Origin: a virus | Lineage: Duplodnaviria; Caudoviricetes | DNA length: 61,374 bases | Direction: 5' to 3' (one strand) | Virus record (IMG/VR): IMGVR_UViG_3300037484_000565 | Span: 1 to 61,374 of that record | Part shown: positions 1 through 61,374 of the stretch, piece by piece | How positions within the stretch are numbered: position 1 is the first letter of the stretch | Layout of the letters: every line of letters starts with the position of its first letter | Made by a program: the position numbers and the translations under genes | Notes under the pieces: generated by a model | Told to the model about the DNA's origin: nothing | Database searches by the model: none | Seen by the model: only the letters and a program-made list of their open reading frames with translations

Positions 1-233
1 CTTGACATCGCCACTACCGATTGCCTGAGCCAACCGCATGAGTGCGGCTCTGACGATCTTCAGATTGCGCGTAGAAAGATCGACCTGGTCGGCGAGGTGC
101 TTATCCGCGAGCTGACGGGCGACCTCAGCGCGCCGCTCTTCAATCCGGCGCATCCAGCCGAACGATCGGCCCCAGAGTTTGATCGTGTCGAGATCGAGGC
201 CAGCCTCTTGAGCTAGGAGACTATAGGTGCGGC
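1..233. repeat. Direct repeat with window end (1-233 vs 61142-61374)
   Basis: 107-233 is identical to 61248-61374 (127 nt); 1-106 aligns without gaps to 61142-61247 but with many substitutions. Confidence 0.95.
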
Positions 234-306
234 CATCTCCCAGGGCGTAGAATCGCTCGAAGGCTTCGACGTGATGCGGAAGTTCAGTCTTGAGGATATC
301 TGGCAT
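1..306 (-). CDS. Second terminase small subunit-like HTH protein, N-terminal part (runs off window)
   Basis: Manual translation from ATG at 306: MPDILKTELPHHVEAFERFYALGDGRTYSLLAQEAGLDLDTIKLWGRSFGWMRRIEERR...; resembles phage TerS-type HTH; continues into 60977-61374 via the overlap. Confidence 0.7.
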   Translation of the reverse strand, partial: MPDILKTELPHHVEAFERFYALGDGRTYSLLAQEAGLDLDTIKLWGRSFGWMRRIEERRAEVARQLADKHLADQVDLSTRNLKIVRAALMRLAQAIGSGDVK

Positions 307-322
307 TGCTCGCGATCACCGC

Positions 323-1588
323 CTATCCCCTCACGAGCTCAGCCTTTTGGCCTGTTCGGCGCTCCCAGCGTTCGATCGCGACATCGCAGAATTTCGGCTC
401 CAGTTCCATAGCAAAACATCGGCGGCCCAATTTCTCGGCGGCGATGATCTGGCTCCCCGAACCACTGAACGATTCAAGACAGACATCGCCGCGTTTGGTG
501 TGCTTGAGCAGCGGCAGTTCGAACAGCCGGACCGGTTTCTGCGTTGGATGAACTGAATCTACACAACGGGCCTTGCCCTCCCAGTCTACCTCCCACACGT
601 TGCTGTATTCTCCCTCGATAGTAATAACCAGCGGCTTATGACCTTCCTGCCATCCGACGAGGCAGGGTTCATAGCGCCAGTTCCACAGTGAGAAGCCCAA
701 GACAAACGTTGGTTTGATCCAGACGACGGTTTGATGATAGCGGATGCCAGTGCTTTCCCAGGCCCTGCGAAATGACTCAGCGGTGGCTGAGGCATGCCAG
801 GTGTACCAGGCCGCGTTGTTTTGCAGATATCGTTTGGCATTGACGAAAGCATCGGTCAGGAATTTTTCGAACTCCTCATGCCCAGAGAAATGGTCCCAAT
901 ACTCATGCGACCAGTCCTTGTTTTGGTCACCGGCGTGTCGGCCGCTTTGTTTGTCTCGGGCGTTCTGCGGATGGCTGGTCCCGTCGTAGCCGACGCCATA
1001 GGGTGGATCGGTGATGTAAATGGCCGCCCGTTGGCCGTCCATGAGCCGGTCTAAGGCAACCGGATCACGACAGTCTCCGCATAGCAGACGATGGTCACCG
1101 AGCAGCCAGAGATCGCCCAGCTGGGTGATTGGCTGGTCGGGCGGAGGCGGCACTTCATCCGCCTGGTCGTCACCGTCATCGTCAATGCCCCAATCGAGAA
1201 TGCGGGTCAGTTCCTTGTCATCGAAGCCCAGGGTCGAGAGATCGAAATCCACATCGAGATTCAGTTCGGCCACGATCTTGGCCAGCAACTCCTGATCCCA
1301 TTCTGCGATGCTTGCCGTCTGGTTGTCTGCAATGGCATACCCGGTGAACTTGGTGCCGATCAGGCCCGGCACGCGGATCACCGGCACCTCGGTCAGCCCG
1401 AGCTTCCGAGCCGCCTTCAACCGCGTGTGACCCGCAGCGATGTTCATGTCCGCGTCGCAGATGATCGGATTGTTAAAGCCGTACGCTTGGATCGACCGGG
1501 CTACAGCATCGACCGCTGCATCGTTCTGGCGGGGATTGGATGGATTTGTCTTGAGAGCAGAGGTCGGGATCTGTTCAACGGTCAGCAT
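323..1588 (-). CDS. ParB/Srx-like N-terminal domain fused to N6/N4 DNA methyltransferase
   Basis: NPRQN...AGHTRLKAARKLG ParB-like domain; TDPPY catalytic motif; HPTQKP; SFSGSGS SAM-binding motif. Confidence 0.92.
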   Translation of the reverse strand: MLTVEQIPTSALKTNPSNPRQNDAAVDAVARSIQAYGFNNPIICDADMNIAAGHTRLKAARKLGLTEVPVIRVPGLIGTKFTGYAIADNQTASIAEWDQELLAKIVAELNLDVDFDLSTLGFDDKELTRILDWGIDDDGDDQADEVPPPPDQPITQLGDLWLLGDHRLLCGDCRDPVALDRLMDGQRAAIYITDPPYGVGYDGTSHPQNARDKQSGRHAGDQNKDWSHEYWDHFSGHEEFEKFLTDAFVNAKRYLQNNAAWYTWHASATAESFRRAWESTGIRYHQTVVWIKPTFVLGFSLWNWRYEPCLVGWQEGHKPLVITIEGEYSNVWEVDWEGKARCVDSVHPTQKPVRLFELPLLKHTKRGDVCLESFSGSGSQIIAAEKLGRRCFAMELEPKFCDVAIERWERRTGQKAELVRG

Positions 1589-1698
1589 GACCGAAGAACC
1601 TTTGACGACAGCCGAGATAATATCACTTTCTCTCGTATCTCCTTGAGGGGGGGGGCATATAAGAGCACTCCTCTAAATGTTGATCGACTCGAAACGCC

Positions 1699-3267
1699 TC
1701 ACAACTCCTGCAGCGCTCGCGCGAAATCATCCTCGTTGTATCCCAGCGCTGTCAGTTTGTCGCAGAGCACTCCGAGATCCATCATTGTCGGGAAACCGTC
1801 CTGGTCGACGTCCTCGCCTGGCTGGGCAGGTCCGCCCATGTAAAGGCGCCGCGTGAGTTTCTTGAAGTCCTCCATGTCGATTACTCCGCTGCCGTCGACG
1901 TCGCCGATCAGTTGATCGAACCCCATGGTCACGTCGGCGTACGTGTCGAGCGGTCCGCCCTTGGCAGTCACTTCGATCACGATCTTCGTCCGGCTGCCGT
2001 CAGGCCAATCAGACGATGGCACGGTCAGCGGTCCGAATTTTCGATGCCAGACACTCTGGCTATTGACGACTTCGACGAATGGCCAGAAGTCTCCCGGGTC
2101 GACGCTGCCCAAGTTCTTCTCGAGTTCATACAGGCCGTCCGGTTGAATCATGGCGACCTGCGCCATGCGCGACGGATCGCGGCCCGGGTACCACTCGGAA
2201 TCGTTTCCTGTCATGTGGAGATTAACGCGATCGATCTTGACGCCACCGTACGGCACCTGGTCATCCTGTCCGAGCTTGGGACGGAATTCCACCAAGTAAT
2301 GCAGATCGGGATCTCCGGCCGCTGCCGGGAGCATGTATATCTCATTCGGAATGATGTGATGCGACGTGGGTGAACCGGTCACGAGAACCGGCGTCACGAA
2401 TCCCATCTGCACGCGCGAATGCGCACAGAAGCCGCAAGGACGATTCCCAAGCGTGCCGTTCCAACTGCCCGACGCCATCACGCACGCCTTGTCCTCACCT
2501 CGGCTGCTGCCATCCGTGTCATAGTGATCGGCGACGCCGAACGCATGGCCAATCTCGTGGCAGTGCACACCGATCGTCATGTCGCCAGGATTGCGCCAGT
2601 ACTCCGGCGCCGTGTAGTAGTCACTCACCGTCACGTTGCCGGTCACGAGCATGGGCGGCACGCCCCACTTGTGCGACCAGATATCGTTCGGATTGCCGGT
2701 CAGCTCGGCGCCGCTGCCGGCATGGATGATCCCGAGACCATCGACCAGGCCGTCACCGTTGTTGTCGTACTGGCGGAAGTCGATGCCGGCGGCCACGGCC
2801 TTCAGCACGGCATCGCGCGTCATTCCCTGGGCGTTGCGGGGATAGGAGCCGAAGCCGTAGTTCGCATTCACGTAGTAGGCGTAGGTCTGATCAAGGGTGA
2901 CAGGCACGATGTCACCAACCAGGCGCAGGGCATCCAGCGATTGTCCCAGGTAGTAATCGGCAACGGATTGCCGCGGGCCGTCGATGTCGAAGATCAACTC
3001 CTCGAATGTTGATAGGGCGGTCGCGATCTTCTTGTCCTTGAAGCTTACCGCGAGAATGAGGAACTGGAAATCACGCGGACCGGCAGGACTCCCGGCCGCA
3101 AGCGCCGGTCTCCGCAGATGCCCCTTCATGTCGAACTTGGACGGGGCATTCAATCCCGCTGTCTGGAGGATCCCACCGCGAGCCATCTTCGCCACTTTCC
3201 GCGCAAGCCCTTCCGAAAAGGGCGCATCGTCGTGCGGCGGCATCATGCAGAACTCTCGTCTCTCCAT
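1699..3267 (-). CDS. M6 family (immune inhibitor A-like) metalloprotease with C-terminal dockerin/EF-hand-like repeat
   Basis: YDNNGDGLVDGLGIIHAG, IWSHKW, HEIGHAFGVADHYD zinc motif, MASGSWNG; C-terminal GDVDGSGVIDMED...DVDQDGFPTMMDL. Confidence 0.9.
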   Translation of the reverse strand: MERREFCMMPPHDDAPFSEGLARKVAKMARGGILQTAGLNAPSKFDMKGHLRRPALAAGSPAGPRDFQFLILAVSFKDKKIATALSTFEELIFDIDGPRQSVADYYLGQSLDALRLVGDIVPVTLDQTYAYYVNANYGFGSYPRNAQGMTRDAVLKAVAAGIDFRQYDNNGDGLVDGLGIIHAGSGAELTGNPNDIWSHKWGVPPMLVTGNVTVSDYYTAPEYWRNPGDMTIGVHCHEIGHAFGVADHYDTDGSSRGEDKACVMASGSWNGTLGNRPCGFCAHSRVQMGFVTPVLVTGSPTSHHIIPNEIYMLPAAAGDPDLHYLVEFRPKLGQDDQVPYGGVKIDRVNLHMTGNDSEWYPGRDPSRMAQVAMIQPDGLYELEKNLGSVDPGDFWPFVEVVNSQSVWHRKFGPLTVPSSDWPDGSRTKIVIEVTAKGGPLDTYADVTMGFDQLIGDVDGSGVIDMEDFKKLTRRLYMGGPAQPGEDVDQDGFPTMMDLGVLCDKLTALGYNEDDFARALQEL

Positions 3268-3307
3268 CGCCTATCCTCTCTTGTGCGGCTGCCAATCGCG
3301 GCCGGAA

Positions 3308-3934
3308 TCATTCCTCTTCGGTACCAATGAACCAAGCCCTCACCCCGTCGACAATCCCTAGCGCGGCGCGATCAAGGAATTGCCCGTCCGATAAAAGCGC
3401 GCGATCCTCCGCGCTGGTGATGAATCCCAGTTCGACGAGCGCGGCCGGGGACTTCGTGTGTTTCAGCACGTACAACGAGTGATCGAGGAAGGATTCGTCA
3501 TTGAGGATGCCGTCCTCCTCATCAGCGAGCACTCCCGCGTTGTACTGCGGCATTTGCGGCGCCTGCTCCTGGATCATGGCGAAGATCGATCTACTCAGGG
3601 ATTTCCCGAGCGTCGAGGCTTCGCTGTGGAAAACCGACACGCCGCGGGCGATCGCTCCGGTCGGACCAGCGTTGATGTGCAGGGAGACGAAAGCGGCCGC
3701 GCCGTTGTGGGCAGCGACCGCCTGGCGTTCGATCGTCACGCGCCGCTTCAGAGAGATAAACTTGTCGCTCGTTCGCGTGAGTACGGTCGCCATGCCGTTC
3801 CTGTCTGCCCATTGATTGACCAGGCCTGCAAGGCGGAGCACCAGGTCCTTCTCGCGCATGCGGCCATCGACTGCACCCGGATCCGCACCGCCGTGGCCCG
3901 GATCGATGATGAGGAGTTGTTTCATGTCGGGCAT
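3308..3934 (-). CDS. N-acetylmuramoyl-L-alanine amidase (Amidase_3), endolysin
   Basis: IDPGHGGADPGA, EKD, FVSLHINA, LVELGFIT motifs. Confidence 0.93.
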   Translation of the reverse strand: MPDMKQLLIIDPGHGGADPGAVDGRMREKDLVLRLAGLVNQWADRNGMATVLTRTSDKFISLKRRVTIERQAVAAHNGAAAFVSLHINAGPTGAIARGVSVFHSEASTLGKSLSRSIFAMIQEQAPQMPQYNAGVLADEEDGILNDESFLDHSLYVLKHTKSPAALVELGFITSAEDRALLSDGQFLDRAALGIVDGVRAWFIGTEEE

Positions 3935-3940
3935 TTGGTC

Positions 3941-4123
3941 TTATCCTTCCCAGTTGGTGGTCGCCGGCAAGACAACCTCTTTTGTGCCGCTGGTGACGGC
4001 TTCGCACTTCGGGCATTTGGGCATCGCTTTGATTCGTTTCGCGCTGAATTGCGCCCACTGCGTCCCGCAGAGTCCACAGACGAACAGTTTCCAATACAAG
4101 GTCATGTCCTCGAATTGAGCCAT
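3941..4123 (-). CDS. Small zinc-ribbon protein
   Basis: Start at MAQFEDM; CGLC...CPKC; fills the gap between neighbours. Confidence 0.6.
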   Translation of the reverse strand: MAQFEDMTLYWKLFVCGLCGTQWAQFSAKRIKAMPKCPKCEAVTSGTKEVVLPATTNWEG

Positions 4124-4127
4124 GGAA

Positions 4128-4883
4128 TTACCCCGCAATGATGATGCTGCCCCCGCGCAATTCCTCTGGCACAAACGGCTTGAGCAATTCCACCGCGATC
4201 TGCGTGATTCGCACATCTCCTTCAGCGGCTGGGATTGCTGGCGGGGCATCCCCCGCCGTTCCCGCACCGAACCAATCGACCTCCGCGTCACCAACATAGC
4301 GCGTGTAGATGCCGCACCATCCGGCCGCACTGACCGAGCTGTCGGTTGTCTCGATATTCCAAGTGGCTGGCTCGGTCTCGGCATCGCTCCAAATCCGCAC
4401 CTTGATCGCCGTCCCGGAGACCTGCAGTCTGAGCCAATACCAGCGATCCTGCACGATCGACGGCGCTACGATCGCGGATCCGATGCTCGTGTCTGTGCCA
4501 TTCACCAGCTTGTAGAGTTTGAGCGTGCTGCCACTCAGATCGACGGTGACGGTATAACCATCTTCGCCGGCGCTGTCTTCGTTTCCCCGCGCGATCAGCC
4601 CGCAACTGCGCTGCAAGGCGCCCAAGCTGAGCCAGCGAATGCGAACAGCCAGGTCCACGTTGGCATTGCTGCCGACGTCATCCCAGGACAGCGCACTGTT
4701 TCCGGACGAGATGTAATCGACTTGCAGGACTTGGTCGCCGAAGCTGCCGCCAGTAGTATCGGCTTCGACGTCGAAGTCCGCCTTCGCCGCGGAGATCGCA
4801 GCGTCGAAACGCGCGGTCCAGTCCGACGGCTGCGATCCGGCAACATAACCACTATCGGCGAAATCTGTTGAGAATTGCGTCAT
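4128..4883 (-). CDS. Tail-associated beta-sandwich/lectin-like protein
   Basis: Position after tail tip genes; WYWLRLQVSGTAIKVRIW beta-rich fold. Confidence 0.6.
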   Translation of the reverse strand: MTQFSTDFADSGYVAGSQPSDWTARFDAAISAAKADFDVEADTTGGSFGDQVLQVDYISSGNSALSWDDVGSNANVDLAVRIRWLSLGALQRSCGLIARGNEDSAGEDGYTVTVDLSGSTLKLYKLVNGTDTSIGSAIVAPSIVQDRWYWLRLQVSGTAIKVRIWSDAETEPATWNIETTDSSVSAAGWCGIYTRYVGDAEVDWFGAGTAGDAPPAIPAAEGDVRITQIAVELLKPFVPEELRGGSIIIAG

Positions 4884-4894
4884 CGTGAGCGTTC

Positions 4895-5935
4895 CTATGC
4901 CGTCAGTTCGAATCCGAACTCGGCTCCATTCACGTCGCTATCCGTCCATGCCTGCGACGGAGCGTCAGGTGGATTATTCCAGACCTCTTGCTTGATGGTG
5001 TAATTGATAAGCATGCCTGCCGAGGTCCCGGCGTAGTCGCTTGATCCCATCCTGATAATGGGGCGAATCGTTCGTGCGCCGGCATCATCCTTGCGAGCGC
5101 AGATGTTCACCGCCACGGCGTCCACCGCCGTGGTTCCGATGCTCGGCGCAGACTCACAGGCATATGTGTCCGTGTCGGTCGGCGTGCCTGACGAAACGTA
5201 GGTTGAGTCGTCATCGATCGCGGGTGCCTCATCAACCTCAGCATAATTGTCAACCCCGGATGAAGACGGGATCCAGTCCGAGTTCGCCCCGACGCCGTTC
5301 GGATAAATCGTGATGACGGCGCGATCGCCGCGGAAATCGTCATCTGCCAGGAAAAAGTCGTCGATCTCTTTCTCGCCGCCGTTAACGCTGTCGCCGTAAA
5401 GGCGAATCTCGTCAGCACCGGCGTCGGCCGTTGCCTGCGTATCCTCGCCCCCGGACGCGCTCTCGAGGACGGTGGTATTGTCGACGCGGACTTCATAGTT
5501 TCCGGAATTCCCGACCTCGATTTTGAATTCGAGATGTTGCCAGACATTTGGCCGGATGGCACCAACAGGCGACGTTCCCAAAACCGTGCCGTCATAACTG
5601 CCGCGTTTGACTGAGATACTCCCATCCTGATTGATCATGACCGTAGCCTGTTCTACCGAATTCCGCATCAAGCGGAAACCCCGGTGCTGACCGGCTGAGA
5701 TCCCGAAACTGACGCATCGGATGGCGAAGCCTTCGACAATTGTGTTCGAGGCCGACGGCAACCGCCAAGCCACTCCCGGCGGCGTACTGGCTGGCCCCAA
5801 ATTCAGATACTGCCCCGCATGACGTGGAGTTGAACTGGCAACGGTGGGTGCATAGAATATCTTATGCCACTTACCACCGATATCTGCGGTCTCGTAGTGA
5901 TCGCAGCCATCCATGAAGAGAACGCCCTCGCTCAT
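4895..5935 (-). CDS. Tail fibre/receptor-binding-associated protein (ConA-like)
   Basis: FMDGCDHY start, WQHLEFKI, IDDFFL; tail module context. Confidence 0.6.
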   Translation of the reverse strand: MSEGVLFMDGCDHYETADIGGKWHKIFYAPTVASSTPRHAGQYLNLGPASTPPGVAWRLPSASNTIVEGFAIRCVSFGISAGQHRGFRLMRNSVEQATVMINQDGSISVKRGSYDGTVLGTSPVGAIRPNVWQHLEFKIEVGNSGNYEVRVDNTTVLESASGGEDTQATADAGADEIRLYGDSVNGGEKEIDDFFLADDDFRGDRAVITIYPNGVGANSDWIPSSSGVDNYAEVDEAPAIDDDSTYVSSGTPTDTDTYACESAPSIGTTAVDAVAVNICARKDDAGARTIRPIIRMGSSDYAGTSAGMLINYTIKQEVWNNPPDAPSQAWTDSDVNGAEFGFELTA

Positions 5936-6735
5936 GCCATGCTTCCCTTCAAGGTGAAGAACAAATCGGCCAGCGTCGCATCCTGAGAAGCCGGAGCTTC
6001 GACCGTCAACCGCTCTCCGGCGGCGAGCTGTAACGCTCCGGATGACGTGGTGAATGTCGCGGTGTTTGCCCCCAGAGCGAACTGCATCGTCCCCACCTGG
6101 ACGCCGTTCACCTTGATGAGAAACGATTTCGTCGCGGCCGGAGCGGTGTCGACGTATCCCTGGGAGCCAGCGAAATCGTCAGCATAGTCGATTGCCCGGG
6201 CCGCGACGAATCGCAGGAGAACGTAGGACGCCGGCGGCTTCCCATTGTAGGAGCCACCGATGTCGTATTTGTTGTCAGCGAATTCGAGCGCGGTCGCCCC
6301 GGAATTGACGCGCACCAGCTTCAGGTCCTGCCCGGAATAGCTCGACGGCGCGTCGGCCAGATCGATGAATTCCCCGACGAGCAGTTCGGTCTCCTTGATC
6401 CATCCGGCGGAGGCGGATGCGTAGACGTATGCCTCGTCTTCGTCCTGGACCCACACCCGCCAGCCTTCTTCGGGAACATGGAACACCCAATATGAAGACG
6501 AGTAGTATGCGATGTGATCCGTCTCTCCGTCCCAATCATCCCCAGAGGACGGCGACGGCCCCACGATGTACGTGTCGCCGTCCGAGGGACTGCCCGGAGC
6601 ATCCGACAAGTCCTTGTCAATCACGGTGCATTGGCACAGCGCGTCGACAACTCGAAACGTCTCGTTTGCCGTCACTTCCTTCTGTGACTGACTGACGCTG
6701 ATTTCGGGCATGCTCAATTTTGGTGTACTGGCCAC
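5932..6735 (-). CDS. DUF2793-like tail fibre protein
   Basis: TPKLSMPEI..SQSQKEVTANE; PSDGDTYIVG; WVFHVPEEGW. Confidence 0.8.
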   Translation of the reverse strand: MASTPKLSMPEISVSQSQKEVTANETFRVVDALCQCTVIDKDLSDAPGSPSDGDTYIVGPSPSSGDDWDGETDHIAYYSSSYWVFHVPEEGWRVWVQDEDEAYVYASASAGWIKETELLVGEFIDLADAPSSYSGQDLKLVRVNSGATALEFADNKYDIGGSYNGKPPASYVLLRFVAARAIDYADDFAGSQGYVDTAPAATKSFLIKVNGVQVGTMQFALGANTATFTTSSGALQLAAGERLTVEAPASQDATLADLFFTLKGSMA

Positions 6736-6743
6736 ATGGCCTC

Positions 6744-9700
6744 CTAAACAGTTACCACTTCACTCGGCTCACCGCGACCGATGGTGGTGGACATCTGGTA
6801 AATGATCATGCTGATGGTCTTGCCCGTATTGCCGTCTTGCGCTTGTTGGGCGGCCGTGTAGGTCGCTGATTGCGACGTCACGGCAAGGTTCCGTACGAGA
6901 AAGCCGGATACCGATCCGGTCGGCGGATGCCACAGTTCGACTTCATACGCCTCCGTCGTTTCGCCCAGCGGAACATCATTGCTGTCGAACCATTCCCCAT
7001 TGTACCGGGTCCGCCGAATCCAGGTGATGTTAATGTCACCGGTGATTGGATCGCGCGTCGCCTTTACGTGCTGCGGCGAAAGCGTCCTGACGTTGTGCAC
7101 TTGTGGGGTGAGGGATTGATTGACGCCGGAAGAGAACTGCATCCCGGCGCTGACCGCGCGAAAGATGGCAGCATGACCGGCCTCCTCCACTCCGTAGGTC
7201 GCAAAGTGAATTGTGTCGGCGTCGAGCAAACCGAACGCTTCTCCCGCCAAGTGAGTGCCGGTCGCATAGTCGCTGCCCTTCCGGCCTCGTAGCAGTCCAG
7301 AGAGTTCGTACGTCCCGGTGCCGACCTCTGTCGCTGTGACAAACTGAATGATCTCTGCGCCCAGGACCGCGTGATTGGCCCCATTGAGAACCGCCGCCTC
7401 TGTGGACGATACCAGGCTGTCGTCGGCGTTTGAGAGTACGACGGTGACGGTATTGCCCCTATCCCAAACGAATGGGTCGGGCACGTCGGCGAGCGCCGTC
7501 GTGGTTTCGCCGACGACACCGTTCCTGCTGACCGTGACAAACTGATTCCACGTCGCGCCGCCATCGCGCGATTTGAAGATTGCCGCCCCATTCCATGAAT
7601 CCCGCGCGGCGGTCGCGATGATGTAAAGACCAGGCGAGTCCGTCGTGCTACTGAGCAAGGGAATGTCTGCGATCATGAAGTACGTGATGCTAGAATAGAC
7701 GACCGGTCCCTCGTGGCCCGGGATGACCACGCCACCAATGACCGAATTGTAGGCGCTCGAATCCTCATTGGCGGCTTCGATTGCCAGGACACCGCCGTTG
7801 TTGGTGATGCGCTCGATCCGGACAACGTGCTGATTGCCGCCCTCCTGGATCGTGACGACATCGGCCGCATCGAGGTAGCCGTATATGCGAGGAATCTGAA
7901 ACGAATGCCTGAGCCGCTGAGTCCAGGCGAGCACCAGGTGGTTCATTGCGATCTGCGCGGCGGTATTATCCGTAAGCGACAGCGGGAGTTCGAGCGTCGC
8001 CAGGTGTTCGGAGCTCGTCAAGAGTCTGCGCGCGCGCTGCGTTGCCTTGTCATAGTCGGCGGATTGAGCGACGTAGGTCACATCGACCTGCAGTGGGAGT
8101 TCGAGCTCCTGTTGCCGCGTGCTGATCAGCTCCTGCGGCCGTTCCTGGTCGGTGAGATGCGCGGCGAGATGCTCTTCGGGAATGGTGATGATCGATGATT
8201 TCCCGCGCTTGACAAACTTCAACTTCCCGTCGGATTCAACACCGTCGAAGAAGTACGCCGAGGCCAGGGATTCAATCGCACTGCGCGCGGAAATCCTCTG
8301 CCCCATGAAAAAGCCCGGCACGATATCTGTCAGCTCGCTTACGTCGATGTCCGACGGTCCGAGTCCGACCTGTCCGCACAGATCGGTCACGATAGAAGAC
8401 AGCAGGACGCCGTTTTCCGAAAATCGGTCCAGCAGGACCTTGGCATACGCGACGCCGGGGGCATTGACAACCTGCAATACCGCGTGCGTGAGAGGATGGT
8501 AAATGCCCCCCCCCTGAAACAGCATCACCGTCGGCGATTGATTGGCCTCCCAAGTTCGGTCTACCCGCCGATTCACTACATCGATTCTGCTGATGATCGC
8601 GCCAGGATACTCGCCGTTGTAGTACAGGTATCCGTTTTGCACGCCTTGCCTGAGATACGATTTATTCCAGGATGAACAGTGGAAGCCATCGGCACTGGTG
8701 AGGGTCTTGACATGGAGCAGCGACGCCGATTCGACGAAGGACGCGTCAAAAAATACGCACTGCGTTCCATCTGCGTTAACGAACAGAATCACCTGCTTGG
8801 TCATCGGGTCGTAGCAGATGGCCATCGACGAAGGTGACCCGACGCCCGTGTAGTGTTCGGCGCTCCACGATGTTATGGCGGCGCTCGTCGCTAAATCGTA
8901 AGCAATACCCCAGCCACCAACAACGGGTCTTATACGCGAGATGTAGCTCGACGTATCGTCAGCCGAGATGACCCAGCATTCCCCGGTCTCGTCATCCGTA
9001 GAGAGATGCCTGGCTTCGAGACCAGCGGGCTTGCCGACGACGTAGCGATATTCGGCTACGCCTTCTTGTCCCGGAATCGACGCCTGAGTGTTCCACTGCA
9101 GAGTGTCCCGCATTCGAACGTGGATTTCGCCCTTCCAGTCGATCAGGTACAGGTACGGGTGTAGCGCATTGGCAACCACCGCCATGTCGAAATAGGCGAG
9201 ATTCTCCAGCGGCGCTGGCGGAACAGGGTATGGGGTCCAGTAGGTGCCCGCCCCGGATTCTGCGACGATTGCCAAGGTCTTTGAACTCATCCTCACTACG
9301 CTTGTCTTCTGAATTGGCCCTATCACCCCGGCATTTCTCTCTGCATAGATAAACCCGCGTTCATCGACGTCGATCTTCGAATAATGCGGCAGGTCGGGAT
9401 TCCCGTATTGATCGAGGAATGTGGCAGATTGAACGATCTCTCCTGAGATCATGTCAACCCTGTACCAATAGCCATTTGACTCGATGATCGCATGCTCGCC
9501 GTCGGGGAGCATGAGCAGATCATCGACACCCCAGGCCGAGGAGGTTGCGGGTTCAACGGGAGACCAGGGCACCGTGTCGCTCTTGTCCTTAACCACTTCA
9601 AAAGTGAACTGCGGCATGCGATTGCCGAACGGCGTCACGGGGAACTGCGTGAAGATGGCATAAGCCAGGCCGCGGAATCCGGGCACGTTCCCAGCGCCCT

Positions 9701-10193
9701 CAAAGGATTCGATCAGGGCGTCGGGCAATTGCTCTTCTGTGCCGTAGTAAAGTCTCCACTGGAGACCCTCGATCGCGACGACTTCGTCATTGTCAGCATC
9801 CAGATTGAAGATCAGCTTCGTATCTGCCCAAATTCTCCGGACGGACGAAATCGGTCCCTGGCACAGTCCGATGGCGAAGTCGCCGAAATACTCGTACGTG
9901 GTCGTGCGGATTTCCTGAGTGAAGCAGCCCCCGCCATCCGTCTCCACAACCCCTTGCTCATGAATGGGTGCAGCCCAGATGCAATTGCCGGCAATGCGGA
10001 AGCTGCCGAATACTTGATTGATCGGAACACCGAAGGATGAATTCTGCGCGCGGATGCCTTCAATCGTCGGTTCCCCTGTTGTTTTCGGCCCCTTGAGTTT
10101 TACGTCGATCGCATTGCCAATTGCACTGCCGACCGCGAAGCCGAGCGGACCACCGATAACTCCGCCGATGACTCCTAAGACTACACGGGCCAC
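6744..10193 (-). CDS. Tail tip/host-specificity protein (GTA megatron-like)
   Basis: 1149 aa; PGFRGLAY..F..FGNRMPQFTFEV; ESDGKLKFVKRG; LSGLLRGRKGS. Confidence 0.88.
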   Translation of the reverse strand: MARVVLGVIGGVIGGPLGFAVGSAIGNAIDVKLKGPKTTGEPTIEGIRAQNSSFGVPINQVFGSFRIAGNCIWAAPIHEQGVVETDGGGCFTQEIRTTTYEYFGDFAIGLCQGPISSVRRIWADTKLIFNLDADNDEVVAIEGLQWRLYYGTEEQLPDALIESFEGAGNVPGFRGLAYAIFTQFPVTPFGNRMPQFTFEVVKDKSDTVPWSPVEPATSSAWGVDDLLMLPDGEHAIIESNGYWYRVDMISGEIVQSATFLDQYGNPDLPHYSKIDVDERGFIYAERNAGVIGPIQKTSVVRMSSKTLAIVAESGAGTYWTPYPVPPAPLENLAYFDMAVVANALHPYLYLIDWKGEIHVRMRDTLQWNTQASIPGQEGVAEYRYVVGKPAGLEARHLSTDDETGECWVISADDTSSYISRIRPVVGGWGIAYDLATSAAITSWSAEHYTGVGSPSSMAICYDPMTKQVILFVNADGTQCVFFDASFVESASLLHVKTLTSADGFHCSSWNKSYLRQGVQNGYLYYNGEYPGAIISRIDVVNRRVDRTWEANQSPTVMLFQGGGIYHPLTHAVLQVVNAPGVAYAKVLLDRFSENGVLLSSIVTDLCGQVGLGPSDIDVSELTDIVPGFFMGQRISARSAIESLASAYFFDGVESDGKLKFVKRGKSSIITIPEEHLAAHLTDQERPQELISTRQQELELPLQVDVTYVAQSADYDKATQRARRLLTSSEHLATLELPLSLTDNTAAQIAMNHLVLAWTQRLRHSFQIPRIYGYLDAADVVTIQEGGNQHVVRIERITNNGGVLAIEAANEDSSAYNSVIGGVVIPGHEGPVVYSSITYFMIADIPLLSSTTDSPGLYIIATAARDSWNGAAIFKSRDGGATWNQFVTVSRNGVVGETTTALADVPDPFVWDRGNTVTVVLSNADDSLVSSTEAAVLNGANHAVLGAEIIQFVTATEVGTGTYELSGLLRGRKGSDYATGTHLAGEAFGLLDADTIHFATYGVEEAGHAAIFRAVSAGMQFSSGVNQSLTPQVHNVRTLSPQHVKATRDPITGDINITWIRRTRYNGEWFDSNDVPLGETTEAYEVELWHPPTGSVSGFLVRNLAVTSQSATYTAAQQAQDGNTGKTISMIIYQMSTTIGRGEPSEVVTV

Positions 10194-10585
10194 GCTTCGC
10201 CTCGCAATCTGTAGAAGCCCACAATGACCCCACCCGGAATGCCGTTGTTAATCGAGTGCTCGACGACGCGCCGCATCGCAGCTGCTGCATGCACAACGCC
10301 TCGATCCGTGAGAATTCCGACATGCGTCGCCTGTCCCGCAAAGGCCATGTGCACGAGATCGCCGGCTCGCGCCTCTTCCGCCGTAATGCGATGTGCGATG
10401 CGCTTCATGGATTCCATAGCGAAGCCGGTCGTAGGTCGTTTTGGATATGAGCAGGGGGCTTCGATCTCTACGCCGACGGCTCGGCAGGCCAGAACCAACA
10501 GTCCGACGCAATCGACACCATGCCGCCGATCCCGGCCCATATGGCAGAACTTCACGCCCAGCCAGGACTGCGCTTCGCGGGCCAT
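10181..10585 (-). CDS. NlpC/P60 tail-associated peptidase (start uncertain)
   Basis: WLGVKFCHMGR..GVDCVGL, HVGI..VVHA. Confidence 0.85.
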   Translation of the reverse strand: MAREAQSWLGVKFCHMGRDRRHGVDCVGLLVLACRAVGVEIEAPCSYPKRPTTGFAMESMKRIAHRITAEEARAGDLVHMAFAGQATHVGILTDRGVVHAAAAMRRVVEHSINNGIPGGVIVGFYRLRGEAWPV

Positions 10586-10604
10586 CGCCGTGCGCCAGTC
10601 GGCG

Positions 10605-11555
10605 TCAATTGAACGGGTTGGGGTAGTCTTGATAGACATTGCCTTTGTGCGTTGCGATGTCCAGCATCCGATCGAGTCCGGGAATGTATGGTTCACCGCG
10701 AAAGTTGACGACGTTATCGAACCGCGCCTTGCAAGTCGTTATGCTCTTGTCGCATCCGTAGGTGACACTGAATTCGTCTCCCACCTCGATCGTGTATGGC
10801 ATGGCCTCGAATAGTTCGATCTCCCCCGTATCCGGGTCGTGCCGTTTGACCTCCATCTGATATCCGGCATTCGCGCCGTTGTACGACTCTCCCGATGACG
10901 GTTCCAGCCAGGTCAGCAGGCCGTATTGATAGACCGGGTCAAGAGGCGTCCCGCTGGGATCTCCAGATCCCGGCTCGACGATCAGGTCGCTGGAGGTGAA
11001 GATGCGCCGGGACTCGCTCACCGATTCCACCGTGCTGGTGATCGTGAGCAGCGCCAGGTTGACCTGGCATTGAGCGTCGCCGAGATCGGCGCGGCAATCG
11101 GCGCTGTACAACTGGCAGATGTTCTGCTGCAGATGCTGCGCCTTGCCTCTGGCTTCAGCCGTGAAGGCGTTGTCGCGAATCTCGATCTCTCCGAGACTCC
11201 AGTCCTTCACGAGGTACATCACACCCTGTGTCAGGTCCTCGTAATTCAGGATGAATACATCGAGCTTGGCATAGTCAAAGAGCCCTGCACTCATGTCGGC
11301 TTCGCTGATGCGGTCCGACTCCAGCAGTGCGGTCAGTTGCTGATTGTCCACCGCGAACTGATCGCTTTGCTGCAGAGACTGCGGCAGCACCCCGCTTGCA
11401 GCCTCGTAGGTGTCGCCGTCATAGACGATGTCGGTATCGTGGTCCGTGAAGAAGAACTCCTGTGCGTCCGATCGGACAATGCGCCAGCACGTCGCAATCG
11501 TCGTAACATCTTCGGCGAGATGTGCCTTGAGTTCATCAGAGATCGTCTTGCTCAT
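10605..11555 (-). CDS. Baseplate hub protein (DUF2163-like)
   Basis: FTDHDTDI, CRADLGDAQC, GCDKSITTCKARFDNVVNFRGEPYIPG. Confidence 0.9.
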   Translation of the reverse strand: MSKTISDELKAHLAEDVTTIATCWRIVRSDAQEFFFTDHDTDIVYDGDTYEAASGVLPQSLQQSDQFAVDNQQLTALLESDRISEADMSAGLFDYAKLDVFILNYEDLTQGVMYLVKDWSLGEIEIRDNAFTAEARGKAQHLQQNICQLYSADCRADLGDAQCQVNLALLTITSTVESVSESRRIFTSSDLIVEPGSGDPSGTPLDPVYQYGLLTWLEPSSGESYNGANAGYQMEVKRHDPDTGEIELFEAMPYTIEVGDEFSVTYGCDKSITTCKARFDNVVNFRGEPYIPGLDRMLDIATHKGNVYQDYPNPFN

Positions 11556-12151
11556 GCGCTCTTCAGCTCCACAATAGGAACGTCGATCGACGAGGCCTGG
11601 TACGTCGCGAAATTCTCCGGTAGATAATCGACATCGAACCGGACTGGGATGTCGAACTCGAAATCAGCCGTAATCTCTTCCCCGCTCCCCGGCGGCGTTC
11701 CGAAGCTGACGAGACCGGTCTCGTAGTCGATCACGACGCTGCCCTCGGCCACGCCGTCCACATAGATCGTCACGCTGTCCAGGACCGGCTTGAGAATCGT
11801 CCGCTCGAATGTCTCTTCCCCGCTGGTGTAGCGCCTGATGAGTTGGAACCCTGTAGTCGAACCGTCGCCGTCGCCGAGTAGCTCTCCGGTTGCCTGAAAA
11901 TCGCTGTGATTCTTGAACCGGAATCCATAGGCGCGGCCGCGTCGCGCGTAGAAGAACTCAATCACGAGTCGGCAGTTGTCCTCCGTGTCCATCCCATACG
12001 CGACATTCCACCGCTCGCGCGAGCGAGACCAGTTGATGTTACGCTGCTCGTGCCCACTGCCGAATTCAACCACCTCGGTGCTGAACTGCGGGCCCCCGAC
12101 CGACGAATACTTGATGTTGGTCGGGAATCTCACGTCGTGAAACATGGCCAT
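11552..12151 (-). CDS. Distal tail protein (DUF2460-like)
   Basis: FHDVRFP, GGPQFST, SGHEQRN, RRGRAYGFRFK, FEFDIPVRFD. Confidence 0.92.
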   Translation of the reverse strand: MAMFHDVRFPTNIKYSSVGGPQFSTEVVEFGSGHEQRNINWSRSRERWNVAYGMDTEDNCRLVIEFFYARRGRAYGFRFKNHSDFQATGELLGDGDGSTTGFQLIRRYTSGEETFERTILKPVLDSVTIYVDGVAEGSVVIDYETGLVSFGTPPGSGEEITADFEFDIPVRFDVDYLPENFATYQASSIDVPIVELKSA

Positions 12152-12152
12152 G

Positions 12153-14426
12153 TCAGCCGTTCCTTCTCTGCGCGCGACTCACCACGGCGCCGATGTCGCT
12201 CAGGACTTGGCTCTTGGATCGCTGGAACGAGGCGACATCCTCGGTCTTGATGTTGACGATGACCGTTGTGTTGCCGTTGCTACCCGCGGTTCCGCCGTCT
12301 CCCCCGCGGAGGGCATCCCAGAACTTCGTGCTGTTGAATTTGCCCATGGGGATGACTGCCTCCGGACCGGATTCGCCGATCATCGCGAGCGTCGGACGGG
12401 TCACGTATGCGCCCTCGGCGGCGAAGATTTCCGGAGCGACTTCGAAATCGCCGACTGCGCCCCCACCGCCACCGCTGCGGCTGAGAGCATTGATTCCCCA
12501 TCCGGCCAGCTTTTCAAGCGCCGACGCCATTTCTGCTCCGGCCTTTTGCGCCGCATACGCGGCCATCATGTCCCATGTCGCTTCCCAGAAATCGGCAAAG
12601 CTCTCGAGTTCGCCCCGGAGCAGCTTGAAGAAGCCATCGCTGAAGGCGTCGGCCATATTTGCCGAAGTGTACTCAGCCCATTCTTCGAGCCACCCTCCCG
12701 TCTCTCCAAACTTCTCGGATAAGTCGGCAATCTCTTCTTCGAGCAGCCGGGTGCGCATTGCGAAGGTATCCGCGACAACTTCGGCGGAGACACCGGCCTG
12801 CCGCATTCGCTCTGCGTCGGCCGCGATCACCTCCATCATTACGCGCCGGTACTTCTCTGCGTTCTTGACCATGCTATCGCGGGTCATCTCGTCCTGGGAC
12901 AGCAGCTCTTCGAGCGCATCGCGTTCGGCCATCAACTGATCCGCGATCATGGACATCGGACCTTCGTCGATGCCCGCAAGGGGAGAGAATCCGGCGGCGA
13001 GTCGCGCTTGATGTTCCAGACTATCCAGAAAATCTGTCTCCGCAGTGATGTCGCGATCCCGGATCATCGCGTCCCAGCGGTCGAAGAAGTCCGCGCGGTC
13101 CTTGAGCATCTTCTCATGCGCTTCTTCTTCTGCCTTGATTTCGTGTTCGAGAACATCTTCAAGCGACGTCATCTTGCCAGGGCCAAACTTGGGTCCAGCG
13201 TTCGTGTCGATACCCTCAAGCAATGATGCTGCCAAACCTTCCGCCTGCTTGAATTCGCCGGCCCACTGTAGCCTTCGCCGCTTCTCGATCAGCAAATCCA
13301 TCTGGTCATTCGCGGCCTTGAGATTATCGGCGAACTCCGACCAATCGGGGAAATCGCTTTGCTCCTCTTTCATGCGATGGATATTTTCAGTCAACTGCGC
13401 AATTTGAAGATCGGTCTCGGTCACTCCTTCGCCGTAGGCTTCGATCGTGGCGATTTGACGCTTCAGCGAGTCAGTCGTATCGGTTACGAGATCAATGAGC
13501 CAAGCGACGCCCGCTAACACCGTCCGATTAACTGTAAACATCGGGGTCGCGAGCGCAAGGGCGTTGAACTTCGGCATGTCGGAGGCGGCTTCGAGCAATT
13601 CCAGTTTGGCCCTCAGCCTCTCGATTCCGTCGGCTGGACCGTCCGGCGGCGCTAGCACCTTGGCCAGGTCAAAGATGATCTTCGTGAATTTCTCGACACC
13701 CTGTGCATCGCCAACGCTTATGGCCAGCACGCGAGCACCAAACGCTTCGTGCAGTTCCGACACGGCTTCTTTGAGGCGCTTGACCCTGCTTTCAATGGTC
13801 TCTAACTGCGCGACAGCCCGCCCGCTGAATCTCCCGGCGGCCATCGCCATCAGTTCCATGTGCGAAGCTGCACCCTCGGCAGCATCCTCGACCTTGCCGA
13901 CCAATCTCTGAAGCTGCATTGTCGATCCCGCTGCCGATTTAGCGATCGCGTCGACGACCGATTCGATGTCCACGCGCCTGCCCACCGCGATGTCGAGTGC
14001 GGTCTTGAATGACTGCGTAGCCTCCTCGATGGTCATTCCGTAGGTGACCAGGCGGTCAATCGAGCGCGCCGTCGTTTCATCTGCGATGCCGAACGTCCGC
14101 TGGTACTCTGACGCGAGACCCTTGATGCGAGGCATGGCCTGGTCAATGAGACCGCCATGCGTCTCGATGGCGGCGCCCAGGTCATTCCACGCCGTTTGCG
14201 ATTCGATTGCCGCGGCCGCCGCGCTCTTGAGGTAAGCGACGGCGCCGGTTGCCGCGATCGCGCCCATGACAACGGATACGCCACCGATTACGGACTCCAG
14301 CCCAGCGAACTTCTTGCTGGCATCATTGACGAACCCACCAATCCTATTCTTGGCGATAATCGCGCCGCGATCGAAGGCAGTGGTATCCAGCCCGAGCTCT
14401 GCGGTGAGTGTTCCGATGTTAGTCAT
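12153..14426 (-). CDS. Tail tape measure protein
   Basis: IGTLTAELGLDT start; Ala-rich helical; C-terminal FAAEG...IGESGPEAVIP. Confidence 0.9.
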   Translation of the reverse strand: MTNIGTLTAELGLDTTAFDRGAIIAKNRIGGFVNDASKKFAGLESVIGGVSVVMGAIAATGAVAYLKSAAAAAIESQTAWNDLGAAIETHGGLIDQAMPRIKGLASEYQRTFGIADETTARSIDRLVTYGMTIEEATQSFKTALDIAVGRRVDIESVVDAIAKSAAGSTMQLQRLVGKVEDAAEGAASHMELMAMAAGRFSGRAVAQLETIESRVKRLKEAVSELHEAFGARVLAISVGDAQGVEKFTKIIFDLAKVLAPPDGPADGIERLRAKLELLEAASDMPKFNALALATPMFTVNRTVLAGVAWLIDLVTDTTDSLKRQIATIEAYGEGVTETDLQIAQLTENIHRMKEEQSDFPDWSEFADNLKAANDQMDLLIEKRRRLQWAGEFKQAEGLAASLLEGIDTNAGPKFGPGKMTSLEDVLEHEIKAEEEAHEKMLKDRADFFDRWDAMIRDRDITAETDFLDSLEHQARLAAGFSPLAGIDEGPMSMIADQLMAERDALEELLSQDEMTRDSMVKNAEKYRRVMMEVIAADAERMRQAGVSAEVVADTFAMRTRLLEEEIADLSEKFGETGGWLEEWAEYTSANMADAFSDGFFKLLRGELESFADFWEATWDMMAAYAAQKAGAEMASALEKLAGWGINALSRSGGGGGAVGDFEVAPEIFAAEGAYVTRPTLAMIGESGPEAVIPMGKFNSTKFWDALRGGDGGTAGSNGNTTVIVNIKTEDVASFQRSKSQVLSDIGAVVSRAQRRNG

Positions 14427-14715
14427 GGCGTCTCTTCTCGATCAACCGACCGGCCTTTCTGAAGTGCTCGACGAGCCTTCCGAGCGCGGATTTCTGTTCA
14501 GCCATCGTTTGCCTTTTCACTTCCTGCGGGGCCTGGATCTCCGGACGAATCACGTCCTCGGGTTTAATGGGGGGCGAGCCCTTCTTGCGATGCACGTTGG
14601 CGATCGTGGCGGTAATCAGCCCCGCGCGCAGCCACGCCTCGCGTTCGCCCCACGGCTCCAGTTTGAAGTACTCGTACCATTCGGCAATCTGTTCGCTGGT
14701 CAATCGCTCCAGCAA
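14419..14715 (-). CDS. Tail assembly chaperone, frameshifted (gpGT-like) C-terminal part
   Basis: EWYEYFKLEPWG; frame is open back to the slippery site. Confidence 0.8.
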   Translation of the reverse strand: MLERLTSEQIAEWYEYFKLEPWGEREAWLRAGLITATIANVHRKKGSPPIKPEDVIRPEIQAPQEVKRQTMAEQKSALGRLVEHFRKAGRLIEKRRHD

Positions 14716-14747
14716 TTCATCCGGATGCGCGTATCCCAGCGCCAGCG

Positions 14748-15131
14748 CTAGGCGGAAATGGAAGCGGCGGGAAGGCCGCTTGATGAGTTTCCCGCCAAAT
14801 CCTCCAGGTCCTTCTTTGTCAGCCGGTTGATTCTCTGCGCGACGTCGGAGAGGCGGTCGAGTGCGGCCGCTGATTTGCCCCCGAGCGCCTCGATGTCGGC
14901 ATCAGAAAACAGCCTGGCGCCGCTCTCATCGCAAACCGTCAGCGCGACCAGCGTCGCCCTTGCATTCGCATAGCTGCCAGCCTCTTTGCTGCGCAGCCAG
15001 AACGCCTCCAGGTTGTCGCGCTCGCGCCCCGTAAGCATGCGGACGAATACAGCGCCACCCCACTCCGGGACGTCGACTTCCTCGCGCTTGAGATCCTCCG
15101 CGCTCAGGATTTCGTCTTTGGTCAGTACCAC
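14748..15131 (-). CDS. Tail assembly chaperone (gpG-like)
   Basis: GTG start after AGGAG; LTKDEIL..VDVPEWGGAVFVRMLTG..D..GARLF. Confidence 0.85.
   Translation of the reverse strand: MVLTKDEILSAEDLKREEVDVPEWGGAVFVRMLTGRERDNLEAFWLRSKEAGSYANARATLVALTVCDESGARLFSDADIEALGGKSAAALDRLSDVAQRINRLTKKDLEDLAGNSSSGLPAASISA
14787..14793 (-). other. -1 programmed frameshift slippery site G GGA AAC
   Basis: XXXYYYZ in frame near the chaperone 3' end; -1 frame reads GKLIKRPSRRFHFRLALALG.. into the 14419-14715 frame. Confidence 0.8.
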
Positions 15132-15190
15132 GGTGCTTCTCCTTCTATGCTGCGGCATGGTTAGCCGCGGCGGATATGATTCCAGCCTGC

Positions 15191-15613
15191 TTAGGCCGTC
15201 AGCGTGACCGCGCCGGTCACCTTGAGCGTGATCGTGGCAGACACCTTGTCGCCGACCGGAGTCGACACCGGGACGTTCATCACCCAGGCCGAAAAGGCCA
15301 GCGTCGTGTTGCCGCTGTCCGACCAAACGATCTTGTAGTTGTGCGCCTCGTCGTCTTCGTAATCGGTCAGCATCTGGTCGTAGGTGGTGTAGGTGAAGTT
15401 CATGTTCAGCGTCACCTCGCCGCCGTCCCGGAATCCCGCGATGAACTCCCGGTAACCTCCGGTCGAATCCAGCGAGGTGACGTCGATGATCTCGCGCGTC
15501 ATCCCCGGTCCATCGATCGAGTTCACTTCGGCGAGGGTCGCAAAGACCTCCGACGACGCGCCGTCCCCACGCTGGAACAGTGTTCCGACCGCTGCGAATG
15601 CATTCGATGGCAT
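15191..15613 (-). CDS. Major tail (tube) protein
   Basis: IDVTSLDSTGGYREFIAGFRDGGEVT; TITLKVTG. Confidence 0.9.
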   Translation of the reverse strand: MPSNAFAAVGTLFQRGDGASSEVFATLAEVNSIDGPGMTREIIDVTSLDSTGGYREFIAGFRDGGEVTLNMNFTYTTYDQMLTDYEDDEAHNYKIVWSDSGNTTLAFSAWVMNVPVSTPVGDKVSATITLKVTGAVTLTA

Positions 15614-15639
15614 GTCCTTATCCTCCGTGATTCGTTTTC

Positions 15640-15746
15640 AGCGAAAAGGCCCGACTCACCCTGCCGCACTCAGGAGCGGCAGAGGATTCGGGCCTGAGAT
15701 TTCGCTGTGCTCACACTCCCCCGTCGGGGAGCGGCTTGTTAGAGTC
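15640..15746 (-). ncRNA. Conserved structured RNA element, copy A (upstream of tail tube gene)
   Basis: Bulged hairpin followed by a long GCGAAA..AGGCCCGA/UCGGGCCU..UUUCGC hairpin; homologous to copies B and C. Confidence 0.7.
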
Positions 15747-15764
15747 TGTCGTTTACCTGATCAT

Positions 15765-16163
15765 CTATGCCGTATCCGTCCTGTGAATCCTGAAGTTGAC
15801 GGTGAAATGCGGCCGGTGCAATTCGTCCGGCCCGATCGACATCACGTCTGTCTCAACCCAAATGCCGACGTACCGTGCACTATTGACGGTGACGTTGTGG
15901 AGCCCGTGAAGGACGTCGCGGATGTTCTGGCACAACTCATGTGCGATCTTGTATCCGCCCCGGCCGCCGCGCACTTTCACTTGCACGGTTGGCCGCTCGT
16001 AGAGGTAGTTCTCCTCGCCGGGATATCCTCCGGAATCGTAGACGCACACGCAGGCGTCCGGCGTTTCCGGCATTTGCCCGATGAACAGGTCCGTCGCAAA
16101 CGTCAGCGCCAGGCCGGTTTCGCCCTCAAGAATATCCTTGATGTCTTCTGATGGCGGGTTCAT
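15765..16163 (-). CDS. Tail terminator/minor capsid-type protein
   Basis: LFIGQMPETPD..VYDSGG..PTVQVKVRG; synteny. Confidence 0.8.
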   Translation of the reverse strand: MNPPSEDIKDILEGETGLALTFATDLFIGQMPETPDACVCVYDSGGYPGEENYLYERPTVQVKVRGGRGGYKIAHELCQNIRDVLHGLHNVTVNSARYVGIWVETDVMSIGPDELHRPHFTVNFRIHRTDTA

Positions 16164-16172
16164 CGCTCTGTC

Positions 16173-16547
16173 TCACTTAATGCGTATGCCGCGTGAAATG
16201 ATCTCAAACACTTCCCTTGCCTTCTCTACCAATGCCGTGGCCAGAAATCGCGCCTGTCCAACGACATGATGCGCGTCAAGATTCTCATGGACCCATATCG
16301 CATAAGCGGCAGTGAAGCCGATGATGGCTCCAACACCACGTCGCAGGCTAACAGTGACTTCTGTGTATGCCGAGTTTTTCAGATTCCCGGTGTCGACCGG
16401 TGTTAGCAGCTGTGCCGCCCTGCGTACAACCAGGGCCGCCCTGCGCATGACATCGGGACCCCGGTGTTTAACCGCGGCGATCTCCTTGTTGAGATTCCGA
16501 ATCACCTTATTCTGGCCGGTGATATTGATGGTCTTCCTCACAACCAC
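16173..16547 (-). CDS. HK97 gp10-like tail completion protein
   Basis: TPVDTGNLKNS, AAYAIWVHE, GQARFL. Confidence 0.85.
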   Translation of the reverse strand: MVVRKTINITGQNKVIRNLNKEIAAVKHRGPDVMRRAALVVRRAAQLLTPVDTGNLKNSAYTEVTVSLRRGVGAIIGFTAAYAIWVHENLDAHHVVGQARFLATALVEKAREVFEIISRGIRIK

Positions 16548-16897
16548 GCCATCCTCACATGCCGCGTCGCATCCAAAGACGGGACACTTTTGAATGCCCT
16601 GACTTCGAACGCGTCCGCATTGCCGAACGGCTCATCCTCACCCGAAGTGAGATCGACCAGCTCCCCGAGAAACAGGTAGTCATGCACGGCCACGTTGCGA
16701 TCGACGTACACAACGGCCCGGGAAAGCACTTCCCGCCCCGTGGCGTCGACGAACAGCTCCTGCCGCTGCTCCCACCGGCATTGAATCTCGATCCCATCGT
16801 CGAACGTCCGGCCTCCAAACCCGTCCAATACCGGATTGGTCCAGAGGACGGCCGTCTGCTGCAGCTGATTGAGGAGCACGGTAGACCGGCTGCTCAT
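16538..16897 (-). CDS. Head closure protein
   Basis: DGFGG..CRWEQ..DATGRE..SRAVVY; synteny. Confidence 0.75.
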   Translation of the reverse strand: MSSRSTVLLNQLQQTAVLWTNPVLDGFGGRTFDDGIEIQCRWEQRQELFVDATGREVLSRAVVYVDRNVAVHDYLFLGELVDLTSGEDEPFGNADAFEVRAFKSVPSLDATRHVRMAWL

Positions 16898-17259
16898 CCG
16901 ATCACCTTCATTTCTGCCGGTCCCTTGCTGTTCATGATCTCCGCGAACTTCCCCTTGTATTCGTGTAGCAGGACTTGCTGACCGAATGGTGTGAACTTCA
17001 GACCCATATCGCTCTTGCCGTGATACTGCACATCGGTCTCGCCGATCTTCTCGCGCGAGACCGCAGGATCACGGACCGCGACGAAGTGCGCCGCCAGCCA
17101 CAGCTCGATTTGCGCGAGCTCGTCGCTGGAATAGCCCATGTCGACCAACGCGCTATCGACCAGACTGCTGGCTGAACACAAGAACGGAGAGACCTGCTCT
17201 TCGCTCAGGCCCGTGCCGCAAATGGCGATCACTTCGGCCTCAGTTACGCGCTGTGACAT
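16894..17259 (-). CDS. Head-tail adaptor (connector) protein
   Basis: Start MSQRVT; IELWLAAHF..GLKFTPFGQ. Confidence 0.75.
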   Translation of the reverse strand: MSQRVTEAEVIAICGTGLSEEQVSPFLCSASSLVDSALVDMGYSSDELAQIELWLAAHFVAVRDPAVSREKIGETDVQYHGKSDMGLKFTPFGQQVLLHEYKGKFAEIMNSKGPAEMKVIG

Positions 17260-17957
17260 TTGCCTGCTCCTTTGAGCTCGAAGACACCCCGGCTCCACAG
17301 CACGGGTCTCAGAGCCATTTCTACCGCGTCCCGGTCCCAATCCAATGACAGGGTCACGATCAATTTCTGGAGTTCGTCGAATTGACCGGAGAGAAACCGT
17401 CCGGGCCAGATTTCCAACACATCGAATCCGCCAGCCACAAGGCCGCTCACCCTCTCAGCGTATGCACGGAGCCAGCGAGACAAGGCGACCTCGTCATTCG
17501 GGAGATCAGCATAATCAGTGTTCTTGCAGGAGCGGCTGATGCCGGCCTCATCCCGCCGGGCAAACACCCACACCGCGTCCGGAAACGCGGCGGCCCAAAC
17601 TGGCCAGATCAAGAGAGCGTCCGAGCCTCGATAGAGCCACGCGCCGGACGTGTATCCCTGGTGCCGGAGAATCGATTCAATCTGCGATCGCCAGCGCGGA
17701 GCGATCGCCGTGAATAGCTTTTCGCAGGCAGACAGATCGGGCATCGCCTCGACGCCCAGCACGTCGGAATGCAAACCTCGAAATAGGGGCCGCACGAGAA
17801 GATCCCGGACCTCTCGATTCCCGCCAGCATCGTTTAGCCGCGGTCGGTGATCATCGCCGCACACGTTCCACGCGCCGCATGCACTAAGCACGTGAGCCAC
17901 CAGGCTGGCGCCGGAGCGCGGGATCTCGGTCACGATGATGGGGCCCCCGTTCGTCAC
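17244..17957 (-). CDS. Sulfotransferase-like P-loop protein
   Basis: IVTEIPRSGASLV resembles the 5'-PSB motif; FPDAVWVFARRD..SRS resembles the 3'-PB motif; GTGA overlap with upstream stop. Confidence 0.6.
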   Translation of the reverse strand: MTNGGPIIVTEIPRSGASLVAHVLSACGAWNVCGDDHRPRLNDAGGNREVRDLLVRPLFRGLHSDVLGVEAMPDLSACEKLFTAIAPRWRSQIESILRHQGYTSGAWLYRGSDALLIWPVWAAAFPDAVWVFARRDEAGISRSCKNTDYADLPNDEVALSRWLRAYAERVSGLVAGGFDVLEIWPGRFLSGQFDELQKLIVTLSLDWDRDAVEMALRPVLWSRGVFELKGAGKCHSA

Positions 17958-19564
17958 CGCGCCTCCCCATCGACGATGGCCGATGTCATTGCGGAAATGA
18001 TGGATACATTCGGCGTTTGCGTATTGAGTGGGCGGTACCAGCGCCCGAGTCCATCTGGCGGACAAGCGTTTCTCCAAAAACGCTCATCGAAATACTTGTT
18101 CCAAAAAATCACGGTCGGTTTCCGAAACACCGTCGACATGATGGTATTGCCGCCGCAAAATCCGATGCACCCGAGAGCCCCCCGCATCAGACCGAAGAAT
18201 TGATCAAGCGAGGTCTGCCCGGTGAGGTCAATGATGAAGCGTGATTCAACCGGCAACTTCCGAGCCTTCGCCATCAGATATGCGTTAACGTTCTTTTCGC
18301 CACCCTCAGAATCCCACCGCGCCCCGGTCAAGACTATGCGCGCACCGGTTTCCGCATGGATCCCGCGCAGGGCCTCAAAGAGGCGATCGCGCGACAACTC
18401 CCTCAACCAGTGCTGCTCATACATTCCGTGATGCGTGAAAAAGGCCACGATATATTTGCCGAGCCCCCGCCCCATGCGCGCGCGATATGTGCGCTGGTCG
18501 ATGGATTCGAACATCGGTGGGTACCAATTCGTTGTGCACCCAGGAAAGCATTGATCCAGCGTCTTGCCGAACCGCATGGGGCCATTGGCCGACAGAAACC
18601 AATCAAAGCCATGGACATTGCGGAATACGCCGTTGCCGTCCTGCATGTACGCCTGTTTCCAGATTTTGTCTTTGCGCGTGTCGTGCGGGTAATAACCAGC
18701 GAAATGCACGAACGGGAACATCGATACGAACTCTGCCGACCGATCGCGTGACGGATCTGGACTGCTCACATAAATATCTGGCAGCGAACATCCGTGGAGA
18801 TCGACGAATGCTTGAAGCCGGCACAGCACCCAATAGATATCGCCGATGCCCGGTGGAACGAGAATTCTGGTGCGCTTCACCGGAGCCCTTCGGAGGTGCA
18901 ACACTATTTTGGACGGGATCGGTGAGTATGATCGCTCAAACCGAAAGCCACATCGCTCCGCGGCGCTTCGGAGCTGGTCTGTGTTGAGAAACCACAGATG
19001 CTCGGTCCTTTTCCAATGATGGGTGCCCGCATCCGAGAAGAAATGCGGGAAATCAATGATCAGGTGGCCGTCAGTGCGCAGGCATCGCGCCGCCTCAGAA
19101 AGCACAGCAATAGGATCGGGAACATGCTCCAAGCTGTCGTGAAATGTCACGAGGTCGAAACTCTCGGTTGGGAAGCGAGCATCTGCGAGAGCGCCAGGAT
19201 ATGTGCATCGATGTGAAGCATGGGGATCACAGCCGGTCGCCATCACTCCTTCGCTCTGGCAGCGATCGAGGAAGGCGCCATTCCCTGAACCGACATCCAG
19301 GAGCTTGATGCCACGATCGAGCGCGATTCCGATTCCTCGGTAGGCCGCCATTCTGATGGCGGCCACCTCGTAATCGTGATCATATGTATGCTGGTAAACA
19401 CCGCCGAAGTATGCGTCGCGGTACCACGTGATCATTTCGTCCGGACTCATACTGACAATCTGACGCAGAACGCCACATTGGCATCGCCGAACATCGATTC
19501 CGTGGACGGTATCGGGTGTACCATCGGTGTTGCCACAAATGCAGGTTAGTGCAGCACTCGGCAT
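17954..19564 (-). CDS. Class I SAM methyltransferase fused to GT9-like glycosyltransferase
   Basis: LLDVGSGNG, HDSLEHVPDP; then GIGDIYW...IDLTGQTSL..IGFCGG..KPTV. Confidence 0.8.
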   Translation of the reverse strand: MPSAALTCICGNTDGTPDTVHGIDVRRCQCGVLRQIVSMSPDEMITWYRDAYFGGVYQHTYDHDYEVAAIRMAAYRGIGIALDRGIKLLDVGSGNGAFLDRCQSEGVMATGCDPHASHRCTYPGALADARFPTESFDLVTFHDSLEHVPDPIAVLSEAARCLRTDGHLIIDFPHFFSDAGTHHWKRTEHLWFLNTDQLRSAAERCGFRFERSYSPIPSKIVLHLRRAPVKRTRILVPPGIGDIYWVLCRLQAFVDLHGCSLPDIYVSSPDPSRDRSAEFVSMFPFVHFAGYYPHDTRKDKIWKQAYMQDGNGVFRNVHGFDWFLSANGPMRFGKTLDQCFPGCTTNWYPPMFESIDQRTYRARMGRGLGKYIVAFFTHHGMYEQHWLRELSRDRLFEALRGIHAETGARIVLTGARWDSEGGEKNVNAYLMAKARKLPVESRFIIDLTGQTSLDQFFGLMRGALGCIGFCGGNTIMSTVFRKPTVIFWNKYFDERFWRNACPPDGLGRWYRPLNTQTPNVSIISAMTSAIVDGEAR

Positions 19565-19568
19565 TGAT

Positions 19569-20303
19569 CTATCTCCGCTCTTGTTGCAATTGCCAATGCT
19601 CTTCCATCCACGGTTCGTCGACAACATCCCCTGGCCGCGGCTTACCGTGAAAGCAGACGAGCCGCGCATCTTCTGGAAGCGCCTTGCCTTGGACGTGCAC
19701 CTTGTAACTGTAGACGCCGGAAACCAGGTCCTGGATGGCAACCGTCTCGACGCCTCTGGTCTTCAGCGCCTTATCGAGCCATTCCTGATCACCGCGGTGG
19801 ATGCCGCTCCTGCACTGCATCCGGAGCGCCTGAGACTGATCGATGTACACCGGCGGATTGAGCAGGTCTCGCTCGAATGCCTCCGTGATCCAGCCAGTGG
19901 AGACGTTTGCACTCCAACCCATGACCCCGGTGCAGCGGTCACCGCGGTAGAATCCTCGCAGCAACACGAGCTTGCGGGAGTCGATGACGGCCTGCGCCAG
20001 TTCGTCAATCGATCCGGTGATGATCGTGTCCAGGTCAAAATAGAGAACTGGGCCAGATAGTCGAAACAGATTCATCTTCGACCACCAGCCGCGCCAGGCA
20101 GGCGTTAGGCCCACGATTTCAACTCCGGAGGAACAGACCATTCTTATGCGCCCCGGCCTATCCGTGAGGCACACGAATCGACTCGACCCATTGAGATTTT
20201 TGCTCACGCCGTCGTACAACCGCCTAACGTCAGCGGGGATATAGGGCGCTCCGTTACCGATCAGGCGCTGCTCGTTCTTGTAGACACAGGCGACGGTGAT
20301 CAC
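19569..20303 (-). CDS. GT-A (GT8-like) glycosyltransferase
   Basis: FVCLTD, GWWSKM, YFDLD (DxD), GDQ, CFHGKPRP. Confidence 0.82.
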   Translation of the reverse strand: MITVACVYKNEQRLIGNGAPYIPADVRRLYDGVSKNLNGSSRFVCLTDRPGRIRMVCSSGVEIVGLTPAWRGWWSKMNLFRLSGPVLYFDLDTIITGSIDELAQAVIDSRKLVLLRGFYRGDRCTGVMGWSANVSTGWITEAFERDLLNPPVYIDQSQALRMQCRSGIHRGDQEWLDKALKTRGVETVAIQDLVSGVYSYKVHVQGKALPEDARLVCFHGKPRPGDVVDEPWMEEHWQLQQERR

Positions 20304-20488
20304 GGCTCCGCCTCCGCCATAACGTCACACGTGACGTCACGGAATGTCAGTTCCGCCCGGTTCGTTTCGTCAGCGATGTCAATCGTGATGACGATCTTCG
20401 TAATGTTAGTGATCTCTTCGCCCGTCTCGGCGTTCACGACTCGCGTCGGCACGGGCGAGCCGCCTTTGTTCTCAATGCGAATCTTCAT
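20300..20488 (-). CDS. Hypothetical protein
   Basis: Start/stop overlaps with both neighbours. Confidence 0.55.
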   Translation of the reverse strand: MKIRIENKGGSPVPTRVVNAETGEEITNITKIVITIDIADETNRAELTFRDVTCDVMAEAEP

Positions 20489-21120
20489 GGCAGCACCTCC
20501 GCCGGATCGACTATCGGGAATGCCGTCAGCGCACTGCCTGGCGTCGCGTTGATGCACTCGATCCCCAGCCGTTTGAGGCTTTCGGCGATTGCGGGGAACC
20601 GCGCCAGGAACTTCATGTAGGGATCATGAGTCGGCGCGTTCTTATGCTCCGAATGCCAGTTGTTTTGGCCGTCGACCTTGTGCATGTCGAAGCCGAGCAG
20701 GATGATCCGCTTCGCTCCGAAGTGGACGGCGAGATTGATGGCGCATGCTCCGGAGTTCGCATTCCAGGCGAGCAATGCCGGGTCCTTGAAGATTCCCTCC
20801 GGCGAGTTCTTCTTGCGCACGACGCGCACGCCGAGAGCGCGACCGAGCGCAGACAAGTGTCCCTCGTGCGCGCTGACCTTCAATCCCGGGAACTGTCGCA
20901 GTCCATCCTCGTGCCACTGCATCCATCGCAGGTCGCCGAAAAAGACAACGTCGATCCACGCCCCGAGCTTGTAGGCGTTGTTCACGGCGATAACCCGCTG
21001 CCCACGCAATCTATCCACGTCGACGCTCTTCAAACTCGGTCCGCCGCCGAGGATGAAGACCGTTCGCCCGGGCCAGATGCGCGGCACCCGCCAGTATCGG
21101 CCATCATCCTTGGTCGGCAT
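20485..21120 (-). CDS. MAF_flag10/MptE-like (DUF115) putative glycosyltransferase
   Basis: ILGGGPSL, VIAVN, NSG..AINLA..GAKRIILLGFDM, INATPGSAL. Confidence 0.75.
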   Translation of the reverse strand: MPTKDDGRYWRVPRIWPGRTVFILGGGPSLKSVDVDRLRGQRVIAVNNAYKLGAWIDVVFFGDLRWMQWHEDGLRQFPGLKVSAHEGHLSALGRALGVRVVRKKNSPEGIFKDPALLAWNANSGACAINLAVHFGAKRIILLGFDMHKVDGQNNWHSEHKNAPTHDPYMKFLARFPAIAESLKRLGIECINATPGSALTAFPIVDPAEVLP

Positions 21121-21478
21121 TTGGCTCCACCTGCACGGCTTCAACAAAATTGCCCGCGATTGTCGGCTCGCTGAACGTGTCGATCGACACGCCCGCGAGG
21201 TCTGCTGCTTCGTTGGCAGCGAGAGGTGCGTCGTTAATCGGATTGCCACTGCCCGGATTGACGACATTGAACGTCCCGTCACCGATAGGCACGATTGTCA
21301 GACCGTCTTTTGAGGGCACGACCGGCGGATCATCGTCGAGCTGCAAGAACTTGTCGATCGCTCCCCCCAGGTCCTGACGCTCGCAATCAATGACGTCGCC
21401 AGGCCGCACGATTACGGCCTGGCCATCCTTGGATTTCATGTGATGCTTACCGCATCCATCTTTCATCCGGAATCGCAT
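21104..21478 (-). CDS. Hypothetical protein following major capsid gene
   Basis: GGAG RBS upstream of MRFRMKDG; operon position. Confidence 0.6.
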   Translation of the reverse strand: MRFRMKDGCGKHHMKSKDGQAVIVRPGDVIDCERQDLGGAIDKFLQLDDDPPVVPSKDGLTIVPIGDGTFNVVNPGSGNPINDAPLAANEAADLAGVSIDTFSEPTIAGNFVEAVQVEPNADQG

Positions 21479-21545
21479 AGGACTCCTCCGCACTCGTTCA
21501 TTCATCAGCCGACTGTTTACGGCCGATCGTGAATTGACCACCCGC

Positions 21546-22589
21546 CTACGACAGGTGGATGATGCCGGACTTCCCGTCCTGGTCCGCGCGAATCTGCGGA
21601 ACCATGATGGCCATGACCTTGTAGTCGAACAGCATTCCACCCTTGGAATCCCATTCGACGGTGGTGATGTCGAGACCGGTGACCATCCGCACCGTATCCG
21701 GCTGCATCTCGGCCAGGATGACGTTGCTGGCGGTGAGCTTGTCGGCGACCTTCACGCCCTCGATGCCCGCGACCTGCAAAATGCGCTGACGGATCGTGAG
21801 ATCAGATGCGGCCTTGAAGTCGTCGTCGAGCACCTTCTCGTAGTTGGTCGGAACGTACAGCATCCACGGACCATAGTGCCCGTCGGTCAGCGATGCCTGC
21901 TTCATCGAGAGCACATCGGCGAGAATGTTGGCGCCGGTGTCCGAGGTCCAGGCGGTGCCGAGCGATACCGTGTTCCGGTTCGGGTGATTGGCGTATCCGT
22001 AGATCGTCCCGCCACCGAACGTGAACGAACCGGTGCCGTTGAAGAGCAGATCCTCGACGCATTCCGCAACCTTGCGGCCCGCGAGTTCCGCAGTGAAGAG
22101 ATCGAGACCGTCGCCGTTCTTCCGGCTTGCTTCGAGCACGCGGATCGACAACTGAAAATCCTTGTGCGCGATCGGCAACGGGAGGTACACCGTTTCGAAA
22201 TTCGGGCGATCTTTCGTGCCCGGCTTGTCGCCGGACATGGAGAGTTCGGCGGCGGAGATATCGCTGGCGTTCTGCGACTGCAGCACGGTCGAGGCGAGAC
22301 CGTTGCCGAGACGGTATTCCAGCCCGCGCGAGATCAGGTCCTGGACGCCGACCAGCCGCGAACGCGCAGCCTGCGCGACGCGCATGTCGAGCTCTTTCCA
22401 TTCATCGTACTTCAGCGTCGCGTTGACCGTCGGCGTCGCTTCGCCGTTCACGTTCATGTACGGTCGGCCATCTTTGCCGATCCATGTGCGCAGCGCATTG
22501 ACGTTCATGCCCCCGGCCATCAAGCGCCGGGCAACGTCTCCGTGTGCGGCGCCGTTGGCGAAGACGTCCATCAGTGGGTGACCCTTCAT
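21546..22589 (-). CDS. Major capsid protein (HK97 fold, encapsulin/linocin-like family)
   Basis: 347 aa; LVGVQDL, LPLPIAHKDFQLSIR.LEASR, YGYANHPNR; AAGGAGG RBS; head module position. Confidence 0.85.
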   Translation of the reverse strand: MKGHPLMDVFANGAAHGDVARRLMAGGMNVNALRTWIGKDGRPYMNVNGEATPTVNATLKYDEWKELDMRVAQAARSRLVGVQDLISRGLEYRLGNGLASTVLQSQNASDISAAELSMSGDKPGTKDRPNFETVYLPLPIAHKDFQLSIRVLEASRKNGDGLDLFTAELAGRKVAECVEDLLFNGTGSFTFGGGTIYGYANHPNRNTVSLGTAWTSDTGANILADVLSMKQASLTDGHYGPWMLYVPTNYEKVLDDDFKAASDLTIRQRILQVAGIEGVKVADKLTASNVILAEMQPDTVRMVTGLDITTVEWDSKGGMLFDYKVMAIMVPQIRADQDGKSGIIHLS

Positions 22590-22659
22590 TTGCGTATTCC
22601 TCCTTGCATTTCGTTCAGGTTGTCAATCGAATCCCGTTCAGCGTCTCCAGACTCCCCGG

Positions 22660-23121
22660 CTAGACGATCATCACCTTGATGCGCCGCGACGCGAGTGTCG
22701 TGCCGAGCGAACCGCTCAGATCGAGCGATTCCAGTGCGACCGCGACGATGCTGTTCGTCTTGACCAGGCCGACGGACGCATCCGTGTCGATCACCTGCAG
22801 CTCGCCGTCGCCGTGCGACTCGAGGAACGAGGTGAATGCTGTGGCGTTTTCGCCGTCTGCCAGGAGGGCGTAGACCTCGGACCCCGGCGCGAACACGCCG
22901 AGCGAGACCACGTTGCTGATCGTGTACACGTCGGTGACGTCATTGCCCTGGTGGTCGTCTTCGAGCGCGAACATCGGATAGGCGTTGCCAGCCAGCGTCG
23001 CATGCTTCTTGACTCCGGTCGCGGTCAGCTCGCAGAGGTAGCCGGGATAGATATCGCCGGCGTCCGCGGTGGCCTCGTGCTTGATCGGATCTCCCTTGAG
23101 GGTGATCGTGTTGTATGCCAT
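22660..23121 (-). CDS. Capsid decoration/cement protein
   Basis: Small beta-rich protein between protease and MCP; GAGGAGG RBS. Confidence 0.7.
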   Translation of the reverse strand: MAYNTITLKGDPIKHEATADAGDIYPGYLCELTATGVKKHATLAGNAYPMFALEDDHQGNDVTDVYTISNVVSLGVFAPGSEVYALLADGENATAFTSFLESHGDGELQVIDTDASVGLVKTNSIVAVALESLDLSGSLGTTLASRRIKVMIV

Positions 23122-23152
23122 CGTGATTTCCTCCTCGATCCATGTTGGATTC

Positions 23153-23262
23153 CGCGAAAAAGGCCCTGCGCTTCTCCGGTCGCTGAGGCAGGACCGGAGG
23201 CACAGGGCCTCAGACTTTCGCGTCGCCTTAACCGGGGATCGGCCGGTGGCGTGTGAGTCAGA
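23153..23262 (-). ncRNA. Conserved structured RNA element, copy B (upstream of capsid genes)
   Basis: GCC-ACCGG/CCGGU-UAA-GGC then GCGAAAGUCUGAGGCCCUG...CAGGGCCUUUUUCGC. Confidence 0.7.
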
Positions 23263-23328
23263 ATCTCAATTCATCGTTTGCGTTACGTCGTCTCCGCTCG
23301 TGCGCGGGCAATGCCGCGTTAGGCAGCC

Positions 23329-25113
23329 TTACTTCTTCTCGAACGTCTTCGGAGCTTCCAGCACCGTCTCGGTGTTGGCCGCCGGCGCCGGACCGCCCCC
23401 CTTGCCTTCGAAGTTGACCTCGACAGCCCCGAGATCGGCGAGCTGCTGCAACTCGGTCGTGCACTTCACCTGGAGCTGTTCGGCAGTGAACTTGTTGCGC
23501 GTGTTGGCCAGGAGCCCATCGATGAGCGCTTTCTTGGCGGCGTTCTCGCGCGCGAGCGCGTTGACCAGCAGCGGCTTGAATTCCGGCGGCGCTGCGGCGA
23601 CGTACTCATCGGCCGTCTTCGCAACCACCGGAGCCGCATTCGTTGCCGGCGCCGCCGCGGGAGTGACTTCCGCCGGTGTGAGTTTGTCGATCTGTTCGTC
23701 CGAGAGGCTGTCCAGCCACGGACGGTCGCACTCGACAAACCGTGTCGCCGTATTGGCGATCAGGGCGTCGATTTTGGTTTTCTTCATCGTGTTTTTCTCC
23801 TTCCGTTTGTTGGCAGCCATCTCGGGAACGGGCGTATAAACCGTCTCCTCGATGACTTCAGTGACTGTTTCTCCGAGTGTGACGACGCCGGCGTCGCCCA
23901 TGGAGTAATCGCGCTTGTACAGGTGATAGGAGTATCCACCTGTCGCCGGATTGTGACCGCGTGCCTCGTAGATGAAATAGGCGTCGAACACTGTTCGCAC
24001 CCAGTTGATCCACTGGTCGCTGTCGAATGTGTTGACGATCTGCTGGAGCTTCCCGCGGATCGAGTCGTGACTGACATCGGCGTTGATGGTCCAAGCGAAG
24101 CCCAGATCCTTCAACGCGCGCAGTGCAGCGATCGGGCTCGGCTTGGGATCGAGATCGCCAATGGCGGGCGCCGCCGCGGGTGCCGGGATTCCCGTATTGA
24201 GCGTGCCCATGGCATTGGTTGCATTGGTTGCGATGTTTGCCGGATCGCCGAGTGGTAATTGACCGGCTGCTGCTTTCGTCATAGGTTCCTCCAGTGTAGC
24301 TTGATTCGCTCTGACTCCGCATCCGTCAGCCCAAGAGCACGCACCCTGCCCTCCAGGGAGAACGGCAAGATGGTCAGGGCGGATGTTCGTCATGACCGCT
24401 TCGTATGTCTCGCCGTTCCATGTGCCGGATGCCTCCTCAATGTCTCCGAATAATCCGGTGGAGACTTCCAACTGACGACCGGAACGGATGATTGACAGCA
24501 GGGCCGGTTCGACCGCCATCGCCTTGTCTTCGTCGAACCATATTTCGGCGCGGAGCTTCGATGCACCTCGATCGAAGTGCGCGTGAAAGAGCCGACCCAC
24601 CACCTGGCTCTCGATGACTTCGGGCGAGTTGGCCGAGACGGGGCGATCTCCTTCGAATGGATGGAAGAGCGGCACGGCCGCGCCATTCCACGATTCGACG
24701 TGCTGTGCGAGCTCATCAGAGGAGTAGAAAATCGGGATTCCACTGACGCCTATGTGCACGCCCTCAACCATGAGAACCACGGGGACCACGATCTGCTTGC
24801 GTCCATCGAGCATCGCTTCGCGGATCGTGTATTCCTGGGCAGATGAAACCGTGAAGACCTCTGCCATATTCGCTTCCGGTGTCGCCGCTTCGAAGGTCCC
24901 CCCGTGCGCTTCACAGTGCTCGCGCGCCTGGGCTTCGGTCCAACTGCGAATCTTGTACCGGTACGCCTGGTCCTCGTAGCTGCCGTCTGATTTCTTGCCC
25001 CGAATCACGTCGTGCGTTTTGTCGATACTCGCAGAGTGACGCTTGACGCGCGAGAAGCTCGCGTATCGGCCCGGCGGATGCAGGCGGCAGGCGTGTTCAT
25101 TCGGATATGGCAT
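23329..25113 (-). CDS. Capsid maturation protease/scaffold (DUF2213-like)
   Basis: W.GAAVPLFHP, LEVSTG, IRPDHLAVLP..GACS..DGCG; low-complexity scaffold-like C-terminus. Confidence 0.82.
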   Translation of the reverse strand: MPYPNEHACRLHPPGRYASFSRVKRHSASIDKTHDVIRGKKSDGSYEDQAYRYKIRSWTEAQAREHCEAHGGTFEAATPEANMAEVFTVSSAQEYTIREAMLDGRKQIVVPVVLMVEGVHIGVSGIPIFYSSDELAQHVESWNGAAVPLFHPFEGDRPVSANSPEVIESQVVGRLFHAHFDRGASKLRAEIWFDEDKAMAVEPALLSIIRSGRQLEVSTGLFGDIEEASGTWNGETYEAVMTNIRPDHLAVLPGGQGACSWADGCGVRANQATLEEPMTKAAAGQLPLGDPANIATNATNAMGTLNTGIPAPAAAPAIGDLDPKPSPIAALRALKDLGFAWTINADVSHDSIRGKLQQIVNTFDSDQWINWVRTVFDAYFIYEARGHNPATGGYSYHLYKRDYSMGDAGVVTLGETVTEVIEETVYTPVPEMAANKRKEKNTMKKTKIDALIANTATRFVECDRPWLDSLSDEQIDKLTPAEVTPAAAPATNAAPVVAKTADEYVAAAPPEFKPLLVNALARENAAKKALIDGLLANTRNKFTAEQLQVKCTTELQQLADLGAVEVNFEGKGGGPAPAANTETVLEAPKTFEKK

Positions 25114-25663
25114 ATTGATTCCTCCCGGCCAGGGCCTCCTGAAGTCCCGTCATTCCCTCGAACGAGGCGTCTGGGTTTATCATTTCGAACGAATCCTCTG
25201 CGCCATACGTCCGTCCGCAATAAGGGCAGTAACCGTTGAAGATTTTCAGGCCGCACATGTCGCAGATGTGGTTGTGGCCGACATCGGATGGATAGTCGAA
25301 TTCCTGCTCGGGCAATACCCCCAGTACGTCGATATCTGATGTTGCCATCAGGGCGAGAAGAGCCGCGCTTGGATGTGTGCGACGGATAGACTCGCGAGAT
25401 TGCTTTTCTGGGCGCCTCTCCTTGGCGGATGCACACACGCGGACGCGACAGGTAGCGCAGACTCGACCGTATTGGGGACCATCGGTCCACTTTCTGATCT
25501 CAATCAGCCTGGTAGTGCCATGTCTATCCCTTGCATAAATTCGCCCGACGCGTAAATCACATAAAGTCAGGCGATCAGAAGTCGAGTCGGTCCGAAAATG
25601 GACACGCCCGCCGATGACGACTGACGCGCCCCCCATGATGCTGACGGCCTCTTCGGTTGTCAT
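25097..25663 (-). CDS. Hypothetical Cys-rich (zinc-finger) protein
   Basis: ATGA overlap; CATC, CDMC, CPYC; could be two short genes. Confidence 0.45.
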   Translation of the reverse strand: MTTEEAVSIMGGASVVIGGRVHFRTDSTSDRLTLCDLRVGRIYARDRHGTTRLIEIRKWTDGPQYGRVCATCRVRVCASAKERRPEKQSRESIRRTHPSAALLALMATSDIDVLGVLPEQEFDYPSDVGHNHICDMCGLKIFNGYCPYCGRTYGAEDSFEMINPDASFEGMTGLQEALAGRNQYAISE

Positions 25664-26628
25664 GCCGCCATCCTCAATTCCTCTTGCCGAACGGCCATCG
25701 CCGGTTGTCGCATGATCACCGGCAAGAACGCGCACCGGCATTGCGGGTGCGCCGGGATCAACCCGGCCGCCTGTTCGAGCGTGTAGGGCCCGCCGAGCGC
25801 GAGACTATCGCAGAGATCGCATACGCGATCGTCTCCGGCAGTGCTGACCTCGGCCTGCACTTCAACCTGGATATCCCCAGCAGCCTGCCGGTACTCGATC
25901 AGCGTCGCCTCCGTGTGCGCCTTGATGACCTCAGTTCGAGCGATGAGTGTCGCCCGCGTCTTCCCCACATGGTCAACCGCATAGTTGACGTTCTTCAGGA
26001 TGTTCCGCGCGATGGTCTTCGGATTGAGACCCTCAGCCATGCCCTGCGCTAATTGGTTCGTAAGCCCGTCCGAGAGCGCGCGTCTGATCCTCGCGTTCGT
26101 GGCTTCTGCCACTGTCTTCAGGTCCTCGTATGTCCGAGTGTAGATCAGGCCCACGCGGTCTGCATGGAACCCGGCGTTCATCGCGCCAGCGATTCCACCA
26201 GGTGCGCTTTGGATCCCAGCGACGGGATAACCCTTTTTCTTGAGCTCCGTACGCGCCCGCGCGATGCCCATCTGATAAGCAGACCGGATGTAGATATTTG
26301 ACCAGGCTTCCTCTGCGCTCAGTCGCGCACCAGGCCTGCTGACCAATTCGAGAATTCCTTGATCCTCTTGCTGCTTCAGCCACTTCATGAAGCCAGCGAT
26401 CTTGGCCTCTGTGCGCGCGAAGTCGAACGCCTTGGAACCGGTCGGAGAATGAACCGTGATTACTCCGGTCTGGATTCCAAAGCAATCCTGATCGACGATG
26501 GACTTCGTGATGTCAGATTTCAACTTCGCCCACCGCCTCCGGACATCGCGCACGAACGCCGCGCGGATGCCCGTGGTCCTCGTCGGATCACGTCGACCAG
26601 CAGCGTTTATGATCAGACGCTTTCTCAC
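25660..26628 (-). CDS. Minor head morphogenesis protein (Mu gpF/SPP1 gp7-like)
   Basis: RATLIARTE, TAGDDRVC..C, PAHPQCRC. Confidence 0.9.
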   Translation of the reverse strand: MRKRLIINAAGRRDPTRTTGIRAAFVRDVRRRWAKLKSDITKSIVDQDCFGIQTGVITVHSPTGSKAFDFARTEAKIAGFMKWLKQQEDQGILELVSRPGARLSAEEAWSNIYIRSAYQMGIARARTELKKKGYPVAGIQSAPGGIAGAMNAGFHADRVGLIYTRTYEDLKTVAEATNARIRRALSDGLTNQLAQGMAEGLNPKTIARNILKNVNYAVDHVGKTRATLIARTEVIKAHTEATLIEYRQAAGDIQVEVQAEVSTAGDDRVCDLCDSLALGGPYTLEQAAGLIPAHPQCRCAFLPVIMRQPAMAVRQEELRMAA

Positions 26629-26927
26629 CGCTCTCCCACGATGATCACGAACGAGCGCTCGTCAATCCGGCCCTCGGAGGTCGTGATCTTGTTCGAGACC
26701 GTGTACGAGTTCCCGGCGGTACCGCCGGAAATCCAAACCTTGGTCGTGGTGTCGTCTGCTTCGTCTGAGACTTCGGTCAAGCCATCCGGCACCGTCCACA
26801 CGCTGGCAGAGATCGTCTCCGCCGATTCGAGATAAGGACCGCCCTCGTCGGCTGGCGCCTCCCAATCGAATCCATAATCAAGCGTCGCGTCCGGGTCTTT
26901 CCGGAATGTCTGCACCTTGCAGGTCAC
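26625..26927 (-). CDS. Fibre adaptor-like virion protein
   Basis: KDPDATLDYGFDW..TKVWISGGTAG..Y..TTSEGRIDERSF. Confidence 0.75.
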   Translation of the reverse strand: MTCKVQTFRKDPDATLDYGFDWEAPADEGGPYLESAETISASVWTVPDGLTEVSDEADDTTTKVWISGGTAGNSYTVSNKITTSEGRIDERSFVIIVGER

Positions 26928-27169
26928 CTGGCCCCCCTGACCGATGTGTCGCGATCATCGCGTTTTACCTGAATCATTCGCGGATCAGGCTCGATGGCAA
27001 TCATCCGGTCTTCGCAATTGACCATGAGCGTTCGATTCTCTGCGGCAACTGGCGTGATCCGGTCTTCCGCCATGACGACGACGGTCCGATCCAGCGGCAG
27101 AACAATCGGCGGCGGCACCGCGAAGGATGCCGCAAACCCCAAATTCATCAGCCAGCCGAGTGCCGCCAT
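26924..27169 (-). CDS. Hypothetical virion-associated protein
   Basis: Translationally coupled; repeated (D/N)R-x-hydrophobic-A/E units. Confidence 0.6.
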   Translation of the reverse strand: MAALGWLMNLGFAASFAVPPPIVLPLDRTVVVMAEDRITPVAAENRTLMVNCEDRMIAIEPDPRMIQVKRDDRDTSVRGAR

Positions 27170-30100
27170 TATTGCACCACCACGTATGTCAGATGCCCGG
27201 AGACCTGCACCGCCGCCGAGAGTTCCATGTTGAGCAATTCATTCGCGACGGTCTCGAAGTGCCCGACCGGCGAGAACGCGCATGAGACGCCGGAGTTCGT
27301 CGTCAGGGACATGACGCCAGTAAGCGCGGTCCCGCCTGCCGCAGATTCAAAGCGGACGTTCACCGCGCCCGCTGCGACGATCGTGTAGGAGAGCACTCGA
27401 ATCTTATTCGACGCACCGGCGGCCGCCACCAACGTGTTGTCACCGGAGGTCGCGCCGCTGATGATGACAAACACCGGCGTCACCGCTGTGAGTCCGTTCT
27501 GAATCTTGTCGGTCGCGAGTTTGGCAGTGATGCTGCTGGCCGTCGCGACAACTACCGGCATTGAGGTCACGTCCACGTCGCCGATATCCACGCCTGAGTT
27601 CGCCGCCAACTTGCCGATGGCATTCGCTCCGGTCGGGAGTGCACCAACGATGTCACACTGAAGTTCATTCCCACCAACCGCATTGTCGAGCAATTCGACG
27701 GACGTCTTAATCGCCGCAAGGGTCGTTTCGGTCGCAGCGCCGGTCGGGAGTGACACCGTACCGCTCACATTGGTCACATTCCACGTCCCGGATTGTGTCG
27801 CTGCTACTGTTCCGTCAACCGTGAGTGATGCGCCGTTGTCATCAACGGATAAAACGCCTGTGGAGTCAGTCGCAATCGTGACGCGTTGCGCCGTCGCTTC
27901 AGTTCCAGATCCGACTACCGATAGAGCAGCATTGTCAACCGTCAGCGATGATGCGCCATCGTCCACGCTGATGACATTCCCGCCGTCCTGGATGTTGACC
28001 GCGGCTGCGCCCGATGCATTATCGATGGTGACGTCGTGACTATTTGGAAGCTGCAGGGCAGCCGTCGCCGCGCCAGTCGGCAATGCCGAGGTCACAACGT
28101 CGACCTGCATTTCTGTTCCGCTGATGGCATTGTCGATCAGTTCGACGGCAGTCTTGATCGCCGAAGCCGACGCCTCGGTGCAGTTGAAATCCGCCGCTGT
28201 CGGTTGCACGACTTCGATGTCAGCGCCTTGGTGAATCTTCACGCGCTGGTATCCCTTTTCGTCGAAGTATGCGTTCACCCGGTCATTGTCGGCCACCGCT
28301 GCCGGTTCGGCGGTGCGTGCCTTGCCGCCGATCTTGACGGGCTTGTCTGACGAATCGGCGGCATCGTGGGCGATGTCACCTGCAACCGCCGCAACAACAT
28401 ACATCGGGGCAGATGGATCATAACCGATAGGCACGCCGCTCGATGGCTCGATCATGATTACTGCGAGTGCATCTAATCCCGCCGTGCCCAGGACGCTGAC
28501 CGGAGTTGTTCCATCCGTGAGCATTACAGGCATCGGCTTCGCTGCGCTCACAGGCGTAAGCGTGTCGGCAGCATCTTCCCACAAGACCGCGGTTCCGGTG
28601 ATCGACGCATCGGTGTCGCCCTCGGTATACTGCGTCCCGCCCCCGCCGCCCGACAAGACGTCAATCTGAAGGTGGCCATCGGAATCAGTCTTCAATGTCT
28701 GTGCGTTCGTACCGTCTTCACCGGCAACTTGAAGCGCAGTCGCGCCCTTGGCCGCGCCATCTGTCTTGACGGCGGCAGCGACCGACTCAACGGCTGTCTT
28801 GATTGTCCCTGAATTCGTTTCGGTGATCGCACCGGATGCTATGACGACCGATTCGCTATCGAGCGTGACTTTCACATCGGCGGTCTGTCCTGCGCCGCCG
28901 GTCACCGTCACCACGTCAGTCGATGTGAGATTGCGCACATCCAGATCGGTCGCGCTCACTGGCACAGCACTCTGATTGCTCGCGAGAACTACCGGCACAG
29001 ACGCCGCCATGAGGGCTTGCCCCTGGGCGGGAACCTTGCCATCGATCGAAGTGGTATCCCCGGCGATCGTCGCCGTATCCGTTTTCACGCCCGCGAGATT
29101 GCCGCCGGTTTCAAGGGCCAATGCCGATGTATTGAGATTCGTTCCGGCGTTTGCTGTTACCGTCCCGCTGATCGGCTGGGTGACGGCTGATCCGTCGACC
29201 GGCAACGGCTTCGCGGCGCTGACGGCGCGCAAGGTATCTGCCGCGTCTTCCCACAACATGGCCGTCCCGGTGATCGTTGCGTCAGTCTCGCCCTCAGTGT
29301 ATTGGGCGCCAGCCGAACCTCCGCTCACAATGTCCACCTGAACGTTGCCACTGGCATCGACCGCGATATTCCGCGCTACGGAACCGTCGTCGCCTTGGAT
29401 TAGCACACCCTTTGCGGGCAATGCGCCAGCGTCCGTCGCCTGCACGTCGTCGATCTTGGCGACCTCTGTGGCGATGGTCGCGAGATTCCCGCCAGCCTCA
29501 ACAGCGAGTGCCGATGTGTTGAGGTTGGTTCCAGCGTTGGCCGTTACCGTGCCCGATACCGTCACCGACCCTGTGACCGCGGTCGACGGCGCCGTGAGGA
29601 CATCAATCTGTAGATGGCCGTCCGAGTCCGTCTTGATCGTCTGCGCGTTTGTGCCGTCCTCGCCCGCAACCTGGACTGCCGTTGCGCTTTTGGTGGCACC
29701 ATCCGCCTTGACTGTCCCCGCGACGGATTCGACGGCTGTCTTTACAGCGGCCGAATTCGTCTCGGTAACAGTGCCGGATGCGACGGTGACGCTTCCACTC
29801 ACGGGTTGGGTCACCGCTGATCCATCAACTTTGAGCGCCGTCATGCTCGTGACGCCTTGCACGGTGATGACATCAGCCGACGGCGATCCCGCCGTTCCAA
29901 TCGCCGGTTGCTTCGCCGCAGTCGAAGCGCCAGTCGGCAACGCGCTGGATGCGACCGCGACCGCGCCAGTGTTGCAGGCCGTCACCTTCCCATTCAGCGT
30001 CGATAACGTCGCCTCTGTCGCGACCCCTCCGACCGTCCCGAGATTCGCAGTCACCGTTCCATCGACGGTGATCGAATTCCCGCCGTCTTGGATATTCACC

Positions 30101-30615
30101 GCTGCCGCGCCCGCCGCATTGTCGACCGTGACGTTGTGGCCGTCCGGGAGTTGCGCCGCCAACGTGGCCGCGCCGGTTGGCAACGGCAACGCCGCCGCAG
30201 ATACCGGCACAGCGCTCGCCCGAAGCTGTATATCGGTGAGCGGACCCGAAGCGGTCACCGTGCCAGAGATGGGCACTGCCGTCGCCCGCAATTGGGTGTC
30301 GGTTAATGGCCCGTCGACGGTCAGCGATCCGCCGTTGTCATCGACTGAGAGAACGCCGGTCGAATCGCTTGCAATCGTCACCCTCTGCGCGGTTGCCTCT
30401 GCGCCGCCTCCGACAACGGACAGCGTCGCATTGTCAACCGTGAGCGATCCGGCGGCATCGGATACCGGCAACGGATTCGCCGTCGATACCGGCGTCTGCG
30501 TACCGTCCGCGCCAAACTCGATCTTCACAAGCTGATGATGGATGGAACCGGCGGCCTCATCGGTCGCCAGCGTTGCACCACCAGACCCGGCGTTGAGTGT
30601 GATATTGTCAGCCAT
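27169..30615 (-). CDS. Large Ala/Thr/Gly/Val-rich repetitive fibre-like protein (probable head fibre)
   Basis: 1148 aa; several duplicated internal modules; located in head module. Confidence 0.7.
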   Translation of the reverse strand: MADNITLNAGSGGATLATDEAAGSIHHQLVKIEFGADGTQTPVSTANPLPVSDAAGSLTVDNATLSVVGGGAEATAQRVTIASDSTGVLSVDDNGGSLTVDGPLTDTQLRATAVPISGTVTASGPLTDIQLRASAVPVSAAALPLPTGAATLAAQLPDGHNVTVDNAAGAAAVNIQDGGNSITVDGTVTANLGTVGGVATEATLSTLNGKVTACNTGAVAVASSALPTGASTAAKQPAIGTAGSPSADVITVQGVTSMTALKVDGSAVTQPVSGSVTVASGTVTETNSAAVKTAVESVAGTVKADGATKSATAVQVAGEDGTNAQTIKTDSDGHLQIDVLTAPSTAVTGSVTVSGTVTANAGTNLNTSALAVEAGGNLATIATEVAKIDDVQATDAGALPAKGVLIQGDDGSVARNIAVDASGNVQVDIVSGGSAGAQYTEGETDATITGTAMLWEDAADTLRAVSAAKPLPVDGSAVTQPISGTVTANAGTNLNTSALALETGGNLAGVKTDTATIAGDTTSIDGKVPAQGQALMAASVPVVLASNQSAVPVSATDLDVRNLTSTDVVTVTGGAGQTADVKVTLDSESVVIASGAITETNSGTIKTAVESVAAAVKTDGAAKGATALQVAGEDGTNAQTLKTDSDGHLQIDVLSGGGGGTQYTEGDTDASITGTAVLWEDAADTLTPVSAAKPMPVMLTDGTTPVSVLGTAGLDALAVIMIEPSSGVPIGYDPSAPMYVVAAVAGDIAHDAADSSDKPVKIGGKARTAEPAAVADNDRVNAYFDEKGYQRVKIHQGADIEVVQPTAADFNCTEASASAIKTAVELIDNAISGTEMQVDVVTSALPTGAATAALQLPNSHDVTIDNASGAAAVNIQDGGNVISVDDGASSLTVDNAALSVVGSGTEATAQRVTIATDSTGVLSVDDNGASLTVDGTVAATQSGTWNVTNVSGTVSLPTGAATETTLAAIKTSVELLDNAVGGNELQCDIVGALPTGANAIGKLAANSGVDIGDVDVTSMPVVVATASSITAKLATDKIQNGLTAVTPVFVIISGATSGDNTLVAAAGASNKIRVLSYTIVAAGAVNVRFESAAGGTALTGVMSLTTNSGVSCAFSPVGHFETVANELLNMELSAAVQVSGHLTYVVVQ

Positions 30616-30618
30616 CGT

Positions 30619-31944
30619 CTATCTCCCCACTCCGAGTGACGCGAGCGATCCGAGAGGCGGACCGCCTGCCGCCTCCGTGTATGTCCCGTAAATCATCATG
30701 GCCTTTCCTGGCAGCGGCGCGTAATCCTCTTGCAACGGTTCCGGCCATGCCCCATAGGTGCGACTCAGATCGAGGTGGTACTGTTCCCCCGTCGCATCCT
30801 CGATGCGCACGGTCAATCCGCCCGTGCCGGACGCGCCCCACACTGCCAGCGTGTAGGCCGTCGCTGCCGATAACGAGTATCCACCGTTGGCGACGAATGT
30901 GATCCAATCATAGCCAGTATTCGTGATAAGCAACTCTTCCGTATCGTCAAGTTTTGTTGCAACATTGGACGTGTAGAGCGCGCACTTGGCGTTCTTGTTC
31001 GATGTGCTCATGACCAGACGGGCCGTGATCGAATCGAGCGCTCCGCCGGGACTGCCGGTGGTTGCGCGGTCGAATCCGATGGTATCCTCGATGCTGGCGC
31101 TGCCCGTGCCGGTTCCGGTACTGATGCCGAAATTAGCATGATGCCAAAGGTCGCCCGATGGCAGCGCCGCTGCTGCAACCGCATCGAACAGTTCAATCAG
31201 ATAGAGCACGCCGGAAACGCGTGCGATCAGCTTCCGCACGCGCACGGTTGGTGTGGCCAACTGCGGAGATTCGTAGGACTGATGCTGTAGATACGCATCC
31301 CCAAGGACGAACACGCGCTCGCCAGCCAGATGCGCCTCGATGTATCCATCGATGATTCTCCCGGAGGAATCGGACGGGAGATCGCCGAGTGCATCGCGCA
31401 GAGAGAGATTCAGATTCGAGAGATCGAGTTCTGTGGCCACGCCGATCCAGTGATTGCCCCATGGACCGAGTGTCGCCAGCCTGTCGCGTGTCGCTTGCGT
31501 GAACACGTAGCGCAGCGCAAACTCGTTGTTGAAGTTGTCCAGTTCGATGCGCATGCCGTCCGCGCCGGGGAATACGCCTTCGACGCGCATGACGCTGCCA
31601 TCAACCTTGATCGTTCCTGGAACCGCAGAGGCGATGACGGACACCTGAAGATCGGACTTGCGGACCTTGACCAGCTTGGACGGCCGGAAGTCGATCGAAT
31701 GGCGACCGCCCGCGCGATCGAATTGGGTGTATCTTGCTCCGAGGTCAGAGTCGACAACGAGCCGATGAACGCCACGCTCTGCCCTCCAGCGCGTCGCGTT
31801 CACCGGCTCCCAATTAAGATCGATGGCGCCCCACTGCTGATTGTCGTCACGGTAGTTGACCGGCATCGCGCCCGCGCCCATGACGCGCGCGGGCGTGCCC
31901 GTTTGATCGTTGAGAAAACTCCTATGGCCGGTCGGGATCAGCAT
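30619..31944 (-). CDS. Hypothetical virion protein
   Basis: 441 aa beta-rich ORF coupled to the fibre gene. Confidence 0.65.
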   Translation of the reverse strand: MLIPTGHRSFLNDQTGTPARVMGAGAMPVNYRDDNQQWGAIDLNWEPVNATRWRAERGVHRLVVDSDLGARYTQFDRAGGRHSIDFRPSKLVKVRKSDLQVSVIASAVPGTIKVDGSVMRVEGVFPGADGMRIELDNFNNEFALRYVFTQATRDRLATLGPWGNHWIGVATELDLSNLNLSLRDALGDLPSDSSGRIIDGYIEAHLAGERVFVLGDAYLQHQSYESPQLATPTVRVRKLIARVSGVLYLIELFDAVAAAALPSGDLWHHANFGISTGTGTGSASIEDTIGFDRATTGSPGGALDSITARLVMSTSNKNAKCALYTSNVATKLDDTEELLITNTGYDWITFVANGGYSLSAATAYTLAVWGASGTGGLTVRIEDATGEQYHLDLSRTYGAWPEPLQEDYAPLPGKAMMIYGTYTEAAGGPPLGSLASLGVGR

Positions 31945-31946
31945 CG

Positions 31947-32456
31947 CTATTCCGAAATCTCTTCCGACTCCTCGATCGCGACCGTCTTGACATCGGCGGA
32001 AGTCGCGTTCACTGTCACGGTGAACTTGACCAGCTCGATCACCTCTGGCTCACCGTCTTTCTCCGTGTGGCCGTCGCCCTCGAATTCAGCAACCGTTATC
32101 CCGGTGGCCCCATTGCTCCTGAGGATGAACCATTGCCCAGCCTGGTCGGCGGGGAACGGCTCACCGGCGAAGTTCACATCTGTCGGCTCGAATGTCGCCA
32201 GCCCGTCGGATGTCACAACGTGTACCGGGTTATCCGCATCCCACTGGGATAACAGGCCGAACTTGTTTAGCGGCTTCATACGTTCGAGTTTTTTCCCGCC
32301 CGCGGTTAAATCGATTGCAAATTCCATCTCTTGCTCCTTTTCCGCCCTCTCGATCCCTTCGATCAAGACGACGCGTCTTGGTTGTCGTGAATTCAGTTCC
32401 CTGAGTTTCAAGAAAATGGCCGTCAGGGCCATCAGATTTAGCACCAGGATCAGCAT
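31947..32456 (-). CDS. Hypothetical protein with N-terminal hydrophobic segment
   Basis: MLILVLNLMALTAIFL; operon packing. Confidence 0.55.
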   Translation of the reverse strand: MLILVLNLMALTAIFLKLRELNSRQPRRVVLIEGIERAEKEQEMEFAIDLTAGGKKLERMKPLNKFGLLSQWDADNPVHVVTSDGLATFEPTDVNFAGEPFPADQAGQWFILRSNGATGITVAEFEGDGHTEKDGEPEVIELVKFTVTVNATSADVKTVAIEESEEISE

Positions 32457-32651
32457 TGCCGCACGCTCACTACCTTGGGAGCGGTCGGCGCGACAATCAG
32501 TGGCCTATCACGATCCAGCATATAGCACATCCCCTTCAATGCGAGACGCTCAACTTCAATGCGATCATGCGAAAGACGCGTTGCAATGGCTTCACCACTC
32601 GTGTAAACCTCGTCGTATAATCTCTGTGGGTCCCGCACGATGCATGTCCTC

Positions 32652-32876
32652 TCAGTAGTAGATCACCGTGTCGGCCACAAACAACAGAGTGTCCGCGCCG
32701 TTCACGACCAGGACGCGGTGAATCTTCGCCGAATCCGCCGCCATCGGGAACCACGGTAGACACTGCCGTTCACAATCCGATTGGAAGTAAGTCACGGTCC
32801 ACTCGTGATGCGTGCTCGCTGCGAACGCCGATGCCGTGAGCACCAGAAGTGCGGCGATTGCAAATACTCGTCTCAT
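32652..32876 (-). CDS. Small secreted protein
   Basis: Signal-peptide-like MRRVFAIAALLVLTASAFA. Confidence 0.6.
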   Translation of the reverse strand: MRRVFAIAALLVLTASAFAASTHHEWTVTYFQSDCERQCLPWFPMAADSAKIHRVLVVNGADTLLFVADTVIYY

Positions 32877-33436
32877 GATTGCCCTTTCTCGTATACCACT
32901 CGCCAGTCGCGAAACTTGGCGAGAAAGTAGGCCGGGTCGATCTCGTTTGTTGGCCGGTCAAACATCGCGCCGCCTGCTTCCAGGACTTGCGCCGCCGCCG
33001 TTGAACACACCCTGTACTTGTTCATCCTATCCCCGAAGATTCTGAATTGAGGAATCCCTGCGACGGCAGCAATACCCATGTCCAAAAGGTCGCCCCAGTC
33101 GTATGGAGCCCCGATCATCGGGTCAGCGGCGATCAACATCGAGTCGATCGCGAGATTGCCATCGGCCCAGCGCACGACCTTGCATCGTTTCTTGTCGATC
33201 TCGGTCTCCTCAAAGAGCGTGTACTTCGCCTTCGGCCAGGTCGCCTCAAAGAACACGTTGCCCAGCCACAGCCGCGCGTGCGTAGGGTCGCAGTCGACCG
33301 AGTCGCCCCACTTCTTCCGCTGGTACGCCCGGATCGCACGGTACACGACCCAGAGCACCCAGCGGCGTGGGGGCCAGAGGCCCGCAGACCCGTAGGTCAG
33401 GAGCACGTCACCGGGAATCAGGTCGTGTGGTGTCAT
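32873..33436 (-). CDS. Permuted papain-like (YiiX/YebB NlpC/P60) amidase
   Basis: PGDVLL, THA, GAPYD, VCS (His before Cys). Confidence 0.7.
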   Translation of the reverse strand: MTPHDLIPGDVLLTYGSAGLWPPRRWVLWVVYRAIRAYQRKKWGDSVDCDPTHARLWLGNVFFEATWPKAKYTLFEETEIDKKRCKVVRWADGNLAIDSMLIAADPMIGAPYDWGDLLDMGIAAVAGIPQFRIFGDRMNKYRVCSTAAAQVLEAGGAMFDRPTNEIDPAYFLAKFRDWRVVYEKGQS

Positions 33437-33660
33437 GGCGCAATCATCCTCGCAATCAGAGTGACGATGCCGCCACCTACCAATGCCGCGATCCCCGTAA
33501 TCGCCGTAACCTTGACCCGCATCGTCGCAATCTCAACCGTCAATGCGGTTATAGCGTTGCGCAACTCCAAGATTTCCGCACGGTGTTCCTTCAGTTCGAT
33601 CAGTACATGCCGGGACCACTCGTTCCAACCATTGGCGAGATGATTTTCACTTCCGGGCAT
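33433..33660 (-). CDS. Holin-like/XhlA-like small membrane protein
   Basis: Coiled segment followed by a C-terminal transmembrane helix. Confidence 0.5.
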   Translation of the reverse strand: MPGSENHLANGWNEWSRHVLIELKEHRAEILELRNAITALTVEIATMRVKVTAITGIAALVGGGIVTLIARMIAP

Positions 33661-34048
33661 CCGGGTATCCTTTGTCTACGGGGATGGTAATGGCGATCCC
33701 CTCGGTGTCTTCCAATGCCTCGATGACATGAGGTACATTTATGTCGATGAGTACGTGACTGACAACTACCGCCTCGATGACCGAGGGCTTATCTACCCCC
33801 AGCGTTACTCTCAGCTGTCCCCGATAAACAATTAACCACTCGCGGACGTCGTGCCTGTGCGATGGAAATACGGACCCCCTGGGCATGTAGAACACTTGAA
33901 CGCCAATTCCGGTTTCGCGGTAAAGTCCGATCCCAAGGCAACTCCCCTTTTCAACGGCATAGGACACGTTCACCGTCCCCGTCGGCACGACAGGCAGGTG
34001 CGGCGTAAGAGCCTCCAGCCGCTTGATTCCGCTGTCGTCTTCAATCAT
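33647..34048 (-). CDS. Cupin-domain protein
   Basis: FPSHRHDVREWLIVYRG...NVPH. Confidence 0.75.
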   Translation of the reverse strand: MIEDDSGIKRLEALTPHLPVVPTGTVNVSYAVEKGSCLGIGLYRETGIGVQVFYMPRGSVFPSHRHDVREWLIVYRGQLRVTLGVDKPSVIEAVVVSHVLIDINVPHVIEALEDTEGIAITIPVDKGYPDARK

Positions 34049-34082
34049 GGACGTGTGTTTCTCCCGTTGCCATTGCCACCCC

Positions 34083-35516
34083 TCAACTATCCGCGTTCAC
34101 GTCGTCTATGTCAGTAGGGACGTCGCCGTCGGCCTCTTCGTCCTGGGTCGCGATCATCTCCTCGATCTGATCGAGTTGGTCTCGGTTGTATCCCATGACA
34201 TCCGTGAGATAGAACTGCCGCGGAACAAGCGTCTCAGCTCCGGAGCCGACGTAGGTTGACATCGCCTCGCTTTTGGTCTTCGCGACGTCGGCTTTCTCTT
34301 TTTCGCTCTGCTTAAGCAGCGGTGCCCACTCGCACGTATAGGCGCCGTCCTTCGGCGCCGGGAGTACGCCATGCTCGATCAGTCGATCGACAAAGGGACG
34401 GACGATTTTCGGCTCACAGTGCCCCTCGCGCCGTTCGTCGACCCGCGCGTACCAGTTCACCTCGTCCTGGCCGGATGCGAGCTCTCCCATCTCCGAGCCG
34501 AGCAGGATGCGTTTGGGAATGCGAGTGACGGCGGAGATCAGGGTGATATACAGGTCGGCTTGGTTTTTCGGATCGCCGATCTGCTGCGCGATATTCTCGA
34601 TACTCAATCCCTGCAGGCGCATGTACCGCTTCAGGCCGTGCACGTACTCCTCGATTTCGGCTTCGAGCTTCGGCTCGTCCTGGATGCCCAGGGTTGCCCC
34701 GTCATCCAATTTCAGCCCGAATCCGGGGAACGCTCCCCGCCAGAACATTTCAGCCGATCCGCCCGCCACCAGGTCCAAGTCCTGCAGACGATTCAGTACC
34801 GCCTCAAGACGCGGTAATCCGAGGATGTCATCATCCAGGTTATCCTCTGAAACGTGAATCACGCGCGACCAGTGCACTTGCAGAGTGCGAGACGATTGCG
34901 ATCCCTGCGCGGTCCGCATGTTGATCGAGTACTTCTCCGGCAGTGAATATCGAGGGTCTTTCACGTCGCTGACGTACGTCGCGATGCTGGCGTTCGCCTG
35001 GCTGTAAGGCATCACATACAGGACCTCCGTAGCGCGCTTAACCGGCTGCCAGAGCTGCGCCCCATCGTCGAATCCGATTAGGAGGACGGCGTACTCGCCG
35101 ATCGACGCGAGCCGATCGACACGGCTGAAGTAATCCCACACGCGTAGTTTGGTCGCGACCTCCGCCCACTGCTTCTCGAATGCGGTCTCTTCCTCTTCGC
35201 TTTCGGTGAGCGCTGGTGGCTTCCGCCAGCAGGCGCGCACAGGGACGTCGACAGCGGCCTTGGCAATGTCCTGCCGCCGATAATGCGCCATGAAATCCGA
35301 GAAGAGCGGGAGCTTCTTGTATCCCAACGCATCGTAGATGTCACGATCACCGCCGAAGGATTTGCCCAGATACGAAGCCACGCCGGCGCGAGTGCCGAGC
35401 ATCGACATCGCGGTGAACATCTGACGCGCTTGCAGGACCGATAATTGGTCGCCGTTACTCGGCGCCGCGGCTGCGGGTCGGATTCGATTCTTTGGCGTTT
35501 GTATCGTCTTTGCCAT
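34083..35516 (-). CDS. Portal protein (DUF1073-like)
   Basis: Follows terL; VHWSRVIH, GGSAEMFWRGA, IPKRILLGSE.GELAS. Confidence 0.85.
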   Translation of the reverse strand: MAKTIQTPKNRIRPAAAAPSNGDQLSVLQARQMFTAMSMLGTRAGVASYLGKSFGGDRDIYDALGYKKLPLFSDFMAHYRRQDIAKAAVDVPVRACWRKPPALTESEEEETAFEKQWAEVATKLRVWDYFSRVDRLASIGEYAVLLIGFDDGAQLWQPVKRATEVLYVMPYSQANASIATYVSDVKDPRYSLPEKYSINMRTAQGSQSSRTLQVHWSRVIHVSEDNLDDDILGLPRLEAVLNRLQDLDLVAGGSAEMFWRGAFPGFGLKLDDGATLGIQDEPKLEAEIEEYVHGLKRYMRLQGLSIENIAQQIGDPKNQADLYITLISAVTRIPKRILLGSEMGELASGQDEVNWYARVDERREGHCEPKIVRPFVDRLIEHGVLPAPKDGAYTCEWAPLLKQSEKEKADVAKTKSEAMSTYVGSGAETLVPRQFYLTDVMGYNRDQLDQIEEMIATQDEEADGDVPTDIDDVNADS

Positions 35517-35518
35517 AG

Positions 35519-36934
35519 CTATGCCGCCGCTCCCCACACGCCCGCCCGCTTCAACGCGGTCAGGCAATGGAAACCACCACTCAGCGAGTCCGTCTGGTCG
35601 GAAACGCATTGATCGCTGCCGTCGAAATTCTCCAACTCGCGCAGCAAGTCTTCGTTCCAGGGACCCCGGAGAACCTTGACGTTGCCCGCCTCGCACTGAG
35701 CCGAGAGCGGTTTCGCGCGCATGCCCTTGGATTCGCGCACGGTATTCACGCCGGCATCGTAGCCCGCGAGATTGCGCACATGCACCGCAGCCTCGGCTTT
35801 GCCTGCCTGGCCGGGATCCTGCTCGAATCGAGCGCGGACTCTGTGGCCATCCTGCGATGCGACGTTCTTGATCCGCGATTCAACCTCGAGCGGAGAACCG
35901 TGGAAGCGAACGATGTCGAGGATGTAATACAGGCCCCTGGCTGACTTGCCGACCTTCGCGCCGGACGTGAACGAGGCCTTGCCGCGCTTCTCGGCGGTCT
36001 TCGCATCCGTCGCCGCGCGATCCCAGTAACGCACGACGTCGATCAATTCGGGCACCGCGTCGACGATCTCGAACCATGACCGCTGGAAGTACATGCCCGC
36101 GGTGTAGCGAATGTTCCAGTTCCCCTTGCGTAGGCGCTCGCGATCGACACGCGGGAGCGCATCGAGGTTCGCTCGATATTGCGGATCCTTGCGCATGAGC
36201 GCGGGATTGTCCTCGAGACGGCCCGGGATGAACGTGAAGGACTTCGGGAGACACTCTTCGCCGAACTGCGCTACGAGCTCCTCGGGAGAACCAGCCCAGG
36301 TCGTCGAATCGTTGCGTGTGTAGAACCACCGGATTATCCCAGAGCGTTCCTCGATCGGATATCCACTCGCATCGTCGATCCACCAGGACATGAACGATCG
36401 CAGCCAATGATCGGGATCCGGATTGCAGGTCGCGCGGACGTAGGGCACAACGCCGCACGTTGTGCGATTGCGGGAGAGCATGTACCAGAACTGCCGCCAG
36501 GTGAATGACTCGAGCTGGTCAAAACCGATCAGCGGAATCTGAGAGCCATCCCAATTCAGATAATCGTGCTCGCCCTCCATGTGCGCGAAACGGATCCGGG
36601 ATCCAGAGGGGAACTTCCACTCGAGCGTTGATTCCTTGGGGATGGCGCCGCAGGGGCGGTAGAGTCCGAACGAGGTATCCCACAGCCCGCCCTCCTGGCG
36701 GATCTGCGGTGAAGTCCTGCGGAAGATGACGGTGCCGAATCCGGGATTGTCGACATGCCGCAAGGCCTCCATGAGCAACCCGAAGCTCTTGCCGGCGCCG
36801 GCCGCGCCGCCGTACACCGCGATATCCGCCGAGGTATGCAGGAATTGCTCCTGTGGCCCCGCCTGCGGCCGCACGTCGATCAAGTCGACTGTCGGTCTCA
36901 TCGGTGGCGGTGCTGTGGCGATCATCGGGATCAT
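35519..36934 (-). CDS. terL: Terminase large subunit
   Basis: Walker A YGGAAGAGKS, IGFDQL, ATCNPD; nuclease RYWDRAAT, EQDPGQAGK, DQTDSLSG. Confidence 0.95.
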   Translation of the reverse strand: MIPMIATAPPPMRPTVDLIDVRPQAGPQEQFLHTSADIAVYGGAAGAGKSFGLLMEALRHVDNPGFGTVIFRRTSPQIRQEGGLWDTSFGLYRPCGAIPKESTLEWKFPSGSRIRFAHMEGEHDYLNWDGSQIPLIGFDQLESFTWRQFWYMLSRNRTTCGVVPYVRATCNPDPDHWLRSFMSWWIDDASGYPIEERSGIIRWFYTRNDSTTWAGSPEELVAQFGEECLPKSFTFIPGRLEDNPALMRKDPQYRANLDALPRVDRERLRKGNWNIRYTAGMYFQRSWFEIVDAVPELIDVVRYWDRAATDAKTAEKRGKASFTSGAKVGKSARGLYYILDIVRFHGSPLEVESRIKNVASQDGHRVRARFEQDPGQAGKAEAAVHVRNLAGYDAGVNTVRESKGMRAKPLSAQCEAGNVKVLRGPWNEDLLRELENFDGSDQCVSDQTDSLSGGFHCLTALKRAGVWGAAA

Positions 36935-36956
36935 CGTGTTTTCGGTTTGTCCCTTT

Positions 36957-37061
36957 CGCGAAAAGGGTCTCCGCCAACTCTTCCTGCTGGGTAGCAGAAG
37001 AGGGCGAAGACCCCAGACTTTCGCGATGCTCACACCGGTAGCGAACCGGCGGCTTGTCAGG
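36957..37061 (-). ncRNA. Conserved structured RNA element, copy C (upstream of terL)
   Basis: CUGACAAGCCGCCGG..CCGGUGUGAGC then GCGAAAGUCUGGGGUCU...AGACCCUUUUCGC. Confidence 0.7.
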
Positions 37062-37072
37062 CCATGGTTAGG

Positions 37073-37312
37073 TCATAAAACTATCGCTCCGCGTTTTAGC
37101 GAATACGTCGGCCACTGCCACCATTCGGACGTTTGCCAAGCGGTCTCGAAATCTGCTGTCAATCCTGTTTGCATGGTTGGCATCAGCACGCATCGTAAGT
37201 TTGGCACAAGGGACATGAGGAGTTCGTCGGTTGCGAGTTTGGTTCTTCGACGTAAATCTCTTAGGTGCGCGTCGATCTCGGTCCAGGGATCGCGGTCGTC
37301 AGGGTTTTTCAT
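37073..37312 (-). CDS. Hypothetical protein
   Basis: ATGA-coupled to terS. Confidence 0.5.
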   Translation of the reverse strand: MKNPDDRDPWTEIDAHLRDLRRRTKLATDELLMSLVPNLRCVLMPTMQTGLTADFETAWQTSEWWQWPTYSLKRGAIVL

Positions 37313-37812
37313 GGCGTCCTTGCCTCCACTGGCGCCGCCGGAATATCCTCTTGCGGCTTGCGACCGTTGTCGGGAAGATAGATTCGCACTTCCGCCCTGG
37401 ACGCGATGGGGCCCCCGCCTGGACCCGACAACTCGTGCGCGTACCGATCGCGGTACTTGTCCGGGAAGGCACCCTTGAGCAGGAAGATGCGCGAGGTCCA
37501 GGAGATTTTCCTGACCACGACCGGCTGCCCCTCTTTGTCGAGCACGAGCTCGCCCTTGACATACAGCGGCTCGGGCGTGCCTAGGAGGGCATCGTCAAGA
37601 GACACATCTTCGAGGATGTGGGCGCCGATGAGCTTCGCCTCATCGAGCTGCGCCGCAAAGGATTCGCTGGCGTGTTTGTGGGCGTAGACAGAGGCGTGCG
37701 TCACGTTGAGATTGCGGCAAACCTCACGAATATTCCCGCCGCAGTCCATCAGGCGCTGCAGAAACTTGATCTCGAAATCCTCGGTCCATCGTACGCAGGT
37801 TCCGTTGGCCAT
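37309..37812 (-). CDS. terS: Terminase small subunit
   Basis: FLQRL..GGNIREVC HTH, FLLKGAFPDKYRDR, ELSGPGGGPI, VRIYLPDNGR; upstream of terL. Confidence 0.85.
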   Translation of the reverse strand: MANGTCVRWTEDFEIKFLQRLMDCGGNIREVCRNLNVTHASVYAHKHASESFAAQLDEAKLIGAHILEDVSLDDALLGTPEPLYVKGELVLDKEGQPVVVRKISWTSRIFLLKGAFPDKYRDRYAHELSGPGGGPIASRAEVRIYLPDNGRKPQEDIPAAPVEARTP

Positions 37813-38635
37813 AATCTGCCTCCGCCGGATGTGTGTACTAATCAATCGAGTTCGTCAATCTCTTTCGGAGACTTTTTTACGAAAGTGAATCCTCGAAGGC
37901 CTTGATGGTCGGATTCTCGCGGCGTTCGTGAGCCATGATATTGCGGATTCTAGCGACGGATATCGAGTAACCCATGGCGAAGAGTAGGTCTGATAGCAAA
38001 CCGGTCCCGCCGCCATGATACCTCTTGTGCGGTATGGACTTAGTCAAGGCGACGGCGGCCATGGCGATCAGCTCGTCACGCTTGGAAATGTCTTCGGTCA
38101 GAGTGCCCCCAACTGACTGATCACGAAAAGAAACTCACTTTCCCAGACGCGTTGATTTCCGCACCGCATCCGATGCAAAATGGCCGCCCCTCCCCCTCCC
38201 AGTTGAATAGCAAATAGCCTCCGCACCGTGGGCAAGGACATCCGACTGTCATGTTCGGTTCTCGATAGGGGCGGTGTACGGCTGTTGTAGACAGCGAGAA
38301 GTATGCCCTGGGCAGTGCCTGCATACTTCGACAATGGCGAAGGAGTTCGGTTACGCATGGCACACAGAAGTGACCATCGAGGGCTTTGAATGGGAGCAGC
38401 TTTATGCTGGGTGCCATGGCGACGAAGAAGCCGCGGCTGTAGGAGTGCATCCTCTCTCCACACGCGAGCTCCTGGCTGTCGTAGCCGCGATCCCGATCAA
38501 CAAGTGCATGGATAGTACCATACTCGACGGGTCCATTCTCGTGGCGATAGTATGAAACCCACAGCCACACCACGCGCTCCGATTGGATTGTTTTTGGCAT
38601 CGCCAGGGATATTCCGATTCGAACATGCTTAGGGA

Positions 38636-39007
38636 TTACAGTCCCAACTCCGGTTGATTCTCGTCGCACTGAAACGCCCGGCAGATGCCGCGCACCGCTG
38701 AGTGCAGCGCGTTCGCGCGGCTCCGCAGTTGCGCCAGCGTGTGCTGGGCCTCCGACCAACTCTCGATCCAGAAGTAACCCCGGCTGTCGCTGCCGATTCT
38801 CGAAAACAACGGGTCACCCTTTGCTCGCAGCCAGTGCACCAGCAGCCGAATCTGCAGATCGCTCATTGCGAATTCCTGCCGGATGACCGCCGCGGGCGCC
38901 GGTTCGTCTTGCGAGGTGTGCGCCTTGAGCCACGTGACGAACTCGTACGCGATGGCCGTCAGCTCCGGCGCGAGGTCGGGGGCAACCCTGGTCGACACAT
39001 CAGGCAT
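38636..39007 (-). CDS. Winged-helix DNA-binding protein
   Basis: IRLLVHWLR..IGSDSRGYFW. Confidence 0.65.
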   Translation of the reverse strand: MPDVSTRVAPDLAPELTAIAYEFVTWLKAHTSQDEPAPAAVIRQEFAMSDLQIRLLVHWLRAKGDPLFSRIGSDSRGYFWIESWSEAQHTLAQLRSRANALHSAVRGICRAFQCDENQPELGL

Positions 39008-39013
39008 GCAAAT

Positions 39014-39301
39014 TTAGGCCCTTGTTATCTCGTGCAAGAGTTGCACGTATCGCGCGTACGCCTTGGGTCGCTCTTTGCGAATCTCTTCCATCAGGAGCAA
39101 GATCGAGCGGGCCGCGCACTCATCGCAGCATACTCCGAGCACGACCTCGGCGGACTTGATCCCGCTCCCGCGATCGAATGACATCACGGACAAAAGAGAT
39201 TCACACTGATAGGCATACGTGTCTTTTTCGCCACGCTGTTGAATCGCGACCTTGAAATTGTCGTTTGTACCAACGGATTTGGTCATCATGATGATCGTCA
39301 T
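39014..39301 (-). CDS. Hypothetical protein
   Basis: ATGA-coupled ORF. Confidence 0.5.
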   Translation of the reverse strand: MTIIMMTKSVGTNDNFKVAIQQRGEKDTYAYQCESLLSVMSFDRGSGIKSAEVVLGVCCDECAARSILLLMEEIRKERPKAYARYVQLLHEITRA

Positions 39302-40167
39302 ACTGTCACCGCCTCCAATGTCCCCGGAAGAGGTGGAATCTGGATCTCAAATGGTTCCATCGGCTGCCTTCGCTTCGATCCGTCTTTTCTTCCGATTAGG
39401 CGGAAGAACAATGTCTGCCGATTGGTCGGATTCATGGCTAAGATCGGCACCGAGCCACATGATAGCGCAAGGTCGTAAAGAGCATTCCATTCTCGCACAC
39501 CGATCTGTCCGCCCCGCTTGCATTGAACCATAAGAACCTCGCCACTCCTTATGGCAACCAGGTCTGTCGGTGATGCTGATCGCGGTGATCGCAACACAAA
39601 ATACCCGAGATGTCGCAATCCATCCCGAACCCGGTACTCGAATGCCCTTCCGTATCTGTACATAGTCTGCTTCGGCACTTTTGCCTCGATAACGTGCTCC
39701 CATTCATCGGGGAAGAATTCCCTCATCGTCCTCGAGAAACCGAGATCGTCATATTTCATCTTCGCGCAAAACTGTCCAAGCCCGAGGCTTGATTTCTTGA
39801 ACTTCTCAAATATTCCACGCGCGACATCCTCGGTTATGTACTTCCAAACACCCATATAAGGCCGAATGTGATTGTAATTCGTAAGACCAAGTCGTTTTGC
39901 CTGGCGGCAAATGAATTGCTTGGTACGGCCCATGTCCGTAGCCAGGAGATCGAGTTTCCCCGCATCCCGATGGATCAGATAATCCCTTTGGAGGCGATCA
40001 CTCTCGTCCTCAGTCCATTTCGAATGACTGAGCATAACCCCGAGCTTTACTAATCGCTCATGGACGCTGCTGTGATTAAGGCCAACCTCCTTGCCGACAG
40101 CGTAGACGCTCTTATGACGATCATATGATTCCACGATCACTTCGTCTTTAACTCGGCCTTGTGCCAT
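39298..40167 (-). CDS. HTH protein with C-terminal Hjc-like PD-(D/E)XK nuclease/resolvase
   Basis: GRAFEYRVRDGL..GYFVLRS..S..PTDLVAI..VQCK. Confidence 0.75.
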   Translation of the reverse strand: MAQGRVKDEVIVESYDRHKSVYAVGKEVGLNHSSVHERLVKLGVMLSHSKWTEDESDRLQRDYLIHRDAGKLDLLATDMGRTKQFICRQAKRLGLTNYNHIRPYMGVWKYITEDVARGIFEKFKKSSLGLGQFCAKMKYDDLGFSRTMREFFPDEWEHVIEAKVPKQTMYRYGRAFEYRVRDGLRHLGYFVLRSPRSASPTDLVAIRSGEVLMVQCKRGGQIGVREWNALYDLALSCGSVPILAMNPTNRQTLFFRLIGRKDGSKRRQPMEPFEIQIPPLPGTLEAVTV

Positions 40168-40215
40168 TGCGAGGCTCCTTTTCTTCTGCTCGGCGCAATC
40201 AAGTCCGGACGCACC

Positions 40216-40644
40216 TCACGACGCGGCAACCTCGAAGGCGCCCTCCGCGTTCTGCGTCAGCTTGCCCTTGGACTTGAGATGATACAGCATCGCGCGGACC
40301 GCCGTGTCCTCGACTTTGCCGGCGAGTGCGGCCACAACGGCGCCGGATGTCTTCGGTCCGGAGGCCAACGCCTTCATCACGAGCTCGCGCGTCAGTCCGG
40401 TTTTCGATTTGCGGCGGACATTGCGCCCAACGGGCACCGGTGCCGTGACGGTGACGCGCGCCTTGCCCGTTATGAGATTTCCCCGAGCGGGCTTCATCTT
40501 CGCCGGCTTCTTGGTCGATTCGGTCGCCGGTACCGGGGAGTGCGGTCTCGTCGATCCAAGCGATTCTATGGCCTCGATCGCCGCATCGATCTTCTCCTTC
40601 TGCGCGCGCAGATCCGCGATCACAGAGTCAAATAGTCCCGTCAT
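40216..40644 (-). CDS. Coiled-coil plus winged-helix protein
   Basis: IADLRAQKEKIDAAI; VRAMLYHLKSKGKL. Confidence 0.6.
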   Translation of the reverse strand: MTGLFDSVIADLRAQKEKIDAAIEAIESLGSTRPHSPVPATESTKKPAKMKPARGNLITGKARVTVTAPVPVGRNVRRKSKTGLTRELVMKALASGPKTSGAVVAALAGKVEDTAVRAMLYHLKSKGKLTQNAEGAFEVAAS

Positions 40645-40822
40645 GACTTCCTCGCTCTCTCCAGCTCGCGCTGGATAATTCCGTCGATATGTTCCACCAG
40701 GTCGCGCGGCAGCGGATTGTCATCCCTCCGATGCTCGCGCACGCTTCCGTAAGCCGGATAGCCGTAGTGGGCAGTGCGCCGCCTCTGGCATGCGGCGTTG
40801 CGCTGTCTGCGTTCCGTCGGTG

Positions 40823-41569
40823 TCACCGGTAACTCCCGCACTTGATCTTGACGATCCGCCCCCGGCACATCTCCAGGATGCGATCCGCAATGCGTTCCGA
40901 CAACGTCAGCGCCAGTTCTTTCAGGCTCAGATTGCTCGTGAAAATCGTCGGACGCTTCTCCCCGTATCGCTCGTCGATCAGCATGAACAATTGCTCCCGT
41001 ACCCAGTCCGTCGGCTTCTCGGAGCCGATATCATCGAGCACCAGGACATCGACGTGCAGATATTCAGACAGCACGCTCTCTGTCGTCTGCTCCTGCGCCG
41101 ACATCCTGCCGAAGGTGTTGCGAATCTCCTGCAGCAACCGTGGCGCATTGACGAATCGAAACGTCGGATACCAGAACTCCAGATGGCCGCCAGCATTGCG
41201 CGCAAATTCGTCCCACGTGCTCCGCACGCCGTCGATCACAGGCCAACCGACCTCCTGCGCGCAGAGAATCATCCCGCGAATTGTGAGCGCCGCCAGCAGG
41301 GATTTCCCGCACCCCACCGGACCGCACAGGTACAAGCCCTCGTGCCATGGCCACTCTGAAAACTCTCGGCAGGACGCGATCGCGCCGTCCATGGCGCCGC
41401 TACGGCGATCGATTGCCGCGGATCCCCGCTCGCGCACCAAGCCCCCGTGCCGCCCGGGAATCATCGCGCCCTGCCAAGCGAGTCTCTGCCACGTCCGCCG
41501 GAAGACCAGATCAGGACTCGACTGTGGCTGCGTCGAATCGGCTGGTGTCGATTTCGACTCCGTTGCCAT
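40823..41569 (-). CDS. DnaC/IstB-like helicase loader ATPase
   Basis: GPVGCGKS, LVLDDIGSE, PTIFTSNL, RIADRI. Confidence 0.9.
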   Translation of the reverse strand: MATESKSTPADSTQPQSSPDLVFRRTWQRLAWQGAMIPGRHGGLVRERGSAAIDRRSGAMDGAIASCREFSEWPWHEGLYLCGPVGCGKSLLAALTIRGMILCAQEVGWPVIDGVRSTWDEFARNAGGHLEFWYPTFRFVNAPRLLQEIRNTFGRMSAQEQTTESVLSEYLHVDVLVLDDIGSEKPTDWVREQLFMLIDERYGEKRPTIFTSNLSLKELALTLSERIADRILEMCRGRIVKIKCGSYR

Positions 41570-42251
41570 TCGGTCCTCCGATTGCGATTCGGTCAAAGCT
41601 CGTGAGGAACGCCGCGATGTCTCGGTTCGTGCCGCGCTCGTCCGCCCAGGCCCCGGCGCCGCTGGTCCACCAGGCGTTGATTTTTGCGATGACGATTTCG
41701 GTTCCATGCTTCCCCACCAGTTGAGCCAATCTGACGGCATGTCCTTTGTCGATTTCCGGTTCGTGCCCGTGCCGGCTTTTAAAGCCGTCCATGAAGTTTT
41801 TTTCGACGGCAGAGGGCGCGCGTTTTTTGCGCGTCGGCCTTTCTGCTTCTGATTCTGTTTGTGTTTCTGATTCTGATTCTGTTTGGGCGACGATATGCGT
41901 TTGCAAATCATCGGATATGTCGCCATCCTTCCACGTCAGGTTTGGGTGCTTAGCCTTTACGCCGTAAACGATTACCCTACCGTCTGCCGTTTGTCCGTGC
42001 AGGGAATTTTCCCTTGCACGCTGGGCACACTTTCGACTCGTTCTCGGCTCAAGTCCCGCTGCTTTCCCGATGCTTTCCGTCTGCCACCAGATGGGAAGCG
42101 TCTCGCGGCGTTCTTTGACTGCGATCATCCAGGCATAGTGAATGTAAGTTTTGAAGGCCGATCCACCGCCTCGGACACGCGGATCGTTCAGCCAAAAATC
42201 GACCTCAGAGATGGCAAACTGGCCGCTGAAGTCCCGGCGCTTACCAGGCAT
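41511..42251 (-). CDS. Phage replication initiator protein
   Basis: Upstream of DnaC-like gene; FWLNDPRV N-terminus; 6-bp TTCTGN tandem run at 41841-41885. Confidence 0.65.
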   Translation of the reverse strand: MPGKRRDFSGQFAISEVDFWLNDPRVRGGGSAFKTYIHYAWMIAVKERRETLPIWWQTESIGKAAGLEPRTSRKCAQRARENSLHGQTADGRVIVYGVKAKHPNLTWKDGDISDDLQTHIVAQTESESETQTESEAERPTRKKRAPSAVEKNFMDGFKSRHGHEPEIDKGHAVRLAQLVGKHGTEIVIAKINAWWTSGAGAWADERGTNRDIAAFLTSFDRIAIGGPNGNGVEIDTSRFDAATVES

Positions 42252-42409
42252 AGTTGCCCCCAAAGGCGGTCCCCTCCCCCGTTGTCCCGGAGGGACCCTC
42301 GGACGGGAATCCGAGAGCAACGAGATCAGGAACCGCTTTTGCCGCCCGATGAATTGGGACGGTTTTTGTTGTCAGTTGGGTACATTCCGAGGGTCCCCAA
42401 CAAGTCGTA

Positions 42410-42438
42410 GGGTATCCCCCGCTGATGTGCCTGTCAAG
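42410..42438 (-). promoter_or_regulatory. Sigma70-like promoter for replication genes
   Basis: TTGACA-17 nt-TACCCT on the minus strand. Confidence 0.45.
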
Positions 42439-42498
42439 TCGATTTTGCGTCGCCTTCGACCCCGTTCCCATAGGTCGCATTGCCCCCGCGGTGATGGG

Positions 42499-44466
42499 TT
42501 AGATGTTCTTCTCGATCGGTGTCAGGTGATTCGAAATCCGCCTCGTCATGTCGAACATCGAGACCTTCGATTCATCGCCGAAGACCGCCCTCAGGAATTC
42601 ATCGGTGATGATCAGTGTGGCTTTCTTTTTGTCCTGCAGGTTGTTCTTCTTGATGTACTCCCATAGGCGTTTTGTGACCTCCATGCGCGTGATCGGCTGC
42701 TCGCCGACGATCATGGCAAGCTCGGGCGACGGGATCATCTTCACATCGAAACCGGGTTCGGCCTTGTCCTTCTTCTTGCGCGGCGCACCCTTTTTCGCGG
42801 GCGATTCCGCCCTGGACTTCTTCGGGGCCTTCTTCTCGATCTTCGTCTTTCCGGCCTTCGCATTGACCTCGTTGCGCGCACGGGTTGCGAAGGCGTCGAC
42901 CTTGAGATCGTAGAGGTGCGCGAGCGCCTTCACGTCGTCGGACTCTTCGCCGAATTGCGTGTCCTGGCCCATCATGGCTTCGAGCATAAGACCGCGAGCC
43001 TGGCCGGCGGTCATCGCCCCGATCAGCCGTAGGAGCGCCTCGTCGGGCGCCTCGCCCTTTTTCAGAGAGTCATTCAGTCCGCGGCGCGAGATAACGCGCT
43101 TCAGTACATCGTGCCACGCGCGCTTGACGGCGAAGCGGGCCATCAGGGACCAGAATTCCGCGGCCGGCTGCGAGACCTCGGCCTTCTCAACGATCGCCGC
43201 GGTGAGCAGTTCGACGCGGCGCTTCCGAATTTGCTCGTTGATGCGTTGCCGTTTCTCGTCGGCCGTGGGCGCCGAACTGCCGACGATGCGCATACCCTTG
43301 CCGGCGCCGATTCCCGCCTCCTTGAGAGCCTTCTTTGCATCGACGTCCTTGACGAGTTCGTGAATCTTGTGCGTGTGCGGATTTTCCGCGGCGACTATCG
43401 GGACGTCGGACTCCGAGAGGATCGCGCGGTAGGTGCGTTGCGGCTTCTTCTCGTCGAATTCGCACGGGCGATCGAGATCGACAAAGCCGCTCGCATAGGC
43501 GAGATCGCTTCCTTTGAAGATTCGATTGGCAGTTCCGGGCTTGAGAAACTCCGTCCCGCGTTCCTCGATCTCTGTCCGGAGTTCCGCGTTGCGCGCGTCG
43601 CGCTTCTTGGCGAAGCACTCCGGATCGATGCACATGTCTGCTCCTTTGACGTCGTCGAACAGTTCCGGCTGATTGCCGGTGCGCTTGGGGCAGGCCCAGC
43701 AAGGTCCGGCCGCCGGCACCAGTTCACCGTCGTCGAGCTTGAACGGCGCATTCTTCAATCGGAGCATGAAGTGGTTCTGAATGACCTCCGATGCTTCTTT
43801 GTATGTCGCGGCCGGCTCATATTCGGTTTCGCGCACTTGGTCGAGGGCTTCCATCTGCAGGGCTTCGGACGGTATCCGCGCGAGCAGTACCGCGACCGAT
43901 GCATCGATGTCGCCCGCCAGGAAGGCCTCGCGCGCGCCCTGACAGAGCCGCAGTAGTTGCATGCGTCCGTACACCCAGGACGTCGACTTGCCGACCTTGA
44001 CGGCGATCTCTACGACGCTGCGGCCGTGTTTCTCGTGCAGCCACTCGTAGCCTTGCGCCTCCTCAAGGGGATGCACATCGTCGCGCTGGCTGTTCTCGAT
44101 GATGCGCGTTTCGAGGGCTTCGTCGTCGGCCATAGACCGGATCATCACCGGCACACGATCGAGCCCGGCAATCTTGGCGGCGCGGAGGCGGCGGGCGCCG
44201 AAGACGAGTTCGTAGCGGCCATCGGGCCGCCTTCCGTTGGTCGGTATGGGCCGGACCAGAAGCGGCTGCAGAATGCCCCGGCGACCGATGTCCTTCGCCA
44301 GGCCGTCCAGGTCACCGAATGTCTTGCGCGGATTCTCCTTGGACTCGGCGATATTCGTGATGTTGATGAGCGTTACTAATGCGTCGCCGGATTCACGTAC
44401 TTCAGGCGGCGCTGATTCGTTGGGGGCCGCAGACTCTGCTGCGGCTGCCTCGTCTTGCTTTACCAC
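42499..44466 (-). CDS. ParB family protein with C-terminal SWIB/MDM2 domain
   Basis: NPRKTF, GILQPLLVRP, FGARRLRAA, ENSQR; C-terminal PSPELA.IVG..TR.EVTK.LW.YIK.NNLQD..VSMF.M. Confidence 0.88.
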   Translation of the reverse strand: MVKQDEAAAAESAAPNESAPPEVRESGDALVTLINITNIAESKENPRKTFGDLDGLAKDIGRRGILQPLLVRPIPTNGRRPDGRYELVFGARRLRAAKIAGLDRVPVMIRSMADDEALETRIIENSQRDDVHPLEEAQGYEWLHEKHGRSVVEIAVKVGKSTSWVYGRMQLLRLCQGAREAFLAGDIDASVAVLLARIPSEALQMEALDQVRETEYEPAATYKEASEVIQNHFMLRLKNAPFKLDDGELVPAAGPCWACPKRTGNQPELFDDVKGADMCIDPECFAKKRDARNAELRTEIEERGTEFLKPGTANRIFKGSDLAYASGFVDLDRPCEFDEKKPQRTYRAILSESDVPIVAAENPHTHKIHELVKDVDAKKALKEAGIGAGKGMRIVGSSAPTADEKRQRINEQIRKRRVELLTAAIVEKAEVSQPAAEFWSLMARFAVKRAWHDVLKRVISRRGLNDSLKKGEAPDEALLRLIGAMTAGQARGLMLEAMMGQDTQFGEESDDVKALAHLYDLKVDAFATRARNEVNAKAGKTKIEKKAPKKSRAESPAKKGAPRKKKDKAEPGFDVKMIPSPELAMIVGEQPITRMEVTKRLWEYIKKNNLQDKKKATLIITDEFLRAVFGDESKVSMFDMTRRISNHLTPIEKNI

Positions 44467-45236
44467 TTGACCCTCCTGACTTGCGACAGTTTATGAATAG
44501 CTCCAATCACATTCTCGGATAGTCGGCGCACTCTCCTTTGTCCGCGCCGGGTGCGGCGAGTGCTGCGATTGCCAACCAAGGGCAATCGTCTTGGTGCTTC
44601 GCTTCGCGGTCTGCGCCACAAAACCAGCAAAACAGACTGCCATCGGGATTGATGGCCCACGGGTCTTCGATGTTGCTCAGTGCAGCTTCCAGCGCCGCGC
44701 CCCGCTTCTCGGCGGCGGCGAGGCGAGCTGACATGGCGCGCACCGATCCGTTGTCCAGTCCGCTGTCCTCATCGTTGAGGCGCATGGGGTCCGCAAGTCT
44801 GCTCCTGATTTCCGTCACCTCGTCATAGCGTAGCCGTCGTGAAACGCACTCTGGACATCCACAGGTCATGTTTCCTTCTCCTTCTCCCGCCCCTTGGCGA
44901 CGAGGGTGCAGAGGGCGCGGTACTCGTCTGAGCACAACGCAAACCCGTGGCTCATATGACATTCATCCAGAGAGCCATCGCATTTATGGCTGAATGGACG
45001 ATCCTTATGGTTCCCCTGCCTTACAGCAGACCCGCACACGGGGCACGGGGGCAATGGCTTAGTGCTCATCGTTTGCCTCCATATCATCACGCTCTTGTTG
45101 CTCGTACTCATCACGGATTGACGCGTGACACTGCTGGCACTGTTGCGCGGTTCCGCTATAATCTTTGTACAGCCGCCCGCACACACACCGGTAGAATGGC
45201 GGGACTGGAAGAATCGTCCGCGATAGTAAGCGCACA

Positions 45237-45782
45237 CTATATGGCATCATTCTCGGCCTCCTTGACTTTGGCGATCCGTGCGAGGATCGCGTCGGCGTGT
45301 TCGCGAAGTCCTTGTTTAGTAGGGTCAGTGTCGGGCATGTCAGCAAAACGAGGGGCCGCTGAGGATAGGCCGGGGTACAAATCCCAAAGCATCGCGGCCA
45401 ACTGATCCCGCCCGATCCCCGCGAGTCCCGGCGGGGGGATGCGTGCGAAGATCGTGTCAATTACGAACCCGGCATCTTCTTCGTCCATGAAGTCGAACCG
45501 TTGAATATCCTCGGTGTAATACCTGTGATCCAACTCTTCCGCATTGCGACGCCGAGCCTCTTTCCCACACGCATCGAGGAAATAGTCGATCATCGCCTTC
45601 CGCTCAATGCTCGGCGGTGCCGTTTCCGCGTCCTTGATCGCGGCGGCGAGTTTGCCAACGCAACACGCGTTGAACGGACGGACATTGTGCGTCTGACATT
45701 CACCCGCGTCATTCCTGCGGCATGGCTCATCGCCGATCCATTCCATCGCCGCTTTCGCGGCGGCGAGCAGTTTGTTTTCCAT
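45237..45782 (-). CDS. Hypothetical protein
   Basis: GGAGG RBS; part of a run of small early genes at 44460-45782. Confidence 0.55.
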   Translation of the reverse strand: MENKLLAAAKAAMEWIGDEPCRRNDAGECQTHNVRPFNACCVGKLAAAIKDAETAPPSIERKAMIDYFLDACGKEARRRNAEELDHRYYTEDIQRFDFMDEEDAGFVIDTIFARIPPPGLAGIGRDQLAAMLWDLYPGLSSAAPRFADMPDTDPTKQGLREHADAILARIAKVKEAENDAI

Positions 45783-45808
45783 CTTCCCTCCTCCCCCGCT
45801 CGGCGGGG

Positions 45809-46276
45809 CTACACTCCATCGTGCCCGGTAAACTGCGGCAGTTGCTTGAACTGATTCGCCTCGATCTGTTGATAGAACGTTTCCCCGTTGAGGTTACACA
45901 CATAGGGCAGGAACACTTCCTGTGTCTTAACCATGCCGGTTTCAATCAGGGCCAGCTGCGCCTGTACCCAGCGGAGAATCTGCCGCCATGCAATGCGGAT
46001 CGCCTGCTCCAAATCAGCAGGTGCCTTGTCGTTGTGGTTGAATGACTGACGCCGCTTCTGGAGAATGTCAAATATCGGTGTAGGGTTTATCGGCAGGCGG
46101 AACGGAATTTCCACGTCGCCCACTCGGATCGCAAAGGTGAGCGCCGTTACCACGCCGCTTTTGTAATCGTTCATCACCCGCGTAGCCCCGGCCATCGCCA
46201 AGCATTCAGCGACTTCGCCCGCCGTCTTGTTGGCGTCGATCTTAGTGGTTTCCATGAATAGCGTCTTGGTCGTCAC
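45809..46276 (-). CDS. Conserved phage hypothetical protein
   Basis: FRLP..QAIRIAWRQILRWVQAQLALI..EVFLPY. Confidence 0.65.
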   Translation of the reverse strand: MTTKTLFMETTKIDANKTAGEVAECLAMAGATRVMNDYKSGVVTALTFAIRVGDVEIPFRLPINPTPIFDILQKRRQSFNHNDKAPADLEQAIRIAWRQILRWVQAQLALIETGMVKTQEVFLPYVCNLNGETFYQQIEANQFKQLPQFTGHDGV

Positions 46277-47094
46277 TCGCCCCCCTCCCCGCGCCGGGTG
46301 AGCGCGTCCGCGTCCATTATTCGCCGCCCGATCCATTCGACGACTGGGACGGGGACTGCGTTCCCGAGCGCCTTGTAACGCGGTCCGTCAGGCGGGTCCA
46401 GTTGTCCGGAAACCCCTGAAGTCTCTCGCACTCCGTTGGAGTCAGGCGTCGCACTAACAGCGATGCCGTGTTGGCTTCGTCCATCGAGAGTAAACATTGG
46501 TCCGCCGCACCCGATTCCGATTCCGCATTCGTCGCGCATTCTCGGCGCATTGACTGCCTGTAGAATGTAGTTCCGTGCAATGGGATTTGAGTTTCCGTTG
46601 TGGGCTTCGGCTCCGCTGACGGTTCCGACAACGATGTTGGCCCCGTCGTCACAGCCCCGGCTGCCAACCCTTGAAGTGCCCTCAGTAATTGTATGGGCAA
46701 TGTCCTGCCGCGCTTTTCGGCTCTGCGGAGAATTCCCCGTGCCGCCCTGGGACTCAAATAGAACCGAGACGGGACAGGGTGTTCCAAGACATCCGACAAT
46801 TCACACTCTACGGCGTCGTTGGGCGAGTCCGAAGTATCGAGCATCAAGTATTCGCCACGCCACGCCATACCCGATCCGGCCCAGGGCATGTAAAACGAGG
46901 GCGAAATCTCGGCCTCCGTTGGAAGACAGAAGTCCGGGCACGTTCTCAATGAGAATCCAGCGGGGGCGTTCGAGTTCCAAAACTCGCACAAGCTCCCAGA
47001 ATAACCCGCTTCGATCTCCTGCGAGTCCTGCGCGTTTACCGGCGACGCTGAGGTCTTGACAGGGAAACCCCGCCGCGATGAGGTCGATTGCCAT
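46273..47094 (-). pseudogene. C5 cytosine methyltransferase chain 2 (motifs IV-VIII and X) interrupted by one in-frame TGA at 46801-46803
   Basis: GFPCQDLS, ENV, QRRRRV*IVG, RYKALGNAV all in one frame overlapping chain 1. Confidence 0.65.
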
Positions 47095-47252
47095 TCTCGG
47101 ATATCCCCCACTTCCGGCTCTGCGCCGAAATTCTTTTTGTAGATCGATCGACAGAAGCGGTCGATTTCACATGACTTGACGCACCGTATTCCGACACGCT
47201 CCAGGGCGATACGGACGCCGCCAATTCCGCAAAAGAGATCGGCGAAGGTCAC
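46317..47252 (-). CDS. C5 cytosine methyltransferase chain 1 (motifs I-III, EcoHK31I-beta-like region, motif IX)
   Basis: DLFCGIGG, EID, GDI; LSDVLE..RFYLSPRAARGILRRAEKRG; RRLTPTECERLQGFPD. Confidence 0.7.
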   Translation of the reverse strand: MTFADLFCGIGGVRIALERVGIRCVKSCEIDRFCRSIYKKNFGAEPEVGDIREWQSTSSRRGFPVKTSASPVNAQDSQEIEAGYSGSLCEFWNSNAPAGFSLRTCPDFCLPTEAEISPSFYMPWAGSGMAWRGEYLMLDTSDSPNDAVECELSDVLEHPVPSRFYLSPRAARGILRRAEKRGRTLPIQLLRALQGLAAGAVTTGPTSLSEPSAEPKPTTETQIPLHGTTFYRQSMRRECATNAESESGAADQCLLSMDEANTASLLVRRLTPTECERLQGFPDNWTRLTDRVTRRSGTQSPSQSSNGSGGE

Positions 47253-47405
47253 TCGTTATCCTTCCCTCGCCGCTCCAGTTCCGCCACGCGCTTCTTGAGG
47301 CAGGACACTTCCGAGCGCAAATCCTCGATCCAGCATAAGAGCACCACCATCTTCGTCTCCGGCGTGTCTTGCGGATCGAAGTGGTAGGATGTGTTGGGGA
47401 TTATG

Positions 47406-47783
47406 TCAGGCATTCTTGGCCCTCTGCCACTCGGAATCGAGAGCGTCGAGTTCGCCAAGCTCATCACCCAAATGGTTACAGGCATCCCGATATGCGCCCC
47501 CCGCTGTCTTAAATGTCGCGTGCGCTGCATTGACAATTCGTTCCAGCAGTTCCGCCCGCCGCTTGAGGTAGGCGCACCCGGACTCGGACGGGATGCGGGC
47601 AATCCTATAATGTCCAGGATGATCGCATCGCTTAAACTTCGCTTCTGGCATAGACCCCGCGTGACTCCATCCGTTATCAATTGTCCATGTCGGCCTATGG
47701 ATAAAAACCGACACCCACGATTCCATCGGGGGGGCGACTGGCCCCACGCGCGAGACTTCGATTGCCGTCACTTCTTCTGACAT
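47406..47783 (-). CDS. Hypothetical protein
   Basis: GAGGAGG RBS. Confidence 0.55.
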   Translation of the reverse strand: MSEEVTAIEVSRVGPVAPPMESWVSVFIHRPTWTIDNGWSHAGSMPEAKFKRCDHPGHYRIARIPSESGCAYLKRRAELLERIVNAAHATFKTAGGAYRDACNHLGDELGELDALDSEWQRAKNA

Positions 47784-47814
47784 ATTCCCTCCTCACCGCC
47801 GACCGCGCGGGGGG

Positions 47815-48210
47815 CTAAGGCTGCGCCGGTTTCGCAATCTTCGCCCCGGTCGCCTCGGCCCACTTGAGGATGGCATACGCCCTGGTCATCGCGTCGAGAT
47901 GCTCATCCGCCTCGGCTTGTTTCATGCGCCCGGATGTCACCCATTTCGGATAGACCGAGCGACGCATCCCGATCTCGCGCCCGACCTCTTTCCGGCAGGC
48001 GGTGATTTCCTCAGCGCTGAAATAATGGTCCTCCGGTGACACCAATGCCGCCGGACTGTTCTCGCATTCGCGGCAAACGATATCGACCACCATCGTGCTC
48101 AGTTCGATGGTTTTCCATTGCGATTGCGCGAGTGGATGCTCCGAGAGGCGTTGGCCGTCTTCGGTCAGGGATCGCTCGCAGACCCTACAGCGGTAGCTCT
48201 TGTCTGTCAT
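47815..48210 (-). CDS. Zn-finger paralog 1 fused to a small helical phage domain
   Basis: CRVC..CREC; REIGMRRSVYPKWV. Confidence 0.65.
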   Translation of the reverse strand: MTDKSYRCRVCERSLTEDGQRLSEHPLAQSQWKTIELSTMVVDIVCRECENSPAALVSPEDHYFSAEEITACRKEVGREIGMRRSVYPKWVTSGRMKQAEADEHLDAMTRAYAILKWAEATGAKIAKPAQP

Positions 48211-48416
48211 AATGCACCTTCCTCCGCAAACTCAAACCTCATCCCCGGCAACTCGGCTTCGGTCGCGCGGTCGCGAGAGACGAAATCATCAATCATGTGG
48301 GTGATCGCCGCGCCGGTCGTCACCCCGCGCTTGTCGCACGACTGCGAGAATCGGCGTAACAACGTGCCCGTCACCGGTATCCGGATGCAGAACGTCTCGG
48401 CCCTTGAGTGATTCAT
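48207..48416 (-). CDS. Ribbon-helix-helix-like small regulator
   Basis: Beta strand plus two helices pattern; coupled. Confidence 0.45.
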   Translation of the reverse strand: MNHSRAETFCIRIPVTGTLLRRFSQSCDKRGVTTGAAITHMIDDFVSRDRATEAELPGMRFEFAEEGAL

Positions 48417-50170
48417 CAGGCTGTCACCTCATCGGAGAGCGTGAATTCAGTCTCCGCGGTAATCAGCCCGAGCGCCCGCAGGTTCGCGATCGCCTGGCCG
48501 AACGATCCGCTGGTGGGCGAGTAAGCGGTTGCCTCGGCAACAACAGTCTTGTCCAGCCGCTTCGGATAGCGCGATGCGACGTATTCGAGGATCATGCCTT
48601 CACATCGCGGCCGCCGGTTCGACCAGTATTCGATCAGCGCGGCGCCGGTCGGCAGCGGCGCGAAATTCCCGAGCGCAGCCAGCCCGGACTTCGTGATCGT
48701 AAACAGGTCCTTCGAGCCGTCGATCAGGCCATCGCGCCCGAGGTCGGCAAGCGTTTGTCCAAACGATCCGGACGTCTGAGAGTATCCGGAGAGCAGCGCG
48801 ATCTGTGTGCGGTTGCGGCCTTGCGGGTATTGCGCCAGGGCGATCAGAACCGAACGCTTTGCCCTGGGCAGGGACGAGCCATTGTCATTCGAATTCTCAC
48901 GAACAAAAGCCGCGATCTGCTTTGACAATCTTGCTTCTCGCGGCAATCGATCAGCTGGCGGGATGATGCGATGATCCTCGCACCAATCTTTGGTGTCGCG
49001 ATGGTGGCTATCTCCGGTATTAGACGGATGGGAACCGGCAGGGGACGGAATTGCCTTTTCGGGGAAATCGCAGATCGCCTTGATGTCCGCGACCCGCTTC
49101 TCGAATTTGATATTGGACTCGCGTAGCGCATCGATCGCATGGCTTAGCGCCGCTTCGCGCGATTGGCACTCGCGATGATCGCCAGTGCTCGCTTTCGCCA
49201 ATTGCCGTTCGAGTTCCGCAATCTTCCGCCGCAGCGCCGCCGGATCGTTCGCTTCCGCCTTCTCGATCGTCGCTGCCATGCTCGCGCGCAGCGCGCCCAG
49301 GTCGACCTCAGCGCGGCCCGAGGGCGCGACAACGCGCGCGCCGATCTTCGGAGTCGCGCTGGAGTCAAACGTACGGCGCTGGCGTACGGTTATCCGTTCG
49401 AACACGTCCAGCCAGGATGGAGACCAAACCCAACACTCCCCGGCCTTAAGGCTGGCCAACGACTTGGCCATCTTGTCCGCCTGCTCACCGACAGGGTGCG
49501 CCTCGATCCAAAGATCGATCGCCTTCCGATCCTGCGGCGAAATCACCCGATGCGCGACCAAGAGCTCGATCTGCGTGAGGACGTCTTTGTTGATCGCCGC
49601 TGGCCGTTGAGATATCAGCGTGACGCCGATCCCAGATGATCGGCCGCGACGCACGAGAGTATCGACGGCGCCGAAACACCGCTCTGAACCGTGCCCCAGG
49701 CGCTGTGGCGCCACTTCATCGGCCTCGTCGATGATGACGTGCAGGGGCGTTTGGTTGCCGCTCTTGCCCTTCAGCCGATACAGCCGCTCGCAGAAATCGG
49801 CGACGAACCGACGCTGATCGGTCTTGCTGAAATGGCGCAGCGATAGGATGGGCGAGACGCCATGCTCTACCGCGAAATCTGCCACGATCGGTCCGGATGA
49901 TGCCTCGAGCGGAATGTCGGCGTGCTCTCCGCCTAGGACCGTGACCTGATAGCCTGGCCCCTTGCCGTCCGCAGACGTGCGCAAACCCCATAGACAATCG
50001 AGGGGATCGAGAACAATCACTGGTAGCCCGGCCGCTAACATTTCTTCGGCCACAACGCTCGCGGTGTGGGTCTTGCCAGAGCCGCGAATTCCGAGGATGC
50101 CGATCGTTGTCGTCACCGCGTCCAGCGGCAGGGAGAATCCGGAGCGGCCAATGGTGAGTTGCTTGCTCAC
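48416..50170 (-). CDS. HerA/FtsK-like (DUF87) ATPase with C-terminal winged-helix repeats
   Basis: GIRGSGKT, VLDP, IIDEAD, RRGRSSG, ISQRP; duplicated YS.TSGSFGQ..A.L. Confidence 0.85.
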   Translation of the reverse strand: MSKQLTIGRSGFSLPLDAVTTTIGILGIRGSGKTHTASVVAEEMLAAGLPVIVLDPLDCLWGLRTSADGKGPGYQVTVLGGEHADIPLEASSGPIVADFAVEHGVSPILSLRHFSKTDQRRFVADFCERLYRLKGKSGNQTPLHVIIDEADEVAPQRLGHGSERCFGAVDTLVRRGRSSGIGVTLISQRPAAINKDVLTQIELLVAHRVISPQDRKAIDLWIEAHPVGEQADKMAKSLASLKAGECWVWSPSWLDVFERITVRQRRTFDSSATPKIGARVVAPSGRAEVDLGALRASMAATIEKAEANDPAALRRKIAELERQLAKASTGDHRECQSREAALSHAIDALRESNIKFEKRVADIKAICDFPEKAIPSPAGSHPSNTGDSHHRDTKDWCEDHRIIPPADRLPREARLSKQIAAFVRENSNDNGSSLPRAKRSVLIALAQYPQGRNRTQIALLSGYSQTSGSFGQTLADLGRDGLIDGSKDLFTITKSGLAALGNFAPLPTGAALIEYWSNRRPRCEGMILEYVASRYPKRLDKTVVAEATAYSPTSGSFGQAIANLRALGLITAETEFTLSDEVTA

Positions 50171-50547
50171 GTCGCGTCTTCCTCCGAGAATTGCTCCTGC
50201 TCAGACGGAGGCTCTTCATCGTATTGTTGCTCATGCTCTTCGTAGTACAAACGATCCTCTTCGCGGCGTCGCTCAGCCCGCCGCTCCTCCGCCCGACGTT
50301 CCTCTGCTTCCTCTTCCTGGCGCCGTCGCTCGCGATATTCGCAATCATCGTGTTCGGATTCGAGGCGACGCGCAGCGGATGATGGATCGCCGTAACTATG
50401 ACGAACGTCGGCTACTTGACGGCGAATCTCGCCGTCCATGCAGGAGCAGTTGCTGTATTCGCGTTCCAATTGCCCTCTGGCTTCGTAATCCTCTATGTGG
50501 CCAGAGCGCAAGTTCTCCAGGATTTGCTCGGCTCGATAACGGCTCAT
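50167..50547 (-). CDS. Hypothetical Glu/Arg-rich protein
   Basis: GGAGGAG RBS; low complexity. Confidence 0.55.
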   Translation of the reverse strand: MSRYRAEQILENLRSGHIEDYEARGQLEREYSNCSCMDGEIRRQVADVRHSYGDPSSAARRLESEHDDCEYRERRRQEEEAEERRAEERRAERRREEDRLYYEEHEQQYDEEPPSEQEQFSEEDAT

Positions 50548-50566
50548 TGAATTACTCTCCTCCCAT

Positions 50567-50600
50567 TCGGGGCGGCGGGAATCGAACCCGCTGCGCCCCG
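50567..50600 (-). ncRNA. tRNA minihelix (acceptor stem plus T arm only)
   Basis: CGGGGCG-CA-GCGGG-UUCGAUU-CCCGC-CGCCCCG-A, intergenic. Confidence 0.55.
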
Positions 50601-50613
50601 GTTCCGTTCGTCA

Positions 50614-51762
50614 CTATGCCGACTTGCCCTTCTGCGTCCGCCGCTTTTCAAAGGCGATCTGATAGACCGTCTGGAGATCGTCGCCTTCCATTTCGATGAG
50701 CGTTTGACCACCGGTCCAGTCATTGAGCAGATCTGCGGACTTCGCGGCGTCATTGTCCGACAGCGCCATTGCCGCTGACTGAATCCAGATGCGCTTGCCG
50801 TTATCGTTCATATCCGGCGGGCCGGTTTTCGTCTCGGGCTTCGGTGCGTTGTCATGGCCGGTGTTCGTGGCCCCGTCACCGGCTCTCATCTTGGACGTGT
50901 CCAAAGTGCCCTTCTCCGAAAGCCCGGTCCCGGTTTTCTTTGATTTGAAATGATCGGCCGGTGTAGAGTTGCCATCCTCGATGGATGTCAGCACTCCTTT
51001 GAGTGCGACCATTTCATCGGAACTGATCGACCGGATTTCGGCCTCTGTCGCATCGCGCTGATCCGCGAGCCACGCTTCAAGTTGATCCTTCTCCACTCCA
51101 TACTGAGAGAATGCGACCAGCATGTTCCGAATCGATTCTTCGCGATCCTTTCCGGTGCGATTCTTGACCGTTGCCTTGCAGAGATCGAACGCCTGATCGA
51201 CAACGTCGCGGGGCAGAATCTTGAGCAAGCAGTTCCGTTCGGCGATCGCGCCATGCTTGTTGACGAGTTCGCGCTTGTCACGTTCATCCGGCTTGACCCA
51301 CTTAGTCTGTCCTTCGATCTTGCGCTGGACAAGGTTCTTGAATGACGCCTGATCGGTTACATAGGAGTTCTTCTCCATGTCCCAACCATAGGCTTCGATC
51401 ACGACCTCCTCGCCGTCATCGCGGATCACGCGCTTGCCATACTTGATGTTGCCCCATTCGGCGGCTATGCCGCGCGCAAGGTTTACACTCGGACCCTCGA
51501 CAGATTTCCCCCCGCGCGGAAACTGATAGAACGCACCGTCCGCGAATCTGGAGCGACTGCACAGCTTGTTGATGTTGACGATGGCCTGATCTACGTCGCG
51601 GGGGAAATGCCGGGCCATAACGATCATGGCCTCGATCTCGGCCTTGACTTGCTGCTTATCTCGCGTCGTTTGCAATTCCGCGGTCGTCTCGGTCTGGCGT
51701 ACCAGTCCGGTCTCGGATACTGTCGTGCCCCGACTCGGGGCGCTTACTGTTGTCTCGCTCAT
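50614..51762 (-). CDS. Putative ssDNA-annealing/recombination protein
   Basis: Paired with exonuclease; FYQFPRGGKSVEGPSV.LAR.IA..WGN. Confidence 0.6.
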   Translation of the reverse strand: MSETTVSAPSRGTTVSETGLVRQTETTAELQTTRDKQQVKAEIEAMIVMARHFPRDVDQAIVNINKLCSRSRFADGAFYQFPRGGKSVEGPSVNLARGIAAEWGNIKYGKRVIRDDGEEVVIEAYGWDMEKNSYVTDQASFKNLVQRKIEGQTKWVKPDERDKRELVNKHGAIAERNCLLKILPRDVVDQAFDLCKATVKNRTGKDREESIRNMLVAFSQYGVEKDQLEAWLADQRDATEAEIRSISSDEMVALKGVLTSIEDGNSTPADHFKSKKTGTGLSEKGTLDTSKMRAGDGATNTGHDNAPKPETKTGPPDMNDNGKRIWIQSAAMALSDNDAAKSADLLNDWTGGQTLIEMEGDDLQTVYQIAFEKRRTQKGKSA

Positions 51763-52562
51763 GGTCTCCCACTCCAGAATGGGCAGGTATGCGCATAGCC
51801 GCACCACTTAGTTGAACAAACCCAAGAGGTTGGATCGGCTGGCATGAACATGCCCCGGTCAACGATTTCGGCGGCGCGTTCGATTCGTCGGAGTAGGCGC
51901 TGAACCTGATCCTGATTCCGAACGGATTCGACCGTCACCGCTTTGCGTGTCTTAGTTTTAATGAGTCCGTCGAGTACAACTTTCATCGGCAGATCGATGT
52001 TATCGAGGACGTGCGCACCGATGGCATAGAACGTGAGTTGTTCGGATCCATCGGCGTCTGATTGCGTCAGAGTCTTTCCCGACGTCTTGGTGTCCCGGAT
52101 GCCGTCCGGTTCCTGAATGTCGATCGTCCCTGCGAGATCGAAAGGGAATCCCGGCAGTTCGACCACAAACTTGCGTTCGATATGCTTCGGAGAAATGGGA
52201 TTGATGATCGGTGCCAGATCAGTCGCGTGAACTTGGGCGAGATCGATTGCCAAATCAATAGCCTCACCCATGACAGCCTTTGTGCCCCTGACGACCTCAG
52301 CCTCATCGAGCGTCACGCCCTCATTGTCCCAGCGGGTCTTGAAATCGTCGCGTACCGTGTCGCTGATTTCATCGAGACACAGAAGTTGTCCCTTGGTTTC
52401 GGCCTTGTGGCGCAGATTCCGTTCAACGGATCTATGAGTTGCGCTTCCGATCAGGAGTGCCACTCCGGGCGGGATAATGTCGCCCTCGACGTACCGCCGT
52501 CTGTACTGCTCGCCGCACTTGGCCAGCATCGAGAGTTGCGACTGGTGAAGTTGTGGCTTCAT
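51759..52562 (-). CDS. PD-(D/E)XK exonuclease (RecB/Cas4-like)
   Basis: GSATH, IER, GTIDI, DTKTS, QL.FY, C-terminal C..WCGY..C. Confidence 0.88.
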   Translation of the reverse strand: MKPQLHQSQLSMLAKCGEQYRRRYVEGDIIPPGVALLIGSATHRSVERNLRHKAETKGQLLCLDEISDTVRDDFKTRWDNEGVTLDEAEVVRGTKAVMGEAIDLAIDLAQVHATDLAPIINPISPKHIERKFVVELPGFPFDLAGTIDIQEPDGIRDTKTSGKTLTQSDADGSEQLTFYAIGAHVLDNIDLPMKVVLDGLIKTKTRKAVTVESVRNQDQVQRLLRRIERAAEIVDRGMFMPADPTSWVCSTKWCGYAHTCPFWSGRP

Positions 52563-54169
52563 TCCGCCACCGCCGGTTCATGCTCATCGGCGCCGACTAC
52601 CGCGCCGTCCTCGATGATCACAGTCGCGTCGGCGCGATTGCCGACGACTTCGAGCCAGATTTGATAACCGCGCAATTCGGCCATCTCCCGGATGATGGAC
52701 AGAGAGGTCTCATCCAGGAGCGATCCGTCCTTGATGAGGATCACCCGGAGCTGCGGATTCATCGCCATCGCCATGGCGAGCGACACGCGGAGTTGCTCCG
52801 CAGAGGACAGCTGCTCGAACAGGACGCCGTTGTAAGAGACGTCGCCGTCGGCGAATGAAAGACCCGGTATTGGGAATTCTGCGGCGGCCAGTGCATCCTC
52901 TTTCTGCTGATCGAGGGCTTCGATCTGCTCTGAATGCTTGTCGATTTCGACCGCCATGGTCCCGAGCTTGCGCGCGCGTTCGCGATACTGCGCCGCGCGG
53001 TCGATGCTGGCGTTGATGTCCGGCGCCGCGGCGATCTGCGCATCGACGTCGGACGTGTCATCGTCCGGCCATTCGCGCTTGGCGGGATCCGCCAGGTCAA
53101 CCTCTGCCATCAGGTTGGCGATCTTATCCTGCTGCGCCGTCAAGGCCGATTCGAGTTTCGCCGGTTCGCGCTCGAGTTCTCCCTGACGCTCGATCGCGGA
53201 TTTGAGCATCTGCACCGTCCGTTCGAACCCAGCGCTGAGCTCGGCAACCCTGGTATTCTGTTCCGCCAGCTTCGCCTGGAGATCGCGCAATTGCCTGCTG
53301 AGATCGTCGCGTAACGCGGAGGCGGATTCGAGTTCTCGCCCAATTCTCTTGTGCTCTGAATCGAGCGTTTCCGTCTTGTCTTTTTGAGCGGCGACTATCG
53401 GAGGGAGACCCTCGAGTGCGGACTTGATCTCATCGTGCTTCCCGATGGCAACCGCGAGGGCTTCTGATTTCTGCCGGAAGCTCTCACCCGCTTCGCGGCG
53501 AAGCCGCTTCAGCCCTTCCCTGCGATTCTTGTCCGCGAGCAGCGCCGCGACGTCGATCTTCACGCTCGGCAGATTCGCATCCGGCTCCGGCGTCTGCCGC
53601 AGCTCGCCCTCGAAATCGCGATGCTTACGCTTGAGATCGGTCCGCGAATCGTAGAGGGATTTGCGCTTGGTCGCCAGCTTGTCGAGATCGACCTCGATGT
53701 GCACGAGGCTGCTGAGCGTTTCAAAACGCATCGCTGCTTTCATCCGACTGAATTCGAGCGGATCGAAATTCAGTACGCTTGCGAGATTGTCGAGGAATCC
53801 CTGGGGGCTCGGGACGTTGAGTCCTTCCCTGGTCTTGAGCTCAAGGATTTGCCCGGTGGGTGTGAATCGCCGCGTCGCGATGTAGCGGCCAAGATCGACG
53901 CGCACGAATGCCTTCTTCTGTCCATGCCGAATCGGGTCCTTGGCGACAGCATCTTTCCCGCCCAGTCCGTAGAGGATCGAATCGAGCGCCGACGTCTTGC
54001 CCTCACCGTTGTTCCCGCCAACGATGACCAGCGGGCTTTTCGGATCGGGCGTGATGTCAACCGCTCGCAGCCGCTTCACGTTCGACGCCTGCAAGCGGAG
54101 CACCCGGAAGCCGGGTGATTTCTCGCTTGACACGACATGCTCCTCTGACTTTTTTGTGGTAGTGTCCAT
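52559..54169 (-). CDS. SMC/Rad50-like coiled-coil ATPase
   Basis: GNNGEGKTS, long coiled coil, LSSAEQ, ILIKDGSLLD. Confidence 0.85.
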   Translation of the reverse strand: MDTTTKKSEEHVVSSEKSPGFRVLRLQASNVKRLRAVDITPDPKSPLVIVGGNNGEGKTSALDSILYGLGGKDAVAKDPIRHGQKKAFVRVDLGRYIATRRFTPTGQILELKTREGLNVPSPQGFLDNLASVLNFDPLEFSRMKAAMRFETLSSLVHIEVDLDKLATKRKSLYDSRTDLKRKHRDFEGELRQTPEPDANLPSVKIDVAALLADKNRREGLKRLRREAGESFRQKSEALAVAIGKHDEIKSALEGLPPIVAAQKDKTETLDSEHKRIGRELESASALRDDLSRQLRDLQAKLAEQNTRVAELSAGFERTVQMLKSAIERQGELEREPAKLESALTAQQDKIANLMAEVDLADPAKREWPDDDTSDVDAQIAAAPDINASIDRAAQYRERARKLGTMAVEIDKHSEQIEALDQQKEDALAAAEFPIPGLSFADGDVSYNGVLFEQLSSAEQLRVSLAMAMAMNPQLRVILIKDGSLLDETSLSIIREMAELRGYQIWLEVVGNRADATVIIEDGAVVGADEHEPAVAE

Positions 54170-54228
54170 GTACCATTCACTTTCTGGCCCCGGTTCGCGC
54201 CGGGGCCGGTTTCTATTCCGAGTTTCTA

Positions 54229-54301
54229 TGCGGGTGACAGGATTCGAACCTGCGGCCTCCCGGTCCCAAGCCGGGTGCTCTGCCAACTGAGCTACACCCA
54301 C
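54229..54301 (-). tRNA. tRNA-Pro(TGG)
   Basis: Cloverleaf: GTGGGTG/CACCCGC, CCCGG-CTTGGGA-CCGGG, GGTTCGAATCC; no encoded CCA. Confidence 0.88.
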
Positions 54302-54305
54302 GAAA

Positions 54306-54379
54306 GGCCGGTGGAGGGAATCGAACCCCCGATCTGCTGATTACGAGGCAGCTGCTCTGCCAACATGAGCTACACCGGC
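54306..54379 (-). tRNA. tRNA-Thr(CGT)
   Basis: Cloverleaf: GCCGGTG/CACCGGC, anticodon loop CTCGTAA, GGTTCGATTCC; no encoded CCA. Confidence 0.85.
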
Positions 54380-54958
54380 ATGACTTCTTGGGGGCGGTGG
54401 ACTTTGGTCTGACCATTGCGAGCGTCACCTTACCAGAGGTATGGACCATGCGGACGTTCGCGAAACCTCCGCAATCCATCGCCCCACAATTGGCGTAAAC
54501 CGTTGGGGTATCATGAATCTTAGTGTGCATCTTAATTGATTGGGGCAGCTTTCTATTTCACCTCTGCCATTATGTGTGAAATGAGCGATGCGAATGAATC
54601 GCCCTGACTTTCGACTTCGCTAATGAGGCTTCTCATCGAGGTCAGAATCTTTTCTCCACCCTCAAGTACCTCAAAGCCGTCTGGGGTTACCTGAGTTGAG
54701 ACGACCCACCCACCAGATAATGCTCGGATGGTGAGTATCAACTGAGCCTTGGAGTGGGAGCCGGCCATCATCCGCCCCCGATCCGATTGAATCCCGCGAA
54801 GCCCGTTGCCGCCCAGGCGATCAGGTGATAGACGAGGAACAAACCGAAGGCGATCGCTGGCCCGAACTTTGCCAAAGACAGAGCAATCCGCCGCGCCTCT
54901 GACCGATTCAGGCGTTCGCACCGCGCGCAATGGCAGTGCGCTATATCGTGTCCGATCA

Positions 54959-55270
54959 TCATGGTTGTGGTCCTCCCATAGTGACGCTGACGCCCGGCGC
55001 AATGGGTACGGTCACGCCGACCGATCCCGATATTAAAAGAGCCTCATCCCCGGACAGCGTCCGCCGACAGAATCCTGTCGTGATTTCGATGAGGCCCCGA
55101 TCGACCAGGAAATCGAACGCATGATCGGTGCGCTTGCCGTTGAGCCCATACTCAACGGCCAGGACACGGCGTACATCTTCGAGCCGCTTGAATGCCGGCC
55201 GCGTCGACGCCGGTACGCTCGATAGTACTGTGCGCTGGATGCCGGTGAGATTCGTGCAGTCCCCGCTCAT
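54959..55270 (-). CDS. Winged-helix-like protein
   Basis: FDFLVDRGLIE..RRTLSG; ATGA-coupled. Confidence 0.5.
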   Translation of the reverse strand: MSGDCTNLTGIQRTVLSSVPASTRPAFKRLEDVRRVLAVEYGLNGKRTDHAFDFLVDRGLIEITTGFCRRTLSGDEALLISGSVGVTVPIAPGVSVTMGGPQP

Positions 55271-55560
55271 GCCGCCTTCGCCTCCGCTTTCTGCATCGGG
55301 GCGGCCGCGTTGGTCTCGCCGGCGACAGGCGCCCGGGCGGGTTTGTTCTTGAGATCGAGGACGAGCTGCGTCTTTTCGGCAGAGATGACGATCTCCTCGC
55401 CGATCATGTCCGGGAGTTGGTTCGCGTCCAGCGCGTTGCAGGGCACCTTGAATGTGATCAGCCACCACTTCTCGTGGCCGGTGGATTCGCCGCCCTCGCG
55501 CGTCGCGACGTGCTTCAACTTGACGTCGTAGAGTTCGGCGTCATTGACCCTGATTCCCAT
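55267..55560 (-). CDS. Hypothetical protein
   Basis: GAGGAGG RBS before MGIRVND. Confidence 0.6.
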   Translation of the reverse strand: MGIRVNDAELYDVKLKHVATREGGESTGHEKWWLITFKVPCNALDANQLPDMIGEEIVISAEKTQLVLDLKNKPARAPVAGETNAAAPMQKAEAKAA

Positions 55561-55601
55561 TCCGATCCTCCTCGCTTGACATCGTTTATCCCAACACTCA
55601 G

Positions 55602-55850
55602 TCAGATAGTCGCGATGGCGAGCGCACCGACGAAACCCGCCCTGATCTCGTGTTGGATGCGCGCGACCTCTTCGGACACGCGCTCGCTCTCCGCGCCGTA
55701 GCAGAGACCGCACAGGCCATCGGAGACATCGAATTCGCATGCGATGTTGTCCCACGCTAGCTCGCTCAGCGGCGCCAGGGACAACCTGTTTCCGCTGTTG
55801 TCGATAGACCGCTTACAGCAATAGCAACGGCTGACGATTGGCTTACTCAT
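55602..55850 (-). CDS. Zn-finger paralog 2
   Basis: CYCCKRS..GNRLSLAPL..W..CGLC. Confidence 0.6.
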   Translation of the reverse strand: MSKPIVSRCYCCKRSIDNSGNRLSLAPLSELAWDNIACEFDVSDGLCGLCYGAESERVSEEVARIQHEIRAGFVGALAIATI

Positions 55851-56352
55851 AATGAGCCTCCGTAACTGTGGCAGTGGTTTCGGAATAGGGACGCCGGGCG
55901 ATCGTCGCGGACCGACTGAGAGGAGAACGCGAATCGCCCGGCGTTACGTCAGCAGCGACCAAGGGGGGCGTGCTGCCGGGAAGATTTGGGGCGACGCGGT
56001 GGAGGGTAAGTCCGTCCGCTGTCGCCCCCCTTTTGGCGTCAGACCCGAGGGGGCTTGGGCGGGTCGACGCCGGGCAGGAATTCTCAACGACGCCAGAATC
56101 GGGCGCCGTACAATTCTTAGAGCCGGCGCGCTCCTCGTCCGTTACGCGCCCACGTTTCGATCTCCCTCCCCTGCCGGCTCGTGTCCGTTCAGCTAGATAT
56201 ACTTGGAGGTGCGCAATGTCCACGCGACGCTGCCGCCCCACAAATCGCACCGCGAGCTTGCCGCGCGCGATTTCGCGCTCGACGGTGCTCTCAGACACGT
56301 CGAGGAGCTCCGCGACTCGCGACAATCGCAGATGTTGGCGGATTTCACCCAT
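55843..56352 (-). CDS. Excisionase-like HTH protein
   Basis: LSRVAELLDVSESTVEREIARGKL..VGRQRRV. Confidence 0.8.
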   Translation of the reverse strand: MGEIRQHLRLSRVAELLDVSESTVEREIARGKLAVRFVGRQRRVDIAHLQVYLAERTRAGRGGRSKRGRVTDEERAGSKNCTAPDSGVVENSCPASTRPSPLGSDAKRGATADGLTLHRVAPNLPGSTPPLVAADVTPGDSRSPLSRSATIARRPYSETTATVTEAHYE

Positions 56353-56569
56353 CGGTGCGCTCCGGGGTGACGGTCAGATGATTGTCGATGGCAGCACTCC
56401 TTGCGGATGTGGTAAACGAGAAGGCCCAGCCATCGCGGGTTCGGCGCATTATCATTGGGACATCTTCGTCCGGCTCAATGCCAGCCTGGTCTTTCACCCA
56501 TTTGGGCAGCGGAACCATGACCGAATCTCCGTATCGCTTGAGAGTCACTGTAAAATCGAGAGTAGCCAC
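56345..56569 (-). CDS. AbrB/MazE-like DNA-binding protein (cro position)
   Basis: LKRYGDSVMVPLPK..QAGIEPDEDV; AAGGAG RBS. Confidence 0.75.
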   Translation of the reverse strand: MATLDFTVTLKRYGDSVMVPLPKWVKDQAGIEPDEDVPMIMRRTRDGWAFSFTTSARSAAIDNHLTVTPERTDG

Positions 56570-56590
56570 GTAAACTCCTTTCCCAGCCGC

Positions 56591-56619
56591 ACTCTACTTT
56601 GCATTACGGCAAAGGTCAA
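56591..56619 (-). promoter_or_regulatory. Lytic early promoter with palindromic operator
   Basis: TTGACC-17-TAGAGT; spacer contains CTTTGC-N6-GCAAAG (56597-56614). Confidence 0.55.
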
Positions 56620-56727
56620 GAGAAACTTGCACAATTCTTTGACGAATTTAGCAGATTTTTTGCAATTGTTTGTGGGCAAGCACTTTGCGTTATTTCCAAC
56701 GTGGGGAGAAAGAGGCGATCAGGAGCT

Positions 56728-57003
56728 ATGTCAGTCGTCGATTTCAAGCGGCGGCTCGGAATTTTGATAAGTATTACCGCGCCGTCCCAGGTAGGCTTTG
56801 CCGAGGCCATGAAGAATCATGGTCGGAAGACTCATAACTCCACTGTTAGCCGATGGATCGACCAATCTTCGCCGATGGTTCCCAACACAAAAGACCTGAT
56901 CGCCCTGGCCGAGGTTGAGCCCCGCGTTTCAATTGACTATCTGATCGGGAGGCGTCCGGCTGAGACAGTAACAGAGAAATTCATCGAGGAGCGCGTCAAA
57001 TGA
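56728..57003 (+). CDS. XRE-family repressor (CI-like, no peptidase domain)
   Basis: AGGAG RBS; SQVGFAEAM..NSTVSRW..P..L..LA..VSIDYLIG; divergent from early operon. Confidence 0.75.
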   Translation: MSVVDFKRRLGILISITAPSQVGFAEAMKNHGRKTHNSTVSRWIDQSSPMVPNTKDLIALAEVEPRVSIDYLIGRRPAETVTEKFIEERVK

Positions 57004-57105
57004 CAGTGGGGTTGGCCCGATACTGTATGGGAATTGCCCAATATCCTTATCGGGGGAATCCCTGATCCAGAACAGGATCGCGTGGACTTAGAGGAGGATG
57101 GGCTA

Positions 57106-57501
57106 ATGCGGATCGTGAACGGAATGAGCGCCCCGAACTGGTGGATAGCCATGTTCGTGCCAGTAATGGTATCAATCTGCGGATGCCTGTCCCAAGGATC
57201 GGCCCCCAATTATGATCGTCTCCTCAAATATGAGGTTGTCTCCGTGGATGATGTAGGCAACGCCGGAGAGGTCAAGGTTAAGATTACGAGCATGGCGACC
57301 AGGGAGATATTGCGCGCCCGGATCACCTGCATTGCCCTAGACGGTTCTGGGCGCGAAATCGATTTCGCCACCTGGTATGCAATCAAAGCGGCAGAGGGAT
57401 TGAGCCCAAACGAATCCACTTACTACAATTTTTTATTCGATGGACCGATCCAAGGTGCAGTGTCGTACAGTTTCAAGATCAAGGAATTAGACTGGCGTTA
57501 A
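57106..57501 (+). CDS. Putative lipoprotein (superinfection-exclusion position)
   Basis: Hydrophobic leader ending ICGC; GAGGAGG RBS. Confidence 0.55.
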   Translation: MRIVNGMSAPNWWIAMFVPVMVSICGCLSQGSAPNYDRLLKYEVVSVDDVGNAGEVKVKITSMATREILRARITCIALDGSGREIDFATWYAIKAAEGLSPNESTYYNFLFDGPIQGAVSYSFKIKELDWR

Positions 57502-57651
57502 GTAGTTCAGGATAGAAGGATAGGGGGATATCACGATCGACAGGGTGTTCTTTCTCGCGGTCATCCTGGGATTAACGCAACTCGGCCGATCGTCGCATCG
57601 CTGAAGGCGAAACAGAGTAGTCCGACCGAATTCGGTCTGGGGTGGTGAATT

Positions 57652-58116
57652 ATGTCTGACGCTTGTTGGCGTTGTCGCGTCTGCAACAGGTCCGTCTCTG
57701 AGTATGGGACCCGAATGTCGTTAGATCCAATCAGTGAGGGGACTTGGCGCAGAATAGAGTTGGACGTCATGATCGTGGATATCACCTGCCACGAATGTTT
57801 TAGATCGGAGTGCGAGCGGATGGCAAAGAGGAAAATTCCCAAGAGGCGCGAAGCGTCCGACGACCTCCAACCCTACATCGACGAGCTCGTCGCGGACGGC
57901 TGGACCTACGCTACCGCCAAGGACGATGACACCGGCAGCAACGCCATGGTGCTGGTCAAGGGCGACGAACGGATTACCCTGAGCATGGGCGTGACGACCG
58001 AGGGCGGGATGCTGTGCGCCTTCATCGGATTCGATGACGACGGCCCGGCGATGGTCCGGGAGCGCAGAGACAAGCGCGGGATTTGGCGGGTGGTCGATCC
58101 GGGGGAGGACGAATAG
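57652..58116 (+). CDS. Zn-finger paralog 3 with C-terminal extension
   Basis: CRVCNRS..GTRMSLDPI..W..IEL..VDITCHEC. Confidence 0.6.
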   Translation: MSDACWRCRVCNRSVSEYGTRMSLDPISEGTWRRIELDVMIVDITCHECFRSECERMAKRKIPKRREASDDLQPYIDELVADGWTYATAKDDDTGSNAMVLVKGDERITLSMGVTTEGGMLCAFIGFDDDGPAMVRERRDKRGIWRVVDPGEDE

Positions 58117-58430
58117 AGGATGGATAATCAGGAACAGTTTCACCTTCAGCGAAAGGAGGATGCCGATGACGCCGTTCTCAAGGCGCTCGTTTTCATCTTC
58201 CTTGGCGATGCCCGGACTTGCTGATCCGGTGTGACTCTTAGGAGGTGAAATCAGATCGGCAGGGATAATCCGGGGAAAAGAGAAATGGCGCACGGGGCTT
58301 GCACCGCCTCACGCGCCACTCTCGCCGGAACCTCACCCTCAGCAAGGTGATGGTCAATGCCCGGAGGAAATCAGAGTCATGGGTCAGCCCCAGAAAAAGC
58401 GGTAAACATTCCGTAACGGACTGACTGCAT

Positions 58431-59564
58431 TTGCCGGTTTCCTCCACGCCGATCGTTAAGCGTTTCATCGGTAGTTACGATGGAGACGGGCGTTTCGCCA
58501 TCACAATTATCATGTCTCCTGCAAAACAGAAATGGCGTTCCCTGTCGAAGCACTTCAACCGGCGGATTCGCGCGGAGAAAGATGCGGAGAATGCGCTGAA
58601 GATCTGGATCGCCGAGACCGGCATCGCCAACGCGACTCTCCAGTGGCACAACGGCAGCCCGTGCGCTGTCTACCAGGATTGGTCGGGCCCGTCGCAATCA
58701 ATCGCCAGCTTCATCGATCAATACCTCGAGGCGCAGTTCGATCGCGTCACATCTGAAACGCATCGCCATATTCAGACCTACTTAGGGCACTTCCTAAATT
58801 TCGCCGCGGCTGAGGGATTCCGGCGCCTCTCGGACATTCGCCGGCGAGACCTTGAGCGGTACGTCAGTACGGCGCCTGGCAACCCCCGCACCAAGCGTCA
58901 CTATCTCAACGCGGTCCGCGCGGCGCTCAACACGGCGCTGCGCTGGGAGCTCATCGAGTACAATCCCGCGGTCGCCATCCCGGTCCCGGTAGATCGGCAC
59001 ACGCGCGCGCGACGCTGCCTCAGCGACGTGGAGATCCGGACTATCACCGGGAGTTGGCCATCACCCGAGCGCGAGTTCGCCCTGATCGGCATTTGGGCGG
59101 GTTTACGGCTGGGCGAGATTCGGCACCTGGCCTGGGATGACATCAATCTGCAGGATGGCAGTCTCCTGGTCACAGCCAAACCGGAGTTCGCCTTCTCACC
59201 GAAAGGGACGCGGTACCGCGACGGGAGCCCGGACACGGTCCTCCTGGTCCCCTGGCTCATCGATCTCCTATCCGACCTCCCGCGCATTGGTCGGTTCGTT
59301 TTCGATCGCGGCGACGATCGACCGCTCTGGTCGGCCTGGACCTGGGAGAAACGCGTCGCCAGAGCCGCCCAGGGGGCCGCCATGGTGCATGTGAGCCCGC
59401 ATGTGTTCCGGCACACCTACTGCACCAAACTCGCGCTGGCGGGGATTAATCGGGCTTTGTGGCCCCAATTGGCGCGCCACCTCGACGCGCAGACCACGGA
59501 CCAATACGTCCACGCCACGATGGAGGACGCACGCCGGGAGCTGGGTAAGCTCCAGCCCGTCTAA
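58431..59564 (+). CDS. int: Tyrosine integrase
   Basis: GLRLGE (R), PHVFRH (HxxR), ARH, TDQY (Y); start uncertain. Confidence 0.92.
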   Translation: MPVSSTPIVKRFIGSYDGDGRFAITIIMSPAKQKWRSLSKHFNRRIRAEKDAENALKIWIAETGIANATLQWHNGSPCAVYQDWSGPSQSIASFIDQYLEAQFDRVTSETHRHIQTYLGHFLNFAAAEGFRRLSDIRRRDLERYVSTAPGNPRTKRHYLNAVRAALNTALRWELIEYNPAVAIPVPVDRHTRARRCLSDVEIRTITGSWPSPEREFALIGIWAGLRLGEIRHLAWDDINLQDGSLLVTAKPEFAFSPKGTRYRDGSPDTVLLVPWLIDLLSDLPRIGRFVFDRGDDRPLWSAWTWEKRVARAAQGAAMVHVSPHVFRHTYCTKLALAGINRALWPQLARHLDAQTTDQYVHATMEDARRELGKLQPV

Positions 59565-59785
59565 GAAATCGCTAAGAGGGCGTGAATTCTCGTGACCCGC
59601 TCTGCTCTGTAGTGACGTTTCCGCCGGAACCGGAATTCTCCTCGTACAAACGTCTGTAAATCGCTAAGTCCTTGTCATTTAAGCGGGATTTTTCAAATGG
59701 AGAGGGGAGGATTCGAACCACCACGCGCACCCGTAACGTGTTTCACGTGAAACACTTAAAAATCACGTCTAAGGGGCCGCTAAGA
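59558..59785. other. attP-like site: tRNA 3'-end core (59698-59719) flanked by arm-type direct repeats
   Basis: Minus strand GGTTCGAATCCTCCCCTCTCCA; CGTCTAAG-N4-CGCTAAGA at 59558 and 59766. Confidence 0.75.
59739..59754. promoter_or_regulatory. parS: parS consensus palindrome
   Basis: TGTTTCACGTGAAACA, 16/16 match to the canonical chromosomal parS. Confidence 0.65.
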
Positions 59786-59934
59786 AAGAGCCACATTATA
59801 AGGCGAAAAGTGCACGACACGGCGTGTCGTAAATCACGACATCCCATGTCGTCGCTGTCCGGGCCGAGACCGGTACGTCGGATGTGCCTTTTGGTACGTC
59901 CGATGTACCACTCTCCCGCTCACGGGCATCCACC

Positions 59935-60127
59935 GATTTGTCCCATTTCGGGACAACTTGTCCCATCTTCGTCCCGTTTTCGGGACAAATCGCCAAACCA
60001 GCGATGTTCCACTGGAGGCACAGGTGTACCTGTAGCGGAACACCCCACCCACGGTCTCTCCATGCTCCCCCGCGTTCCACCTCCGGAGGCCTGGACAAAC
60101 TCTGTCCATTTTGGACAAGGCCTGTCC
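59935..60127. repeat. Cluster of TGTCC/GGACA inverted repeats
   Basis: TTGTCCCATTTCGGGACAA, GTCCCGTTTTCGGGAC, TGTCCATTTTGGACA and flanking half-sites. Confidence 0.6.
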
Positions 60128-60230
60128 AGAAGATTCTTAAGATTCTGTCTCTGAATGACTTGACTTCCGTCTCAGAAGATCGATGTAGTGTCATGGTCAA
60201 GATACAACCCTTGGCCAGAGAGGACTTAAG

Positions 60231-60875
60231 ATGAAACTCAAACTCACCCCCAACCCCGGAACGGGAAGCCCGGTGATCGTGAAAATCGGGCGCCGCAAGG
60301 CAAAACCGCTGGATGAACTGGCGAAGGAACACGGCCTTATCGGCCAGGAACCTCAGGTCGATGTGGCCGGGGAAATGCTGGACGGCTGGATCACCGAGGA
60401 GGAAACTCGCCTTGGGACGCTGGATCTGGATGCCCTGATCGCCGAGCATCAGCGCTCCACCGGTCGGAAGACGCGATCGGTCAACCGGAAAGTCATCACC
60501 GCCGGGATCCTCAAGCATCTCCGCGAGCAGGCCCGTCCGGATCCGGAGAAGCCCGAGGCCGCCAAGTCGCGTAAACAGCCGAAGCCTGCGAAGCGCCAGG
60601 TCACGGTCCCAGAGGAAGCGAATGCGGCGCCCAATGTCGCGCCCAAGGAGCCTATGCGCGCGCGCGATCCCCGGATCCCTGCGGTCGGATTGATGATCGA
60701 GCGCCTTTACAAGGGCAAGACGCTCCTGGTCATGGTCCTCGATGATGGCTTCGAGTACGAGGGCAAGCCGTACCGCTCACTTTCGGCCCTGGCCCAAGCC
60801 ATCACCGGCGCCAAGGCGATCAATGGTCACCTGTTCTTTCGGCTTGGGAAGTATGCAAAGACGCAGACGGTCTGA
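60231..60875 (+). CDS. DUF2924-like protein
   Basis: RDPRIP..G..IERLYKG..V.V..DGFEYEGK.YRSLSA.A..ITG...NG..FF.L; GAGAGG RBS. Confidence 0.8.
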   Translation: MKLKLTPNPGTGSPVIVKIGRRKAKPLDELAKEHGLIGQEPQVDVAGEMLDGWITEEETRLGTLDLDALIAEHQRSTGRKTRSVNRKVITAGILKHLREQARPDPEKPEAAKSRKQPKPAKRQVTVPEEANAAPNVAPKEPMRARDPRIPAVGLMIERLYKGKTLLVMVLDDGFEYEGKPYRSLSALAQAITGAKAINGHLFFRLGKYAKTQTV

Positions 60876-60976
60876 TCATCACCGCGTGCCGGAGCTCCCG
60901 AGTACAAGTCTCGGCTCCGGCCCGCACCGACTCCACTCCACCCAGCGCACTAATTTCAGAATGAACCACCCCCGCG

Positions 60977-61374
60977 TTATTCTTCCTCGGCATCCGTCTT
61001 GCTGTACCCAGCCCGGCCATTATCCGGCAGGTAGATTCGAACACCGGTGTCCGCGCGGACGCCCTGGCCGGGCTTTGAGCCGTCCAACCCGATCAGATGT
61101 TCTTCGAGGCGGATGAGCCGATCGAGATCCGCCAACCGAGGCTTGACATCGCCGTTGACGATTGCCTTGGCCAGCCGCGTCAGCGCGGCCCGGACGATCT
61201 TCAGATTGCGCGCAGAGAGGTCGACCTGGTCGGCCAGATGCTTGTCGGCGAGCTGACGGGCGACCTCAGCGCGCCGCTCTTCAATCCGGCGCATCCAGCC
61301 GAACGATCGGCCCCAGAGTTTGATCGTGTCGAGATCGAGGCCAGCCTCTTGAGCTAGGAGACTATAGGTGCGGC
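60977..61374 (-). CDS. Second terminase small subunit-like protein, C-terminal part
   Basis: DLDRLIRLEEHLIG..GVRIYLPDNGR; joins the ORF starting at 306 (about 156 aa in total). Confidence 0.7.
   Translation of the reverse strand, partial: RTYSLLAQEAGLDLDTIKLWGRSFGWMRRIEERRAEVARQLADKHLADQVDLSARNLKIVRAALTRLAKAIVNGDVKPRLADLDRLIRLEEHLIGLDGSKPGQGVRADTGVRIYLPDNGRAGYSKTDAEEE

What the first reader, a model, noticed from the sequence alone, without database searches (positions are those of the whole stretch)
15640..37061. Three copies of a covarying pseudoknot/switch RNA element in front of terL, capsid and tail-tube genes
Seen: three intergenic minus-strand elements (15640-15746, 23153-23262, 36957-37061) share one architecture despite different stem sequences. 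Each has CURAC, then a hairpin with a 3-nt URA bulge (GC-stem-UGA/UAA-GC), then a long hairpin closed by GCGAAA/UUUCGC with a 5' bulge and an apical loop. The apical loop is complementary to the bulge region and the two change together: CUCAGG/CCUGAG (A), CUGAGG/CCUCAG (B), CUGGG/CCCAG (C). That pairing overlaps the base of the stem that precedes the UUUU run. Each copy ends about 20-30 nt before the start codon of a key late gene. Inference: a cis-acting late-gene RNA device, such as a terminator/antiterminator switch, processing site, translational control element or unknown ribozyme. I do not recognise it as a described family.
Basis: partly seen in the sequence, partly recalled or inferred. 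Interest (0 to 1): 0.88.

Follow-up and report, generated by a model that had tools for sequence, protein, structure and literature searches.

The report
Three structured terminator-like RNAs in phage late operon
A temperate tailed phage carries three related, strongly folded RNA elements, each a small bulged hairpin followed by a long terminator-like hairpin, placed just before its packaging, head and tail-tube genes; they most likely act as checkpoints for late-gene transcription and match no described RNA family.

Summary
Three minus-strand intergenic elements (15747-15636, 23262-23149, 37065-36953) share one architecture. It runs: a CUNACA motif, a bulged hairpin P1, a 3-nt linker, then a 65-68-nt hairpin closed by GCGAAA/UUUCGC. 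The stems differ but stay paired: 15 of 39 pairs change on both sides, matched by 0 of 500 shuffles. The apical-loop/5'-bulge complementarity is real (6, 7 and 5 bp) and two of its positions covary.

The elements precede the tail tube gene, the head-decoration gene (capsid is the next gene) and terL. Rfam 15 has no match. A covariance model found no copy in 306 fetched loci (189 carry relatives of this phage's terL, capsid or tail-tube genes) or 2 whole records. Contigs from one soil-metagenome study do carry elements A and B.

In each copy a G+C-rich stem sits directly against U4-5 on the coding strand only. I therefore read them as intrinsic-terminator-type attenuators gating three late-gene blocks. 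The loop/bulge pairing is a possible built-in antiterminator and P1 a possible factor site (confidence 0.45). The main rival is an mRNA processing or stabilising site.

No partner protein, RNA data or wide phylogeny was obtained. I rate it a new variant of a known kind, of moderate interest.

The parts
15636..15747 (-). Element A, whole
   Evidence: R1 hit of 90.3 bits. MFE -64.6 kcal/mol, z -6.66.
15736..15744 (-). A: single-stranded motif containing CUAAC
   Evidence: Sequence; conserved columns.
15709..15735 (-). A: hairpin P1 (2 bp, 3' bulge UGA, 8 bp, 4-nt loop)
15641..15705 (-). A: long hairpin P2-P3-P4. The P3-P4 part is -35.0 kcal/mol and sits directly against U4 (15647-15644).
15693..15698 (-). 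A: 5' strand of the loop/bulge pairing (bulge plus base of P3)
15669..15674 (-). A: apical-loop strand of the loop/bulge pairing
15191..15613 (-). Tail tube (major tail) gene downstream of A
   Evidence: Pfam Phage_TTP_11 at 2.5e-13; phrog_158 at 1.6e-23. GC3 0.84.
15765..16163 (-). Tail terminator / head-tail connector gene upstream of A
   Evidence: PF12691 at 8.2e-18.
23149..23262 (-). Element B, whole
   Evidence: R1 hit of 111.5 bits. MFE -63.6 kcal/mol, z -5.98.
23225..23250 (-). B: hairpin P1 (3 bp, 3' bulge UAA, 5 bp, 7-nt loop)
23154..23221 (-). B: long hairpin P2-P3-P4. The P3-P4 part is -38.4 kcal/mol and sits directly against U5 (23161-23157).
23208..23213 (-). B: 5' strand of the loop/bulge pairing
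23183..23188 (-). B: apical-loop strand of the loop/bulge pairing
22660..23121 (-). Head decoration gene directly downstream of B
   Evidence: phrog_766 at 2e-06. GC3 0.86.
21546..22589 (-). Major capsid gene, second gene after B
   Evidence: PF19774 at 1.3e-26; phrog_771 and phrog_264. GC3 0.83.
23329..25113 (-). 594-aa head protease/scaffold-like gene upstream of B
   Evidence: PF09979; head-maturation-protease PHROGs.
36953..37065 (-). Element C, whole
   Evidence: R1 hit of 120 bits. MFE -57.9 kcal/mol, z -5.37.
37028..37053 (-). C: hairpin P1 (2 bp, 3' bulge UGA, 7 bp, 5-nt loop)
36958..37024 (-). C: long hairpin P2-P3-P4. The P3-P4 part is -32.9 kcal/mol and sits directly against U4 (36964-36961).
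37012..37016 (-). C: 5' strand of the loop/bulge pairing
36987..36991 (-). C: apical strand of the loop/bulge pairing (its last two bases are in the top of P4)
35519..36934 (-). terL downstream of C
   Evidence: Terminase_6N at 1.7e-26; phrog_979 at 2.7e-153.
37073..37312 (-). 79-aa ORF between terS and element C. Its start overlaps the terS stop.
   Evidence: No family found.
37309..37845 (-). terS
   Evidence: phrog_4044 at 4.7e-13.

Best explanation
Each element is a transcription attenuator built around an intrinsic (factor-independent) terminator. The G+C-rich P3-P4 hairpin is followed at once by U4-5, so host RNA polymerase coming from the upstream late genes tends to stop before terL, before the decoration and capsid genes, and before the tail tube gene. 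Expression of these blocks then needs read-through.

Two conserved extras are candidates for making read-through conditional:
- The apical loop can pair with the 5' bulge and the bottom of P3 before the 3' half of the hairpin is made. That would withhold the base of the terminator stem.
- The invariant motif and bulged hairpin P1, just upstream, could be the landing site of an unknown factor.

In RNA that has read through, GCGAAA pairs with the U-tract and extends the hairpin to about 30 bp in the 5' leader of the next gene.

Shown: the structure, its covariation, the stem/U-tract geometry, its strand asymmetry and its gene context. Inferred: termination itself, read-through control, and the roles of P1 and of the loop/bulge pairing.
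For: Terminator geometry:
- In my hairpin-plus-T4 scan, the three elements are the three most stable of 8 minus-strand hits: -35.0, -38.4 and -32.9 kcal/mol against -30.4 to -13.8 for the others.
- The 4-nt bulge is on the 5' side, so the U-run touches the stem only in the coding-strand RNA.
- GCGAAA, the U-tract and the G/C base of P3 are invariant, while 12 of 23 pairs of P3-P4 change on both sides.

Context:
- No sigma-70-like site lies between the U-tract and the start codons.
- No motif is shared upstream of the elements. The downstream genes therefore depend on transcripts that cross the elements.
- The phage has an integrase, so tight silencing of late genes is useful to it.
- One relative (L235, tail tube protein 61% identical) has an ordinary intrinsic terminator at the same junction.

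Loop/bulge pairing:
- It covers the bottom 2-4 bases of the 5' strand of P3, and two of its positions covary.
- It appears in the minimum-energy fold of a partial transcript of B.

Relatives:
- In relatives from one soil study, the listed indels inside B fall in the P1 loop, at the motif/P1 junction, and in or next to the 3' bulge. The next-to-bulge indel removes the first base of the P3 3' strand.

Precedent (passages read):
- Terminators inside phage-derived structural clusters are bypassed by antiterminators. In Caulobacter GTA, terminator repeats lie after the first gene and GafZ bypasses them (PMC11150451). In Bartonella GTA, BrrG does the same (10.1101/2024.11.20.624540).
Against: - No RNA data: no 3' ends were seen.
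- The tool's own consensus terminator scan does not list the three elements. Its model needs an uninterrupted stem next to the T run.
- The hairpins (47-49 nt, 18-21 pairs in the P3-P4 part) are longer than the usual terminator as I recall it.
- Elements A and B sit exactly where expression should rise. The downstream genes have the highest GC3 of the called minus-strand genes, 0.83-0.86. A stop signal there is paradoxical unless it is efficiently bypassed.
- No antiterminator or RNA-binding protein was recognised among 47 ORFs scanned against Pfam and/or PHROGs.
- P1 does not overlap the terminator, and I found no alternative pairing between them that is shared by all three copies.
- At equilibrium the rod form is by far the most stable. 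The loop/bulge helix could act only transiently or if something stabilises it.
- Most relatives do without any such element. Of 73 tail-tube relatives, 70 have 45 nt or less before that gene. L148, with a capsid protein 75% identical, has 44 nt before its decoration gene.
Confidence: 0.45

Rival explanations
1. The element is an mRNA processing and stability device. The roughly 30-bp rod (P2-P3-P4) would be a double-strand-specific RNase site, or a barrier to RNase E scanning and to exonucleases. P1 and the rod would cap the ends of the resulting segments. The result would be long-lived, well-translated mRNAs for the abundant decoration, capsid and tail tube proteins.
For: - Elements A and B lie exactly at low-to-high expression boundaries. 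The downstream genes have GC3 of 0.83-0.86, the highest of the called minus-strand genes.
- The hairpin has two helical turns or more, with conserved small bulges, and lies between cistrons.
- Three paralogous intercistronic hairpins with different stems recall, from memory, the RNase III signals of phage T7.
- The rod ends 23-32 nt before the start codon. It could insulate the ribosome-binding site from upstream RNA.
Against: - A stabiliser needs no invariant U4-5 directly against a G+C-rich stem, and no strand asymmetry.
- Element C precedes terL, which has no need for high expression and has no clear Shine-Dalgarno sequence.
- The loop/bulge covariation is not explained.
- No phage nuclease partner was found, and no RNA data exist.
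Confidence: 0.25
2. The element is a folded RNA with a function of its own. It could be a cis-acting RNA that modifies RNA polymerase, as HK022 put RNA does. It could be a ligand- or protein-sensing switch whose aptamer includes P1 and the loop/bulge pseudoknot. It could be an undescribed ribozyme.
For: - Two adjacent stem-loops with conserved bulges and invariant single-stranded bases.
- Loop/bulge complementarity with two compensatory positions.
- No match to any Rfam family.
- In a divergent relative, the element regions were among the few stretches at 80% identity or more.
Against: - Distribution is very narrow. The model R1 found no copy in 306 fetched loci or 2 whole records.
- put RNA lies just after early promoters and carries no terminator of its own (PMC9378689, passages).
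- Only 0-2 loop bases flank the paired loop bases, so the pseudoknot cannot coexist with an intact P4 (inference).
- No known ribozyme model matched, even at E up to 10.
Confidence: 0.12
3. The element is a spreading palindromic intergenic cassette, in the manner of REP or MITE repeats. It would be tolerated between genes, with at most a generic hairpin effect.
For: - It looks like an insertion. Relatives have short junctions at the same places.
- Distribution is patchy: absent from L148 (capsid 75% identical), yet present in a phage whose capsid protein is about 58% identical, where the element regions still match at 80% or more.
Against: - Only three copies, and their stems differ by compensatory changes rather than being near-identical.
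- I saw no terminal duplications in the flanks.
- All three copies share one orientation and one kind of position, 23-32 nt before a start codon.
- No transposase-like gene was seen apart from the integrase.
Confidence: 0.1

Closest known systems
Intrinsic terminators inside phage or GTA late clusters that are bypassed by processive antiterminators (lambda Q with tR', recalled; Caulobacter GTA terGTA with GafZ, PMC11150451; Bartonella GTA with BrrG, 10.1101/2024.11.20.624540)
   Same: G+C-rich inverted repeats inside a structural-gene cluster. Element C lies after the first late genes, as terGTA lies after gtaT. In both cases downstream expression needs read-through.
   Different: - Here there are three dispersed copies, each before a different module.
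- Each copy has its own conserved upstream hairpin and an internal loop/bulge complementarity.
- No Q-, GafZ- or BrrG-like protein was recognised.
- Termination was not tested.
HK022 put RNA (cis-acting antiterminator RNA)
   Same: Two adjacent stem-loops with functionally important bulges; multi-copy in one phage; acts in cis (PMC9378689, passages).
   Different: - put is about 70 nt, lies after the early promoters and has no U-tract terminator of its own.
- These elements are about 110 nt, lie in the late operon and end in a terminator-like hairpin.
- Sequence likeness was not tested, because I had no put sequence from a tool.
Lambda-type nut sites (boxA plus boxB)
   Same: A short conserved single-stranded motif followed by a small hairpin, upstream of a terminator.
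   Different: - P1 is 26-27 nt with a 3-nt bulge, not a 15-nt hairpin.
- The likeness of the motif to boxA, as I recall it, is weak.
- Three sites lie in the late operon rather than two near early promoters.
- No N-like protein was found.
Phage T7 RNase III processing signals and lambda sib/tI (recalled)
   Same: Paralogous intercistronic hairpins of two helical turns or more with internal irregularities. As I recall for sib, the helix becomes longer only in read-through RNA; here P2 forms from GCGAAA and the U-tract.
   Different: - A conserved U-tract sits directly against the stem.
- An extra hairpin P1 is present.
- No cleavage data exist.
Riboswitch- or protein-controlled attenuators with a pseudoknot that competes with the terminator
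   Same: A pairing that uses bases of the terminator's 5' strand and could exclude its base.
   Different: - There is no aptamer conserved across taxa and no known ligand.
- The competing helix involves the terminator's own apical loop.
- Homologues are confined to one phage lineage.

Membership tests
Intrinsic (Rho-independent) terminator | G+C-rich hairpin followed at once by a U-run on the transcribed strand | tested here: met
   P3-P4 is -32.9 to -38.4 kcal/mol and sits directly against U4, U5 and U4. On the other strand a 4-5-nt spacer and only three T follow the stem.
Intrinsic (Rho-independent) terminator | Compact uninterrupted stem and short loop, as in consensus scanners | tested here: not met
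   The tool's terminator scan lists none of the three. The stems carry bulges and span 47-49 nt.
Intrinsic (Rho-independent) terminator | RNA 3' ends and release at the U-run | not testable with these tools
   No RNA holder was listed. This needs Term-seq or in vitro transcription.
Any Rfam 15 family | Covariance-model score at or above the gathering threshold | tested here: not met
   only two tRNAs in the window; only mir-8791 at 35.1 bits against a gathering score of 85; this is a generic hairpin match.
H-type pseudoknot (loop/bulge) | Complementary segments that covary | tested here: met
   6, 7 and 5 bp. Two positions change on both sides, and one pair is lost in C. Loop shuffles reach the observed run in 1074, 49 and 3260 of 20000 trials.
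H-type pseudoknot (loop/bulge) | Both helices can exist at once | tested here: inconclusive
   Only 0-2 loop bases flank the paired loop bases. By recalled loop-length rules the top of P4 would have to open. No probing data exist.
Lambda-type nut site | boxA consensus, 15-nt boxB hairpin, N-type protein | tested here: not met
   P1 is 26-27 nt with a bulge. No N-like family was found among the scanned ORFs. The boxA comparison is from recall only.
HK022 put RNA | About 70 nt, two stem-loops, just downstream of early promoters, suppresses distant terminators | tested here: not met
   The elements have two stem-loops, but they are about 110 nt, lie in the late operon and end in a terminator-like stem. 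put features are from PMC9378689. Activity cannot be tested here.
RNase III processing signal | About 20 bp or more of double-stranded RNA between cistrons | tested here: met
   25-30 pairs in P2-P4.
RNase III processing signal | Cleavage by RNase III | not testable with these tools
   No RNA data.
REP/MITE-type repeat | Many near-identical copies, terminal repeats with target duplications | tested here: not met
   Three copies in the record. 15 of 39 pairs differ by compensatory change. No duplications were seen in the flanks.

The most novel reading that the evidence does not exclude
Each element is a self-contained RNA switch of a new class. A pseudoknot forms between the terminator's own apical loop and its 5' bulge and stem base. 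It is stabilised by a factor or ligand sensed through the invariant motif and bulged hairpin P1, and it disables the terminator. Three individually tuned copies (each with its own loop/bulge sequence) would then gate the packaging, head and tail modules of the late operon separately. The cassette can move between phages.
Probability: 0.15. Interest if true: 0.8.

Novelty: new variant of a known kind. Interest (0 to 1): 0.5.

Why it matters
If the elements are conditional terminators, this phage controls its late operon at three internal RNA checkpoints rather than at a single promoter-proximal terminator. It does so with a compact, portable cassette of about 110 nt that most of its relatives lack. 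That would be a testable example of modular, RNA-level gating of packaging, head and tail genes. The three naturally matched loop/bulge variants are ready-made compensatory mutants for experiments.

If the elements are only processing or stabilising hairpins, they are an ordinary solution to unequal protein needs within one operon. Either way the known distribution is narrow, so the general importance is limited until more members are found.

Tried and rejected
1. Known RNA families. Rfam at gathering thresholds on the whole window and at E up to 10 on the three loci gave nothing relevant.

2. More copies in the record. Pattern and model searches find only the three. The next best R1 hits score 9.7 and 9.2 bits.

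3. Homologues by DNA pattern.
All 116 were scanned with R1. None is real; the best is L084 at 15.5 bits, E 0.73, and it lies away from the pattern match.
   - Viral contigs, strict A/C-type P1 pattern: one chance hit inside a coding region, and R1 is negative on that record.
   - Viral contigs, refined hairpin pattern: 0.
   - Metagenome contigs: 0.
   - Genome contigs: one hit (L146) without a hairpin. R1 gave 23.4 and 12.9 bits in that genome, judged to be noise.

4. Homologues by neighbouring proteins, then R1.
   - 24 terL loci (one hit at E 5.8).
   - L004.
   - 80 capsid loci from metagenomes (0 hits).
   - 5 P0086-like loci (0 hits).
   - 80 tail-tube loci (0 hits).

5. Analogous but unrelated structures in relatives.
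   - Folding upstream of terL in 24 loci showed nothing alike.
   - A scan for long hairpins plus T4 over 81 loci gave 4 hits in 3 loci, none like the elements.
   - Gap lengths before the tail tube gene in 73 of 80 loci. I left out 7 by hand: L240, L246, L259, L263, L278, L288 and L305. Most had under 1 kb upstream or a match lacking the first residues.

6. Expression data. No RNA holder was listed. All laid runs are DNA contigs, so they give no ends and no levels.

7. Partner protein.
   - Pfam and/or PHROGs on 47 ORFs found no antiterminator, RNA polymerase or ribonuclease.
   - The 123-aa protein just before the late region folds as a winged helix (pLDDT 90.9). Its best PDB matches are weak and GntR-like, with best E 0.12. 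It is not Q-like.
   - A zinc-ribbon ORF in 38121-38759 has no family.

8. Trans partner RNA. No consistent complement of 10-12 nt to the conserved parts exists elsewhere in the genome.

9. Shared promoter or activator site upstream of the elements: none. One promoter-like site lies at 15787-15760, but such sites are no more frequent than in shuffles.

10. Alternative pairing between P1 and the terminator that is shared by all three copies: none seen. Two complementarities occur in one copy only: the P1 bulge with the 5' bulge in A, and the P1 loop with the 5' UTR in B.

11. Pairing of the apical loop with the Shine-Dalgarno sequence is only 3-4 bp, by eye. I rejected it.

12. A hammerhead, twister or group II domain V likeness came to mind from recall. 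None is supported by Rfam.

The contigs of the relatives that do carry the elements therefore could not be fetched.

14. Literature. Searches targeted antitermination and processing precedents. They could not find this motif by sequence, so I make no claim about print beyond Rfam 15. Supplements were not consulted.

Full report
**What the window is.** The window is a whole IMG/VR virus record of 61,374 bases, about 90% complete by CheckV, with 59% G+C. Almost all genes are on the minus strand. It carries an integrase, two tRNA genes and a siphovirus-type structural module. The nearest cultured relatives are distant. Rhizobium phages share TerL at 51% and Brevundimonas phages share the capsid protein at 36%. 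Megablast of window 15000-24000 (9 kb) against GenBank phages found nothing.

**Observation.** The three elements are at 15747-15636, 23262-23149 and 37065-36953 on the minus strand.
- The closing-stem pattern occurs 3 times against 0.11 expected; 0 of 100 shuffles reach 3.
- A pattern for the motif, P1 and GCGAAA occurs 3 times against 0.00 expected.
- Each element folds far better than its shuffles. MFEs are -64.6, -63.6 and -57.9 kcal/mol, z-scores are -6.7, -6.0 and -5.4, and 0 of 200 shuffles do as well.

**Anatomy**. From 5' to 3':
- a single-stranded CUAAC or CUGAC motif;
- hairpin P1, made of 2-3 bp, a 3-nt 3' bulge (UGA, UAA, UGA) and 5-8 bp;
- a 3-nt linker;
- P2, GCGAAA paired with UUUCGC;
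- a 4-nt 5' bulge;
- P3, of 11-12 positions;
- a 1-2-nt 3' bulge;
- P4, of 8-10 bp;
- the apical loop.

P1a, P2, the first bases of P3 and P4 and the U-run are invariant. The inner stems differ but stay paired.
- On the MAFFT alignment with the RNAalifold structure, 15 of 39 pairs change on both sides.
- 88.9% of cells are paired.
- No shuffle of 500 reaches this, and sliding the partners gives 1-5 such pairs.
- The caveats are three paralogues only, and a structure derived from the same sequences.

**Context.**
- A lies between the tail terminator gene (stop at 15765) and the tail tube gene (start at 15613).
- B lies between a 594-aa protease/scaffold-like gene (stop at 23329) and a head-decoration gene (start at 23121), which the capsid gene follows.
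- C lies between a 79-aa ORF (stop at 37073) that follows terS and terL (start at 36934).
- The rod ends 27, 32 and 23 nt before the start codons.
- The genes after A and B have the highest GC3 of the called minus-strand genes, 0.83-0.86. This fits their being the most abundant virion proteins.

**Loop/bulge pairing.** The apical loop is complementary to the 3' part of the 5' bulge plus the bottom of P3. The runs are 6 bp in A, 7 bp in B and 5 bp in C.
- Between copies, two positions change on both sides (C-G to G-C, and A-U to G-C). The sixth pair is lost in C.
- Shuffled loops reach the observed run in 1074, 49 and 3260 of 20000 trials.
- The copies are paralogues, so these figures are not independent.
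- The pairing appears in the minimum-energy fold of a partial transcript of B.
- Only 0-2 loop bases flank the paired loop bases. I therefore infer that it cannot coexist with an intact P4. It is better seen as an alternative, early-forming helix than as a static pseudoknot.

**Is it known, and how widespread is it?** Rfam 15 gives nothing.

Model R1 scores the three copies at 120, 111.5 and 90.3 bits and nothing else in the window above 9.7 bits. It found no credible copy in any of these:
- 116 pattern-selected viral loci;
- 24 terL-relative loci;
- 80 capsid-relative metagenome loci;
- 5 further capsid relatives;
- 80 tail-tube relatives;
- two whole records.

Stricter patterns found nothing real in viral, metagenome or genome contigs.

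Relatives have short junctions instead.
- L148 (capsid 75% identical) has 44 nt before its decoration gene.
- 70 of 73 tail-tube relatives have 45 nt or less before that gene.

Yet relatives with the elements do exist. Contigs of two soil runs from one study were laid on 15100-25100.
- They include a lineage about 91-92% identical that spans A and B.
- They also include a much more divergent phage that matches at 80% or more only in short pieces, among them 15634-15755 (element A) and 23153-23236 (most of element B).
- One contig of that divergent phage has the same length, 32,969 nt, as the longest contig on record for capsid homologue P0086, which is 58% identical. The link between them is an inference.
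- The listed indels inside B fall in the P1 loop, at the motif/P1 junction, and in or next to the 3' bulge. The next-to-bulge indel removes the first base of the P3 3' strand.
- The substitutions inside the elements were not shown to me.
- I could not fetch these contigs, so the elements could not be added to the alignment.

**Terminator features.**
- In each copy the G+C-rich P3-P4 hairpin sits directly against U4-5. In my scan these are the three most stable of 8 such minus-strand sites.
- The bulge is on the 5' side, so the same DNA read on the other strand has a spacer and only three T after the stem.
- The tool's simpler terminator scan does not list the elements.
- There is no promoter-like site between the U-run and the start codons, and no motif is shared upstream.
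- One relative, L235, has a plain intrinsic terminator at the same tail terminator/tail tube junction.

**Partner search.** No antiterminator, phage RNA polymerase or ribonuclease was recognised among 47 ORFs.
- The 123-aa protein encoded just before the late region is a winged-helix protein with only weak GntR-like structural matches.
- A zinc-ribbon ORF lies in the otherwise unassigned 570 nt before the late genes.
- No trans RNA complement was found.

**Mechanism.** I favour attenuation, with confidence 0.45. Under this reading the elements are intrinsic-terminator-type stops inside the late operon, and they must be read through for the packaging, head and tail blocks to be expressed.
- The loop/bulge helix is a candidate built-in antiterminator, because it withholds the base of the terminator stem.
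- The invariant motif and P1 are a candidate factor site.
- After read-through, GCGAAA pairs with the U-run and the rod becomes part of the 5' leader.

Precedents come from passages read. In Caulobacter GTA, terminator repeats after the first gene are bypassed by GafZ. [quoted passage not shown] Lambda Q is recalled.

The main difficulty is that A and B sit where expression should rise. That favours the main rival, a processing or stabilising hairpin (0.25). That rival, however, does not explain the invariant U-run directly against the stem or the strand asymmetry.

Two further readings remain:
- A put-like, riboswitch-like or ribozyme function (0.12). put RNA is about 70 nt, has two stem-loops and lies after early promoters.
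- A spreading palindromic cassette without a dedicated function (0.10).

**Verdict.** The element belongs to no described RNA family. Its working parts look like a decorated intrinsic terminator, and its known distribution is one phage lineage. I file it as a new variant of a known kind, with interest 0.5.

Noticed in passing
window 37073-37312 (-): A 79-aa ORF whose start overlaps the terS stop codon. It ends 12 nt before the motif of element C. No Pfam or PHROG family matched.
   Followed up: partly
window 38121-38759 (-), mainly its 3' part: An ORF with CxxC...CxxC zinc-ribbon-like motifs, in the roughly 570-nt stretch between the winged-helix gene and the first late genes. It has only sub-threshold Pfam zinc-ribbon hits (E 0.15-0.9). 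It is a candidate late regulator.
   Followed up: partly
window 38636-39007 (-): A 123-aa protein that models confidently (pLDDT 90.9) as a winged helix followed by a long C-terminal helix. It has 88 relatives at E up to 0.001 in the representative library. Its best PDB fold matches are weak (E 0.12, GntR-like).
   Followed up: yes
window 48416-50170 (-): A second terminase-large-subunit-like ORF of 584 aa (phrog_2666 at 2.2e-17) in the replication/early region, far from the real terL.
   Followed up: no
window 54229-54379 (-): Two adjacent tRNA genes, Pro(TGG) and Thr(CGT). The long ORF 52559-54301 runs into the first, so its true start must lie further downstream.
   Followed up: no
window 58431-59564 (+) and 55843-56352 (-): A tyrosine integrase and an HTH_17 excisionase-like regulator. 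The phage is therefore temperate.
   Followed up: no
L235 8931-8958 (+): A relative with 42% G+C and a tail tube protein 61% identical. It has an ordinary intrinsic terminator (9-bp stem, T6) in a 100-nt gap at the same tail terminator/tail tube junction. Its ribosome-binding region is nearly identical to the window's.
   Followed up: partly
window 25782-25740 (-): A weak R1 hit (9.2 bits, E 2.7) that resembles only the motif plus P1, inside or at the end of a coding region. It is probably chance.
   Followed up: no
window 55097-55035 (-) and 58323-58276 (-): Two further terminator-like hairpins with U4 tails (-30.4 and -23.9 kcal/mol) in the early/lysogeny region. They lack the motif, P1 and the GCGAAA closing stem.
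   Followed up: no
protein P0122: A TerL identical to the window's is on record on a second contig of 63,970 nt, longer than this record. A more complete copy of the phage may therefore exist.
   Followed up: no

Follow-up and report, generated by a model that had tools for sequence, protein, structure and literature searches.

C5 DNA methyltransferases are treated as monomers in PMC3404938, with M.AquI and M.EcoHK31I as the exceptions. M.EcoHK31I (YGGCCR) is described as having a β chain that is encoded wholly within the gene for the α chain, in another reading frame (PMC2836561, PMC3404938). In the same descriptions the α chain carries motifs I-VIII and X together with the recognition domain, while β carries motif IX. 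The β chain is made from start codons of its own (PMC2836561), and residues at its N-terminus (42 or more) are important for association (PMC2836561, PMC3404938). M.AquI (CYCGRG) is a natural two-chain C5 methyltransferase in which motifs I-VIII are split from motifs IX and X, and fragment complementation is documented for split forms of M.HhaI, M.BspRI and M.SssI (PMC3404938).

The locus analysed here lies in a linear record of 61,374 bases from a virus of the Caudoviricetes (CheckV completeness 90, G+C 55-62%), the whole of which was studied and is called the window. Judged from its sequence and that of its relatives, the locus is genuine and inherited, a putative C5 methyltransferase gene written in two frames, and a new variant of the M.EcoHK31I kind. 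It is on the minus strand, as are all the features located below, and is surrounded by densely packed genes on the same strand. The C5 motifs I, IV (PCQ), VI (ENV), VIII (QxRxR), IX and X are all found at the locus, divided between two frames, with frame B offset from frame A by one base in the upstream direction. All ten motifs of a monomeric enzyme such as M.HhaI are thus present together with the catalytic residues (the PCQ cysteine, the ENV glutamate and QxRxR). A single uninterrupted polypeptide with the whole C5 domain was not found; three frame switches and one TGA codon intervene.

Frame A contains an open reading frame (46317..47252) that begins with GTG at 47252, encodes a chain of 311 amino acids (chain A) and has full-length homologs. 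The GTG is preceded at a distance of 6 nt by a Shine-Dalgarno-like sequence (GAGGGAAGGA, 47259..47268), and it shares bases with the stop codon of the upstream ORF (47249-47680), a TGA at 47251-47249, in a GTGA overlap. Motifs I-III and an overprinted segment are followed in chain A by a segment that we call ALT and by a variable linker; motif IX comes next, and in the tail motif X is read out of frame. Its N-terminal module (47094..47252, amino acids 1-53) is the AdoMet-binding part, with motif I (FCGIGG), motif II and motif III (GDI, in the context EVGDIRE). It matches positions 1-56 of the Pfam profile PF00145, and is ~49% identical to residues 13-64 of M.HhaI (E = 6.5e-12) in a search of the PDB sequences, where the matches to chain A are confined to this module and motif IX. 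The overprinted segment (ALTUP, 46833..47084) is the frame-A reading over motifs IV-VIII, about 95 residues long; it is identified by an HMM match and by a +1 frame that is stop-free across the family. It is followed by ALT (46671..46832, with SPNDAVECELSDVLEHPVPSRFYLSPRAARGILRRAEKRGRTLPIQLLRAL), which is conserved and has a wobble pattern in the +1 frame. The conserved frame-A stretch reads ELSDVLE followed by RFYLSPRAARGILRRAEKRG, and the ALT helices are basic (RGILRRAEKRGR). No Pfam or NCBIfam family was found for ALT, and only phrog_16143, labelled 'DNA methyltransferase', matches it. Motif IX (VRRLTPTECERLQGFPDNWT, 46395..46454) was placed in frame A by HMM and by tblastn of relatives.

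The first part of chain B (46801..47094) is read in frame B from ATG 47094 to a TGA at 46801-46803. It is 97 amino acids long and contains motifs IV (GFPCQ), VI (ENV) and VIII (QRRRRV), reading AIDLIAAGFPCQ, then ENVPG, then QRRRRV. A Shine-Dalgarno-like GGGGGA (47104..47109) is separated from the ATG by a 9-nt spacer. Beyond the TGA frame B continues (46273..46800) through a linker, a region resembling a target-recognition region, the out-of-frame reading of motif IX, and motif X (PRYKALGNAVPVPVVEWIGRRI, i.e. PRYKALGNAV, 46318..46380, placed by HMM and tblastn). This continuation reads IVGCLG, VLFES (in the linker), GANIVVGTVSGAEAHNGNSNP, PMFTLDG and PDGPRYKALGNAVPVPVVEWIGRRI in turn, and relatives align with it straight through the TGA. 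The frame B stop (46273-46275) shares bases with a GTG that is in frame in the downstream ORF (45809-46336, phrog_17260), forming a second GTGA (46273..46276). The gene is thus coupled by GTGA to both neighbours, through frame A on the upstream side and through frame B on the downstream side. When full-length relatives are aligned to the window DNA by tblastn they switch between the frames in the order A, B, A, B, at about 47094, 46540-46455 and 46392. The 97-residue piece scores 119.1 bits against PF00145 (profile positions 57-156) and 116.9 bits against TIGR00675, for which the cut-off is 100.65; chain A scores 63.3 bits against TIGR00675, below that cut-off, and the Pfam and TIGR00675 profiles match it at its two ends only. 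Because each piece scores as a methyltransferase by itself, the layout is far beyond chance.

The original prediction, made from the letters alone, had assigned motifs I-III and IX to frame A and motifs IV, VI, VIII and X to frame B, and the HMM, Pfam and tblastn results agree with this in full. It had given the second chain its own ATG at 47094 with a run of G residues upstream, which is where the GGGGGA is located. It had also proposed that about 780 nt are coding in both frames. The frames do overlap over 778 nt (47094-46317), but frame B is cut within the overlap by the TGA. Frame B is therefore not the one ORF that had been supposed, since the ORF from ATG 47094 has only 97 codons and motif X falls in the separate stretch 46800-46273.

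The likeness to M.EcoHK31I as described, on which the prediction had drawn, holds to the extent that the methyltransferase gene also encodes, in a different frame, a second chain with motif IX on it (PMC2836561, PMC3404938). The locus differs in having motifs I-III on the β-like chain, so that neither chain has a complete AdoMet-binding and catalytic domain. A large chain with motifs I-VIII, the recognition region and motif X was not found, as the frame with motifs IV-VIII is cut by the TGA before the recognition region and motif X. With M.AquI the locus shares a predicted two-chain layout; in the window, however, motif X stays with motifs IV-VIII while motifs I-III go with motif IX, and the break points are different. 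It differs too from the artificially split enzymes as described in PMC3404938, where the break, natural or engineered, is in the variable region rather than between motifs III and IV and there is no overlapping frame.

A layout of this kind in a metagenome assembly might arise from indels, for instance near 47095, and the region was compared with an independent assembly of the run from which the record probably comes. A Logan contig of that run (X1, a sediment metagenome that is probably the source sample) matches 46275-47400 with 0 differences and no indels at a depth of 24. An assembly error is ruled out by this identical, indel-free sequence from an independent assembler. Moreover, diverged relatives from other sources have the same frames, and we regard a sequencing or assembly artefact as an extremely improbable origin of the layout. 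A relative in a wetland run from another study (X2) is ~92% identical and gapless over 46772-47160; 317 bases of the variable region are replaced by 443 in it, and the piece spanning the TGA site has 29 differences, of which 3 are not itemised.

The TGA in frame B lies inside motif VIII (QRRRRV*IVG, where the asterisk marks the stop), at a position occupied by F or W in relatives, QxRxRv(F/W)ivG. In frame A the same bases are read as part of Cys-Glu. The two closest homologs of chain A (P0002 and P0003) have Cys-Gly in frame A at this site, and by the logic of the codons their frame B codon must be TGG or CGG. Nine loci have a frame-0 stop here, and of these the window alone has it in motif VIII, the other eight having it elsewhere, and frame B is open from the core through motif X in 15 of the 15 distinct loci of EcoHK31I type or window type. 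The TGA thus looks private to the window copy. Restarting after it would meet no ATG, GTG or TTG in frame B until ATG 46539. Given a sense codon at the site in the nearest relatives, the window copy has most likely been inactivated recently, or is read through weakly at best; it is probably a recently broken member of its family.

It could alternatively be supposed that the TGA is decoded, by read-through or as Trp, so that full-length chain B is made and the window copy is active. The TGG or CGG that the nearest relatives must carry, and a consensus at depth 24 with no variant, are in keeping with this, although contigs are consensus sequences in which minor variants are invisible. Set against it, TGA is the commonest stop of long ORFs on the minus strand of the window (42/71), neighbouring ORFs of 655, 584, 580 and 397 amino acids are unbroken under table 11, and the G+C content is 55-62%. 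Use of TGA as a sense codon in this genome was rejected on the stop usage and the intact long neighbours, and we consider decoding of this TGA to be very unlikely.

Homologs with the same division of motifs were sought with chain A, which found 1183 proteins at E ≤ 0.001. The best 120 of these were classed with small HMMs for each piece. Motifs I-III, the overprint, ALT and motif IX are in one ORF in 21 of them, the window's own included; 82 have the overprint, ALT and motif IX, 9 the overprint and ALT only, 5 also have motif X, and 3 have other combinations. P0002 and P0003 are 68 and 63% identical to chain A over 100 and 96% of the query respectively, and eleven more distant chains align with it end to end (alignment A1). 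The proposal that motifs I-III are joined to a β-like chain therefore describes a real and inherited arrangement, common to P0002, P0003, the DNA locus L085 and 17 more protein clusters. Its junction is conserved within clades, reading GDIREWQSTSS in that of the window and DI.TCRGLT.S in the largest, and the spacing from DI to the equivalent of FPCQ is 10-11 codons in both.

In a quick maximum-likelihood tree of 109 chains the window-type label changes at least 8 times, compared with a mean of 20.4 when the labels are shuffled. Ten window-type chains form one pure clade, and the window falls in another of 3 with a support of 99; several other window-type chains are isolated among chains of EcoHK31I type, as independent frameshift mutants would be. 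At the level of DNA the type is known from 2 of 321 typed loci, i.e. the window and L085, and the remaining 19 are known as called ORFs alone. A scan of genomes gave no window-type locus, and neither did a scan of metagenomes that returned 80 loci, none close to the window (best identity 56%).

Both frames of L085 are intact over about 1.2 kb, and its frame B has no stop between a point ahead of motif IV and the end of motif X. The codon at its junction that is equivalent to the window's ATG is CTG, a non-canonical start, but there is an in-frame TTG at 2584, 69 nt before motif IV and with AGGA 7 nt upstream. In P0001-P0003 an E-W pair in frame A (GAR TGG, giving RTG in frame B) is invariant and the G-rich stretch upstream is kept. 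A start of chain B at ATG 47094 behind GGGGGA in the window, and at TTG 2584 behind AGGA in L085, is plausible from these sequences.

The original prediction would have been undermined if its relatives kept motifs I-VIII in a single frame and the window copy had a private frameshift or assembly error. Most of them do have motifs I-III in the frame of IV-VIII (299/321), yet the closest share the partition of the window. IMG/VR contributed 160 of the 321 typed loci, GTDB genomes 80 and metagenomes 80, and the window is the remaining one; frames are numbered relative to that of motifs IV-VIII. In 176 of these, motifs I-III, IX and X are in frame 0 and ALT is in the +1 frame. Motifs I-VIII are in frame 0 with ALT, IX and X at +1 in a further 68, which is comparable to the division described above for M.AquI, and 18 have exactly the partition of M.EcoHK31I (ALT and IX at +1, X in frame 0). 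Motifs IX and X are in the third frame in 15, and the remainder are incomplete or odd. The window is thus, on its sequence, a rarer variant with the AdoMet-binding module I-III fused to the β-like chain.

Whichever the partition, ALT is almost always at +1 (308/321), and its reading was found in 80 of the first 80 loci, which had been picked by motif IV-VIII patterns alone. The host phyla in the genome records are Actinomycetota, Bacillota, Pseudomonadota, Verrucomicrobiota and Spirochaetota. Among 1.84 billion cluster representatives the ALT profile matches 5664 at E ≤ 0.001 and 4087 at E ≤ 1e-10, and most of the matches are 130-230 amino acids long with ALT near the C-terminus. The P1-type Dmt of Salmonella phage SJ46 (dmt) similarly has a C5 part with ALT in the +1 frame after motif VIII (67.6 bits with the ALT HMM); unlike the window it has motifs I-X all in one annotated frame, and the +1 ORF is unannotated in the record.

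Between the start of motif IV and the end of ALT there is no stop in the +1 frame in 223 of 236 distinct loci, whereas the +2 frame is stop-free in 1 of the 236 and typically has 4-7 stops per locus. This contrast holds from less than 45% to ~70% G+C. When synonymous codons were shuffled within the motif IV-VIII region of 227 loci, a stop-free +1 core was expected in 44.4 and is observed in 214, with 0.14 stops per locus compared with 1.69 expected; as the loci are related, they are not independent trials. The +2 frame did not differ under the same shuffling (3.99 versus 3.79). Up to ~nt 300, the end of motif VIII, the entropy of the alignment columns is greatest at the third codon position of the core frame, and from nt 301-330 onward the peak is at core position 1, i.e. 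position 3 of ALT (1.2-1.5 compared with 0.5-0.8). The same switch is seen in the one-frame type alone (n = 60, and n = 31 distinct sequences) and in the EcoHK31I type (n = 13). In 180 of 267 distinct loci the +1 ORF has its first ATG between -60 and +14 nt relative to motif IV. The stop-free frame, the wobble pattern and the placement of the ATG together indicate translation of the +1 ORF, and constraint on it, throughout the family, even in methylases that appear to be encoded in one frame. By this sequence evidence purifying selection acts on the +1 frame at hundreds of loci in phages and prophages from many bacterial phyla.

The conserved +1 ORF in these relatives means that M.EcoHK31I, likened here by its layout as described, is probably one member of a large overprinted phage and prophage family. 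A broader proposal is that, throughout a very large family of C5 methyltransferases from phages and prophages, the P1-type Dmt included, the +1 ORF encodes a second subunit that the enzyme always requires, so that M.EcoHK31I would be the rule and not an oddity. Motifs I-III, IX and X would then be freely redistributed between two and sometimes three frames, and the window would represent a partition in which the Rossmann fold is built from two polypeptides of the same DNA. This we put forward tentatively, as a possibility that falls a little short of even chances.

The assembly of the two chains was modelled, as had been suggested from the outset, using chain A and the two unaltered parts of chain B with alignments A1, A3 and A4. 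The complex scored 0.80, and the best of three controls 0.43. Of 80 solved complexes 58 reached the mark used, as did 2 of 110 mismatched pairs, though these counts are a rough guide here, with three chains and alignments of our own making. Runs had at least 59% of their contacts in common, and partner pLDDT was at least 61. Residues 1-37 of chain A contact the motif X helix and residues 1-10 of chain B, i.e. the strand before GFPCQ; in the canonical C5 methyltransferase fold the N-terminal part is expected beside just these two elements. Residues 120-155 of chain A pair with residues 77-92 of chain B. The tightest pairs are between A126-130 (GSGMA) and B77-82 (GVAWRI), whose coding DNA is adjacent and slightly overlapping. 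The ALT helices made no confident contact in the complex model. The model supports a two-chain assembly, while part of its pass may come from likeness to solved monomeric C5 methyltransferases. Folded alone, chain A has a mean pLDDT of 45, with residues 55-164 below 50, and its only confident parts are the ALT helices (residues 168-180 and 187-197). So poor a fold fits a chain that folds on its partner, without proving that it does so.

We think it rather probable that the locus encodes a phage C5 methyltransferase of the overprinted family, whose members have another ORF at +1 that covers motifs IV-VIII and runs past them as in M.EcoHK31I. In the lineage of the window the AdoMet-binding module with motifs I-III would have been joined in frame to this ORF to give the 311-residue chain A. 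Chain B would start independently at ATG 47094, and should carry motifs IV-VIII, the target-recognition region and motif X. The active enzyme would be assembled from both chains. The N-terminal module of chain A would complete the Rossmann fold beside motifs IV and X of chain B, and the middle of chain A would pair with the motif VII-VIII strand. In the window copy chain B would be truncated in motif VIII by the TGA, most likely leaving it inactive or with weak read-through at best.

Loci of the window type might instead be dead genes, in which a frameshift in the linker between motifs III and IV of a gene of EcoHK31I type or one-frame type has joined motifs I-III to the open +1 ORF, and no such two-chain enzyme would exist. 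A single indel is enough to produce the fusion, as the +1 ORF is open back to that linker in most relatives (the median boundary is 38 nt before motif IV). The repeated changes of label on the tree (at least 8) with several isolated window-type members, the nonsense codon in the window, and the lack of a canonical start at the junction of L085 would all be consistent with decay. The fusion has nevertheless been kept in a pure clade of ten diverged clusters as well as in the window's clade of three, and the junctions are conserved within clades with the spacing from DI to FPCQ fixed at 10-11 codons. Furthermore L085 is intact in both frames over about 1.2 kb, the inferred starts and Shine-Dalgarno-like sequences are kept in P0001-P0003, and the complex model passes its controls. 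On balance we find the dead-gene explanation unlikely. A different possibility is that one polypeptide is made by programmed ribosomal frameshifting, with a -1 shift between motifs III and IV and more around motif IX. The entry in frame A and exit in frame B, GTGA-coupled at each end, and the run of five G residues near the junction would suit such a scheme. However, it would require three shifts, a slip on the G run would remove the Asp of motif III, and the β chain of M.EcoHK31I is described as being made from its own start codons (PMC2836561). No X XXY YYZ heptamer was found in frame A from GDI to the β-4 strand in either the window or L085, and for lack of a slippery heptamer at the junction programmed frameshifting was rejected as the main reading; we judge it highly improbable.

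A search of full-text literature (subscription journals, REBASE and supplements lying outside it) found no C5 methyltransferase chain with motifs I-III and IX, in agreement with the original view that this permutation was not known to be described, and no description of a family-wide +1 ORF in these enzymes. The window contig should be annotated with a two-frame methyltransferase containing a nonsense codon, and not with a 311-residue methylase. This bears on the annotation of phage methyltransferases more generally, where the +1 ORF is left unannotated or is called instead of the true gene.

The motifs of this family are dealt out between reading frames in at least four ways. If the partition seen in the window is active, a separate chain, encoded by the same DNA in another frame, is able to provide the AdoMet-binding subdomain in trans. 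This would bear on the origin and persistence of overlapping genes, and on the design of split methyltransferases.

In 176 of the 321 loci typed by frame, an ordinary-looking one-frame C5 methyltransferase of a phage or prophage harbours a conserved +1 open reading frame of about 150-210 aa that overprints motifs IV-VIII. Its stop-free reading is maintained, it has its own wobble pattern, and gene callers often give it as a separate small protein. In locus L004, for example, it runs from 2966 to 3478 within a methylase ORF of 2818-4128 (such loci lie in the range L004-L323). ALT, the conserved segment past motif VIII usually read in the +1 frame relative to motifs IV-VIII, was matched by 5664 cluster representatives (E ≤ 0.001).

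We note that the ALT reading is also found in a P1-type methyltransferase, the Dmt of Salmonella phage SJ46 (NC_031129.1; L324:1258-1422), in the +1 frame of the C5 half, with a score of 67.6 bits. That frame is open for about 125 codons there, and the record carries no annotation at this position.

Further partitions were observed among the relatives. In L063, L055, L059 and L070 (IMG/VR) and 11 other loci three frames are used: frame 0 holds motifs I-VIII, the +1 frame holds ALT, and the +2 frame holds motifs IX and X together with the recognition region; every stretch stops just past the start of the next. In six others (L174, L177, L178, L189 (Collinsella), L176 and L133) ALT is joined in frame to motifs I-VI (or I-VII), and motif VIII (..AWR.LDA..FGV.QRR.R..) is stranded in a different frame. 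They represent either another partition or a group of copies in decay.

When the window's gene was compared with the phage collection by blastn, distant phages (of Vibrio, Escherichia, Salmonella and Pectobacterium) were matched by a single part alone, the region coding in both frames around motif VIII and ALT (46696-46863; query 390-557). This would be the outcome expected from double constraint.

In the window's clade, the N module (motifs I-III; 47094-47252) is about 49% identical to M.HhaI (E 6.5e-12) and 33-42% identical (tblastn) to the corresponding modules of its family relatives. It is closer to M.HhaI than to these, which hints at separate acquisition.

The variable, recognition-like region (46455-46771; 317 bases) is replaced by 443 other bases in a ~92% identical relative from a wetland run (X2) of another study, with similarity kept on both flanks. 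At the same region the closest protein relatives of the chain carrying motifs I-III, ALT and IX (P0002 and P0003) have 21 and 42 extra residues, respectively. Together these sequence comparisons suggest cassette-like exchange of the specificity region.

Follow-up and report, generated by a model that had tools for sequence, protein, structure and literature searches.

The window analysed here (61,374 nt; a complete IMG/VR virus record, classed as linear) contains, in addition to the small terminase gene beside its terL, a second small terminase gene (terS2), whose product we judge with modest confidence, from sequence comparison and complex modelling, to be a functional, TerL-docking alternative TerS carried on a mobile cassette. 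The resident small subunit (TerS1; 37309-37845, minus strand; phrog_4044, 4.7e-13; phrog_309, 1.9e-8) probably starts at 37812, which agrees with its 167-aa database form, and its family has 1588 representatives at E ≤ 1e-3. The large subunit TerL (35519-37033, minus strand; probable start 36934) matches Terminase_6N (2e-26), Terminase_6C (3.9e-10) and phrog_979 (3.1e-153). Genes were called with greedy longest-ORF scripts, which include spurious frames in GC-rich DNA.

TerS2 is encoded on the minus strand at both contig ends. Its C-terminal 131 codons and stop, comprising the end of the helix-turn-helix (HTH), the long helices and a flexible tail, lie at 60977-61374 (phrog_6299, 8.1e-4; family alignment), and its N-terminal 102 codons, comprising the HTH head and the first long helix, lie as a variant copy at 1-306 (phrog_6299, 3.4e-11). 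Positions 1-233 and 61142-61374 overlap over 233 nt with 92% identity, exact over the last 127 nt only. Because of this imperfect overlap, we infer the ORF across the junction, and codons 306→1 and 61372→60977 are taken as a pair of copies that differ slightly, being strain alleles of one circular genome or else paralogues, with 11 silent and 5 replacement codon differences. The sequence-only reading had assumed one ORF spanning the junction; the ORFs at both ends and the full-length relatives agree with this, but the full-length gene still depends on contig ends that match imperfectly. As relatives P0002 and P0003 are full-length at 154-157 aa, a TerS2 protein of ~156 aa can be considered real.

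The identification of this ORF as a TerS held up: phrog_6299, annotated as terminase small subunit, matches both parts, and a distant relative (L003) directly precedes a phrog_2 TerL. No Pfam family was found for TerS2, so its family assignment leans on PHROGs only; the nearest named Atlas clusters (Terminase_5 and Phage_terminase) are a lead only. The AF2 model of P0002 (75% identical; mean pLDDT 72.8) shows an HTH followed by a helix of 47 residues, a further helix and a disordered tail, with helices at residues 10-21, 28-35 and 39-48, then 51-97 and 104-119. When this fold was compared with the PDB using Foldseek, no match was obtained at E ≤ 0.001; the best matches were generic HTH/homeodomain folds (E 0.46 or worse), with the G20C TerS (4xvn) at rank 37, and a PDB search with the TerS2 family profile gave chance-level rows only. 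Querying IMG/VR with P0003 revealed no close relatives, and an exact 30-mer had no match there, the window's own record possibly having been left out. According to a review (PMC13595956), a canonical TerS consists of an N-terminal HTH head, a helical oligomerisation region and a C-terminal tail that binds the TerL N-terminus. TerS2 is similar to canonical pac-type TerS (P22 gp3, SPP1/SF6 G1P and G20C) in its phrog_6299 match and in having relatives directly upstream of TerL (the distant L003, and L018; in L035 and L043, TerL follows the family member with one gene between). In contrast to them, TerS2 has no Pfam family or significant solved-structure match, and its gene is not immediately upstream of terL but ~24 kb away, on the far side of the tail and accessory genes, and another TerS already adjoins TerL in this genome.

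The two small subunits of the window meet in their tails. TerS2 (minus-strand ORF 60977-61372) ends in ...DTGVRIYLPDNGRAGYSKTDAEEE and TerS1 in ...SRAEVRIYLPDNGRKPQEDIPAAPVEARTP; both contain VRIYLPDNGR, encoded on the minus strand at 61042-61013 in terS2 and 37389-37360 in terS1, and 8 of the 10 codons differ, with only CGA and ATC in common. The identical decapeptide in different codons, on which the sequence-only reading was built, was thus confirmed, and recent gene conversion as its source in the window was rejected because of these same codon differences. BLASTP of TerS2 against TerS1 aligned the tail region alone (15/23 identities), and profile-profile comparison of their families gave 11.5% probability over the HTH only, so the heads are not demonstrably related, in line with the dissimilar N-terminal regions reported earlier. 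From the sequence comparisons, chance is excluded as an explanation for the shared 10-mer, yet the peptide is not specific to the TerS1/TerS2 pair and represents a widespread TerS tail. A full-text literature search for 'LPDNGR' returned no paper among openly available texts.

To follow this tail, a back-translated IYLPDNGR pattern was searched in IMG/VR, where it matched at least 115 stretches. Among the matches listed, 113 contain IYLPDNGR in frame: in 105 it forms the C-terminus of a small protein that has a window-like TerL no more than 2.5 kb downstream, 4 are without such a TerL, 2 lie in large fibre-like proteins and 2 are too near a contig end. Among these matches, therefore, the tail accompanies the window's TerL clade in 105 of the 109 assessable small proteins, which bears out an earlier warning that many TerS proteins end in similar tails; it is this wide occurrence that is the key to reading the shared peptide. 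In the first 80 loci listed, every downstream ORF of at least 380 aa (59/59) matched the window TerL, with 42-58% identity. Tail-bearing heads fall into at least 12 unrelated groups (12 BLAST-unlinked groups for the 69 tail-bearing proteins in these 80 loci). In Rhizobium phage RHph_TM3_3_3 (MN988468), a DUF2280 TerS with the C-terminus ...FQLPDNGRG lies directly ahead of a TerL that has 50.8% identity to that of the window, which shows that the tail goes with the TerL clade. This TerS shares with TerS2 the LPDNGR tail and a window-like TerL, but its head comes from an unrelated family, and that genome has no other TerS-tail site.

Tail exchange was also visible within families. In the TerS1 family, regex searches found the tail in 11 (strict) to 23 (loose) of 155 relatives. 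In the TerS2 family, the tail is confined to the closest relatives: P0002-P0005 (48-75% identity) keep the motif while the linker before it varies, and the 90 distinct complete C-termini of the family show at least five tail classes after a conserved DLDRLIRLE helix, with 10 of the 90 C-termini LPDNG-like, although these counts come from crude regexes and many rows scored as 'other' belong by eye to the PDSR...ELR class. All five loci with another TerL type (F10, Terminase_6C) carry the PDSR...ELR class, and a search with the window TerL against the F10 TerLs gave no match. The tail is near-exclusively linked to the window's TerL clade, and tails have been swapped within both TerS families. 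Second tail copies in one genome are uncommon, with two LPDNGR sites in 1 of 24 records scanned without prior knowledge. One phage (G005) combines a canonical TerS-TerL pair with a distant ParB→orphan protein pair, the orphan ending in the same GIVIYLPDNGR as its TerS; the codons of these two copies differ in 2 of 11 positions, and gene conversion of the tail is possible there. In another record (G016), two tandem Terminase_2 TerS with this tail are followed by TerL. No phage with two terS genes was found in the literature among the matches listed.

Complex modelling was used to ask where the tail would bind. When the window TerL was modelled with the 42-aa TerS2 tail, the complex scored 0.69, compared with 0.02 for the best of three controls; of 80 complexes with solved structures, 58 attain the score mark used, as do 2 of 110 mismatched pairs. 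Runs agreed in no less than 68% of contacts, with partner pLDDT of at least 47. The score is the model's own confidence, obtained with alignments built in this analysis, and the partner's own fold is uncertain. In the predicted interface, tail residues 21-34 (GVRIYLPDNGRAGY) rest on the N-terminal region of TerL, contacting residues 19-23, 29, 32-35, 55-60, 91, 94-96 and 161-165 of the 471-aa form; residues 19-60 correspond to 36755-36880 (minus strand). In the TerL alignment, the columns of P23, Q24, G26, Q28, F31 and L32 are nearly invariant. A PDB sequence search with the window TerL found no sequence relative. The predicted contact is consistent with the binding of TerS C-termini to TerL N-termini described in a 2026 review, which for the TerS-TerL holoenzyme mentions low-resolution maps only, from P22 (PMC13595956). 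On the basis of the model and of the link to one TerL clade, the shared tail is very probably a TerL-docking element, and a C-terminal TerL-binding segment, as expected of a TerS, is predicted for TerS2.

The terS2 gene lies in an accessory region next to the integration module. Immediately upstream, at a distance of 16 nt, is the other half of a two-gene cassette, a ParB_N-fused N6/N4 DNA methyltransferase (323-1588, minus strand; Pfam ParB_N and N6_N4_Mtase; phrog_498, 3.3e-123), bordered by an accessory gene for an M6-type metallopeptidase (1699-3267, minus strand; Peptidase_M6, 7.8e-19). Downstream, a convergent DUF2924 gene (60231-60875, plus strand; Pfam DUF2924, 5e-21) is followed by the tyrosine integrase of the phage (58431-59564, plus strand; Phage_integrase, 2.2e-13), which agrees with the earlier statement that no terL follows. 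The same reading had placed an att site about 1.3 kb away; none was located. The window has no host flank, and ARAGORN found tRNAs in it only at 54229-54379. The attP site presumably lies in the gap at 59565-60230, where GC content (0.527) is lower than that of the genome (0.592), which the cassette itself resembles. Promoter and terminator scans around the cassette gave counts at or below shuffle expectation, and no recognition site for TerS2 could be assigned there.

The cassette is mobile. ParB-methylase copies with 46-51% identity precede TerS2 relatives in seven loci, and the ParB-methylase, TerS2 and part of DUF2924 are the only features common to the window and 73 related loci. The window DUF2924 protein is 72.9% identical over 70 aa to that of locus L014, where the gene adjoins a serine integrase in the same kind of element. 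TerS2 relatives are found mostly at the end of ~8-kb serine-integrase/primase elements without a terminase, typically in the order serine integrase (with or without DUF2924), sigma factor, D5-type primase or DnaB, Dam methylase, ParB and TerS, followed by unrelated genes or an XerC/D-like gene. In the TerS2 family at large, Dam methylase and ParB precede TerS, with overlapping stop and start codons. The ORFs immediately downstream of the relatives include 19 singletons among 36, and no terminase family is present among the 25 Pfam families listed for the related loci. Recurrent downstream ORFs of 358-438 aa were considered as a hidden TerL and rejected, since they lack PHROG and Pfam matches and for the most part do not group with one another. 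Some of these small elements carry two or three tandem TerS copies with different tails (three in L016, L031 and L032). L012, L014, L016 and L017 fit the small-element layout, with putative borders, and no convincing att repeats were found around two of the elements; serine integrases need very short cores only, so this lack of repeats is weak evidence. The hosts are uncultured FCB-group MAGs. In the four MAGs searched, a Terminase_6C TerL was present only in G004, and the TerS tail of G004 differs from that of L019.

These findings leave several explanations to be weighed against a functional alternative TerS, which has its own difficulties: TerS2 does not adjoin terL, and since canonical modules commonly run ParB→TerS→TerL, it may be a displaced module head. 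Among the matches listed, 36 of 91 TerS genes with the tail come right after a ParB-like gene, and a ParB-methylase→TerS→TerL module occurs in G004:C304. The window pair resembles the head of such modules in having the ParB-fused methylase immediately before terS but differs in having no terL behind it, and TerS1, which is beside terL, has no upstream ParB gene. TerS2 could accordingly be a relic, the displaced or duplicated head of a packaging module that lost its terL and is decaying without a role of its own; the sequence-only reading had named homologues normally followed by their own terL as a sign of this, and such an order occurs in some family members (L003, L018, L035 and L043). A mere relic is nevertheless disfavoured because the frame is intact, silent changes exceed replacements (11 vs 5) and relatives at 48-75% identity retain the tail but not the neighbouring linker. 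The tail type also fits the clade of the resident TerL, although the family mostly has other tails, and the same arrangement recurs in an unrelated phage (G005). We consider this origin distinctly unlikely. Still less probable, in our view, is an adaptor role, in which TerS2 would hold the ParB-methylase, or further modification enzymes from genes just upstream, at the TerL motor or at the packaging start so that DNA is modified while packaged, with TerS1 staying the pac-recognition subunit. The TerS-like gene is indeed the last of a methylase/ParB set in the window as in the family at large, and in G005 the tail-bearing protein follows a ParB-HTH protein, a SAM methyltransferase, a PAPS-reductase-like protein and ParB. 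However, this argument comes from gene neighbourhood alone, and canonical TerS genes also come after ParB genes, so the neighbourhood may simply reflect operon order.

A parasitic origin, raised earlier as an alternative, gained support from the survey of the methylase-TerS-DUF2924 set, related versions of which occur in small integrated elements without a terminase. Here the ParB-methylase-TerS pair (with DUF2924) would be the end piece of an integrative element that parasitises phages through its own TerS, and the window copy, captured or degenerate, would divert TerL to foreign DNA or serve the cassette rather than the phage. The short list of shared features, the element-like context of the relatives, their non-conserved downstream ORFs and the tandem triple TerS argue in this direction, as does the precedent of SaPI/PICI islands, in which (PMC5052747) a second TerS (TerS_SP) has its own DNA specificity and works with the TerL of another element, the helper. 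TerS2 relatives are similar to TerS_SP in lying at the end of small elements that encode an integrase and a primase and lack TerL. Unlike TerS_SP, terS2 is part of a complete phage of 61 kb, which has a TerS-TerL pair and structural genes of its own, and does not sit in an island, and the window has no element-type serine integrase or primase; the related elements themselves use a serine integrase with DUF2924 and ParB(-methylase) in uncultured FCB-group MAGs, with putative mobilisation only. We know of no tandem TerS copies with different tails in SaPIs. The putative helper relation of all these elements, their inferred borders, the missing att repeats and a cassette GC content like that of the genome also weigh against this explanation, which we regard as unlikely for the window copy. 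Finally, TerS2 could be a regulator of transcription or recombination with a TerS-resembling HTH head, its tail shared by coincidence or through functionless recombination. The missing Pfam family, the generic HTH/homeodomain matches and the position beside the integration module would fit, but the phrog_6299 match of the N part, the 105 of 109 assessable tail-bearing small proteins that precede this TerL clade among the matches listed, and the complex model make such a role highly improbable.

Overall, an alternative specificity subunit for the same TerL, as the sequence-only reading had proposed, agrees with the TerS kinship, with a tail that tracks the TerL clade and with the docking model; the nearby att site that this proposal invoked for lateral transduction or GTA-like transfer was not located. 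On this reading, TerS2 is an intact member of the small terminase family, with a DNA-binding HTH as its head, long helices such as build TerS rings and may do so here, and a flexible tail. It travels with the ParB-fused methylase in a mobile cassette of two genes, placed in the accessory region next to the integration module. Its tail peptide (hydrophobic-x-IYLPDNGR), apparently the C-terminal mark of small terminases of this TerL clade, is expected from the model to bind TerL at its N-terminal ATPase region. Since it carries this peptide, TerS2 most likely binds the resident TerL, either in competition or in parallel with TerS1, and would bring it to a putative second site on DNA recognised by its own unrelated head, acting as an alternative packaging-specificity subunit to the possible benefit of the phage, the cassette or a co-resident element.

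A broader proposal, which we put forward tentatively and rate as rather unlikely in its entirety, is that ParB-TerS pairs are portable packaging-specificity cassettes whose C-terminal peptides serve as exchangeable plugs for each TerL clade. The serine-integrase/DUF2924/primase elements of the FCB group, with one to three tandem TerS, would then represent a new kind of phage satellite addressing several helper terminases, and the phage of the window would have captured a cassette whose plug fits its own motor, so that a single TerL would have two DNA addresses. If this holds, the contact between the motif and the TerL N-terminus would be a first residue-level handle on TerS-TerL docking. That docking is structurally unresolved, and a short, portable peptide that follows one TerL clade across at least 12 unrelated TerS heads, combined with a contact predicted confidently at conserved residues of the TerL N-terminus, provides a directly testable docking rule. 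Two TerS with unrelated heads and a shared plug in a single phage would amount to a natural experiment on how a packaging motor can be re-addressed, with bearing on transduction, satellite piracy and the engineering of packaging specificity. Through the related small elements with tandem TerS, the satellite concept could come to include phyla about which little is known.

The resident small terminase adjoining TerL (TerS1) and the second TerS-like ORF at the record ends (TerS2) both carry the peptide VRIYLPDNGR near their C-termini, encoded by codons 37389-37360 in TerS1 and 61042-61013 in TerS2. The sequence-only reading had described this decapeptide as identical despite different codons, which was confirmed here by both a codon check (8/10 codons differ) and BLASTP, where alignment of the two proteins was confined to the tail region. 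Profile-profile comparison of the two families gave 11.5% probability, covering the HTH only.

Nearly all genes of the window, classed in IMG/VR as a linear record (61,374 nt, ~90% complete), lie on the minus strand, where an early and replication block precedes TerS1 (37845->37309), TerL (37033->35519; Terminase_6N and 6C, phrog_979) and then the head and tail genes. A 79-aa ORF (37073-37312) occupies the 275-nt gap from TerS1 to TerL, adjacent minus-strand tRNA-Pro(TGG) and tRNA-Thr(CGT) genes (54229-54379) are found in the early region, and a 1148-aa minus-strand ORF (27169-30615), which presumably encodes a tail fibre or the like, has direct repeats within it that have diverged (27771-28105 vs 29915-30460, 63-74% identity). 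Between the tail genes and a ParB_N-fused N6/N4 DNA methylase (1588->323, minus strand) lies an M6-type metallopeptidase gene (3267->1699, minus strand), which looks like an accessory gene; its product is immune inhibitor A-like, with weak dockerin/EF-hand-like matches at the C-terminus. TerS2 starts 16 nt past the methylase and is split, on the minus strand, into an N part (306->1) and a C part holding the C-terminal 131 codons (61372->60977). A DUF2924 gene (60231-60875) is convergent with it, and a tyrosine integrase gene (58431-59564) lies beyond, facing TerS2; no att site was found in the window. The record ends (1-233 and 61142-61374) share a 233-nt overlap with 92% identity, exact only in the last 127 nt, a length typical for a k=127 assembly graph. 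Because the overlap is imperfect, the full junction ORF is a composite of two slightly different copies; these may be paralogues or, if the population was mixed, allelic versions of a circular genome.

Scanning IMG/VR with a back-translated pattern of the tail core, IYLPDNGR, recovered at least 115 stretches, against roughly ten expected by chance (our own rough estimate). Among the 115 matches listed, the motif was in frame in 113: in 105 it formed the C-terminus of a small protein with a window-like TerL at most 2.5 kb downstream, 4 were without such a TerL, 2 fell within large fibre-like proteins and 2 were too near a contig end for TerL to be judged. The fibre-like protein of viral contigs L104 and L117 is repeat-rich and exceeds 1271 aa, and the peptide inside it is probably a coincidence. 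Within the first 80 loci, downstream ORFs of at least 380 aa numbered 59 and every one of them matched the window TerL (42-58% identity); the pre-tail parts of 69 tail-bearing small proteins formed 12 BLAST-unlinked groups, none of which matched the TerS2 head (best E 0.003). The nearest cultured phage by TerL (50.8% identity), Rhizobium phage RHph_TM3_3_3, has a DUF2280-type TerS ending in ...FQLPDNGRG. Because of the 105 tail-TerL associations, the unlinked heads and this TerS end, the peptide is a hallmark of TerS proteins working with the window TerL clade, regardless of the DNA-binding head. A full-text search of an open-access literature collection for 'LPDNGR' found no paper.

To model the complex, the 471-aa window TerL was paired with the C-terminal 42 residues of TerS2, using alignments built for this analysis (44 members of the clade for TerL, 54 tails for TerS2). 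The model scored 0.69 (best of three controls, 0.02), passing a mark that 58 of 80 solved complexes attained, as did 2 of 110 mismatched pairs. Contacts agreed between runs by at least 68%, and the tail partner had a pLDDT of at least 47, its own fold being uncertain. The modelled interface comprises tail residues 21-34 (GVRIYLPDNGRAGY) and TerL residues 19-23, 29, 32-35, 55-60, 91, 94-96 and 161-165, which fall in the N-terminal ATPase region, where the clade alignment has some columns that hardly vary. According to a 2026 review (PMC13595956), TerL is bound at its N-terminus by the TerS C-terminus, and holoenzyme maps exist at low resolution only; since no sequence relative of the window TerL was found among PDB chains either, recall of a solved complex is unlikely. 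The TerS tail is predicted by this model to dock on the N-terminal ATPase region of TerL and, as the motif is common to both tails, the model covers TerS1 and TerS2 alike.

Tails also appeared exchangeable within each family. The TerS1 family comprised 1588 representatives (E<=1e-3), and the tail was present in 11/155 (strict regex) to 23/155 (loose regex) TerS1 relatives, counts that miss some variants, with somewhat more found by eye. The TerS2 family search yielded 31 database proteins and 73 loci; members share a conserved head and a conserved helix that ends in DLDRLIRLE, beyond which they diverge into at least five tail classes. Ten of its 90 distinct complete C-termini were LPDNG-like and the majority were of a PDSR...ELR type, which was present at all five loci with another TerL type (F10; Terminase_6C by Pfam); the window TerL matched no TerL in these loci. 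Together with the link between IYLPDNGR and its TerL clade, this implies that tail class tracks TerL clade in both directions, and the TerS2 tail is of the class fitting the TerL of its own genome.

Only four of the 81 crude window ORFs matched TerS2-related loci. Two were the parts of TerS2 itself, a third was the ParB-methylase (46-51% identical to copies in 7 loci), and the last gave a weak hit that was unrelated. A targeted search found a counterpart of the DUF2924 C-terminus in locus L014. ORFs upstream of TerS2 relatives encoded ParB_N in 18/41 and N6_N4_Mtase in 4/41, frequently with overlapping stop and start codons. Downstream of the relatives, 36 ORFs, for the most part mutually unrelated, gave no terminase among the 25 Pfam families listed of 38 matched. 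A recurrent element order was serine integrase (opposite strand, with DUF2924 alongside in L014), sigma factor, D5-type primase or DnaB, Dam methylase, ParB and TerS, past which lay host-like genes or a XerC/D-like gene. L014 and L016 belong to the same MAG (G001), giving two ParB-methylase-TerS elements in one genome, each with a XerC/D-like tyrosine recombinase gene (F11) within 6-7 kb. At the edge of integrated elements, three loci (L031:73-1803; L032:1966-3735; L016:6865-8402) each hold three tandem TerS2-family paralogues with three different tails, one of them LPDNG-like in L031 and L032; serine recombinase fragments adjoin the tandem genes of L032. On two Eisenbacteria MAG contigs (L021:8000-15400; L023:2800-14500), 4-6 ORFs of ~100 aa that match the TerS2 family only in its coiled-coil part are interleaved with opposite-strand ORFs of ~500 aa.

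LPDNGR-coding sites were then scanned in 25 whole records of the window TerL clade, two of which had two sites: G005, knowingly included, and G016, the only one among the 24 blind-scanned records, many of them incomplete. In G016, two Terminase_2 TerS genes, both LPDNGR-tailed, stand in tandem directly upstream of one TerL (L159:1253-4462). G005 has a canonical TerS-TerL pair at one end and, ~52 kb away, a tail-bearing 192-aa orphan protein translationally coupled with a ParB_N gene. The orphan closes a DNA-modification-like cluster (L085:247-7203) in which genes for a 668-aa ParB_N+HTH_ParB protein, a SAM methyltransferase and a PAPS-reductase-like protein come before that ParB_N gene. Both G005 tails read GIVIYLPDNGR, with 2/11 codons different. 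The two variable residues ahead of IYLPDNGR agree within the genome in both the window and G005 (chance ~0.14 per genome), a weak hint of within-genome matching.

On balance, we favour TerS2 as a working, TerL-docking small terminase: its tail would dock on the resident TerL, its head would supply DNA specificity separate from that of TerS1, and it would ride a mobile cassette made up of ParB-methylase and TerS genes, within the accessory region adjoining the integration module. That TerS2 is instead an unrelated regulator is hardly plausible. Speaking for a TerS, its N part matched phrog_6299 (3.4e-11), the AF2 model (of relative P0002) combines an HTH with two helices, the first of 47 residues, and ends in a disordered tail, and the closest named Atlas clusters, as a lead only, were Terminase_5 and Phage_terminase. 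Its relatives point the same way: distant L003 overlaps a phrog_2 TerL gene at the latter's start, and an F10 TerL comes directly after L018 and, with one gene between, after L035 and L043. Speaking against a TerS, no Pfam family matched, and no solved structure did so significantly. That TerS2 is a relic, the displaced head of a packaging module, is quite unlikely. Full-length relatives (154-157 aa) P0002 (75% identity) and P0003 (69%) have the same start, and the codon differences between the two end copies (11 silent, 5 replacement) indicate purifying selection on TerS2.

That TerS2 serves as an adaptor linking DNA modification with packaging is very improbable. A ParB-like ORF lies at most 1.8 kb upstream of 36/91 tail-bearing TerS genes, and the canonical ParB->TerS->TerL order is common (e.g., G004:C304). 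A satellite-derived hijack or interference module, which would act by the favoured mechanism for a different beneficiary, is somewhat unlikely. The recurrent ParB-TerS elements, ~8 kb with inferred borders and without capsid or terminase genes, resemble phage satellites in layout. SaPIs are described as borrowing a helper's TerL with their own TerS (PMC5052747), whereas TerS2 lies inside a complete phage.

The analysis lent no support to lateral transduction or GTA-like transfer, as suggested in the sequence-only reading, and spoke against neither. IYLPDNGR as a portable plug that goes with a single TerL clade appears to be new, as do a complete phage with two TerS proteins of unrelated heads and the same plug, and small elements in which TerS genes stand in tandem, each with another tail.
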